Assembly: GCA_012295275.1 (NCBI GenBank)
Contig: CM022678.1
Coordinates: 19,282,001-19,346,000, forward strand
Length of the DNA: 64,000 nt
Direction of reading: 5' to 3'
From: Chrysomallon squamiferum
Taxonomy: Eukaryota; Animalia; Mollusca
The position numbers and the translations under genes were made by a program. Below are positions 1-64,000 of this stretch, piece after piece. Below the pieces are notes generated by a model. That model did not search any database. It saw only the letters and a list, made by a program, of their open reading frames with translations, and was not told where the DNA came from. How positions within the stretch are numbered: position 1 is the stretch's first letter; every line of letters begins with the position of its first letter.

Positions 1-1044
1 TCCTGATAGTTATAACTTGAATATATAATGAATGAATTTTATATTTTAATGCACAAGTTAAACTATATAAAAGAAGTTACCTGATAAGGTAATGTAATAA
101 CCTTGTTGCGTGACAACAGAAAATAAAACTAAATAAAATGTTTTAATAAGATATATTTTTTAATCCTGACTTGAACAGTAAATTCCACTAAAGTTATTTA
201 TTTAGTAAACGTGATTAAACAAACTGAAAGAGCGCATTAGTAATTTTCCTGGAAATAGAAGTGCGTTACTTCAGCGAACTTATTGGGGTTTTTGTAACTA
301 GATGCTAGATTAATGAACGCATTTAGAAATGTGATATTTTAAAGCTAACTTTATATATTTAGTTTCTACGCAATTTAACTATTGATTTTCGCGAACGTGA
401 TCAAACAAAGTCAGAGCACACGTGACTAATTTTCGTGGAAGTAGAAAAATAAGCTAACTATTCGGATGAATGAGCACGTTTGTAAACACCATGGCTCTTC
501 TTAGTGAACTCGTTGTGTATCTAAAGAAAAAAGGTTTCCCTCGCCTGAACTAAAGCTAACCAACACACAACTCATATTTTGTTTTTTCTTTTCTTTTGTT
601 TTATATTATAACACTAGGACTCACAGCAGTTCTAACTGTTATTCACTTTTATCAGCCAACATGAATTAAAAACACTACGGCTGTCAGCCGATATATAACA
701 ATACAGAAACAGAAACGAGTTTACGAAATTAGGTCACTGAAATGTACAAGAAATATAGCAATCGGGAGATGCTATATCTATCTATAAAGCTGATTCATCT
801 TGTTCTGTAAATTACACCTGTGAAAATAGTAAGACAACAGACAACAGTGAACTAAAAGACGAGTCTTGATTTTAAATTTAATAAGGCAGAAAAATAATAA
901 TAATTAAAAGAAAAATATTTACCTTCCCATTATTTAAACACTCCTAATACTGTATTATTCCGTTTAAGTTTAAATACTAAATAAAATATTATTTGGAATG
1001 CCAGAGAAAACTGGATGTGACATTATTATTGTTATAATTACTAC

Positions 1045-1077
<33 letters not shown>

Positions 1078-1830
1078 GATTATTATTATCATCATCATCA
1101 TCATCATCTGTTTTTCTTCTCAGTGTTGTAATCTGCAGAGATATAAAACTAAATAAAATTCTGAATAAGATATATTTCTTTTAATTCTAACTCGAAATTT
1201 TGTTATTTAGTAAAGGTGGTTAAATAAAGTGACACCACGCATCAGTAATTTTCGTGGAATGTATCAGGTTTGTGTAACTAGATGCTGAATGAATGAACAT
1301 TTTTAGAAATGGGATGTGAAATCAATATTTTAATGGTAACTTTATATATTTATTTTCTACGTAATTTAACTATTAATTTTCGCGAACGTGACTACACACA
1401 GTCAGAGCACATGTGAGTAATGTTGATGGAAGTAGAAAAACGAGCCACATACATATATTCGGATCAATGAACATGTTTACATATAGCATGTCTACTGAGT
1501 GTATGTAAGAAAAAAGATAAGAAAATATGTGTCGTCTCCTGTAGCTCCATATAGTTCAATAACAACAACAAGATCGGTAATAATAATAATAATAATAATC
1601 ATAATAATCATAATAATCATAATAATCAAAATAATCATAATAATATCGAAAAATAAAATAAAACAAAATACTTCGATTCCTATAGTTACTGTCAGAGTCA
1701 TTCGGATGAAATAATACCACCTAAACACATCTCATATCTCCATAAGTTTTCTTTCTCTATTTATTTTAATTTGAGGAATCACAGAAAACAGCTGTGTAGT
1801 GTTTGGGACAGAGAATAATAATAATTAAAA
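1..1830. repeat. Inverted duplication of ~32930-34727
   Basis: Bases 1-90 are the near-exact reverse complement of ~34640-34727; collinear near-identity continues for ~1.8 kb. Confidence 0.9.
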
Positions 1831-2261
1831 AACTTGCTTCAAAACTTCAAATTAAATTATGTAACAAATTTTAAAAAATAATTTAAAAAAGAAAACGAAA
1901 ACGAAAGAAACACCAATGTTTATTATTATCTGTTTTTCTTCCTCAGGGTTTTAATCTGCAGAGAAATGAAACTGCATAAAATTCAACAACTTATATAGTT
2001 TTAATCCTAACTTTAAATTTAGTTATTTAGGACACGTGACTAAACGAAGTGAAATTTTCGTGAAAGTAGAAGTGTAAGGTATACGTTCGTTCAGCGAATT
2101 CATGTTGTTTGTGTAACTAGATACAAAGTCAAAGCAAACGTCACTAATTCTCGTGTAATTTGAGAAATACGAGAAATATTCGGATCAACAAACACATCGA
2201 GAAATACCATGTCTACTGCGTGAAAAGGTTTGGAGCAAATAATAAAATAATAATAATAATC

Positions 2262-2295
<34 letters not shown>

Positions 2296-2869
2296 CAGCA
2301 ATAAATAAAATGAATGTTTCGATTCTTATAGTTCCTGTGAGTTTCGTTAGCATGAAATATTTCTAAACTATATTTCTACTTTTTAATTTAATAGCACAAG
2401 GACTCCCAAGTATTAGTATTACTTTTATTATTAATTTATAATTTTTTCGTTTCCAGAGGTATGGTTTCAACTAATAATAATAAGAAGAACAAGAACAAGA
2501 ACAAGAAGAAAAGGATTTTTTTCAGTCACATAAAAGAACAATAAACAAATAAATAAATGAAATGTCTCTAGTTTTTAACTACGTATTACATACAGCTCTG
2601 TACCCTTCTTTACGTTTATAAGGTTACGTGAAGTAAACATATAGAACTAATCAGCCGATGTATAACAGCATAGAAACTCAAACGTGTTTGTGAAATTAGG
2701 TCACTGAGATTTTCAATAAATATAGCGAGTAAACAGATCCAGAAGATATAAGAAATATTTGTTACCAGAATTTTTCCTTTACAAAGCTGTGTAGTGTTTA
2801 GCATAGACTCTAGGTGAGACACTATTCAGCGAAATGACATGCATCTACATTTTATATGTTAATAATTAA

Positions 2870-2904
<35 letters not shown>

Positions 2905-3380
2905 AGATTTTGCCTCGTATATCTGCAAACTTGATTTATTTATTTGTTATTGTTTAATATCATGTTTGTTATCGTAATAACATATTTAAATCAAACTTAC
3001 ACGTTCTCGCTGGATGTTCCTTACTCTCAAACAACAATCAACAACTGCGATAGCTTTCATTTTTCAGTGTCATATAAATCAGGTGTTTACACAGTAAATG
3101 TAGATTAACAATCTATACAAGGTATGTATGACCTTCTCGCATGACAACAATATAAACACATTAACTACAACAGCTCCTTATCATGTCTACGTGCTCTGTA
3201 AGCTATCATGCCCGGTCCTAGTCCATTTTACTATCAAATTACTAATTCTATATTGGGGGTTTTCTGACAGAATTCGATAAGTAGCTTCAAATATTAAATT
3301 TAAACAAATATATTTTGTGTGAAAATCGAGATCAGTCTGATCGTGAGGCCTTCTTCATTTACTTTTTACTTGATGTCATC

Positions 3381-3461
<81 letters not shown>

Positions 3462-4065
3462 TTTATTATAAACCATATACTTGCAAAAGTCAGGAATAAG
3501 AACATTTTTAAAAATATTTAAAATACTAATAAAAGGAGATATCTATGTTTTATTTTTCACTTATTATTTTTATTTTTTATTACTTTTTTATTATTATTAT
3601 TATTTTTAGATAACATAAAACAATAATAAACAAATAAATAAATGAAATATCTCAGGTTTCTAACTAGGCAGGCCCAGCAGCTCCGTACCCTTATTTACAT
3701 TTATGAGCGTACGTGAGGTAAACATAGCGCACTTATCAGCCTATGTATAACAGCACAGAAAAAGAAACGTGTTTGCAAAATTAGATCACGGAGTTTGAAT
3801 TAAATGTAGCGAGTAAACAGATCCAGAAGATATAAGAAATATTTATTAGTAGCGTTTTCTTTCTTTCTTTCTTTTTACATTACTTTGAGGAACCAAAGCT
3901 GTGCAGTGTTTAGCATACTTTCTGCGTCAGAGAATAGAAGCGAAATAACCTGCGTCTACATTTTAAATGTAAAAAATTGAAATACTAAAATAATAATAAT
4001 TATTATAAACAGATTTTTGTCTCATATTTCTGTAACACTTGATTTATTTCTATAAGTTACAAAAA

Positions 4066-4104
<39 letters not shown>

Positions 4105-4532
4105 AAAAAAAAAAAAAAAAACAAACAAAAAAAAACATTGTAATAACAGATTTTAAATCAAACTTACACATTCTCGCTGGACGTTCCTTACTCTCAAACG
4201 AACAGTCCAAAACTTTTGCTTTACTATTTCAATGTCATATAAATCAGGTGTCTACTTTCCTTATTTAAATTCGAAGAGTCAATACAGTAAATGTAGATAA
4301 ACAATATATATAAGGTGTGTATGACCTCGTCGAATGACAACAATATAAACACATTCACGACAACACCACCTTATTATGGCTACGTGCTCTTTAGGTTATC
4401 ATGCCCGGACAGAGTCCATTTTATTATGAAATTGCTAACACAATATAAAACTGAGTTTTTCGAGATCAGTTTGATCCTGAGGTCTTCCTAATTTTATTAA
4501 CTTAACTTTTATATATATTTTTTATGTTCTGT

Positions 4533-4567
4533 TATTGTTGTTGTTGTTGTTGTTATTGTTGTTGTTG

Positions 4568-4637
<70 letters not shown>
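4533..4637 (+). repeat. Compound (TTG)n(TTA)n microsatellite, one of dozens of (AAT)n-type tracts (e.g. 3382-3460, 6335-6392, 24186-24240, 38424-38500, 48525-48600)
   Basis: Direct reading. Confidence 0.95.
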
Positions 4638-4638
<1 letters not shown>

Positions 4639-4918
4639 TAATTTCAACGTCCAGGACAGGTATATTTACGCTATCCAATTCTTACTGCCGTTGGCAATCT
4701 TTAGCATCCAGTTTTGCAAATGTTTCTCTTATGTGCCAAGCGGAGTTTCGTGCTGTTGCTTCGTTTGCTGCTCTTTATAACAGAGTGTGTTAATAGATTA
4801 TCCTTGAATCACGTGCAAAAGAAAAGAGAAAAAATGTTTAAGCATATTTAGAAACTATTTATGACTTACGTGTGTGTCTCTTTTGTTTCAGTGTGCGCAT
4901 GCGTTTCTCAGTATGTCT

Positions 4919-4922
<4 letters not shown>

Positions 4923-4996
<74 letters not shown>
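4923..4996 (+). repeat. (GA)n microsatellite
   Basis: Direct reading. Confidence 0.98.
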
Positions 4997-5002
<6 letters not shown>

Positions 5003-5956
5003 ATGAGGTTTTGTTTAACGATGACACATGACAATAAAACTAATTTCTATCATGGCTTGGGAAAAATATTCTATGATTATGTTAGTGTTACAGTCTGTGT
5101 GTCTCTATATATTGATGTGGCGATCTACATCTAAAATTTATTTATTGTTCATTCATCGCATTAGTACTGCCGATATTTTGATTTGTTCATTTAATTCGTT
5201 TTCTTTTATTTATTTATTTATTTATTTATTTTTATTTTTATTTTTTTTCAGAACCTCCGGTTTTGAAACTTGACTGGATAGTTGTTCCTTAACAAAACAC
5301 GACACTGCTAATTTTTATTTATTTCCTTAACAACCATTTTTATTATGATTAGTAGTCGTCGTAGAAATACTGTTAATAGGAACAGTAATGATAGTAGAAA
5401 GAGCAGTAGTAGAGTTTTATTCGTTCATATTGTTTCTATATTTTAAATGTGAAACGAATTTGAAGATGAAAAAAAGAAATTCAAATTTAAATTAAATTCA
5501 TTTTCACTGTATTATTCTTGCTGTCGTTGATGCCAATGATGTAATAGTAATTTTCTGACTTGATGCCGTTCTTGTCGCCATTCTTGTCGTTGATGCTGTC
5601 AGTTTTATTGTTGTTTTCTATTTCTTCCCGTTTTTATTATTATTATTATTATTACTATTATTATTATTATGAAGCTGAAAAGGTCAAAATTTTGGTGTAA
5701 ACATTTCATCTGATGGCAGTAACACAAAGCTTTTATATAAAAATAAGATTAATTAAAACTTGTTACACTTCCAACTCAAATATACAAAAACATCAAACAT
5801 TATTCACATACAAAGATTTTATTATTAACACAATTGGCTGACCAATAGGCACAATTACAATAAAAAAACAATAAAAGAATAGGATACTCTATATCACCAT
5901 TTTATTCAAGCATAATTACTTTATATATAGATATAGACAGACATATATAGAAAAAC

Positions 5957-6015
5957 ATATATTATATTATATTATATTATATTATATTATATTATATTAT
6001 ATTATATTATATTAT
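5957..6015 (+). repeat. (ATATT)n pentanucleotide repeat in the 3' flank of copy 1
   Basis: Direct reading. Confidence 0.95.
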
Positions 6016-6333
6016 AAATAAGCATGATACTTATATTACACTTTAGATTACACAAATTTAATTTCAACCATAAAGTTTTTGAAAAGTATATTAAAATAAC
6101 TGTAGACCGTCTGTACAACCTGTACACGTAGATTTAATCTTTAAGCTATATATACTGTAGCATCTGTTTATGGATTTATCTTTTGAAAACAGACCATATT
6201 TTCCTACTATCGTTTTACATTCCAAAAACTGAAAACTCAGTAAGGAAAAACATTTCCAATCCAACCATTTTCGAGAAGGAATCCTTATATAATTATAATT
6301 ATAAGCATAATTGTGGTTGTTTATGTGATTATA

Positions 6334-6393
<60 letters not shown>

Positions 6394-6463
6394 TTGATGA
6401 ATAAAGTCGAACAATCCATGCAGTTCAATTAAAATTCTTGTCAAGATCTGTAAAGTATCAAAT

Positions 6464-8581
6464 TTACAAACTGACGTCACCATCAACAAGAAGTGGAAAA
6501 GTTTCGAAAAGCCAGTACACAGCACTTTTGTCGTCTGCATCGTCTGGCGGAGTTTTTCCTGTTTTGAGATCATTCAGTTCCATGACTTGGTGAGTCTCTC
6601 CTGATTTCAAGCATACAATCATCATTTTCTCATTCTTCGTAGCAGTTGCTATTGCCAAATCAATCACCTGTTTCCAGTGTGAGTTTGGAGGGTCGGAACT
6701 AACAACTACGACAATGCATCGAATAAGAGGCATCAGTCGTTTGTAAAAATAGATATCATCCATTCCTTCAAAGGCAAGTTCATCATTCCTCGTGACTTCA
6801 AGACCTGTGTAGTGTTTAAGAATCTCCTGAATTTTCTTTGACATCTCAGATGTTTTGCAATCGTCTTTGTCATGGAGAATCATGATATCAGCAGCATTTA
6901 TTTCACCTTCTTTGTTCGTTTTGTAATAGAACGCAAAAATCCTTCTGAAACAAGACGTAGCTTTACCCGGTGACTCGCCTCTTGATAGGATATGCTGTGC
7001 TGTTTTCAGGTAAACTCGACTGACGAGAAGAAAAGGAATATAATCAGCTTGTTGCGTACCCATCAACAGAATTATACAGAATCTGGCCTTTTCGTATTCT
7101 TGTCGATAAAGATATTTCTCTGTAGTTCCAATCCAGTGTTCAGGTCCCTGATACCGGTTTTTAATATTCTCATAAACCGGAAGAGTACGGCCCAATTTAC
7201 TGATCATAGAGTAAACATCTTTAACTTGCCACGGTATATCTACTCCACGTGGACCTTTCGTTTGCTTCAGCAAATCAGTTACTGTTCTGAAATGAGTCCG
7301 ATATTTATACAGCACTTCTGGCGCAGAAACTTCTATAGCAAGAGTTCTGTAGTTTATTTCTTCTTTCCTCAGCCGAGCCTGTTCATCTGGAGGAAGTAAT
7401 GGATTTTTACCTTTTTCAAAACAAATAATACCCATTTTCTTCAAAGCAGCAACTTTATTGAACGGATTGGTATCAATTTCTTCTCTTTCTATTATATCCT
7501 TTAGAACCTCTTCAGCGTCTTCGTAACATTTTCTATTCATGTAAGCAGAAGCCAAGTCAAGTGTAATTTTCGCCGTGTGTTATATCAACGGACTGTTTTA
7601 GATACTTAATCGCACGCTGAAATGTTCTCGGGTTGCTTTCATTTTCCGCTTTTCTCAGCAGAACTTTTCCCAGGTTTTGAAGACCATGTCCTGTCGGCCG
7701 AAGCCTCACTGACTCCTCTACCAATCTCTGAGCGTCATCCAGTTGCCTTCTGTTTAGGAAATGCTTACCGCAGCTTGCAAGTACAAAAGGGTTCTGCTTA
7801 TCTAAATCAAGAGCTTTCTGGAAATATTCCTCGCACGAAAGCAGCGTTGTTTGTTGCTTAAACCTTTCTACCACAATTTCATCATCAAATGGTGTGTTTT
7901 TTAATTCAAACCGAGTCGCGAATTCCCCGAGCTCAGCAAACGCCATCGCATTAAACGGTTCTAATCCCTTACTGCCGACTTCTTCTAGCACTTTACAGCA
8001 TCTAACAGCGTATTCAACCATATCGATATCAGTATTAAACGAATAGCTTTGAATGGACATAGTTCGTCTAAGTGTTAGACCCTCTCCGAATTTCCATTCG
8101 TATTCTTCTGGATATTTCTCGTTTACTTTTCTGTACAGCTCCACAGACTTTAGATAAGAAGCTGGTGAAATCCGAGCGTAGCAATATGCAAGTTCAGCTT
8201 CAGCTACAGCACGCATTCTTTCAACGTCTCCCTTCAGGTTTTCCAGTTCAATTAATTCCGATTCAGCAGAAGGCTTATCGTGTTTTAACAGAAAACGCAC
8301 ACGGTTTGCACGAGCAACAATGTTAGTAGGGTCACGACGACGGACTTCTAAATTTGTCTCGATTGCCTTGTCTTGATCTCCTAGCAAAAACTGCATGAAG
8401 GAAATAAAATTGACGTCTCGATTTCTTTCCATCAAACTCTGTTTCTCTTCTTCCGGTTCTCGTTGTAACTTTAAAAGTATTTTTTCTCTACGTTGTTTAG
8501 TGCAGAGCATGAGATCTGTGAGATGAAAGGAGTGAGGAAACGATTCCAGTCTATTTTCCAAGGAAATGTCCTCATCCGTAG
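6464..8581 (-). pseudogene. TPR(IFIT/TTC22-like)-TIR paralogue, copy 1, main exon; one 8-nt deletion frameshift at ~7560
   Basis: ORFs 7557..8921 and 6464..7555 are consecutive parts of one protein. Acceptor ttttcag|CTACGGATGAG at 8581. TPR-like helices (AVAEAELAYCY, YFQKALDLDKQNPFVLASCG). Junction reads AAT TAC A CTT GAC TTG versus N-F/H-D-A-A-x-D-L in paralogues. TIR-like C-terminus DIMILHD...IRCIVVVVS...W..VIDLAI. The ORF-track N-terminus MVRNTSY is intronic. Confidence 0.85.
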
Positions 8582-10930
8582 CTGAAAAATAAAATCTACA
8601 TAATTGCAGATTTCTGAAAGAATAACTTCGGGGGAAAAGTGCCTTTCTAAAGGTAAGATGTTCGAAATTGTTTTCTTTTAAAATTGCAGATTCGTAATCA
8701 CATAATGCTTCATTTACTGAATGTCTCTCTCGCCATCTTTTTTGTATAAATATGTGTGTTTGTCTGCGTATGTCTGTGTTTTTATTCAGATGTCTGAATA
8801 TAAATATCTGTAAGAGAGAGAATAACGCGTTTATGTAAAAAAGTAGAACAGTTTCGCATGAAGCAGTAATGCAACAAAATACAATTGTTTCATTATCATT
8901 GTAACTAGTATTTCTCACCAATTTTTATCCTTGCAAAATCCGCCTCTAATGACGTTGTGCTGTGCGGTTTCTTCGCAGCCATTATCCTGAAAGAAAGTTA
9001 TACAATACTTTAGTAATTTCATTTTTCCAGTGTATTGAACATCATACATTTATGTCTATGTTCAGGTCACAGAATAATCAACTAAATTGCATGCGTCTAG
9101 ATTTTAAAATTAATGAAGAACAATGAAAATATTCTATAAAAATGTAAATAAAAATTATAACAATAAAAAGAAAGAAAGAAAGAAAATCTTTGTATCTGAA
9201 TCATTTTTGGTATTTTTGTAATTTAGAGTTGGAAGTGTAACAAAGAAAAACGAAGAAAAAAGAAACATTTGATCACCCTTAAGTCAATACTAACTTCATT
9301 AGGCTATCAAAATCTTACTGGTTCCACAAAAACATTGCCTTGGATTTATGAGTAGTTTCCTTTTCTAAAACGGTAATGTTATGTGTAGGTTTGACTATAA
9401 AACAAAATATTTTTATTTCGAAAGGAGATTCAAAGCGATGAAGGGTTGCTTATAATTCCGATTATGATGATAATTATTATTGTTGTTATTATCATTATTA
9501 TTGTTATTATTTTTGGTATTAGCATTATTATTTTCTTTCTATCTTTTTTTCTTTTTACTTTTTCTTTTTCCAGTCTACTAACCTGCAGAGAAATAAAACT
9601 TGTGCCACCTCAGTCTTGCTGATTCCAAAAAATCTTTCCCATCGATTTACGAGATCTTGTCTTTTCTGAGCTAAGTTGAATTTTATTTAACGTCTTGTGT
9701 TTATTATACTTCTTTCTACAAATAACAGTTATATATCTAAAGGCAATTCGTGAATCAGATGTTTATTTTGATGGTACCTTAAACTTTATTTCCTACGAAA
9801 TGAGTCTATTTAGTCAACGTGATAAACATACTGAAAAAACGCATTACAAATTTTCGTTGAACTAGAAAAATAAGGAAAACTTTCAGCTATTGAATTTATT
9901 TGGCTAGATGCTGCATTAAAGAACGTATATGCAAACATGAAATAATTTTTTTTTTTTTCTACATAATTTATCTATTAATCTTCTCGAACGTGTCTAAACA
10001 CAATGAAAACAAACTAGACTAATTTTTGTGGACATAGAAATTAAAGCTAAATATTTGGATCAATGTTGAAATGAAATAGAACCCAACCAGTACATAACAC
10101 AGATTTCTACTTTATATCTAATAACGCTAGGACCCCGGAGAGTTTTAACTGTTATTTACTTTTATCATACAACACGAGTTGAATGTGTGACTACTCAGCC
10201 GATATATAAACACACACAAACAGAAACTGCTGTGTCAAACTAGGTTATTGAAATAGGTCACTGAAACACACCCGGAATATGTAAGCAATATTGAAAAAGC
10301 TTTTTATAGTATAATTTATCAGTTTCTATAAAATGCAGAAACTTCACATGTCTAATGTTTGAGTCAGAGAACAATGAAACAAATGACCTTCGTCTAGATT
10401 TTAAATTTAATAATGCTAAAATAAAATAATTAAAATAAAAATTATTTGCCTTACCGTTATCTGACCACTGATATGTAATCGGCCATCAAAATCTTACTGG
10501 TTCCAAAAAAAGCAATCTCATCGATTTACGTGTTTTTACCTTTCCTGAACTAAGCTGAATTTTTAGTTAAATTGCTGTGTTATTTGCTTCTTGGTCATAT
10601 GTAGATTACACTTCCTTGTTACTATAACTTATAAATCAGTCACCTATTCGTGAATCATAGTTATGATTTAATGGACAAGTAATGAACAAACTGTTAAAAA
10701 TGGATGATATAAACTGAATAACAAATTTAAATCAAACTTACACGTTCTCGCTGGTGTCACTTATAATGAAACGAACTGTCAGTTTATATAACCACTATTT
10801 TCTACTTTCCTTTTTAAATTCCTCGAATCGGGTGAGTAAGAGGAGATAATCACTGTATTCTCTACATAAGACATGTTTTGTAATAACGTTGTGTTATGGG
10901 TAGGTTTAAATATTGAGTAAAACATTGTTA
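8454..10930. repeat. Inverted duplication of 61575-64000 (probably continues beyond the window)
   Basis: Near-identical reverse complement including exon 1, intron and start of the main exon. Confidence 0.92.
8919..8982 (-). CDS. Coding exon 1 of copy 1 (MAAKKPHSTTSLEADFARIKI + G)
   Basis: ATG at 8982-8980 preceded by ctttcag|GATA; donor ATTG|gtgaga; 64 nt splice in frame (G|CT = Ala) to the acceptor at 8581; intron 8582-8918 is 337 nt, the same length as in copy 5. Confidence 0.8.
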
Positions 10931-11265
10931 ATGTTTTCTGTTATTTTCTTCTTGTGTATTTATACATTACCATTTCCTGATAGTTTTAACTTACATATAT
11001 AACTGGACAATTCATGAATGAATTTTATATTTTAATGCACAAGTAATGAATCAAAGATTACTTAATATCCAGTATCTGATCGTAATAACAAAACTTAAAT
11101 AAAACTTACACGTTCTCGCTGGATGTTCCTTAACTTTCAAACGAAAAGTCAAAAACTGTGATAGCTTTACCTTTTCAGTTTTATATATAATCAGGTGTGT
11201 AGTTTCCCTTTCGATATTCCAAAAATGGGTACAGTAAATCTAGAAAATGAGTATATACGTGTTTA

Positions 11266-11310
<45 letters not shown>

Positions 11311-13876
11311 CAGCACTGAGGAAAATTATATTTATGCCATCCAAGTCTTACTGTTCCCATCAAACCTTTCCAATATCGTAAATTTCTCTTTTATGTGTCA
11401 AGCAAAATTTTGAATGTGTTGTTTCGTTTGCGCATTTTACAATAGTACATATCACTGCATTGACCATGTATATTTATAGTTTGATGGTAACTTTGTATGC
11501 TTATTAGATTTAGCTATTTGGCGAACGTGATTAAACAAACTGAAACCACATGACTAATTTTCGTGCAGTTGGAAAAAGAAGAAGATAAACATGGGGTATC
11601 TGTGTATACTTGAAACAAACTGTTGGTGTTTTACTTATCGAGGCCAAACTAAAGGTCCACTCGACTTTCTGTATGAAGAGATTTCTTGTGGAGATGACGC
11701 TTCAGGGGTGAATTTTGCGGCGGGTGGGGGTGCTCTCAGTTGCACGGAAAGTTACCCCGGACAAAAATAACAACAACATACAACAACAACAACAGCAGGA
11801 ACAACAACAAGAACAACAATAATAATAGCATCAACAACAACAACAACAATAACAACAACAACAACAACAATAACAACAACAGGAACAACAACAAAAACAA
11901 CAACAATAAAAGCCATATAAGCAATGTTTTATAAGAAAAATACTGTTATATCATCGCATGGCAAAATTATAAACACAGTAATGACCGCATGTCCTTATTA
12001 TATATGTACATTTACAGATGTTATATTGCAGCTCATGAATGGGTTATTTGGAAGGATCCAGGCTGTCTGTTCGCTGTTAATATGTAAATGAAACGTGGAT
12101 CGTAATATCGACATTTTTATACTTTCAGCTTCCAGAGGTCTTCTCCTTCAAAACTACTTGCGTCTTCATCTTTTTCTTTTGTGGATTCGTTGTGAATAGC
12201 ATGCACATGATTAAAATATATTTTCTAATCAGCTCCAGTATATTTTATTTCACGTCAAGCAGGGCTTTCAAGGCTTCAACAACTTAGGTCAGGTACGTGT
12301 AAATGTAACGCTGACTCTCTGAGATGTTAAATTCTAAATAAAAACAAAAGTCAGTCTTATCTACATACTTCACGTGATCACTCAGTGTTAAGTAGTTTAC
12401 CATGAAACCATTAACCGTACCTGGCACAAAAGGTATGCTAACCAGATGTTACGATATCGATATATGAGTAATCATGTCATACAATATTTCTCTTCACAGT
12501 AAAGCTTTACGATTGAATTCTGTAAACGTATTTGTTATACACTAGAGAGGTATAAATAATTTCTATTAACTTCGGTAAAAATCCTTTATTAGCTACATGC
12601 TGAAAGATATTTCCAAATGTACTGTTTATTTATTAAATTAATGTCGGCTATTTACTTATTGTTATATGCGATTATTTATTTATTTGTTTCTGTTTTTATA
12701 TGTGTTAATAGTTGAATTAATTGGATAGGTTAAAAATGTTGCCACGTTGCCCATAGCAAACTTGTGTAATGTAATTTGTTTAATGTACATTTATGTGTAT
12801 TACTTCTAAGTTATCTCCCTTTCTGAGCGTGCAGATCGAGGATTGATGAGGCTAAGAGAAAAGTACGTGCGTCCTATTAAAGTGTGGTCTTCTTATCGTA
12901 ACGAAATTCTTTGTTACGTATTCAACATCTCAGTAATTCTGACTTGTGTTAAAAAATAATAGTTTATAATTTTATCTTTTGTCATTTTCCTTTTGAGCCT
13001 GTGGTATCTTTACTCTTTTATTTTTTTTAATTGTTTTTGTTTTATTTTATTTTTATTTTATTATTTATTGTACGATCTCTTTGTATATACTTTAACCAAA
13101 TTAAGCAATTGTTCAGTCCTCGGGAAATAAACACATGAAATTATCACATTTTATATTTTCATTGCACTTACAGAATCTGCATGTTAAGAGATTGTGTGCG
13201 TTCTCTATCATGAGACTAAACTCTGAATGTTTGAAATAAACCAGTAGATAAAGTAATACGCATGAGATGAATCAATAACGTTACAGTCAAATAGAAGTAT
13301 TATTTCTAAGTACTAGCATATACAAAAATACACCCACTTATTATTTGATAAATCTGGTTTGACCAAGCTGTAAATCTGAAATGAATTTTAAAAGAAAAAT
13401 GCAGTGAGAAATATTGGGACTGGAGAAGGGCAATAACTCTTATTGCATCTCGATGTTCCGTTGCAACCTGAATTCAAGTTTCTACTAAAAATATGAACAC
13501 CAGTGACAGTTATTTAAATTAGAGGGATATATATATATATTGTTGTTGTTTGCAGCTCATTCAAAATTAAATGAAAAGCAAATTATTTTGTCGCCAATAT
13601 TTATTACTCGTTTTTCAGTTATATTTAAGAAAAGTTAGTATAATGCATGCTGAAATAGAGCTTCATCTAAGCAAGAGAAATTAACGTTCAACATAAGTTT
13701 TATACTGCTTTTATTACTGAATGTTTCTCTATCTATTTTTCTAAAAGTGTGTGTGTGTGTGTGTGTGTGTGTTTTTTTTACATACATGTGTGAGAGAGAG
13801 AATAACGTGTTTATAAAAGTAAGCAGAAGAAAGTCACATCAAGGTGTCACAACAAATTCTAATTAATATTTCTCAC

Positions 13877-13945
13877 CACCAATCTTTAACCTGGCAAAAT
13901 CCGTGTCTAACGACGTTGTGCTTTGCTCGTTTTTCGAAAAGTTAT
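13877..13945 (-). pseudogene. Orphan exon-1 relic (also 19205-19252 on -, ~51145-51215 on +)
   Basis: QSTTSLDTDFARLKIG G|gtgaga plus intron-like flank resembling copies 1 and 2; no main exon follows. Confidence 0.6.
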
Positions 13946-14780
13946 GAAATCTTTTGCTAACCTTGTTTTCTAACTGTATTGAACATCATGCATTTAAAAA
14001 AGCCAGAGTTTAAACACGACACAATAGTAATAAAAAGAAATTTAAAATGACAGGAGAACAAAGAGTAAGAAATTGAAAGAATTTTAATTTTTAAGAATAT
14101 CATAATAAAATAAATAAATAAATAAATTCTTCTTTTCATCTGATAACACTGCGACTTCTAGCAGTTCTACAGTCATATTTAATTTTATAAGCCACTATGA
14201 ACTAACAGTATTGACCATTAGCAGCAGATGTTTAATAATATAGGAACAGAAACGATGTCTGAAATATGCAATAATGATAGCGAGTATGCAAGACATATAA
14301 TAAATATTTATAGAGCAGTTTCTTCTCTTTTCTTCTTTTTATTATATTGTTGTGGAAATGGATCTGCCTATGTTATTCACAGAGTAATTAACGAAATGAC
14401 AAGCATCAAAAAGGAAAAAACAATATTTGATTACCTAAATAGTACTTTTCATTAGGCATCAAAATCTTACTTCTTCCAAAAAGCTTTCCCATCAATTTGT
14501 GTTTTGTTTCCTTCTTATATATTTGTATATTGCAGTTCCTCATAGTTATACCTCTTCTATATCAATAAACGATTCGGGAATCAAAGTTATAATTTAATGG
14601 ACAAGTAATGAATAAAATATTAGCTAACTAAAAAGTATATGATCGGAATAACAAATCTTTAACAAAACTTACGCGTTCTGTCTGGATCTTCCTCACTTAA
14701 AATCTGACTGTCAGTGTTAATTAAACGAGTAAAATTACTACTTCACTTTTTCGGTTTAGTAAGAGGAAATAATGAATAGA

Positions 14781-14838
14781 GCGTTTCGTAGAAAAATCAT
14801 TAATGCGTTTCGTAGAAAAATCATTAATGCGTTTCGTC
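14781..14838 (+). repeat. 24-bp tandem repeat GCGTTTCGTAGAAAAATCATTAAT (x2.4; x3 at 20092-20161; inverted at ~50224-50295 and ~55600-55660)
   Basis: Direct reading; copy number differs between duplicates. Confidence 0.85.
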
Positions 14839-15601
14839 GAAACAGTTACACACAATTTCCCCGCTGTGTCAAGCTAATGTCATCGATGTAGACATGCGCT
14901 GTGCGTTGAGGATATTGATCTGATCGTGACTTGCCTCGTGTGTGGGTGCGTTCAATTAACATATTACTTTGGGAAGAGGCGCTCACGATAGTGAATTTTT
15001 TAGAAATGGTTACTTCGTGAGCTTTATGGTGGGGGTACATATACAGAAATCAACAATACAATCAGAACAAAATAAAACATTAAGGAAAGTAAAAATATCA
15101 GAGGCTCAAAAGGAACATTACAAAATATAAAATTATAAACAATTCATTTATAACCGATGCAAGTAAGAATTAATGAAATGTTAAATGCGTAATAATGAAT
15201 TCCATTACGGTAAGAAGAGCAGCCTCTGATAGGACACACCTGTTCCGTTACCTATCGAAACCACGATATCGTGTTTCAGTTCATTTGACAATAAAACATA
15301 TTCAGAATTTCACAATCGTGAAACTGAGGTATATTTTTGTACAAACTTAAATATTATTTTGCACGAAATTTAGCAATTTAGCGAACGTGACTAAGCAAAC
15401 TGAAAAGACGAATTAGTAATTTTCGTGGAATTAGAAAAATAAGATAAACGTTCGTTCAACGAATTTATTTTGTTTGTGTAACTAGATACTGAATTAATCA
15501 ACGCATTTAGAAACGTAATATGAAATAGAAAAAAAAAATAAAGCTAACTTTCTATATTTACATAATTTGGCTACGAATTTACGCGAAACTGATTAACAAA
15601 A

Positions 15602-15638
<37 letters not shown>

Positions 15639-18600
15639 TTTTTGCTGCATTATAGAACGTATATGAAAACATGAAATCAAATACATATTTATTTTCTATA
15701 TAATTTATCTATTAATTTTCTCGAACGTGTCTAAACAAAATGAAAACAAATGAGACTAATTTTTGTGGAATTAGAAATTAAACCGAAATATTCAGATCAA
15801 TGTTCAAATGAAACAGAACCTAACCAATACATAAAACATGTTTCTACTTTATATCTAATAACGATAGGACTCCCGAGATATTTATTATTTACTTTTACCA
15901 CACTATATGAGCTAAATGCATGGCTGCTGTCAGCCGATATATACTGATATTTGCTGTGTCAAATTAGGTCATGGAAATAGGTCATTGAAACACACCCGGA
16001 AGATATTAGTAATATTGAATAAGCCATTTACAGTAGAATTATCTTTTTCTATAACATGCAGAAACTGCACACGTCTAATGTTAGTGTCAGAGAACAATGA
16101 AACAAGTGACCTGTGTCTAGATTTCAAATTTAATAACGCAAAGATAAAATAATTAAAAGAAAAAATATTTGCCTTACCGATATCTAAATACTAATATTTA
16201 TTAGGCCGTCAAAATTTTACTGGTTCCAAAAACATCTACCATCGATTTACGTGTTTTTACCTTTTCTGAGCTAAGCTGAACTTTTAGTTAATTTGTTGTG
16301 TAATTTGCTTCCTGTGTATTTGTATATTACACATCGTTCTAGTTATAACTTTCATATGTTAGTCAACTATTCCTGAGTCATAATTTAATGGACAAGTAAT
16401 AAATGATATTACTTAAATATAAATATGATCGGAATAACAAATCTCAAATCAACTTACACGTTCTCGCTGGTTGTTCGTTACTCCAAATGTCACATAAACA
16501 ACTACCTTCTACTTTCCTTTTTAAATTCCACGAATCGTTTCAGTAAGGGGAGATAATCATTGTAAAAGCTATGTAAGAAATGTTTTCTAATAAGATAATG
16601 TTATGTGTAGGTTTAAATTTTAAATATAACGTGTTTATTTCGAAGGCGAGATCAAATTGATTATGTGGCTTTATTATTTATTATTTATTTATTTATTATT
16701 TTATTTGTTTCACTCTGTTCTAACATCCAGAAAAATGAACCGCATGCCATTTAAATCTTAGTGGTTCCAAGTAAGTTTCCAATTAAACTAAATTTTACTG
16801 GTGTCAAAAAGCTTTTCCATTGATTTAAGTGATCTCATCGTTACCGAGCTAAGCCGAATTTTTATTTGTGTTAATTTGTCGTGTTGATTGCTAAAAATAC
16901 TTGCAGTTATATCTCTTGTATCTAAGGACTAATCTCGAAGCTCATTTATATTTTAATGCTAATTTAATGCATTTTTTTTATAATAGTACATAATCTATAC
17001 ATTAATTTTCGTGCAGTTAGAAAAAAAGAAAGATAAACATTGTGTGTTTATGTATATTTGAATAAACTGCTGAAAGTGTTCTTATTCAGGTCAAACTAAA
17101 GGTCCACACGTCTGTGTGTACGAAGTGGTTTCGTTATGTGGATTCGCTTCAGGGGCGGATTATGTTTTCTTTTTTCTTTTTTTTCAATTGCACAGAAGCT
17201 TGTCACGGCTAATAACAACAACAACAATAAAAGCCATATAAGCAATGTTTTTTAAGAAAAATATTGTTATATCATCGCATGGCAAAATTATAAACACAGT
17301 AATGACCGCATGTCCTTATTATATATGTACATTTACAAATGTCATATTGCAACTCATGAATGAGTTATTTGAAAGGAACCAGGCTGTCTGTTCGTTGTTA
17401 ATATGTAAATGAAACGTAGATCGTAATATCGACATTTTTGTACTTTCAGCTTCCAGAGGTCTTCTCCTTCAAAACTACTTGCGTCTTCATCTTTTTCTTT
17501 TGTGGATTCGTTGTGAATAGCATGCACATGATTACAATATATTTTCTAATCAGCTCCAATATATTTTATTTCACGTCAAGCAGGGCTTTCAAGACTTCAA
17601 CAACTTAGGTCGGGTACGTCTAAATGTAACGCTGACTCTCTGAGAAGTTAAATTCTAAATAAAAACAAAAGTCAGTCTTATCTACATACTTCACGTGATC
17701 ACTCAGTGTTAAGTAGTTTACCATGAAACCATTAACCGTACCTGGCACAAAACGTATGCTAACCAGATGTTACGAGATAGATATATGAGTAATCATGTCA
17801 CACAGTATTTCTCTTCACAGTAAAGCTTTACGATTGAATTCTGTAAACGTATTTGTTATACACTAGAGAGGTATAAATAATTTCTATTAACTTCGGTAAA
17901 AATCCTTTATTAGCTACATGCTGAAAGATATTTCCAAATGTACTGTTTATTTATTAAATTAATGTCGGCTATTTACTTATTGTTATATGCGATTATTTAT
18001 TTATTTGTTTCTGTTTTTATATGTGTTAATAGTTGAATTAATTGGATAGGTTAAAAATGTTTCCACGTTGCCCGTAGCAAACTTGTGTAATGTAATTTGT
18101 TTAATGTACATTTATGTGTATAACTTCTAAGTTATCGACCTTTCTTTGCATGCAGATCGTGGATTGGTGAGGCTAAGAGAAAAATACGTGCGTCCTATCA
18201 AAGTGTGGTCTTCTTATCGTAACGAAATTCTTTGTTACGTATTCAACATCTCAGTAATTCTGACTTGTGTTAAAAAATAATTGTTTATAATTTTATCTTT
18301 TGTCATTTTCCTTTTGAGCCTGTGGTATCTTTACTCTTTTATTTTTTTTAATTGTTTTTGTTTTATTTTATTTTTATTTTATTATTTATTGTACGATCTC
18401 TTTGTATATACTTTAACCAAATTAAGCAATTGTTCAGTCCTCGGGAAATAAACACATGAAATTATCACATTTTATATTTTCATTGCACTTACAGAATCTG
18501 CATGTTAAGAGATTGTGTGCGTTCTCTATCATGAGACTAAACTCTGAATGTTTGAAATAAACCAGTAGATAAAGTAATATGCATGAGATGAATCAATAAC

Positions 18601-20316
18601 GTTATAGTCAACTAGAAGTATTATTTCTAAGTACTAGCATATACAAAAATACACCCACTTATTATTTGATAAATCTGGTTTGACCAAGCTGTAAATCTGA
18701 AATGAATTTTAAAGAAGAATGCAGTGAGAAATATTGGGACTGGAGAAGGGCAATAACTCTTATTACATCTCGATGTTCCGTTGCAACCTGAATTCAAGTT
18801 TCTACTAAAAATATGAACACCAGTAACAGTTATTTAAATTAGAGGGATATATATATATATTGTTGTTGTTTGCAGCTCATTCAAAATTAAATGAAAAGCA
18901 AATTATTTTGTCGCCAATATTTATTACTCGTTTTTCAGTTATATTTAAGAAAAGTTATTATAATGCATGCTGAAATAGAGCTTCATCTAAGCAAGAGAAA
19001 TTAACGTTCAACATAAGTTTTATACTGCTTTTATTATTGAATGTTTCTCTATCTATTTTTCTAAAAGTGTGTGTGTGTGTGTGTGTGTGTGTGTTTATTT
19101 ACATACATGTTAGAGAGAGAGAATAACGTGTTTATAAAAGTAAGCAGAAGAAAGTCACATCAAGGTGTAATGATACAAAACAAATTCCAATTAATATTTC
19201 TCACCACCAATCTTTAACGACGTTGTGCTTTGCTCGTTTTTCGAAAAGTTATGAAATCTTTTCCTAACCTTGTTTTCTATCTGTATTGAACATCAGAGTT
19301 TAAAGACGACACAATAGTAATAAATCGAAATTTAAAATGGCAGGAGAACAAAGAGTAAGAAATTGAAATAATTTTCTTTTTTAAGAATGTTATAATAAAA
19401 TAAATAAATTAATTAATTAATTAATTAATAAATAAATTCTTCTTTTCATCTGATAACACTGCGACTTCTAGCACTTCTACAGTCATATTTAATTTTATAA
19501 GCCACTATGAACTAACAGTATTGACCATTAGCAGCAGATGTTTAATAATATACAAACAGAAACGATGTCTGAAATATGCAATAATGATAGCGAGTATGCA
19601 AGACATATAATAAATATTTATAGAGCAGTTTCTTCTCTTTTCTTCTTTTTATTATATTGTTGTGGAATTGGATCTGCCTATGTTATTCACGGAGTAATTA
19701 ACCAAATGACAATCATCAAAAAGGAAAAAAACAATATTTGATTACCTAAATAGTACTTTTCATTAGGCATCAAAATCTTACTTCTTCCAAAAAGCTTTCC
19801 CATCAATTTGTGTTTTGTTTCCTTCTTATATATTTGTATATTGCAGTTCCTCATAGTTATACCTCTTCTATATCAATAAACGATTCGGGAATCAAAGTTA
19901 TAATTTAATGGACAAGTAATGAATAAAATATTAGCTAACTAAAAAGTGTATGATCGGAATAACAAATCTTGAACAAAACTTACACGTTCTGTCTGGATCT
20001 TCCTCACTTAAAACTTGACTGTCAGTGTTAATTAAACGGGTAAAATTTCTACTTCACTTTTTCGGTTTAGTAAGAGGAAATAATGAATAGAGCGTTTCGT
20101 AGAAAAATCATTAATGCGTTTCGTAGAAAAATCATTAATGCGTTTTGTAGAAAAATCATTACACACAATTTCCCCGCTGTGTCAAGCTAATGTCATCGAT
20201 GTAGACATGCGCTGTGCGTTGAGGATATTGATCTGATCGTGACTTGCCTCGTGTGTGGGTGCGTTCAATTAACATATTACTTTGGGAAGAGGCGCTCACG
20301 ACTGTGAATTTTTTAG

Positions 20317-20990
20317 TATACAAAATGCTGACTAGCGGTAAGACACGGCTAATAATCAATTCTTATAAGTACTGTGAAGCGAATCCTAGCGAGAAAAAAT
20401 GTCAGACGGCAGAGAGATTCATGATTACCCGCATAGCAATAAACGACATTTTGAAGAACAAATCTAAAGTGATCTACATCAGCGAGAAGTGTGAGAGGCC
20501 CGATTCAAGAAAAGGCGGGATGAAACGCATCAAGCACGTCACGTTCCAAGTAGTCGACTCCGCGGTAACTATGTGGTTTCAACAAATGTCTGCTAGACCT
20601 GAAATTTGCATCAATGGAGAAATGATACTTCACAAAGCACGAGGATGGTGAGAAACTGAAGGACAGTTGGAAAAGTGCTGAAAGCGGGTGAATCTGGCGG
20701 TGTTAATACAGCAGTAGTTGAAGAATGGAAAACAGAGTAACTCAAGGACATTCTCCAGAGACACGAACGACAGGACATTATAATGACACCGATGAAGGAT
20801 TAACTTGACTGCTTCAGAGAACACGCTAGGACAAGTCGTCATTTTGCCGACCGACATTTAAACGTAGTCGTTGTGACGAGTTAAGTGTAAGTTTCCGTTA
20901 TGACGACTTACCATTACTCGTCATATCTCTAAGTCGTCAGAAAAATATTGGTCCCGAAAGAGACAATTTAGGCCGGTTTTACTCTATAAA
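20317..20990 (+). mobile_element. Tigger/pogo-family DNA transposon relic (CENP-B-like HTH, internally deleted)
   Basis: ORF 20244..20651: ...AINDILKNK...KRIKHVTFQVVDSAVTMWFQQM...INGEMILHKA; a following frame gives GESGGVNTAVVEEWK; 3' end ccggttttactcta resembles a pogo-type CAGTAAAACC TIR. Confidence 0.75.
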
Positions 20991-22299
20991 CCTTTTCAGT
21001 TCTATTTCACTAGCCTACTCGTCAAATTTATTTATATGTTAAAGCTAACTCAAATAGTATTTTCGACGAAATTTAGCTATTTAGCGAATGTGACTGGAAA
21101 CACCCATTAGTAATTTTAGTGAAATTGGAAAAATAAGTTAGACATTCGTGTAAATAGAGGATAGTTTAATGTAATATGAAATACCTATTTTATTTATATA
21201 TATGTATATATATATATATACTGTTAGTGTTCGCGAACGGATTAAACAAAGTGATAACACACATGACTAAAGTTCCACCAATTATAACAATAAAATATAT
21301 ATATATATATATATATTCGGATCAGTGCATGCATTTAGAATTGTCATGTCTACTGAAGAAAAAAAAAATTAAACTAGTGTTTCGACCGTTTTAGTTCCTT
21401 TAAGTTTCGTTCTCATGAATTAATTCCTAGCTTATACATAACCTATATTTCTATGTTTTAATCTAACAACTGCAGCACTCTCAAGAGTTTTACATGTTAT
21501 TGACTTTTATCAGCATATGTGAATTAAAAATATGAGAGATAACAGCCGATATATAACAATACAGAAACGCAAACGAGTGTGTGAAGTTATGTCGTTGAAT
21601 CAGTCGATTATTTAACAATACAGAAAGAGAAACAGCTGTGTGAAATTATGTCATTGGAATGTGTGAGAAATGCAGCGAGTAAAGCGACTAGTAAAGCGAT
21701 TTAGAAAGCAGTTTGTAGAGTGATTTTGTTTCTTTCTCTATTTGTATTAATTTGAGTTACCACAGCTATGTAATGTTTGAGTCACAGAATAATCAACGAA
21801 TTGACTGGCTTCAAAATTTTAACATTAATAATACAAGAAATGAAATTATAATTAAACTAACTGACGAAATAAATAAATAAATAACTAAAAAAAAGGACGT
21901 CTTACTCCTACTTTTATATAAATACTAATTTTTATTAGGCGATCAAAATCTTACGGGTTTCAGAACATTTTCCCATCGATTTACCTTTTCTGAGCTAAGC
22001 TTAATATTTAGTTAATTAGCTGTGTTATTTGCTTGATGGTTGTTTTTATATTACACTTCCTTGCAGTTATTACTTACGTATCAGTTGACTGTTATGCATC
22101 ATAGTTTAATGGACAGATAATGAATGGTATTAGAGAAAGGATTGTGAAGCTAGAATTTTGTTGCTGTTATTCTTTTTTCTTTTTAATTTCAATTATGTTC
22201 AGATTATTATTTTAGTGATTTATGATTAGCTGGAATCGTTGGTAAGAGGGAAACTAATTTAACATCAGGTAAGACATTAGGCAAAATAAAGGAAATAAT

Positions 22300-23890
22300 T
22301 TTATCCCAGAAGTTTTAGGTGATAGGTATCAAATGAAGAAAGTGAGATTGTCCGAGAGATAGATGTAAATGAGTTGAGTGTGGAGCAACAGTTAGCCTTT
22401 AAGAAACTGGAATACGAAAGAGAAGAACGTGCATTTGACAGAGAGACAGAAAGAGACTGAAGAGAGAGAAAGAGACAGAAGACAGAGAAAGACACTGAAG
22501 ATTGTGACGAGAAAGATAAGAGAGGGTGTTAGAGAGGGAACATTAGTTAAAGTTGAAAGCCGAATTGTCTAGGCGTCGGGCAAGAGAAAGTAGTGAGGCA
22601 GGTAATAAGCATTTCAACACGTCTGAGGCTTGTAGATCAGTGTGTGTATTGGAAGACCCAGAGGTAGATATGTTCTTCCTACAGTCTGAACGGGTCGCCA
22701 AACAGAGAAATTGTCCACTGTCTAAATGGATATTGTTAGCTGTGTGGAAATTTAAGGGAAAGGCTAGCTTAGCCTATAACTCAGTGAGTGATGAGAGGGC
22801 TACCCAGTATGAACTAGTAAAGTCTGCAGTGTTACGGGCGTATGAGTTGAGACCTGAGGATTATCGTTTACGGTATAGCGAATTAAAGAAAACACAGGGT
22901 CAGTCTTATAGCGGCGAAAACCCAGGACTGTTTGACAAATAGGTGGCTTCTCATCAGATTCAGTCATATTTAGTCCTATGGAAATTTTTCATTTAACAGG
23001 ACACCACAAAAGGCTAACCAGTTAGCTTACATATTCATCTAGAAAAACGACAGAGGATGCAGGCACGGCTCTGGCAGTACAGTTACGTGCTTAACTAGAC
23101 TTTTACCAGAACGAAAGTCACTGCACCTGTGGTAGCTAGTGCGCTGTTTAAATACTTCACGTATTCGGGATTACCAGGTGAACTTCAAAGCGGCCGAGCA
23201 AGTTTAGAGCAGGTTAATCCAGCAGGTTCTGGCTACGTTAAATGTACGGCACATTCGTTCATAGTCGTTCCAGCCCGAGAGCCAGGGCGGAAAAGAACCT
23301 CTCCACCGCTGCCATTGTTTAGACAATTATGCTTACTGGAACCAGCCAGTTCCTTTCGTGTTGTTCACGAGATTCGAAGCAAGACTCTTTAGGATTCACA
23401 CCATTTGAACTGGTCTATGGGCATTCAGCACAAACTGATAACACAATTGGTTAGACGAGGCTAATTGAAAAAGGGAGATAACAGTTATCGAAGTTGTGCT
23501 GACCTACGCCCTGTGAATCAACTCATCAAGGCAGATGCTTACCCTCTACCCCGCCTTGACGATTGCATTGATCGGATCGGACATGCTAAATTCATCAGCA
23601 AATTGGACTTACTGAAGAGTTATTACACCATTCGGTTTACTGAGAAAGCTAAAAACATTCTGGCGATCATCACTCTAGATAACCTCTTCCAGTTTCGAGT
23701 GTTGCCGTTTGGCTTGAGGACGGCCTCTGCGGCCTTTCTAAGGATGATGAACCATGTTAGCAGACCTAGAAGATGTGGTGACTGAGGGCAACACTTGGGA
23801 GGAACATTTAACCCGGTTGCGACAGATATTCAGTCTACAGAAAACTAACCTGACTGTGAACCTGAGCAAATGTGAGTTCATTAAAGCATC
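22300..23890 (+). mobile_element. Ty3/Gypsy LTR retrotransposon relic, Gmr1-like order gag-INT-RT, heavily deleted
   Basis: gag 22553-22942 (ERVA...W...GKA..AY...Y.LVK.AVLRAYELRPEDYR); integrase pieces ~23110-23425 (VASALFKYF..GLPGELQS, FQPESQG, PFVLF, LGFTPFELVYGH); RT 23465-23880 (YPLPRLDDCID, KLDLLKSYY, LPFGL, WEEHL, NLSKCEF); YxDD lost; no LTRs recognised. Confidence 0.85.
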
Positions 23891-24185
23891 AAAAATACTG
23901 ATGTAGTCAAGCGAGAAAGAAGAAACCTGTTGAATGAGCGGCCTTGATTATCCGTCATTTATTTATTTATTTATTTATTTATTGATTTATGTATTTATTT
24001 ATTTATAGCAAAATATATAAACAAACTAATTAATTTGATTTAATTTAAAAGAAGAAAACAATTAAATACATTCCATAGCAGCAGCAGCAACAACAACAAC
24101 AACAAAAAGAAGGAAAAAATGAAGAAGAAAATGAAAAAAATAATAATCAGAGGAGGATGATAATGATATTATGATGATGATGGTG

Positions 24186-24240
<55 letters not shown>

Positions 24241-25369
24241 CATTATTTTCGCTTGTCATTAAAACATACAATTCTACTCAATAAATAATAAATATTTTCG
24301 AATGTATTCATTAATCCAATTGTTATTTTATTGCGATCAACACAGATATTTTTCTCATTTTCATAATTGTTGTTATAGTTGCATAATTTCTACCGTTTAA
24401 ATAATCTTCATTTTCCAGTTGCTCAATTCTGTTAATTATTTTGAATTGCGTTGAACATTAGTATAAAAAGAAAACTAACTTGTTGCTACTGTGTCGTTAC
24501 TATCACTGCTGCTGCTGCTGCTATTTTTTACTGTTGCTGTTGTTATTGTTGTTGTTGTTGTTACTAGTAGTAGTAAGAAGAATAGTTTTTGTTTTACGAC
24601 TGTCCACACAGAGCAGATAAAACGAAGGATCTGAAAGGGAGATAATCTATGTCTCGTAAGTAAGATCGTACTAATTTCATAAAGATTTTCTGCGGAAATA
24701 TTGAACAAAAGAATGAATATTTTAATGAATAAACGAATTAATTAAAAAATAAATAATTGGTTTAATTAATAAATGAATTAATGAATAAGAAAGCCTCAAC
24801 TATTTTCAAATTAATGGTATCAAACCATTCCTCACTTTTCTGTCTTTCTTCATTTCTTTCTTCTTTTCTTTCTTCTTTTTTTTTTTCTTTATCTTAAATT
24901 AATTATTTGTTTTCAAATGTAGGATTGCTATCAAGAAAATTCGAAAGACCAAAATGCGAAACAAAAGTGAAAAAAAATGTTTTCAAAAAAGAATGTTTCT
25001 TACACCTGTGTTTTTTTTGTGTGTTTGTCTCTGCGTGTGCGTATGTCTTTTTCACTTTGTTTCGTTATTTATTTATTCATTCAGAGACAGAGAAAATGTT
25101 TGTCTTTATATAATATTGTTTAATCATAACACAAGACAAAAATCCCAATTTCTATCATGAAATGCGGAAAGTATTCTGTAATTATGTGTCTACATATGTC
25201 TTCGGGTGTTTCAATCGATCTGGCTAACTTCATCTGGCTATTTGTCTACTATTTATTTAATGCTGATCGATCGCATTGGTCGCTGAATTTAGATTTGTTC
25301 ATTTATAGCATATTCTTTTACTTACCTTTTCAGATCATCCGGATTTGAAAGTTGACTGGATAGTTGGTT

Positions 25370-25700
25370 ATTCGCGAACACTAATAGTATATATATACAT
25401 AAATACAATTAGCATTAAAATAGGTATTTCATATTACATTTCTAATTTTGTTCTTTAATCTATCATCTTTTTACACGAATGTCTAAATCATTTTTCCTAT
25501 TCCACTAAAATTACTAATGGGTGTTTCCAGTTTTGTTTAGTCACATTCGCTAAATAGCTAAAATTCGTCGAAAATACTCTTTGAGTTCGCTTTAAAATAT
25601 AAATAAATTTGACGAGTAGGCTACTGAAATAGAACTGAAAAGACTTATACTGTAAAACTTGCTTAAGTTGTCTCTTTCGGGACCAAGATCTTTCTGCTAA
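25370..25700. repeat. Inverted copy of ~20930-21238, including the Tigger end
   Basis: ttgtctctttcgggaccaa (~25668-25686) versus ttggtcccgaaagagacaa (~20948-20966), collinear out to ttcgcgaa. Confidence 0.8.
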
Positions 25701-26140
25701 TTTTTATTTATTTATTAAACAACCGTTATTGTCTTCAGTAGTAGTAGAAATAGTTATAGTTGTAGTCCTGTTAACAGCAGCAGTAGTTTTAGTAATAGAA
25801 GTTGTAGTTCTAGTAGTAGTCTTTTTTGTCGTTGATATTGTTTCTATAATATAATCAGAAACGGATTCAAATATGAAAAAATATAAATAAAAGTTAATTT
25901 CATTTATTATTGTTGTTCCTGTTGTTATTATCAATAATATAATACGAGTAGTATTAGTAGAAAAAGTACTATATTTTATTGTTATTGTTGTTGTAGTTGT
26001 GTTCCTGTCGTTGTAGTTGTCCCATTTATTGCTGATCTTAATGTTGTGGTTGTTGTTCTATTTATTATTCGTTTATTATTATTATGATTATTATTATTTT
26101 TATTATTATTATTATTATTATTATTCGTTTATTATTATTA

Positions 26141-26182
<42 letters not shown>

Positions 26183-26485
26183 TATCAAGGACCTTAAGCT
26201 GAAAAGGTCTAAAGGTTATACAGTTCAAGTCATAAGAGTAACTTCAGAAAGAGATCTCTAAATAAAAACAGCATGAATTAATGTGTTTACAGTCCCAGCT
26301 ATATATTATCAAAATACTAAAACGCATACACATACAAAGATTTTATTATTGACACAATTCACTGACTTGGAGGCACAATTACACACAAAACAACAAAAAG
26401 GAGGAAAGGATACCCTAAAGCAGAATTTTATTCCAAGCATAATTACTTTGTATATAGATAGACATAGATAGACACACAAAAACAC

Positions 26486-26542
<57 letters not shown>

Positions 26543-27010
26543 TCTTTTATAGTAGAGACGCCATGATGTCATGTTTTTGAAGATTTAGATAACACAAATA
26601 GTTTTCTTCTCAAAAAATGACCTTATTTTCCGAATATCTACTTATATTTTTAAAACTGAAAAATCCAGTAATGGAAAACATTTCTAGACCAAGCATAATG
26701 ACCTTCTGACGCATCAGATCACACAAACTTCATTTCAGGAATAAAGTTATTGAAAAAATGTATTAAAATAACAGCAGACTGTCTGTACAACCTATGTACG
26801 TGGATTTCATTTTTAATGTGTCTATCTGTAACATCTGGTTTTCTTCTCAGAAAAGAGACTTATTTTCCGACTTTCTCCTTATATTCTCAAATCAAAAATT
26901 TCTCCAGTCCAAACATTTTGCAATACGGTTCTAATATAACTACTATTATTTTTGTTCTCGTTGTTCTTTATTTTCTTTGTTCTATTTGTTCTTTATGACT
27001 ATTAGTAGTT

Positions 27011-27044
<34 letters not shown>

Positions 27045-27172
27045 CAGCAGCAGCAGCAGTAGCAGTAGTAGTAGTAGTAGCAGCAGCACCAGCAATAGTA
27101 TCTTCGTTTACAAAGAAGAACAATCCATGCAATTCATTTCAAACTGCTGTTACCATTTGTAAATTATTAAAT

Positions 27173-29277
27173 TTACAAATTGACGTCAGCATCAACAAGA
27201 AGTGGAAAAGTTTCCAGCAGCCAGTCCACTGCAGTTTTGTCGTCTGCTTTGTCTGGTGGAGTTGTTCCTGTTTTGAAATCATTCAGTTCAGTGACTTTGA
27301 AGTCTCTCCTGATTTCAAGCATACAATCATCATCCTCTCATTTCTGGTAGCAGTTGCTATTGCCAAATCAATCACCTGTTTCCAGTGTGTGTTTGGGGTA
27401 TCCGAATTAACAACTACAACAATGCATCGAATAAGAGGCATCAGTTGTTCGTAAAAATAGATATCATCCATTCCTTCAAACGAAAGCTCATCATTTCTCG
27501 TGACTTTGAGACCTGTATAGTCTTGTATAACTTGCTGAATCTTGTTTGAAATGTGAGATGTTTCCCAATCGTCTTTGTCATGAAGAATCGTGACATCAGC
27601 GCCATTTATTTCATCTTCTTTGTTCGTTTTGTAATAGAACTTAAAAATCCTCCTGAAACATGACCAAGCCTTACCCGGTGACTCGTCTGTTGATAAGATA
27701 TGCTGTGCTGTTTTCAGGTAAACTCGACTGATTAAAGGAACAACCTTATCAGCTTCTTGGGTGCCCATCAGCAGACTTGCACAGAGTCTGGCATTTTCGA
27801 ATTCTTTTTTATTAAGATATTCTTCTGTAATTCTAACCCAGTCCTCTAGTCCTTGTTCTTGGTTTTCAGACTTCTGATGAATCGGAAGAAAATGGGCTAA
27901 TTCACTGATCATACAGTAGATACCTTCAACTTGCCACGGCATTGGTACTTCAGGTAGACCATTCGTTTGCATCACCAAATCAGTTACAGTTTTAAAATAA
28001 GAGCGATATTTGTAAAGCACTTCAGGCGAAGAAGCTTCTATAGCAAGAATTTTGTAGTTTATCACTTCTTTCCTTAGCAAAGCCTTTTCGTCTGAAGAAA
28101 GACCCCTATTTTTACATTTTTACTTTTTTTACACAATTCCATAAAGGCAGAAATTTCATAGAATGGGTATGTATCAGCTTCCGTTCCTTCTATTACACCT
28201 CTTAAGACGGATTCAGCAGCTTCAAAGAATTTATTAGTGATGTAAGCGGAAGCCAAGTCATGTGCCGCATCAAAATTTGTGCCGTGTGTGATTTCAACGG
28301 CCTGTTTTAAAGTTTCTATCGCACGCTGAAATGTTGTCCTGTTCCTTTTTTGTTTCGATTTTCTCAGAAGAACCTTTCCCAGCTGATGAAGAGCATTGCC
28401 TGTAAGCAGAAGCCTGACTGACTCTTCTAACAGTCTCTCAGCTTTATCCAGTTGCTTTGTGTTTAGGAAATGCTTACCGCAGCTAGAAAGCACAAAGTGG
28501 ACGTGTTTGCCTAAATCAAGAGCTTTCTGGAAATGTCCTCGCGCGAAAGCAGTCGAGTTTGTTTGTGCACCTCTTCTACCAGCTTTTTATCTTCAAATGG
28601 CGTCCATCCAAATTCAAGCCGTTTCGCTAATTCCCCAAGCTCGGCATACGCCATGGCATTCAATGGTTCTGGACCTTTACTGCCGACATCCTGGAGCAGT
28701 TTGCAGCATCTGACAGCGTATTCAACGACATCCACACCTGACTGAATTGAATAGCTTTGAGCGGACAAAGATCGCCTAAGTGTTAGACCCTCTCCAAATT
28801 TCCACTCGTATTCTTCCGAATAGTTCTGATTTACTTTTCTGTACAACTTCAGAGCCTTTGGATAAGAAGCTGTCGAGATCCTAGCGTAGAAATAAGCAAG
28901 TTCAGCTTCAGCTACAGCAAGCATCCTGTCAAGGTCTCCAACCAGGTTTTCCAATTTGATTAATTCTGATTCAGCAGAACGGTCGTCTACTTTCTGCAGA
29001 AAACGCACACGGTTTGCACGAGCTACAATGTTACTAGGGTCATGACGACAGACTTTTAAATTTATCTCAATTGCCTTGTCTCGATCTCCTAGCAAAAACA
29101 GCAAGAAGGAAATAAAATTGTCTTCTCGATTTCTTTCCATCTCTTCTTCTTGTTCTCCTTGTAACTTTTCAAGAACTTTTTCTCTGTGCTGTTTTGAGCA
29201 GAACATGAGATATGTGAGGTGAAAGGAGTGAGGAAATGATTGTAATCTCTTTTCGAAGGAAATATCATCATCCGTAG
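27173..29277 (-). pseudogene. TPR-TIR paralogue, copy 2, main exon; three frameshifts (~28535, ~28120, ~27298)
   Basis: ORFs 28511..29206, 28074..28493 and 27283..28080 tile the same protein; acceptor tttccag|CTACGGATG at 29277; conserved end LVDADVNL-TAA at 27175-27173. Confidence 0.85.
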
Positions 29278-29401
29278 CTGGAAAACAAAATAATTCAAGT
29301 GTGGCAGTTTTCTGAAGTAAAAGTATTTTCTAAAAATATGTTTGATCTTTTATTTTTTTTATTAAACTGACGAGGAGTAATGATAATATATTGTTTTAAC
29401 C

Positions 29402-29507
<106 letters not shown>

Positions 29508-29681
29508 AAATTGGTGTGTGTGTGGTTGTTTGTTAGTGTTTTTATGTAGGTATCTCTATGTATGTATATATATATATATATATGTATGAAAGAGATAACA
29601 ACGTTTTTATAAAAGTAATCAGAATAAGGTAACATCAATGTGTAATGCTTCATAATACAGATCCTGATTAATATTTCTCAC

Positions 29682-29750
29682 CACCAATATTTATCCTGGC
29701 AAAATCCGTATCTATCGATGTCGTAGTTTGCTCTTTTCCCAAAAGTATGT
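29682..29750 (-). pseudogene. Degenerate exon 1 of copy 2 (no ATG)
   Basis: Reads ...TTSIDTDFARINIG G|gtgaga, homologous to copy 1 exon 1, but no in-frame ATG is visible. Confidence 0.6.
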
Positions 29751-29971
29751 AATAAAATGTTTTAGTAATATTCTATTTCTTATAGCTGTATTGAACATCG
29801 TACATTTAAAAAGCCGTGGATAAAAATAAATCCTAGTAATAAATGAAAAATAATTACATAAAAAAAAACGAAGAAAGAAATCGAAAGAGAAAGAAATTGA
29901 AACAACATATTTTTTTAAAATATTATAATAAAACAGAAATAAATAAATAAATAAAAAAGAAATATATAAAT

Positions 29972-30171
29972 NNNNNNNNNNNNNNNNNNNNNNNNNNNNN
30001 NNNNNNNNNNNNNNNNNNNNNNNNNNNNNNNNNNNNNNNNNNNNNNNNNNNNNNNNNNNNNNNNNNNNNNNNNNNNNNNNNNNNNNNNNNNNNNNNNNNN
30101 NNNNNNNNNNNNNNNNNNNNNNNNNNNNNNNNNNNNNNNNNNNNNNNNNNNNNNNNNNNNNNNNNNNNNNN
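29972..30171. other. Assembly gap, 200 N
   Basis: Run of exactly 200 n. Confidence 1.
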
Positions 30172-30411
30172 ATATATACAAAACTGAAAAGGTAAAGCTA
30201 ACAGTGTTTGACTGTTCAAAATGGAAAGTAGAAAGAAGTCGTTTATATAACACTGACAGTTACTTTCGCAGTAAGGAACATCGAGATAATTAAATAATAT
30301 TTTATTCTTTACTTGTGCATTAAAATATAAAATTAATTGACGAATTACCTAGTCTAGACTATAACTACAAGAAAGTGTAATACACAAATATTAGTATCAT
30401 CATCATCATCA

Positions 30412-30463
<52 letters not shown>

Positions 30464-30753
30464 TTGATGCAGTAGACTTGGTATTTCTCGGTGGGTTCAC
30501 TGACTGGGAAATGTGTCCTATTTCTCTAATTAGTCACCTGTGCTTTGACTTTGTTTAATCATTTTCGCGAAAATTACTATTGCGTAGTTTCAGTTTTTTT
30601 ATTCATATTTACTAAATAACCAAATTTAGTTGAAAATATTGTTCAAGTTAGGATTAAAAAATATACCTTATTCACAAATTGTATTTAGTTTTATTTTCTT
30701 CAGATTAGAACTCTACAATAGAAAAATAGATGATGATTATGATGATGATGATG

Positions 30754-30796
<43 letters not shown>

Positions 30797-31372
30797 TAAT
30801 AATGCCTCATGAACAGTTTCCTTTGGCATTCCAAATAATATTTTCTTTAATATTTAAACCTGAACGGAATATTACAGCATTAGACAACACATTTTACACA
30901 GCTTTTATCCTCTTTCTGAACAGATTCGTGGAATTCAAAGAGGAAAGTAGAAAAACGTCGCTCACAGAAGACTGACGGTTAGTTTTGGATAAAGGAACAT
31001 CCAGAGAGATCGTGTAAGTTTGATTTAAAATTTCTTATTCCGATCTTATACTTTATCTTTAACTAATAGTTTATTCATTACTTGTCCATTAAATCATGAC
31101 TATGGTTCAAGAATAGTTAACTGATATATAACATATAATTACAATTAAGTGAAATATAAAAATACCCAAGGTTATTTAAAATGTTGAAACAGTCACTTTT
31201 AAAAAAAAATTATATTCCGGCCCAAAACTATACATGTGTGATTCATCAACTTTAAATAAATAGAGAATGAAAACTACAGCAGCTAATGCTGATATAAAGG
31301 CAACACAAAAATTACCTTTTTTTGTTTTCATTCTTCAGTTTTATTTTATTTTATTTATTTGTTTATTTATTA

Positions 31373-31427
<55 letters not shown>

Positions 31428-31820
31428 TTATGTAAACAGTTTTGACACACTAGACATGACAATTCTCGATGTTTTCATTGATCCGAATATTTATCGTGTT
31501 TCTCATATTTCCCGAGAATTTGTCACGTGTGCTTTGACTTTGCTTAATCACGTTCTCGAAAATTGATAGCGAAATTACACAGAAAACAAGTATATAAATT
31601 TAGCGTTAACTTTTGTATTTCACATCACATTTCTAAATACGTTCGTTCATCAAGTATCTAGTTACACAAACCACATAAATTCGCTGAACGAACGTACACC
31701 TTATACTTCTATTTCCACGAAAACTACTAGTGTGTATTTTCAGTTTTTTAATCACGTTTATTAAACAACTAAATTTACAGAAAATACTATTCAAGTTAGT
31801 ATTAAAAAATATCTTATGAA

Positions 31821-31869
<49 letters not shown>

Positions 31870-32296
31870 TACTGCACACCGTTTCACACAGTTGACATGG
31901 TTTTTCATTGATCCGAATATTTAGCATATTTCTCGAATTTCACGAGAATTAGTCACGTGTGCTTTGACTTTTTAAAATCATGTTCACGAAAATTAATAGT
32001 TAAATTAGATAGAACGAAAATATATAAAGTTTGCTTTAAATCTGGTTATTATACATTTCTAAAAGCTTTGATCAACCAGTATCTAGTTACACAAACCAGA
32101 TATTGGCTGAACGAACGTATACCTTGTTCTTTTACTGATGCCTGGTTTCACTTTGTTTAATCACGTTTACTAAATAACTAAATTTCAAGTTATGGTTTAG
32201 AAATGTATCTTTTTAACTAATTTTATTTAGTTTCATTTCTCTACAGACTAAAACCCTCAAAGAAAAACAACAACAAAAAAACAGCAAACAAACAAC

Positions 32297-32328
<32 letters not shown>

Positions 32329-33629
32329 GCATTAATAGGAATAATCATAATAATGCCTCATGAACCGTTTTCTCTGGGATTCCAAATAATATTTTCTTTA
32401 ATATTTAAACCTAAGGGGAATATTCCCTTGTTAGAACACATTTTTACATAGTTTTTACAATAGTCATATCGTCTATCTGAACAGATTCGTGGAATTTCAA
32501 ACGAAAGTAGAAAGAAGTCACTTATATAACACTGACAGTTAGTTTCGCAGTAAGGAACATTCAGAGAGAACGTGTAAGTTTGAGTTAAAAAATCTTATTC
32601 CGATCATATACATTATACTTAACTAAGAATTTATTCATTACTTATCCATTAAGTTAACTGATATAATAAGTTATAACTACAATTAAGTGCAATATACAAA
32701 TACCCACGAAGCAAATAACAGAACAAATTAACACAAAATTCAGCTTAGTTCAAAACCGTAAGAAAATGTAAATCGATGATAAAATTTTGATAGCCTAATA
32801 AAAATTAGAATCTTTTAAAGGTAAAACAAATATTGGGTTGTCTTTCTTTTTCTCTTTTTCATTTTATTTTTTTTTAATTCTTTTTTCATTTTTATGTAAT
32901 TTAATTTAAAATTGTGAAGCAGGTCATTTTGTTTATTATTTTCTGGCCAAACACTCCAGTGTTGTGATTCCTCAAATTAAAATAAATAGAGAAAGAAAAC
33001 TAAGTAGAGATGTGAGTTCTGTACAGGATAGTATTATTTCATCCGAACGACCATCACAGCAGCTATAGGAATCGAAGTATTTCATTTTATTTTTCGATAT
33101 TCTTCTTCTTCTTCTTCTTCTTATTATTATTATTAATGTTGTTGTTGTTGCTGCTGATCTTGTTCTTGCTGTTGTTGTTGCTGTTATTGAACTAAATGGA
33201 ACAAGAAGAGACCACTCATATTTTTCTATTTTTTCTTACGTACACTCAGTAGACTTGCTATTTCTAAACGTGTTCACTGAAACGAATATATGTATGTGGC
33301 TCGTTTTTCTAATTCCACGAAAATTAGTCACATGTGCTCTGACTTTATGTAATCACGTTCGCTAAAATTAATAGTTAAATTACGTAGAAAATAAATATAT
33401 AAAGTTACCATTAAAATATTGATTTCACAACCCATTTCTAAATACGTTCATTCATTCAGCATCTAGTTACACAAACCTGATACATTCCACGAAAATTACT
33501 GATGCGTGGTGTCACTTTATTTAACCACCTTTACTAAATAACAAAATATCTTATTCAGAATTTTATTTAGTTTTATATCTCTGCAGATTACAACACTGAG
33601 AAGAAAAACAGATGATGATGATGATGATG

Positions 33630-33665
<36 letters not shown>

Positions 33666-36644
33666 GTAGTAGTAGTAATTATAACAATAATAATGTCACA
33701 TCCAGTTTTCTCTGGCATTCCAAATAAGATTTTCTTTAGTATTTAAACTTAAACGGAATAATACAGTATTAGGAGTATTTAAATAATGGGAAGGTAAATA
33801 TTTTTCTTTTAATTATTATTATTTTTCTGCCTTGTTAAATTTAAAATCAAGACTCGTCTTTTAGTTCACTGTTGTCTGTTGTCTTACTATTTTCACAGGT
33901 GTAATTTACAGAACAAGATGAATCAGCTTTATGGATAGTTCTAGCATCTCCCGATTGCTATATTTCTTCTACATTTCAGTGACCTAATTTCGTACACTCA
34001 TTTCTGTTTCTGTATTGTTATATATATATACATATCGGCTGACAGCTGTAGTGTTTTTAACTCATGTTGGCTGATAAAAGTGAATAACAGTTAGAACTGC
34101 TGTGAGTCCTAGTGTTATAATATAAAAAAAAAAAAAGAAAAAAAAAAAAAAATATGAGTTGTTTGTTGGTTAGCTTTAGTTCAGGCGAGGGAAACCTTTT
34201 TTCTTTAGATACACAACGAGTTCACTAAGAAGAGCCATGGTGTTTACAAACGTGCTCATTCATCCGAATAGTTAGCTTATTTTTCTACTTCCACGAAAAT
34301 TAGTCACGTGTGCTCTGACTTTGTTTGATCACGTTCGCGAAAATCAATAGTTAAATTGCGTAGAAACTAAATATATAAAGTTAGCTTTAAAATATCACAT
34401 TTCTAAATGCGTTCATTAATCTAGCATCTAGTTACAAAAACCCCAATAAGTTCGCTGAAGTAACGCACTTCTATTTCCAGGAAAATTACTAATGCGCTCT
34501 TTCAGTTTGTTTAATCACGTTTACTAAATAACAAAATTTAGTGGAATTTACTGTTCAAGTCAGGATTAAAAAATATATCTTATTAAACCATTTTATTTAG
34601 TTTTATTTTCTGTTGTCACGCAACAAGGTTATTACAATACCTTATCAGGTAACTTCTTTTATATAGTTTAACTTGTGCATTAAAATATAAAATTCATTCA
34701 TTATATATTCAAGTTATAACTACCAGGAAATGTAATATACAAATGCACAAGAAGCAAATAACACAAACTTCATCTTAGTTCAGAAAAGACTAGTTCACAT
34801 AAATTGATTCGAAGGTTTACTGAAACCAATAGGATTTTGATAGCCTAATAAAAGTTAAGATTTATAGAACCGTGAGGGAAAAAATATCATTATTATTATT
34901 ATTTGTATGATTATTATTATTATTATTATTATTTGTATGATTATAACTATTATTATTATTATTATTAGTAGTAGTAGTAGTAGTATATATATTTTTTTAC
35001 TTTTAAAATCAAAACGCAGGTCATTTCTGAAACAAACACAATACAGCTGTAACTCCTCAAAATAATATAAAAATAAAAACAAATCCTACTAAAAACTGTT
35101 TAGTAAATACTTATTATATCTCCCGGGTCACTTTTCTGGCTATATTTCATGTATATTTCAAAGAACTAATTTCGCACACACGTTTTTGTTCATGCAGTGT
35201 TTTATGTCGCTTATAGGTGCGATATTTTTGATTCATGTAGGCTGATAAAAGTGATTAACATGTAGAATTGTTGATCCTAGTGTTTTTGGATAACAAAATC
35301 GAAATATGAGTTGTGTATAGGTTAGGTTTAGTTCAAGCGAGGGAAACATGTTTTTTTTGTTTGTTTGTTTACATAGTCAGCGAGTTCACAAAGTATTCAT
35401 GATATTTCTAAACGTGTTCGTTGATCCGAATACCTGAACATAGTTTATTTTCCTACTTCCACGAAAATTAGTCACGTGTCCTGTGACTTTGTGTGATCAC
35501 GTTCGCCAAAATTAATAGATATATAACATTTCTAAATACGTTCATTCATCCAGCTGAAGGAATGTAAACTTTGAAACAAGATCTCGTAAATTGACGGGAA
35601 TCTTCTTTATTTTTTATTTTTGTAAGATCAGAAGAATGGGAAGGTTTCTGTAAGAGTAAGATTTTGATGGCCTAATAAAAGATTAGTATTTCTTTTTTTA
35701 ATTATTATTTTATTTTTTGCATTATTAAATTTAATATTTAGAAACATGTAATTTCGTTCATTATTCTTTGACCCAACCTATGAAGCTGTGATTCCTCCAA
35801 TTAATACTAGCTGTAATTCTTGCATATTTCAATGACCGGATTCCAAACACTCGTTTCTGTTTCTGTGTTGTTTTATAGCGGCTGATAGTTGTGACAAAGC
35901 TAACACCGAGATTTTTTTGTTTTAGTTATTTCATTTTTGTATTATTCAATTTGAAATGTCGAAGCAAGTCATTTGTTTCATTGTTCTCAGCCTCAAACAT
36001 TAGACATGTGTAATTTCTGTAAGTTATGGAAGAAATATTAATTCTAATAGAAACTGCTTCGTAAATATATCTTAGATATACCGGGTCTCTCTTATCGCTC
36101 TATTTCTTGCATGTTTCAATGACTTAACTTGACACACCCGTCTTTGTTTGTGTATTTTTATGTATCGGCTGACAGCAGTCATACTTCTAACTTATGTACG
36201 CTGATAAAAATAAACAAGAATGTGAAACATTTGTGATTCTTCAAATTCCTAGTGTTATTAGACAAAAGAGTCGAAATATTTGTTTTTTATGCGGTAGGTC
36301 TTATTTTATGTTAACGAGACTAAAAGGAACTGTAACGCACGAAAAAATGTATACAAAGCGATTTCACTCTGTAGACACGATATTTCTAAATATGTTCACT
36401 GATTCGCATGTTTACTCTGTTTCTCTAATTTCACGAAGATTATTCACTTTCTTTAATCACGTTCATGGAAATTAATAGCTAAAGTAGGTAGAAAGTAAAC
36501 AGGTAAAAATGGCATTAAAATATGTACTTGATATCACGTTTATAAATGCATTCATTAAAACCTCCATCTACTCAAACAATCAGAATAAATTCGCTACAGT
36601 ATAGTTTATTTCCCATAACACCAACCATAAACTTAAAACATTTC

Positions 36645-36960
36645 ACAGTCCAACCAAATTGGAGACGGAATTAGCGTATTCTGTTGGAGTTATCTGTCCT
36701 GTCATGAGGAGCATTTGCTGTTGGCGCATGTCAGAGTCGAGTTGCTGGTATTTCCTACGTTTATGTTATCCTGTATGTAGAGGGTAGCTGGACGGTCTTT
36801 CTGCCAACATCGCCTTGTGAACACTTCCGTTATATCGGCGATTTTTTATTCTAAAATTTACAGCCGATATAAACCAAATTGTCACCACCATGAGAATTTG
36901 CCAGTCTGTATGATTTGTGTTTTGTTTGGCGGGTGCATACCGATGCTGAACAATCATAGG
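36645..36960 (-). mobile_element. Possible Mutator-like (MULE) transposase C-terminal relic
   Basis: GC-richer single-copy island; the frame continuing ORF 36766..36957 past its stop reads HKRRKYQQLDSDMRQQQMLLMTGQITPTEYANSVSNLVGL*, recalling animal MULE C-termini. Confidence 0.4.
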
Positions 36961-37564
36961 TCACGTGTACAGAGATGTGTACATGTATTACATGTAAGCT
37001 GCAACATATTTAAAAACAGGTTTTGACACTGACTACAGCGACTGAAGCGTTTAGCCGTATCACATAATCCAGGTGCGAATAATAGCGACATTGTAGACTG
37101 CTTAACAGTGAGTGATCACGTGAATATCATAAACCAGCAGGACAAACTGGGACGTCGATAGAATAAAGACTCTATAACTGGTCGACCTAAGTGAAAAAAA
37201 AGAAAAGAAGTAGAAATAATAAAAGAGAAAAAGGCTTTTTCAAGTTAATATAAGTAAACACAGATACGAATAAAGTAAATTATGAAGATATCTACTAGCG
37301 TATTTCATTTCATTTGAGAATAAAATATATTTAGAATTTTAATACCGCCTGGCATATACTTACAAATAAATAAAGGTGTACATTGTACATGTATCCTTTA
37401 ATGTAAATAAGTAATTTTTATTTTCGAATTTAACTAGTGACAGAGTCAGTGCTACGTCTGGACACACCCGAACCTAAAGAGTTGAAGTCTTGGAAGCCAT
37501 AGCTTCCGTGAAAATGACATCTCGATAACAGAAACCACTTCATACAGAAAGACGAGTAGAGTTT

Positions 37565-38422
37565 AAAAAGAAAGTAGAAAGTTGTCGGTTACCTAACATT
37601 GATGGTTTGATCTGAAGTAAGCAACATGAAGCGAGAACGTTCAAGTTTGGTTTAAAAATTCAAATTCGCTCATGTACTTTATTTTTAACTAATAGTTTAC
37701 TCATTATTGGTCCATTAAATCATAACTATAATTCACGAATAGTTAGCTGATTTATACGTAACAACTACCTACAAGGAAGTGTAATATGGAAATACCCAAG
37801 AAACAATAACAACAAGAAATTAACTGAACATTCAACCTTATCTCAGAAACACGTAAATCTATTAGAAGTTTTTGTAACCAGTAAAATTGTGATATCCTTA
37901 TACAAATTTGTATTATATAAAGAGAAAATAATGGCTTTTTCTTCTTTTTTCTTTTCTCTTTTGTTTTTAAATTACTTTTTTAATTCATATTTAATTTACT
38001 TTAAAATTTTGAAGTAGGCCATTTTGTTTATTATTCTCTGGCCTAAACATTACACAGCTGTGATTACTCAAATTTATACAAATAGAAATAGAAAACTTTG
38101 CCACTACAAACTGTTTTATAAATATCCCTTACATCTTGTTAGTCTCTTGCACATTTCTTGGACATTTCAACGTGCTAATTTCACACACTCGTTTCTCTTT
38201 CTGTATGGTTATATATCGGCTCATAGCTGTGATAGTTTTAATTCATACAGGCTGATCAAAGCCAATAGCATGAAGAATATTTGAGAGTCCTACTGTTATT
38301 AGATTAAAAAGTAGAAATGTAGGTTAGGATTATTTCATGCGAGCGAAACTGACGTGAACTATGACAATCGAAACATTTTATTTTGTTTTAGTTATTATTA
38401 CCCTTCTGCTTATCCTCATCTG

Positions 38423-38473
<51 letters not shown>

Positions 38474-39150
38474 GTTATTGTTGTTGTTGTTGATGTTGTT
38501 GTTATTATTTCCTGGAAACCGTTTTCGCACACTAGACGTGGTATTTTTGAATGTGTTCGTTGAATCGAATATTTGCCCTACATCTCTAATTCCACGAAAA
38601 TTAGTCACGAGTACTTTCATTTTTTTAAATCAGTATCGCGAAAATTTGTAGCTAAATTATGTAAATATAGAAAGTTAGCTTTATTTTTTAGTATTTAATA
38701 TTACATTTGTATATGCGTTGATTAATTCAGTATTTAGTTACACAAACAAAATAAATTCGCTGGACGAATGTTCATCTTATTTTTTCTAATTGCACGAAAA
38801 TTACTAATTCATCTTTTCAGTTTGCTTAGTCCCGTTCGCTAAATTGCTAAATTTCGTACAAAATAATATTTAAGTTTGTATAAAATATACATCAGTTTCA
38901 CGAATTGCCTTTTGACATATAAGAGTTATTACTAGAAAGAATTATAATAAAAATAACACAAAGCGTTAATTTAAAAGTTCAGCATAGCTCAGAAAATACC
39001 ACGTCTCTTAAATGGACGGGAATTATTTTTTGAATCACTATAATATTGAGAAGTCGAAAGTTTCATTTTTCTGAAGAAGATTGAAAAAAGGAAAAGAAAC
39101 AGAAAACTAACGAAAAAAAAATTAAGAATAATAATAATAGTAACAATAAC

Positions 39151-39203
<53 letters not shown>

Positions 39204-40199
39204 TCATCATCATCATCATCATAATAAACGCCTTCATGAATTTGATATAGCTTTCCCGATAAGAATGTTTTCTTTAATATTTAAACCTACACGTAGCATT
39301 ACTGTATTAGGAAACATTCCTCATATGGCTTTTACGGTGATTTTCTCCTGCTGTAGAAGCGATTCTTGGAATTTAAAAAGGAAAGAAGAAAGTAGTCGCT
39401 TACACAACACTGACGGTTAATTTCGGAGTTAGGGACATCCAGAGAGAACATGGAAGTTTCATTTACGATATGTTTTTCGATCATATGCTTTAAATTTACC
39501 TAACAGAATATCCATTAAATTATAAATATAATTAACGAATAATTTATTGATATATAAGAACTACAGCGACAACTACAAGGACGTATAATACGCTAAGATA
39601 CATGACATAAACAGCACAAGAAATTAAATTAAAATCAGTTTGGCTCATAAGTAATAAGATCACGTAAACCGATCAGAACACGTTTTGGAAACAGTAAGAT
39701 TTTGGTGGGCAAATAAAATTTAATATTTATATCAGAGCAAGACGTACATTTTCTTCGTTACTTTTTTATTTCATTAATTATTTTCTTTTTGTATTATTAA
39801 TTTTAAAATATAGACTCATGTCATTTCTTAGATTATTATCTGACTCAAACTCTACACAGCTCTGAATCGTCGAAACAGTACAAAGAGAAAAAGAAAACAT
39901 CCCACTACAAACTGCTTTACACATGTTTATTACATGTTAATGGACTCTTTACTCGATTTACTTGTTGCGTTTTTCAGTGACCTAATTTCACACACCCGTC
40001 ACTGTTTCTGTATTGTTATATATCGGCTGATATTCAAACTGGTGACTCATGTCAGCTGACACAGGTGAATAAGAACGCAGGGCCTGCTAGTGTTAACAGA
40101 TAAAAATTATAAACACGAGATATGTATAGATTAGGACATATTTCATATGAATGAAACGAAAAGTAATTATTAGAAACGAACAATATTATTATTATTATT

Positions 40200-40243
<44 letters not shown>

Positions 40244-40250
40244 TATTATT
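37565..40250. repeat. Direct duplication of ~46980-49660 (offset ~9.4 kb)
   Basis: Twin short ORFs 38024/47392, 38378/47761, 38989/48444 and collinear nucleotide similarity. Confidence 0.88.
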
Positions 40251-40476
40251 ATTAAGCATTTTATTCTGTGACCCAAGCATAGACAGCTACAATTGCTCAA
40301 CATTACAGAAAAAAGAAAAAATCCAACTACAAACTAATCTATAAATAACTATTACTTCTCCCCGGTGTTCATACTCGCAAGGTTTCTTACATATTTCAGT
40401 GACCTAGATTCACACACCCGATTCTGTATTATAATACATCGGTTGATAACGCTCAAGATAGCTATAATAGAGAGAT

Positions 40477-40608
<132 letters not shown>

Positions 40609-40731
40609 CGGTTAAAACCATATATTATCATTACTCCTCGTCAGTTTAATAAAAAAAATAAAAGATGAAACATATTTTTAGAAAAGACTTTTACTTCAGA
40701 AAACTGCCACTTAAATGTTTTTGTTTTCCAG

Positions 40732-42875
40732 CTACGGATGAGGACATTTCCTTCGAAAAGAGACTGGAATCGTTTCCTCACTCCTTTCATCTTACAGATC
40801 TCATGTTCTACACAAAACAGCGCAGAGAAAAATTACTTAAAAAGTTAGAACAACGGGAAGAAGAGATACCTTCTTCTGTGGAAAGTCATCCAAATGAAAA
40901 GACAAATAGAAATCGTCACGACAATTTTCTTTCGTTCTTGCTGTTTTTGCTAGGAAATCGAGACAAGGCAATCGAGACAAATTTAAAAGTCCGTGCTCGA
41001 GACCCTACTAACATTGTTGCTCGTGCAAATCGTGTGCGATTTCTGCTAAAACAGGATAAACGGTCTGCTGAATCAGAATTAATCGAACTGGAAAACCTGG
41101 ATGGAGACCTCGACAGAATGCGTTCTGTAGCTGAAGCTGAACTTGCTTATTGCTACTCTAGGATCTCGACAGCTTCTTATCCAAAGGCTCTGGAGTTGTA
41201 CAGACAACTAAATGAAAAATAGCATGAAGAATACGAATGAAAATTTGACGAAGCTCTAACACTTAGACGATCTCTGTCATTTCAAAGCTTTTCATTTCTG
41301 CCAGATGTCGATGTAGTTGAATACGCTGTTAGATGCTGTACGCTGCTACAGGAAGTCTGCAGTCACGAAGGCGATCGACTGAACTACATGGCGTACGCCG
41401 AACTCGGGGAATTAGCGAAGCTACTTGAATTACGATGCAAGCCATTTGAAGAGGAAGTGCTTGTAAAAAAGGTTAAGGAAAAAACTGGACTGCTTTCGCG
41501 TGAGGAATATTTCCAGAAAGCTCTTGATTTTGAAAAGACGGCGCTTTTATACTAGTAAGGTGCGCTAACCATTTTCTAAACACACAGCGTCTGGATAAGG
41601 CTGAGAAAATGTTAGAAAAGTCAGTTAGTCGTAGGCGAACAACGAAAGCTTTTCATCAGCTGGGAAAGGTTCTGCGGAAAAAAGCGAGAAAACAAAATAA
41701 CCCGGAAACATTAGATCGTTCTATTCGCTCGCTGTCTAAAGGAGGCGGTTGAAATAACAGACAATTATCCTGCAGAGTATGACTTGGCTTTAGCTTTCAT
41801 GAGTAAAAAATGCTACGAAGATGCTGACCAGCACTTCAAAATTGTAACAGAAACAGCCGACTCTTATACCGATCCATTCCCAGAAATTAGCGCATTGAAA
41901 AATATGAGTTTTATCTATTTTGAAACACAGGAAAACTGCAGACTTTCTTCAGGGGAAAAGACTCGGCTGAAGGAAGAAGAAATGAAATACAAAATTCTTG
42001 CTATAGAAGCTTCTGCTTCAGAAGTGCTGTACAAATATCGAACTCATTTGAGAACGGTGACAGATTTGCTGAAGCAAACGAATGGTCCACGTGGAGTAAA
42101 AATACCGTGGCAAGTTAAAGATGTTTACTCTATGATCAGTAAATTCGCCCCTTCTCTTCCAGTTTATGAGAAGACTCAAAACCGAAATCTGGGATCACCA
42201 GACTGGATTGCAATTGCAGAGGAATACCTTAATCAACAAGAATACGAAAATGCCAGACTGTGTGTAAGTCTGCTGAGGTGTACGCAACTAGCTGATGACG
42301 TTCCTTCTTCTCTGTTCATTCGAGTTTACTTGAAAACAGCACAGCAGATCGTATCTAGAGTCGAGTCACCGGATAAAGCTTGGTCATGTTTCAGAAGGAT
42401 TTTTACATTCTATTACAAAACGAACAAAGAAGATGAAATAAACGGTGCTGACGTCATGATTCTCTACGACAAAGACGACTGGAAAACATCTCAGATTTCC
42501 ATAAAAATTCAGGAAATTCTACAAAATTACATCGGACTGAAAGTCACGAGAAATGAGGAACTTGCGTTTGAAGGAATGAATGAAATCTCTTTCTACGAAC
42601 AACTGATGTCTCTTATTCGATGCATTGTTGTAGTGGTTAATTCCGAGACGGAAAGCACACAGTGGAAACATGTCTTTGATTTGGCAATAGCAACTGCTAC
42701 GAAGAAAGAGGAGATGATGACTGTATGCTTGAAATCAGGAGAGACTGACCAAGTCACTGAACAGAATGATTTCAAAACAGGAAAAACTCCACGAGACGAA
42801 GCAGACGACAAAACTGTAGTGGACTGGCTGCTGGAAACTTTTCCACTTCTTGTTAATGCTGACGTCAATTTGTAA
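40732..42875 (+). pseudogene. TPR-TIR paralogue, copy 3; nonsense codons, two indels, no exon 1 visible
   Basis: Acceptor tttccag|CTACGG at 40732; TAG 41220-41222 (Tyr position), TGA 41238-41240 (Trp of EYEWKF); -1 nt at ~41535; TCGC duplication at ~41730; ORF 41784..42875 covers the C-terminal half and TIR-like domain. Confidence 0.88.
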
Positions 42876-43514
42876 ATTTGATAATTTACAAATCGTAACA
42901 AGAATTTGGAGTGAACTGCATGGATTGTTCTGCTTGTAAACGTACATAGTATTGCTAGTGCTGGTGCTGCTGCTACTACTCCTACTACTACTACTAATAG
43001 TCATATGAAGAAAAAGAACAGCGACAACAACAATAACACTGATACTAATAAATATAGCTATATTAGAATCCTACTACAAAATGTTTGGACTGGAGGAATT
43101 TTTGATTTGAGAATATAAGGAGAAAGTCGGAAAATCAGTCTCTTCTCTCAGAAGAAAAACAGATGTTACAGATAGACACATTAAAAATGAAATCCACGTA
43201 CATAGGTTGTACAGACAGTCTGCTGCTATTTTAATACATTTTTTCAATAACTTTATGCCTGAAATGAAATTTGTGTTATCTAATGCGTCAGAAGGTCAAT
43301 ATGTTTGGACTAGAAATGTTTTCCATTACTGAATTTTTCAATTTTAAAAATATAAATAGATATTCGGAAAATAAGGTCATTTTTTAAGAAGAAAAGTATT
43401 TTTGTTATCTAAATCTTCAAAAACAGGATATCATGGCGTCTCTATTACTATAATATATATATATTATATGTTGGTGTATCCATATCTATCTATATACAAA
43501 GTAATTATGCTTGG

Positions 43515-43520
43515 AATAAA
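43515..43520 (+). promoter_or_regulatory. Candidate polyadenylation signal of copy 3; equivalents on - at 5901-5906 (copy 1) and 26427-26432 (copy 2)
   Basis: AATAAA in a conserved AAGTAATTATGCTTG(G)AATAAAAT context 0.55-0.75 kb after the stop, followed by GT/T-rich sequence; AATAAA is common in AT-rich DNA. Confidence 0.4.
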
Positions 43521-43934
43521 ATGCTGCTTTAGAGTATCTTTTCATCCTTTGTTGTTTTGTGTGTAATTTTACCGGCAAGTCAGTGAATTGTGTCAATGAT
43601 AACATCTTTGTATGTGTATGTGTTTTATATTTTGATAATATATAGCTGGGACTGTAAACAGATTTAATTCATGCTATTTTTATTTCAAGAGCTTTGTCTG
43701 AAGTTACTATTATGAGTTGAAATATGTACACTGGAAGCCAAAAGTAGCGAACTGTCGATATTACCTCCCACGTTCTATTAATAACCAACAAACAGCCTGC
43801 CTTCATTTAAAAAACTCATTCGTACCTAGACATATTACATTTCTAACTAATAATGATAATATATAATAAGGACGTCCAGTGATTAATGTGTTTTTATTCT
43901 TGCATATAATTAGTATTATTATTATTATTATTAT

Positions 43935-44078
43935 TGTTGTTGTTGTTGTTGTTGTTGTTAGCCCCGAAAACCTTCCGAGCAACTGACAACCACCCATTAT
44001 CCGCCCTTGAAGCGAATCCGGATAACGAAACAACTTCATACACAGAGACGGGTAGACGTTTAGTTTGGCCTGAGTAAG
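43935..44078 (-). repeat. ~150-bp SINE-like element with (AAC)n tail; other copies ~11633-11905, 17080-17230, 53205-53360, 60960-61100
   Basis: Shared CAAACTAAA.GTC...GAAG..TTTC...GCTTCA(G/A)GGG...AGTTGC.CGG...GGCTAA followed by (AAC)n. Confidence 0.45.
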
Positions 44079-44318
44079 AAACATTGTAACAGTTTATACA
44101 CAATACTCAAAGTTCATGTTATTCTATTTCTAACTGCACGAAAATTAATGTATTGATACGAGCTATTATAAAAGAGGTAAACGAAACAACAGATTAAAAA
44201 TGCTGTTTGCCTCATAAGAAAAGAAACTTACGAATCTGGATCGTAAAGTTTGTTAAGAGAAGTTAGAAATTTTCTTCGAAGCTTTAATTGAATGATAACA
44301 GTAGTAATATAATAGTTG

Positions 44319-44361
<43 letters not shown>

Positions 44362-47300
44362 TGACGATGATGATGATAATGATAATAATAATAATAATAA
44401 TGATAACAATAATAATAACAATAATAAGAATAATAACTATAAAATAAAGAAGAAGAAGAAGAAAATTACTAAGGCTTCCTTCTCAAACTGATATCGTTTT
44501 CCAGATAAATATTTCAAAATATGAAATATATTAAATATATTTACTTCTGTCATTAGAACTCAGTATTTCACAGTATTAGTTATTTTAAACTAAAACAGAC
44601 TGTCCTGGCGGGCATGTGTACATAATAAGGGGTTATAGTCATGAACGTGTTTATACTGTTGTCACGGAAGAAGGTCATGAAGTGTAATTTGCAAATACAC
44701 AAAAAGAAAATAATAATATGGAAGATCTCTGAGCTTGATAACGTATAAAGCACATAGATACAGTAAAGCTGTGTGTTATGAATGTGTTTATATTTTTGTC
44801 ACGCAACAAGGTTATTACATTGCGTTATTAGGTGACCTCCCTTACATAGCGTTCACATATATATAACTGAAAAGGTAAATCTATCACAGTGTTTGACTGT
44901 TCGTTTCAGAGTAAGGAACACCCTACGAGAACGTGTAAGTTTGATTTAAATTTTGTTATTACGATCAGATACTGGATATTTAAGTAATATTTAATTCATT
45001 ACTTGTGCATTAGAATATAAAGTATCATTTATGAATTATCTACATAGTTGTTTGTACCATAAATAGTAATATATAAATACACAAGAAGCAAATAACACAG
45101 TATAGTAAGTCAAATTTCAGAAAGGAGAAGATGACATAGATCGATGCGAAGGTTTACTGAGACAAACAGGATTTTGATAGCCTAATGAAAATCACGATTT
45201 TCTGAAACCTGAGGGAAAAACCTTTTTATTATTAATATAATTATTATTTATTTTTTTATTTATTTGTTTTACATATATAATCTAGACGCAGGTCAGTTCG
45301 ATAATTACTCTCTGAAACAAGAACTCTACCGCTCTGATTAGCATATCGAATTTCTAAATATGTTCATTCATCCAGCTGAAGGAACGTAAACTTTGAGACA
45401 AGATCTCGTAAATTGGCGGGAAACTTGTTTTATTATAATTTTTTTAAGGTTAGAACAATGGCAAAAGAAAATCAATAAATTAACTAATAGTTTACTCATT
45501 ACTTGTCCATTAAATCATATCTGTGATTCACGAATAGTTGACTGATATAAAAATTATAACTCCATGAAAGTGTAATATACAAATACACAAGAAGCAAACA
45601 ACACTGCAAATTAACTAAAAATTCAGCTTTGCACAGAAAAGATAAGAACACATAAAACTATGGGAAATGTTGTTTTTTGGAAAGAATAAGATTTGGATGC
45701 CCAAACAAAAATTCTATTTAGATAAAGGTAAGGCAAAGATGTTTTTTTTTTTTTTTTTTCATTATTTTATTTTTGCATTATAAAATTTAAAATCTAGACG
45801 CATCTCATTTGTTTCATTGTTCTCTGATCCAAACATTAGACATATGTAATTTCGTTATGTTCTAGAACAAAATAAATTCTACTACAAACTGCTTTATAAA
45901 TACTTCTTACATGTTCCAGGTCTCTTTACTCGCTATTTATTGCTTATTTCAATATCGTAACTTGACACACCCGTCTTTGTTTGTGTGTTTTTGTGTCGGC
46001 TGACAGCAGTCATATTTCTGACTCATGCAGTGTGATAAAAGTGAATAAGGCTTAGAAATGATGGGAGTCCTAGTGTTATTAGATAAAGAAATATAAATAT
46101 ATGCTATGTATATGCTAAAACTTATTTCGTGTGAACAAAATTAAAAGGAGGTATAAGGGTCGAAAGATTTTTATTTCTTTCTTTCTTTCTAGATTTCTTT
46201 TTTTTTTTTTTGGGGGGGGGGTGGCTTTTTGCAATATAATGCAAATTCACTCAGTAGACATGATATATCTAAGTGTGTTCAGTGATACGAATATTTATCT
46301 CATTTTTTCCACTTCCACGACGGTTATGTGCTTTCACAGCTGAATCATGTCGTCCAACATTAATAGATAAATTTCGCTGAAAATAAATATTAAAAATAGC
46401 ATTAAAATATGAATTTGATATCACATTTCTAAATTGTCTCATTAAAACCTGCATCTGCTTTAACAAACCGAACAAATTGGCTGAAAGAATGCACACCTAA
46501 TTTTTATAATTCCCCAAAACTACTAAAGCATGGTCTCAGTTTCTTAAATCACGTTCGCTAAATAGCAAAATTTCTTAGAGAATAAAATTTAAGGTAGCAT
46601 TAAAATGTAAATCTGTTTCACGAATGGCCTTTTTATCTATAAGAGATATTAGTAATATAAAGAAGTATTATAAAGAAATAACGCATGACATTAAATACAA
46701 ATTTACGTTAGCTCAGAACAGACAAAATCTGCTAAATAGACGATAAAGATTGTATTGCAATCAGTAAGATTGACGTGGCTACGTTTTATTTGTCTGCAGG
46801 AAACAAAAATTAATAATAATAATCATAAAACATCCCTACATCAGTTTGATATTGCTTTCAAAATAAGAATATTTTCTGTAATATTTAAACCTACACACAA
46901 CATTACCTTATTAGAAAATGTTTCTTTAATGCCTTTCACAATAATTATCTCCTCTACTGAACCGATTCGCGGAATATGAAAAGAAAAGTAGAAAGTAGTC
47001 GGTTACCTAACATTCATGGTTTGATCCGAAAAAGTTAAAAATTCTTATTCGCTCATATACTTTGTTTTTAACTAGTAGTTTACTCATAACTGTTCCATTA
47101 AACCATATGGATGATTCACGAACAGTTAGCTGATGTATACGTAATAACTACCTACAAGGAAGTGTAATATGGAAATACCCAAGAAACAAATAACATAAAA
47201 ATTTAACTGAACATTCAACCTTATCTCAGAAACATGTAAATCTATGAGAAGTTTTTGTAACCAGTAAAATTATGATATCCTTATACAAATTTGTATTATA

Positions 47301-47830
47301 TAAAGGGAAAAAATGGTTTTTTTCTTCTTTTTTATTTTCTCTTTTGTTTTTAAATTACTTTTTTAATTTATATTTAATTTACTAAAAATTTTTGAAGCAG
47401 GCTATTTTGTTTATTATTCTCTGGCCTAAACATTACACAGCTGTGATTACTCAAATTTATACAAATAGAAATAGAAAACTTTGCCACTACAAACTGTTTT
47501 ATAAATATCCCTTACATCTTATTAGTCTCTGGCACATTTCTTGCACATTTCAACGTGCTAATTTCACACACTCGTTTCTCTTTCTGTATTGTTATATATC
47601 GGCTCATAGTTGTGATGGTTTTAATTCATACAGGCTGATCAAAGCCAATAGCATGAAGAATATTTGAGAGTCCTACTGTTATTAGATTAAAAAGTAGAAA
47701 TATAGGTTAGGATTATTTCATGCGAGCGAAACTGATGTGAACTATGAAAATCTCATAATTTTATTTTGTTTTAGTTATTATTACCCTTCTGCTTATCCTC
47801 ATCTTATTTTTATTATTATTATTAATATTA

Positions 47831-47886
<56 letters not shown>

Positions 47887-48524
47887 ATTATTTTTTGGAA
47901 ACCGTTTTCGCACAGTAGACGTGGTATTTTTTAATGTGTTCGTTGAACCGAATATTTGCCCTACATCTCTAATTCCACGAAAATTAGTCACGAGTACTTT
48001 CATTTTTTTTAATCAGTTTCGCGAAATTTAGTAGCTAAATTATGTAAATATAGAACGTTAGCTTTATTTTTTAGTATTTCATATTACATTTGTATATGCG
48101 TTGATTAATTCAGTATCTAGTTACACAAACAAAATAAATTCGCTGGACAAATGTTCATCTTATTTTTTTCTAATTCCACGAAAATTACTAATTCGTCTTT
48201 TCAGTTTGCTTAGTCACGTTCGCTAAATTGCTAAATTTCGTACAAAATAATATTTAAGTTGTATAAAAATATACATCAGTTTCACGAATTGCCTTTTGAC
48301 ATATAAGAGTTATTACTAGAAAGAATTATAATAAAAATAACACAAAGCGTTAAATAAAAATTCAGCATAGCGCTGAAAATACCACGTGTCTTAAATGGAC
48401 GGGAATAATTTTCTAAATCACTAATATAGAGAGGGCGAAAGTCTCATTTTTCTGAAGAAGATTGATAAAAGGAAAAGAAACAGAAAATTAACGAACAAAA
48501 ATTAAGAATAATAATAATAGTAAC

Positions 48525-48586
<62 letters not shown>

Positions 48587-49729
48587 TAATAATAATAATA
48601 AAAATCGTCATCATCATCATAATAAACGCTTTCATGAATTTGATAAAGCTTTTCCGATAAGAATGTTTTCTTTAATATATAAACCTACACGTAGCATTAC
48701 CTTATTAGGAAACATCCCTTATATTGCTTTTACGATGATTATGTCCCTTTACTGCACCGATCCGTCGAATTTAAAAAGGAAAGAAGAAAGTAGTCGCTTA
48801 CACAACACTGACGGTTAATACCGGAGTAAGGGACATCCAGAGAGAACGTGTAAGTTTGGTTTAAGACATGTTAATTCGATTATATCTTTAATATTTAACT
48901 AATAGTTTATACATTAAATTATATATATGATTAACGAAGAATTTATTGATATATATATATAAGAGCGACAACTACACGGAAGTAAAATTACGTAACACAT
49001 GGAAAAAACAACACAAGAAATTAAATTAAATTCAGTTTGTTCTCAGAAGCGGTAAGATTCCGTAAATCGGTCAGAAAGCTTTTTGGAAACAGTCAGATTT
49101 TGGTGACCTAATAAAAATTAATATATCAGGGCAAGACGTACATTTTCTTCGTTACTTTTTTTTATTAATTATTTTCTGTTTGTATTATTAAAGTTAAAAT
49201 ATAGACGCATGTCATTTCTTGGATAATTCTCTGACTCATACACTACACAGCTCTGAATACTCGAAACAGTACAAATACAAAAAGAAAATATCTCACTACA
49301 AACTGCTTTACAAATATTTATTACATGTTAATGGACTCTTTACTCGATTTACTTGTTGCGTTTTTCAGTGACCTAATTTCACAACCCGTCACTGTTTCTG
49401 TATTTTTATATATCGGCTGATATTCAAACTGGTGACTCATGTCAGCTGACACAGGTGAATAAGAACGTAGAACTGCTGGGCCTGTTATTGTTAACAGATA
49501 AAAGTTACAAAATGAGTTATGTATAGATTAGGACTTATTTCATATTACTGAAACGAAAAGTAACTATTAGAAACGAACAATATTATTATTATTATTGTTG
49601 TTATTATTATTATTATTCTTCTTCTTATTATTATTATTATTACTATTATTATTATTATTATTGATTATTATTCACTACAATGAATGTTCAGTCAGTGTGT
49701 TTTTCCGATGAGATACTTTATTTAAGTTT

Positions 49730-50945
49730 GTATAAAAATATACCTCAGTTTCACGGTTGTGAAATTCTAAATATGTTTTATTGTCAAATGAACTGAAACA
49801 CGATATCGTGGTTTCGACAGGTAACGGAACAGGTGTGTCCTATCAGAGGCTGCTCTTCTTACCATAATGGAATTCATTATTACGCATTCAACATTTCATT
49901 AATTCTTACTTGTATCGGTTATAAATGAATTGTTTATAATTTTATATTTTGTAATGTTCCTTTTGAGCCTCTGATATTTTTACTTTCCTTAATGTTTTAT
50001 TTTGTTCTGATTGTATTGTTGATTTCTGTATATGTACCCCCACCATAAAGCTCACGAAGTAACCATTTCTAAAAAATTCACTGTCGTGAGCGCCTCTTCC
50101 CAAAGTAATATGTTAATTGAACGCACCCACGCACGAGGCAAGTCACGATCAGATCAATATCCTCAACGCACAGCGCATGTCTACATCGATGACATTAGCT
50201 TGACACAGCGGGGAAATTGTGTGTAATGATTTTTCTACGCAAGGCATTAATGATTTTTGTTTAAAATGCATTATTGATTATTGTACGAAACGCATTATTC
50301 ATTATTTCCTCTTACTAAACCGAAAAAGTGAAGTAGTAATTTTACCCGTTTAATTAACACTGACAGTCAAGTTTTAACTGAGGAAGATCCAGACAGAACG
50401 TGTAAGTTTTGTTAAAGATTTGTTATTCCGATCATATACTTTTTAGTTAGCTAATATTTTATTCATTACTTGTCCATTAAATTATAACTATGATTCACGA
50501 ATCGTTTATTGATATAGAAGAGGTATAACTATGAGGAACTGCAATATACAAATATATAAGAAGGAAACAAAACACAAATTGATGGGAAAGCTTTTTGGAA
50601 GAAGTAAGATTTTGATGCCTAATGAAAAGTACTATTTAGGTAATCAAATATTGTTTTTTCCTTTTTGATGCTTGTCATTTCGTTAATTAGTCTGTGAATA
50701 ACATAGGCAGATCCACTTCCACAACAATATAATAAAAAGAAGAAAAGAGAAGAAACTGCTCTATAAATATTTATTATATGTCTTGCATACTCGCTATCAT
50801 TATTGCATATTTCAGACATCGTTTCTGTTCCTATATTATTAAACATCTGCTGCTAATGGTCAATACTGTTAGTTCATAGTGGCTTATAAAACTAAATATG
50901 ACTGTACAACTGCTAGAAGTCGTAGTGTTATCAAATGAAAAGAAG

Positions 50946-50979
<34 letters not shown>

Positions 50980-51543
50980 TTTTATTATGACATTCTTAAA
51001 AAAGAAAATTCTTTCAATTTCTTACTCTTTGTTCTCCTGTCATTTTAAATTTCTTTTTATTACTATTGTGTCGTCTTTAAACTCTGGCTTTTTTAAATGC
51101 ATGATGTTCAATACAGTTAGAAAACAAGGTTAGTAAAAGATTTCATAACTTTTCGAAAAACGAGCAAAGCACAACGTCGTTAGACACGGATTTTGCCAGG
51201 TTAAAGGTCATGAGAAATATTAATTAGAATTTGTTTTGTATCATTACACCTTGATGTGACTTTCTTCTGCTTACTTTTATAAACACGTTATTCTCTCTCT
51301 CTAACATGTATGTAAATAAACACACACACACACACACACACACATACTTTTAGAAAAATAGATAGAGAAACATTCAGTAATAAAAGCAGTATAAAACTTA
51401 TGTTGAACGTTAATTTCTCTTGCTTAGATGAAGCTCTATTTCAGCATGCATTATACTAACTTTTCTTAAATATAACTGAAAAACGAGTAATAAATATTGG
51501 CGACAAAATAATTTGCTTTTCATTTAATTTTGAATGAGCTGCA

Positions 51544-51593
<50 letters not shown>

Positions 51594-54500
51594 CTAATTT
51601 AAATAACTGTTACTGGTGTTCATATTTTTAGTAGAAACCTGAATTCAGGTTGCAACGGAACATCGAGATGCAATAAGAGTTATTGCCCTTCTCCAGTCCC
51701 AATATTTCTCACTGCATTTTTCTTTTAAAATTCATTTCAGATTTACAGCTTGGTCAAACCAGATTTATCAAATAATAAGTGGGTGTATTTTTGTATATGC
51801 TAGTACTTAGAAATAATACTTCTAGTTGACTAGAACGTTATTGATTCATCTCATGCGTATTACTTTATCTACTGGTTTATTTCAAACATTCAGAGTTTAG
51901 TCTCATGATAGAGAACGCACACAATCTCTTAACATGCAGATTCTGTAAGTGCAATGAAAATATAAAATGTGATAATTTCATGTGTTTATTTCCCGAGGAC
52001 TGAACAATTGCTTAATTTGGTTAAAGTATATACAAAGAGATCGTACAATAAATAATAAAATAAAAATAAAATAAAACAAAAACAATTAAAAAAAATAAAA
52101 GAGTAAAGATACCACAGGCTCAAAAGGAAAATGACAAAAGATAAAATTATAAACTATTATTTTTTAACACAAGTCAGAATTACTGAGATGTTGAATACGT
52201 AACAAAGAATTTCGTTACGATAAGAAGACCACACTTTAATAGGACGCACGTACTTTTCTCTTAGCCTCATCAATCCTCGATCTGCATGCAAAGAAAGGAG
52301 ATAACTTAGAAGTTATACACATAAATGTACATTAAACAAATTACATTACACAAGTTTGCTACGGGCAACGTGGAAACATTTTTAACCTATCCAATTAATT
52401 CAACTATTAACACATATGAAAACAGAAACAAATAAATAAATAATCGCATATAACAATAAGTAAATAGCCGACATTAATTTAATAAATAAACAGTACATTT
52501 GGAAATATCTTTCAGCATGTAGCTAATAAAGGATTTTTACCGAAGTTAATAGAAATTATTTATACCTCTCTAGTGTATAACAAATACGTTTACAGAATTC
52601 AATCGTAAAGCTTTACTGTGAAGAGAAATATTGTATGACATGATTACTCATATATCGATATCGTAACATCTGGTTAGCATACCTTTTGTGCCAGGTACGG
52701 TTAATGGTTTCATGGTAAACTACTTAACACTGAGTGATCACGTGAAGTATGTAGATAAGACTGACTTTTGTTTTTATTTAGAATTTAACTTCTCAGAGAG
52801 TCAGCGTTACATTTAGACGTACCCGACCTAAGTTGTTGAAGTCTTGAAAGCCCTGCTTGACGTGAAATAAAATATATTGGAGCTGATTAGAAAATATATT
52901 TTAATCATGTGCATGCTATTCACAACGAATCCACAAAAGAAAAAGATGAAGACGCAAGTAGTTTTGAAGGAGAAGACCTCTGGAAGCTGAAAGTACAAAA
53001 ATGTCGATATTACGATCTACGTTTCATTTACATATTAACAGCGAACAGACAGCCTGGATCCTTCCAAATAACTCATTCATGAGTTGCAATATGACATTTG
53101 TAAATGTACATATATAATAAGGACATGCGGTCATTACTGTGTTTATAATTTTGCCATGCGATGATATAACAATATTTTTCTTAAAAAACATTGCTTATAT
53201 GGCTTTTATTGTTGTTGTTGTTATTAGCCGTGACAAGCTTCTGTGCAATTGAAAAAAAAGAAAAAAGAAAACATAATCCGCCCCTGAAGCGAATCCACAT
53301 AACGAAACCACTTCGTACACACAGACGTGTGGACCTTTAGTTTGACCTGAATAAGAACACTTTCAGCAGTTTATTCAAATATACATAAACACACAATGTT
53401 TATCTTTCTTTTTTTCTAACTGCACGAAAATTAATGTATAGATTATGTACTATTATAAAAAAAATGCATTAAATTAGCATTAAAATATAAATGTGCTTCG
53501 AGATTAGTCCTTATATACAAAAGATATAACTGCAAGTATTTTTAGCAATCAACACGACAAATTAACACAAATAAAAATTCGGCTTAGCTTGGTAACGATG
53601 AGATCACTTAAATCAATGGAAAAGCTTTTTGACACCAGTAAAATTTAGTTTAATTGGAAACTTATTTGGAACCACTAAGATTTAAATGGCATACGGTTCG
53701 TTTTTCTGGATGTTAGACCAGAGTGGAACAAATAAAATAATAAATAAATAAATAATAAATAATAAAGCCACATAATCAATTTGATCTCGCCTTCGAAATA
53801 AACATGTTATATTTAAAATTTAAACCTACACATAACATTATCTTATTAGAAAACATTTCTTACATAGCTTTTACAATGATTATCTACCATTACTGAAACG
53901 ATTCGTGGAATTTAAAAAGGAAAGTAGAAGGTAGTTGTTTATGTGACACTGACATTTGGAGTAACGAACAACCAGCGAGAACGTGTAAGTTGATTTGAGA
54001 TTTGTTATTCCGATCATATTTATATTTAAGTAATATCATTTATTACTTGTCCATTAAATTATGACTCAGGAATAGTTGACTAACATATGAAAGTTATAAT
54101 TAGAACGAAGTGTAATATACAAATACACAGGAAGCAAATTACACAACAAATTAACTAAAAGTTCAGCTTAGCCCAGAAAAGGTAAAAACACGTAAATCGA
54201 TGGTAGATGTTTTTGGAACCAGTAAAATTGTGACGGCCTAATAAATATTAGTATTTAGATATCGGTAAGGCAAATATTTGTGCTTTTAATTATTTTATTT
54301 TTGCGTTATTAAATTTGAAATCTAGACGCAGGTCACTTGTTTCATTGTTCTCTGACACAAACATTAGACGTGTGCAGTTTCTGCATGTTATAGAAAAAGA
54401 TAAATTCTACTGTAAATGGCTTATTCAATATTACTAATATCTTCCGGGTGTGTTTCAATGACCTATTTCCATGACCTAATTTGACACAGCAAATATCAGT

Positions 54501-55920
54501 ATATATCGGCTGACAGCAGCCATACATTTAGCTCATATAGTGTGGTAAAAGTAAATAATAAATATCTCGGGAGTCCTATCGGTTATTAGATATAAAGTAG
54601 AAACATGTTTTATGTATTGGTTAGGTTCTGTTTCATTTCAACATTGATCTGAATATTTCGGTTTAATTTCTAATTCCACAAAAATTAGTCTCATTTGTTT
54701 TCATTTTGTTTAGACACGTTCGAGAAAATTAATAGATAAATTATATAGAAAATAAATATGTATTTGATTTCATGTTTTCATATACGTTCTATAATGCAGC
54801 AAAAATGTTATTGTTATTATTATTATTATTAACTCATTTTGTTAATCAGTTTCGCGTAAATTCGTAGCCAAATTATGAAAATATAGAAAGTTAGCTTTAT
54901 TTTTTTTTTCTATTTCATATTACGTTTCTAAATGCGTTGATTAATTCAGTATTTAGTTACACAAACAAAATAAATTCGTTGAACGAACGTTTATCTTATT
55001 TTTTCTAATTCCACGAAAATTACTAATTCGTCTTTTCAGTTTGCTTAGTCACGTTCGCTAAATTGCTAAATTTCGTGCAAAATAATATTTAAGTTTGTAT
55101 AAAAATATACCTCAGTTTCACGGTTGTGAAATTCTGAATATGTTTTATTGTCAAATGAACTTAAACACGATATCGTGGTTTCGACAGGTAACGGAACAGG
55201 TGTGTCCTATCAGAGGCTGCTCTTCTTACCGTAATGGAATTCATTATTACGCATTTAATATTTCATTAATTCTTACTTGCATCGGTTATAAATGAATTGT
55301 TTATAATTTTATATTTTGTAATGTTCCTTTTGAGCCTCTGATATTTTTACTTTCCTTAATGTTTTATTTTGTTCTGATTGTATTGTTGATTTCTGTATAT
55401 GTACCCCCACCATAAAGCTCACGAAGTAACCATTTCTAAAAAATTCACTATCGTGAGCGCCTCTTCCCAAAGTAATATGTTAATTGAACGCACCCACACA
55501 CGAGGCAAGTCACGATCAGATCAATATCCTCAACGCACAGCGCATGTCTACATCGATGACATTAGCTTGACACAGCGGGGAAATTGTGTGTAACTGTTTC
55601 GACGAAACGCATTAATGATTTTTCTACGAAACGCATTAATGATTTTTCTACGAAACGCTCTATTCATTATTTCCTCTTACTAAACCGAAAAAGTGAAGTA
55701 GTAATTTTACTCGTTTAATTAACACTGACAGTCAGATTTTAAGTGAGGAAGATCCAGACAGAACGCGTAAGTTTTGTTAAAGATTTGTTATTCCGATCAT
55801 ATACTTTTTAGTTAGCTAATATTTTATTCATTACTTGTCCATTAAATTATAACTTTGATTCCCGAATCGTTTATTGATATAGAAGAGGTATAACTACGAG
55901 GAACTGCAATATACAAATAT
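49730..55920. repeat. Inverted duplication of ~14520-20316; its ends (49730-50550, 55090-55920) are direct repeats of each other
   Basis: ORF 55399..55593(+) equals 14846..15040(-); 50619..50846(-) mirrors 14228 and 19538(+). Confidence 0.9.
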
Positions 55921-56681
55921 ATATATGAAACCTAATACAAATTATTATTATAGAAATGTGAAACAAAAACAGCTTTTTCATTTGTCTTTTCCTTTCTTTT
56001 TTTTATTATTATTTTTTATATTTTTATATAATTTAATTTGAAATTTTGAAGCAGATTGTTTTGTTTATTATTCCCTGGCCCAACCACTACACAGCTGTGA
56101 TCCATCAAATTAAAACAAATATAAAATAAAAACCATCCCACTACAAACTTCTTCATAAACGTTTCTCACCTTTTGCTGGTCTCTTTACTGGCTACAGCTC
56201 TTGCATATTTTAGTGACCTAATTTCACACACCCGTTTCTGTTTCTGTAATGTTTAAATCGGCTGATAGCTGTGATATTTCTAATTGATGTAGGCTGATAA
56301 AAGCGAGTTATATATAGGACTATTGTGAGTCCTAGTGTTATTCGATCAACAAGCAGAGTTATGAGTTGTATGTAGGATAGTATTTCTTCATGCGACAGAC
56401 ACTGGCACCAACTCTAGACATAGGAGCGATCCTCAAAATAATGTAAAAAGAAAAACAAGAAAAATTGGTTAATAGATATTTCTTATACATTCCGGGTCTG
56501 TTTATTCGCTATATTTATTGGATATCTCAAGGACCTAATTTCATACACCCGTTTCTCTCTCTATGCTCTTATATATAGGCTGATAAGGGCGATATATTTA
56601 GCTCATGCAAGCTGATAAAGAAGAGAATGTGGCACTGTTGGAAGTGCTAGTTACATTAGTTCCAAACTAGAAATACTTTAC

Positions 56682-56716
<35 letters not shown>

Positions 56717-56840
56717 CTTAGTAATGTTAAATAACAAAAATGTTTTTTTTTTTTTTTTTTTTTTCAAAATGGATGATTTAAAATAATAATAATATTAATA
56801 ATAATAATAATAATCATAATAATAATAATAATAATAATAA

Positions 56841-56871
<31 letters not shown>

Positions 56872-56941
56872 AAGAAATTGATTTTGGTTAGTTGTAGAGA
56901 AATGTACAATGGAGTCAAATTTATAAATTTCTTTTAGGATA

Positions 56942-57004
56942 ATGGCTGCGAAAACACAGCAAAGCACAACGTCATTATAGAACGATTTTGCAGGGATAAA
57001 AATA
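56942..57004 (+). pseudogene. Exon 1 of copy 4, disabled (stop at codon 13, donor phase shifted)
   Basis: ttttag|GATA ATG GCT GCG AAA ACA CAG CAA AGC ACA ACG TCA TTA TAG (56978-56980; Glu in copies 1 and 5); ATA|gtgagc is one G shorter than ATTG|gtgaga. Confidence 0.75.
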
Positions 57005-57166
57005 GTGAGCAATACTAGTTACAATGATAGTGAAAGATTTGTATTATGTTCATGATACCTTCTGGCGCTCTTCTGCTTATTTTTATAATACGACATTCTC
57101 TCACAGATATACAAACTCAGATCTACATAAAAACACAAAAAACACACATACACACACCTATTTATA

Positions 57167-57271
<105 letters not shown>

Positions 57272-57418
57272 TTCGGTAATCACAGTATTTTCTAATTACT
57301 TATCTTCAACCTAAAAATAAAAATAAAAAATGCAACTTCTTATTTATAGAAATAATCTGTTTTTTTCAGTGGAAGTTCCTTCAACAAGTTTCAACTACTT
57401 ACATTTTATTTTTCAGCT

Positions 57419-59080
57419 ATGGATCAGGATATTTCCTTCGAAAAGAGATTGGAATCGTTTCCTCACTCGTTTCATCTTACAGATCTCATGTTCTACTCAA
57501 AACATTGTAGAGAAAAGTTATGTGAAAAGTTAAGAAAACGGAAAGAAGAGAAAAGAAGTCGAGTTGACAATTTTCTTTCTTTCCTGCTGTTTTTGCTAGG
57601 AGATCGAGACAAAGCAATCCAGACAAATTCCGAAGTCCGTGCTCGAGACCCTACTAACATTGTAGCTCGTGCAAACCGTGTGCGTTTTCTGTTAAAACAG
57701 GATAAGCGGTCTGCTGAATCAGAATTAATCGAACTGGAAAACATGAAGGGAGACTTTGACAGAATGCGTGCTGTAGCTGAAGCTGAACTTGCGTATTGCT
57801 ACTCTATAATATCTCCAGCTTCTTATCCAAAGGCTCTAAAGCTGTACAGAAAAGTAAACGAGAAATATGCAGACGAATACGAGTGGAAATTTGGAGAGGG
57901 TATTACACTTAGACGATCTCTGTCAGTTCAAAGCTATTCAATTCAGTCAGGTATCGATGTGGTAGAATTCGCTGTTAGATGCTGTAAACTGTTACAAGAA
58001 GTCGGCAGTAAGGCTTCAGAACCACTGAATGCAATGGCGTATGCCGAGCTCGGGGAATTAGCGATGCGACTTGAATTAAGACGGACTCCATTTGAAGATG
58101 AAATGCTGGCAGAAGAGATTAAACAACAAACAGGACTGCTACCGGGTGAGGAGTATTTCAGCAGAGCTCTTGAATTAGGGAAGGATGACCGTTTCGTACT
58201 TGGAAGGTGCGGTAAGCACTTAGTAAGCACAAATCAACTGGATGAGGCTGAAAGAATGCTAGAGACATCAGCCAGACTTTTCCCGACAGGGTATACTCTT
58301 CATCAGCTGGGTAAAGTTCTGCTGAAACAAAGAAACAAAAGCAGCGCATATGAACGAGCGATTGAGAAGCTAAAAGAGGCAACTCAAGTAAAATTCGGCG
58401 AAACTCATGATGCAGCTCTTGATTTGGCTTCTGCTTACATGAGTAAAAATCGCTACAGCGATGCTGAACGAGTCTTAAGAAATATAATAGAAACAGCCGA
58501 CATCGGTTCCGATCCGTTCACAGAAATTACCGCACTGAAAAATATGAGTTTTATCTATTTTGAAAAAAGCAAACATTGGAGACTTTCTTCAGATGAACAG
58601 GCTCGGCTGAGGAATGAAGAAATGAATTACAAAATTCTTGCTCTAGAAGCTTCTGCGTCAGAAGTGCTGTACAAATATCGCACTCATTTCAGAACGGTAA
58701 CTGATTTGCTGAAGCAAACGAAAGGTCCACGTGGGATAGAAATACCGTGGCAAGTTAAAGATGTTTACTGTATGGTCAATGAATTCACACCTTCCCTTCC
58801 GATTTATAGCAACATTCATAATCGAAATCTAGGACCGGACGACTGGATTCGAATTACAGAGGAATATCTTGACCGACAAGAATTCGAAAATGCCAGACAG
58901 TGTGTAAGTCTGCTGATGGGTACGCAACAAGCTGATGACATTCCTTTTCCTCTCGTCAGTCGAATTTATCTGAAAACAGCAGAGTACGTGTTATCAAGTG
59001 GCCTGTCACCGAGGAAAGCTAGGTCTTGTTTGAGAAGGCTTTTGCGTTCTACTACAAAACAAGCAAAGAAGATGAAATAA
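57419..59080 (+). CDS. TPR-TIR paralogue, copy 4: 553-aa TPR-only ORF from a new ATG, leaving frame just before the TIR-like domain
   Basis: Acceptor tttcag|CT ATG GAT where other copies have CT ACG GAT; uninterrupted 553-aa ORF; 1-nt deletion at 59039-59043 (AGG CTT TT- GCG versus AGG ATT TTT GCG in copy 1). Confidence 0.65.
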   Translation: MDQDISFEKRLESFPHSFHLTDLMFYSKHCREKLCEKLRKRKEEKRSRVDNFLSFLLFLLGDRDKAIQTNSEVRARDPTNIVARANRVRFLLKQDKRSAESELIELENMKGDFDRMRAVAEAELAYCYSIISPASYPKALKLYRKVNEKYADEYEWKFGEGITLRRSLSVQSYSIQSGIDVVEFAVRCCKLLQEVGSKASEPLNAMAYAELGELAMRLELRRTPFEDEMLAEEIKQQTGLLPGEEYFSRALELGKDDRFVLGRCGKHLVSTNQLDEAERMLETSARLFPTGYTLHQLGKVLLKQRNKSSAYERAIEKLKEATQVKFGETHDAALDLASAYMSKNRYSDAERVLRNIIETADIGSDPFTEITALKNMSFIYFEKSKHWRLSSDEQARLRNEEMNYKILALEASASEVLYKYRTHFRTVTDLLKQTKGPRGIEIPWQVKDVYCMVNEFTPSLPIYSNIHNRNLGPDDWIRITEEYLDRQEFENARQCVSLLMGTQQADDIPFPLVSRIYLKTAEYVLSSGLSPRKARSCLRRLLRSTTKQAKKMK

Positions 59081-59514
59081 ATGGTGCTGATATCATGATT
59101 ATCCATGACAAAGACGATTGGAACACATTTCAGATTTCAATGACGATTCAGATCATTCTGGAAAATTATACAGGTCTTAAAGTCACGCGAAATGATGAAT
59201 TTGCCTTTGAAGGAATGGATGATATCCATTTTTACAAAGGAGTGATGCCTTTTATTCGATGCATTGTTGTAGTTGTTAATTCCGATACGCCAAACACACA
59301 CTGGAAAAAAGTAATTGATTTGGCAATAGAAACTGCTACGAAGAAGGAGAAGATGATGATTGTATGCTTGAAATCAGGAGAAACTCACCGTGTCACTGAA
59401 CTGAATAATTTCAAAACAGGAAAAACTCCACCAGACGAAGCAGACGACAAAGCTGCAGTGGACTGGCTGCTGGAAACTTTTCCACTTCTTGTTAATGCTG
59501 ACGTCAATTTGTAA
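59044..59514 (+). pseudogene. Out-of-frame TIR-like domain of copy 4
   Basis: ORF 59026..59514: GADIMIIHDKDD...YTGLKVTRNDEFAFEG...IRCIVVVVNS...HWKKVIDLAI...LVNADVNL*, intact apart from the upstream frameshift. Confidence 0.75.
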
Positions 59515-59605
59515 ATTTCCTAATCTACAAATCCTAAGAAGAGTTTGAAATGAACGGCATGAATTGTTCGACTTTGTGAACCAAGTGCTGCTGCTGCAGA
59601 CACTA

Positions 59606-59638
<33 letters not shown>

Positions 59639-60273
59639 ATAATAATAATATTAATCAGAAAAGTAATAATAATAGTCATATGAAGATTAAGAACAATGAC
59701 AATAACAACAGTAATAATTATAGTTATATTAGGAAACCTACTCAAAAATGCTTTAATTGTTTTGTTTAAGAATATGAGGATGAAGTCGGAAAATACAAAA
59801 ATCCGATCTTACTGCTGTATATGTCAAAAATGAAATCCACGTATGTAGGTTGTATAGAAAGTCTACTGTTATTTTAGTATGTTTTTCAAAAACTTTATGC
59901 TTGAAATGAAATTTGTGTTATCTACAGCGTCAGAAGGACAATGTAAGTACAACGGCTTTTCTGTAATTTGATATATGATCTATGACTTTCATATATAAAT
60001 ATATATATATTTACTGTTTGTGGCTACTTATTTGTACATAATGGAATTGTTCTTAAAATGCTCTATCTATTTGTTCTTCTATTTTTTGTACAAGAGAGAA
60101 AACTGTGTCAATAATGAATTTTTTTATGTGAATGATTTCTGGTAATTTTATAATTTAGAGGTGGAAGTTTAGGGGTTTTAATTCAAAGTACTTTGATGTA
60201 AGGAGCTTTTTCTGAAGTTACTGTCAAGAGGTGAATATCTACACCAGTCTTTTGACATTTTCAACCCTAACAA

Positions 60274-60311
<38 letters not shown>

Positions 60312-61500
60312 GTAATAGTAATGAAAGAAAATTATGAAGGTCTTGTGATAAGCTACATGGTTTCTTAAGTAAATAAATAAGGAAGAAATTAGATGTATCG
60401 GAATTTGTTATTCAATAAATAAGTCCACTTTCAAATCGGGATGATCTGAAAAAAAAGAAGAAGTAAACAAGCAAAAGAAAATGATATAAATGAAACAAAT
60501 CTAACTATCGATAGTATTAATGCAATCAGTCAGAAACCTACAGGAAAGAAGAAGAAAAAAGAAAAGAAGAAAAATGGAAATAAAAACGAAGAAAGAAAAG
60601 CAGAAAAGAGGAATTATTCATACCACTAATTTGAAAATATGTTAGACTATCGTATTCATACGTTCATTCATACAATAATGACAAGTGTTTTCATGGAAAT
60701 AATTTCTGGAAATTGAAAGTAGAAAAATGTCGATATTACGATCCATGTTTCATTTGCATATTACAAAGAATAAACAACCTTTTTTCTTCCAAATAACTCA
60801 TTCATGAGTTGCTATATCATATTTGTAAATGTGTGCATATATAATAAAGACATGATGCTTATATTGTTGATAATACGATAATATTATAACAGTATCTTTT
60901 TATAAAACATTGCTTATATGGCTTTTATTGTTGCTGATGTTGCTATTATTATTTTGTAGTTGTTGTTGTTGTTTTTAGCCCGGGTAATCTGCCGTGCAAC
61001 TGAGATCCCCCACCGCATAATTCTCCCCTGAAGCGACATTTGAACAACGAATATACTTCATACAGAGACACGGTCGGACCTTTAGTTTGGTCTGAATAAG
61101 AAAAATTCCAACATTTTATTGAAGTATACGCAGAGGCCGAATGTTTCTGTTATATTTTATCTTTTCTAATTTCATGGAATTTACTAATACATGGTTTCAG
61201 ATTTGTTTGATCACGTTCGCTAAATAGCTACGTTTCGTAGAAAATAATATTCAAGTTTGAAGTAAGATATCGATCTGATTGATTCACGAATTGCCTTTTG
61301 ATATTTAAGATTATAATTACAAACAGGTATTATAAACAAGTGCATTACAAAAAAATAAAAAAACACGTTAAATAAAAATTCAGCTTGGGTCAGAAAAGAA
61401 AAGATGATATAAATCGATGGGAAAGACTTTGGAATCAATAAAATTTAGATGGCGAAAGTTTTACTGCGAAAAAAAAAAAAAAAAGAAAAAAAAATAATAA

Positions 61501-61552
<52 letters not shown>

Positions 61553-63471
61553 CAGATTGATCTCACTTTCCAAATAACAATGTTTTACTCAATATTTAAA
61601 CCTACACATAACACAACCGTATTACAAAACATGTCTTATGTAGAGCATACAGTGATTATCTCCTCTTACTCACCCGATTCGTGGAATTTAAAAAGGAAAG
61701 TAGGAAGTAGTGGTTATATAAACTGACATTTCGTTTCATTATAAGTGAGACCAGCGAGAACGTGTAAGTTTGATTTAAATTTGTTGTTCAGTTTATATCC
61801 TCCATTTTTAACAGTTTGTTCATTACTTGTCCATTAAATCATAACTATGATTCACAAATAGGTGACTGATATATAAGTTATAGTAACAAGGAAGTGTAAT
61901 CTACATATGACCAAGAACCAAATAACACAGCAATTTAACTAAAAATTCAGCTTAGTTCAGGAAAGGTAAAAACTCGTAAATCGATGAGATTGCTTTTTTT
62001 GGAACCAGTAACATTTTGATGGCCGAATACATATCAGTGTTTAGATAACGGAAAGGCAAATAATTTTTATTTTAATTATTTTATTTTAGCATTATTAAAT
62101 TTAAAATCTAGACGAAGGTCATTTGTTTCATTGTTCTCTGATTCAAACATTAGACATGTGAAGTTTCTGCATTTTATAGAAACTGATAAATTATACTATA
62201 AAAAGCTTTTTCAATATTGCTTACATCTTCCGGGTGTGTTTCAGTGACCTATTTCAATAACCTAGTTTGACACAGCAGTTTCTGTTTGTGTGTGTTTATA
62301 TATCGGCTGAGTAGTCACACATTCAACTCGTGTTGTATGATAAAAGTAAATAACAGTTAAAACTCTCGGGGGTCCTAGCGTTATTAGATATAAAGTAGAA
62401 ATCTGTGTTATGTACTGGTTGGGTTCTATTTCATTTCAACATTGATCCAAATATTTAGCTTTAATTTCTATGTCCACAAAAATTAGTCTAGTTTGTTTTC
62501 ATTGTGTTTAGACAGGTTCGAGAAAATGAATAGATAAATTATGTAGAAAAAAAATACATTTGATTTCATGTTCGCATATACGTTCTTTAATGCAGCATCT
62601 AGCCAAATAAATTCAATAGCCGAAAGTTTTCCTTATTTTTCTAGTTCCACGAAAATTTGTAATGCGTGTTTTCAGTATGTTTATCATGTTGACTAAATAG
62701 ATTCATTTCGTAGGAAATAAAGTTTAAGGTACCATCAAAATAAACATCTGATTAACGAATTGCCTTTAGATATATAACTGTTATTTCTAGGAAGAAGTAT
62801 AATAAACAAATAACACAAGACGTTAAATAAAATTCAACTTAGCTCAGAAAAGACAAGATCTCTTAAATCAATGGGAAAGAATTTTTGGAATCCGCAAGAC
62901 TGAGGTGGCAAAAGTTTTATTTCTCTGCAGGTTAGTAGACTGGACAAAGAAAAAGTAAAAAGAAAAAAGGATAGAAAGAAAATAATAATACTAATACCAA
63001 AAATAATAACAATAATAATGATAATAACAATAATAATAATTATCATCATAATCGGAATCATAAGCAACCCTTCATCGCTTTGAATCTGCTTTCGAAATAA
63101 AAATATTTTGTTTTATAGTCAAACCTACACATAACATTACCGTTTTAGAAAAGGAAACTACTCATAAATCCAAGGCAATGTTTTTGTGGAACCAGTAAGA
63201 GTTTGATAGCCTAATGAAGTTAGTATTGATTTAAGGGTGATCAAATGTTTCTTTTTTCTTCGTTTTTCAGTTTCCTTTCTTTCTTTTTATTGTTATAATT
63301 TTTATTTACATTTTTATAGAATATTTTAATTGTTCTTCATTAATTTTAAAATCGAGACGCATGCAATTTAGTTTATTATTCTGTGACCGGAACATAGACA
63401 TAAATGTATGATGTTCAATACACTGGAAAAAAAGAAATTACTAAAATATTTTATAACCTTCTTTCAGGATA

Positions 63472-63535
63472 ATGGCTGCGAAGAAACCACACAGCACAAC
63501 GTCATTAGAAGCGGATTTTTCAAGGATAAAAATTG
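63472..63535 (+). CDS. Coding exon 1 of copy 5 (MAAKKPHSTTSLEADFSRIKI + G)
   Basis: ctttcag|GATA ATG at 63472; donor ATTG|gtgaga at 63536; near-identical inverted twin of 8919-8982. Confidence 0.8.
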
Positions 63536-63872
63536 GTGAGAAATACTAGATACAATGATAATGAAAAAATTGTATTTTGTTGCATTACTGCTTCATGCGA
63601 AACTGTTCTACTTTTTTACATAAACGCGTTATTCTCTCTCTTACAGATATTTATATTCAGACATCTGAATAAAAACACAGACATACGCAGACACACACAC
63701 ATATTTATACAAAAAAGATGGCGAGAGAGACATTCAGTAAATGAAGCATTATGTGATTACGAATCTGCAATTTTAAAAGAAAACAATTTCGAACATCTCA
63801 TCTTTAGAAAGGTACTTTTCCCCCGAAGTTATTCTTTCAGAAATCTGCAATTATGTAGATTTTATTTTTCAG

Positions 63873-64000
63873 CTACGGATGAGGACATTTCCTTGGAAAA
63901 TAGACTGGAATCGTTTCCTCACTCCTTTCATCTCACAGATCTCATGCTCTGCACTAAACAACGTAGAGAAAAAATACTTTTAAAGTTACAACGAGAACCG
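63873..64000 (+). CDS. Start of main exon of copy 5 (truncated by window end)
   Basis: tttcag|CT ACG GAT GAG GAC ATT TCC TTG GAA AAT AGA = TDEDISLENRLESFPHSFHLTDLML..., same as copy 1. Confidence 0.85.

Follow-up and report, generated by a model that had tools for sequence, protein, structure and literature searches.

IFITs have been described as confined to jawed vertebrates, where they co-evolved with interferon, and their genes consist of two exons, the second of which carries nearly all of the open reading frame (PMC3688568). RNA binding by IFIT5 is impaired by the substitutions K150M, R186A, R260E and Q288E (PMC9677429 Table 5), and by Q41E (PMC9677429). Among molluscs, a 'TIR-TPR' class of proteins has been recorded in a survey of the oyster genome (PMC4346834) and in the Aplysia immunome (PMC9334734), and the accessible text of these papers proposes them as adaptors of unknown function.

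We identified four full-length homologous units, and the start of a fifth, in a 64-kb window (the whole stretch of Chrysomallon squamiferum DNA that was analysed). The copies are 64-68% identical at the protein level, far beyond chance. About 97% of the open reading frame lies on one large exon, which encodes 696-712 aa when read through, and an upstream exon of 21 codons and 1 nt, with its own acceptor, extends the protein to about 720-735 aa, in agreement with the length of about 730 aa given in an earlier note on this DNA. All 11 patterns built from the motif list of that note occur in its N- to C-terminal order in each of the four full copies. Copy 1, on the reverse strand, has a large coding exon for the IFIT-like TPR clamp and C-terminal TIR at 6464..8581, with the predicted TIR at 6467..6898 (model residues 221-360, placed by an AF2 model and a fold match to the IL-1RAcPb TIR), and a small coding exon at 8919..8986, with an ATG at 8982, 21 codons plus 1 nt, a GT donor and a preceding AG acceptor, so that a further 5' exon is likely. 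Copy 2, also on the reverse strand, has a large exon at 27173..29277 and a degenerate small exon at 29685..29740, in which the ATG stretch is deleted. On the forward strand, the large exon of copy 3 occupies 40732..42875, and no small exon was detected for it within the window; copy 4 has a small exon at 56938..57004, whose frame is closed by a TAG after 12 codons, and a large exon at 57417..59514 with its own ATG at 57419 and the putative TIR at about 59083-59511. The fifth copy, likewise on the forward strand, comprises an open small coding exon at 63468..63535 and the beginning of a large exon at 63873..64000, cut by the window end. The same kind of small-to-large exon junction was found spliced in paralogue contigs from reads. 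Copy 5 is identical to copy 1 at 128/128 large-exon bases and a gap of 200 Ns (29972-30171) separates the two, so copy 5 may be allelic to copy 1 or stem from a very recent duplication; the five paralogues claimed previously are present as four full-length copies and a fifth start, and correspond to 4 or 5 loci.

All four full copies are disrupted in the assembly. The frame of copy 1 is shifted by an 8-bp deletion near 7565; that of copy 2 by the loss of 1 bp near 28536, 4 bp near 28122 and 1 bp near 27300; copy 3 has stop codons at positions 41220 and 41238, lacks 1 bp near 41533 and has gained 4 bp near 41727; and copy 4 carries one deletion only, of 1 bp at 59038-59039, immediately ahead of the TIR, which splits the TPR part from the TIR. 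Reads from other samples were compared at copy 4, where a 141-bp contig of run X2 (depth 15, one other letter and one gap) is in frame at the break. Copy 4 is one base short of an open frame in the assembly, and open at that site in this other sample. The deleted form was found in none of the read contigs listed, and among these only X2 has a near-identical contig across the break. Many paralogous contigs are present in the reads, with a summed contig depth of about 2,400 in run X1 versus 38-64 for the contigs specific to copy 4, which fits dozens of copies, though a depth sum is no copy number. In a quick tree of 40 rows, with P0006, P0133 and P0149 omitted for length and with weak deep nodes, the window copies resolve within a lineage-specific clade, and dN/dS among them is 0.53-0.69. 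The birth-and-death evolution proposed earlier is supported by this clade, by these ratios alongside multiple breaks, and by the many paralogous read contigs, and the four full window copies are casualties of this turnover.

We searched PDB sequences with a family profile built from 61 members, no IFIT among them, and retrieved IFIT1 (E 7.3e-32) and IFIT5 (E 2.3e-29) as the best matches among natural proteins. The single entry ranked above IFIT1 is an engineered consensus TPR, and the IFIT match is collinear from residue 1. These matches show homology of the TPR part to IFITs at the level of sequence profiles. A phmmer search with copy 4 alone returned generic TPRs only, and no IFIT. The fold was modelled on a stand-in, Gigantopelta P0001, which shares 34% identity with copy 4 over 96%, giving a pLDDT of 91.7 in AF2, which may lean to solved IFITs. 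The top Foldseek match of this model was IFIT5-RNA (E 9.8e-11), and in VIA it matched IFIT5 with Z 30.5, rmsd 4.1 and 448 residues aligned over IFIT5 6-481, the best non-IFIT reaching 19.7. RNA-bound IFIT5 scored Z 30.5 and 29.1, versus 26.5-27.1 for apo IFIT5, a weak difference as the model may favour one state. An IFIT-type TPR clamp is predicted for the first ~540 residues, and the earlier grouping of this part with IFITs is upheld both by profile search and by predicted fold (Foldseek and VIA).

To compare the RNA tunnel we used K151, R187, K259, R262 and H289/Q290 (IFIT1 numbering), with IFIT residues mapped by hand from the HMMER alignment, in which helix 2 is less certainly aligned. We presume that K259 is an RNA contact, and that the IFIT5 equivalents of IFIT1 positions are as assigned here (e.g. 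R255 = R253, Q42 = Q41). The columns of K151, R187 and R262 are K/R in 131/148, 142/150 and 128/151 homologues, making them the top three of 251 columns (85-95%), and that of K259 is K/R in 112/151; the H289 column is H in 127/149, and the W147 column Y/F in 130/148. Compared with 27 other IFIT1 K/R positions, the five contact positions gave a Mann-Whitney p of 0.011, a rough value since the sequences are related. At least five of the six scored pocket sites are kept in 109/144 homologues, and all six in the intact members P0004 and P0091. RNA sensing gains indirect support from the conserved IFIT pocket residues. The triphosphate-specific set (D34/E33, R38/T37, Q42/Q41, Y252/Y250, R255/R253) is not kept at family level: K or R occupies the R255 column (IFIT5 R253, one of the main triphosphate contacts) in just 7% of homologues and Q42/Q41 is mostly E/D (89/139), both counting against the reading of RNA ends, while the Y252 column is Y in 23/151 and the R38 column K/R in 75/139. 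The window copies keep three to five of the six scored sites, with R262 lost in all four, K151 absent from copy 4, F at Y250 in all, and a net charge of -7 to -13; Gigantopelta P0001-3 have S at K151. A search for ISRE elements found 33 matches to GAAANNGAAA versus 8 expected window-wide, but those close to the small exons sit in DNA that is rich in pyrimidines and probably intronic, and a promoter position was not located.

For the C-terminal region, an AF2 model of 6467-7558 (the C-half of copy 1, pLDDT 90.6) was compared with 48,161 chains in VIA, and the top 11 rows were all TIR-domain entries (Z 13.3-10.5), led by IL-1RAcPb (Z 13.3, rmsd 2.6, 135 aligned). ESM features gave 0.94 to TIR clusters. 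A TIR profile of the family matches IL-1RAcPb (E 0.0013) and TIR-STING (E 0.0017), as well as the C-terminus of 105/152 homologues (90/137 outside the building set) and of 0/152 reversed sequences. Foldseek of the copy 1 model found nothing at E<=0.001, and Pfam found no TIR on the window proteins at E<=1; the domain is assigned from its predicted fold and from profile matches. The TIR reading of the earlier note agrees with the match of the copy 1 model to animal TIR domains, and a five-stranded parallel, flavodoxin-like TIR domain with a BB loop is predicted for the last ~140 residues. Among the window copies, dN/dS is 0.40-0.65 in the TIR versus 0.69-0.94 in the adjacent TPRs; this lower ratio, which is accompanied by lower dS in 5/6 pairs, could partly reflect gene conversion.

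Intact relatives were identified in gastropods, bivalves, octopus and amphioxus, and spliced paralogue transcripts exist. Scans of prokaryotic genomes and metagenome contigs, which detect close relatives only, returned no full-length relative: the former gave 13 loci, each a short TPR stretch within P0004 residues 278-539 at E 1e-6 or weaker, and the latter one weak 58-residue match.

Taken together, we consider it slightly more probable than not that intact members are cytosolic RNA-end receptors, which couple an IFIT clamp to TIR-TIR signalling and evolve by birth and death. The clamp would grip the ends of single-stranded RNA, the putative ligand; its closure, or clustering on RNA, may bring the TIRs together; the signal would then pass on by TIR-TIR contacts; and the TIR may recruit an adaptor that itself carries a TIR, of MyD88 or SARM type, leading to NF-kB/IRF. 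A rather unlikely alternative is an IFIT-style restriction effector, whose clamp would capture viral RNA and keep it from being translated, the TIR serving only for oligomerisation or auto-inhibition, or as a decoy that dampens TLR/MyD88 signalling. Vertebrate IFITs sequester without a signalling domain, according to the accessible part of PMC13197388, and the family TIR is degenerate, with Pfam TIR_2 found in 5/61 members and none in the window, where the BB loop also lacks the proline that precedes Gly in 49/112 homologues. Against this, the TIR is kept across phyla in 100/118 long homologues (with no match in 18/118), folds confidently in the model, and shows stronger constraint than any other part in the window copies.

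Distinctly unlikely is a TTC22-like or generic TPR-TIR adaptor, whose groove would bind a protein or phosphopeptide, not RNA, and link it to TIR signalling. The ESM Atlas places TTC22 among the structural neighbours, at a TM of 0.64 by target with 471 residues aligned over query residues 5-509, several triphosphate-specific residues are lost, and the pocket of the window subfamily is less basic; however, the top conserved basic columns coincide with the IFIT RNA contacts and not with other IFIT K/R positions, and the preference for RNA-bound over apo IFIT5 points, weakly, the same way. We regard as very improbable a sensor with an NAD+-cleaving TIR of SARM1 or TIR-STING style, making cADPR or depleting NAD+. 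SARM1 (Z 11.7) and oyster TIR-STING (Z 12.2) are among the fold neighbours of the copy 1 TIR model, all four copies have an Asp one turn into alphaC, and TIRs of a more canonical kind occur in a look-alike cluster rich in echinoderms (TIR_2 in 91%). The accessible part of one preprint describes many non-TLR animal TIRs as catalytic, yet with Glu needed for activity in all cases (bioRxiv 10.64898/2026.04.20.719644), and in our family no conserved alphaC Glu was found: the highest share at any alphaC column is 28/114 (<=25%), and, in sequence-profile register, the family profile has a gap opposite the Glu of oyster TIR-STING. As the family TIR lacks a conserved catalytic glutamate in these alignments, it is likely of the adaptor type.

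The presence of the IFIT fold and pocket residues in a large family of invertebrate proteins would date the origin of IFITs to early bilaterians, and the TIR points to an ancestor that signalled and did not only sequester RNA. On its models and alignments, the receptor proposed here is likely an RNA-sensing one older than interferon. More tentatively, and with somewhat less than an even chance, IFIT-TIR fusions may constitute a class of cytosolic pattern-recognition receptor for RNA so far unrecognised in bilaterians, signalling through TIR without MAVS, from which vertebrate IFITs (and TTC22) would descend by TIR loss, IFITs later coming under interferon control, and in which expanded paralogues with altered pockets would read different RNA 5' ends. 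MAVS is reported missing in abalone (PMC11103948) and Aplysia (PMC9334734) in the accessible text of both papers, and abalone is among the species with members of the family. The family offers named intact candidates, and bears on antiviral immunity in farmed shellfish.

Compared with known systems, the family shares with jawed-vertebrate IFIT1 and IFIT5 (PDB 5w5h, 5udi, 6c6k, 4hor, 4hot) the whole-length predicted clamp, including its N-terminal helices, the K151, R187, K259, R262 and H289 sites at family level, the placement of nearly the whole open reading frame on one exon, and clustered lineage-specific expansion. It differs in its 15-17% identity to these proteins, in two further helical hairpin regions and the C-terminal TIR, in lacking R255 and Q42, and in living outside jawed vertebrates; IFITs consist of TPRs only, measure about 470-490 aa and carry no signalling domain, in contrast to about 730 aa with a TIR here, and their small exon holds ATG plus 2 nt, as opposed to 21 codons in phase 1 in the window copies. 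For vertebrate TTC22, the matched cluster representative is 565 aa long, and the alignment ends before the TIR region of the family. The oyster and Aplysia 'TIR-TPR' proteins share the pair of domain labels and the phyla, and are, in the accessible text, domain-count classes without an IFIT or RNA link; the ecTIR-DC families, compared via the paper that cites them (PMC6321704, in its accessible part), bear the same labels. The architecture had thus been noted before as a bare domain count in oyster, without the tie to IFIT, and a literature search covering few subscription papers found none linking invertebrate TIR-TPR proteins to IFIT; as most family members escape Pfam TIR (5/61 matched), they are largely uncounted in such surveys. 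Finally, adaptor-type TIRs (IL-1RAcPb, IL-18Rbeta, TRIF, MyD88, MAL) and oyster TIR-STING share the TIR fold (Z 11-13), and TIR-STING provides a precedent in molluscs for a sensor domain fused to a TIR, although the predicted sensor module here is an IFIT clamp, and the catalytic Glu is present in TIR-STING and not in this family.

The window is animal DNA rich in AT (GC about 0.24-0.40) and in repeats. By tblastn and DNA alignment we identified in it four full-length copies of one gene, together with the start of a fifth. These are c1 (6464-8581) and c2 (27173-29277) on the minus strand, and c3 (40732-42875), c4 (57417-59514) and the incomplete c5 (from 63873) on the plus strand. Protein identity among the copies is 64-68%, and 11/11 motif patterns derived from the list in the earlier note occur in c1-c4 in the order it had claimed. 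Each large exon is preceded by a polypyrimidine-AG acceptor, and an open 21-codon exon lies ~340 bp upstream in c1 and c5. The small exon of c4 (from 56938, plus strand) contains a stop and a shifted donor, that of c2 is degenerate, and none was found for c3 within the window. The large exon of c4 has its own ATG at 57419, where the other copies read ACG, and this new start codon could rescue translation despite the stop.

None of the full copies is intact. There is a single break in c1 and there are three in c2; c3 carries two stops and two frameshifts, and in c4 one base disrupts the frame immediately ahead of the TIR. A 141-bp contig from sequencing run X2, near-identical to c4, has an open frame at this position, which makes the break in c4 either allelic or an error of the assembly. 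Across a 200-N scaffold gap (29972-30171), c5 is identical to c1 at 128/128 bases and may therefore be its allele, such that of the five paralogues previously claimed, four full copies and a fifth start stand, the last perhaps not as a separate gene. The genes lie on the minus strand left of the gap and on the plus strand right of it, and inverted duplications, 90-97% identical, span it (8454-10930 with 61575-64000; 1-1910 with 32847-34728). The head-to-head arrangement rests on this join, and parts may represent two haplotypes.

Comparison of c1-c4 in pairs gave dN/dS values of 0.53-0.69 overall; for the TIR alone they are 0.40-0.65 and for the C-terminal TPRs 0.69-0.94. These values indicate past purifying selection followed by decay. 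Orphan small exons with flanks and no large exon behind them occur at 13860-13926 and about 19190-19240 (minus strand) and at 51164-51226 (plus strand), within 3-6 kb segmental duplications (11890-15353, 17211-20316 and 49719-55943) that are 95-97% identical; these are relics of gene copies that were lost or incomplete. In a quick maximum-likelihood tree, the window copies cluster as a separate clade (support 100), nested in a group that includes Gigantopelta (95) and adjoins abalone sequences (99), indicating that the DNA is likely from a gastropod and that expansions are lineage-specific. The birth-and-death evolution proposed earlier thus fits the decay, the duplications and the clade. The window also contains a direct 2.7 kb duplication made of dispersed repeats (37566-40254 and 46979-49657, 89% identity), broken retrotransposon remains (22547-23785, plus strand; RVT_1 reverse transcriptase fragment, E 9.7e-12) whose gag-like ORF had no Pfam match, and a fragment weakly matching a Tc5/pogo-type transposase DNA-binding domain (20232-20651, plus strand, E 0.026).

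The small exon is joined directly to the large exon in contigs of RNA runs X8 and X9, from one study, and of X3, from a second study, a run guessed to be DNA. These contigs differ from the window copies, indicating that paralogues are transcribed and spliced and saying nothing of c1-c5 themselves. In run X1, 413 contigs at >=90% lie on the 2.4-kb gene, and one variant base is common to up to 20 distinct contigs; as contig numbers, not a copy count, these fit a large gene family in the genome.

Gigantopelta aegis has three intact proteins of 747-754 aa that are 33-34% identical to c4 over 96% and share its C-terminal domain. Searching 1.84 billion representatives with a profile yielded 1,913 matches at E<=0.001 (129 at E<=1e-30). 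Names were sought for 30 of the best 150, and the 20 clusters that had names are from the gastropods Gigantopelta, Batillaria, Haliotis, Littorina, Babylonia, Physella and Lymnaea, the bivalves Sinanodonta, Potamilus, Ostrea and Mactra, Octopus, and amphioxus (Branchiostoma); the amphioxus members have Pfam TIR_2. The ESM Atlas added two mollusc clusters and an echinoderm-rich one (score 0.97, TIR_2 in 91%). Three long homologues with several profile stretches, P0006 (1941 aa), P0143 (1491 aa) and P0149 (1206 aa), possibly contain tandem IFIT-like units or large inserts.

A family profile of 61 members, with no IFIT among them, matched IFIT1 (E 7.3e-32) and IFIT5 (2.3e-29) in PDB sequences above all other natural proteins, the best non-IFIT being OGT (2e-16), and the alignment begins at residue 1 and spans the N-terminal helices. 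Searching with c4 alone (phmmer) gave no IFIT match. The AF2 model of P0001, an intact Gigantopelta stand-in, has a pLDDT of 91.7 and IFIT5-RNA as top Foldseek match; VIA superposes it on nearly the whole of IFIT5 (Z 30.5, rmsd 4.1, 448 residues) and ranks IFITs in rows 1-13, ahead of the top non-IFIT (Z 19.7). TTC22 is also a structural neighbour (ESM Atlas). The TPR part, called IFIT/TTC22-like in the earlier note, is IFIT-like in its profile and in the fold predicted for the stand-in. A 40-residue insert of the IFIT pivot region, absent in c1-c4, is carried by other members (versus P0001-P0003; alignment A2 columns 323-365).

We placed IFIT1 residues on profile columns by hand from the HMMER alignment and counted them over 152 homologues. 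The columns of K151 (K/R in 131/148), R187 (142/150) and R262 (128/151) are the three most basic among 251. The column of K259, which we take to be an RNA contact, is K/R in 112/151, while H289 is H in 127/149, Q290 H or Q in 125/148, and W147 Y or F in 130/148. Contact positions are more basic than other IFIT1 K/R positions (p 0.011, a rough value as the sequences are related). The R255 column is basic in 7% and the adjacent next column in 62%; that of Q42 is mostly acidic and that of Y252 variable. PMC9677429 and PMC13197388 describe the importance of pocket residues in IFIT5 and IFIT1. The conserved basic columns suggest that a nucleic-acid-type tunnel is likely retained. Triphosphate reading in the manner of IFIT5 cannot be taken for granted, and least so in the window's subfamily: c1-c4 keep 3-5 of 6 scored pocket sites, all lack R262, and they are net acidic.

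The model of the c1 C-terminal half (pLDDT 90.6) matches IL-1RAcPb (Z 13.3, rmsd 2.6, 135 aligned), IL-18Rbeta (13.2), oyster TIR-STING (12.2), TRIF (11.8), SARM1 (11.7) and MyD88 (11.5), upholding the predicted C-terminal TIR. A TIR profile from 17 sequences retrieved TIR-domain entries in 23/24 PDB rows and matched 105/152 homologues and 0/152 reversed controls; it had no match in 18/118 long homologues.

We consider the most likely mechanism, with a little better than an even chance, to be one in which an IFIT-like clamp would bind single-stranded RNA ends in the cytosol, binding or clustering would bring TIRs together, and the assembled TIRs would recruit a TIR adaptor. An NADase output of the TIR is highly improbable: no alphaC column exceeds 25% Glu in the homologues, the catalytic Glu of TIR-STING aligns to a gap of the family profile, and TIR activity always required that Glu in the available part of a 2026 preprint (bioRxiv 10.64898/2026.04.20.719644), which argues that an adaptor-type TIR is more likely. 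It is unlikely that the proteins are sequestering effectors, with the TIR as a decoy or for oligomerising, and slightly less likely again that they are adaptors for a protein ligand.

PMC3688568 confines IFITs to jawed vertebrates, from BLAST of three invertebrate genomes. Within the accessible parts of each source, an oyster TIR-TPR class appears in a figure legend (PMC4346834), TIR-TPR is named solely among abbreviations (PMC9334734), IFIT occurs just in a reference (PMC6723221), and IFIT or TPR terms were not found in PMC5869526, PMC11103948 and PMC2575513. The ecTIR-DC families cited in PMC6321704 may include the IFIT-TIR architecture. We found no link of TIR-TPR proteins to IFIT in the literature covered, most subscription journals lying outside it. 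An IFIT-fold plus TIR family is well supported as real, and it would probably work as an IFIT does, with an adaptor TIR attached. Compared with the IFIT family as defined, it has an extra domain and a partial pocket, and is thus not a member of that family.
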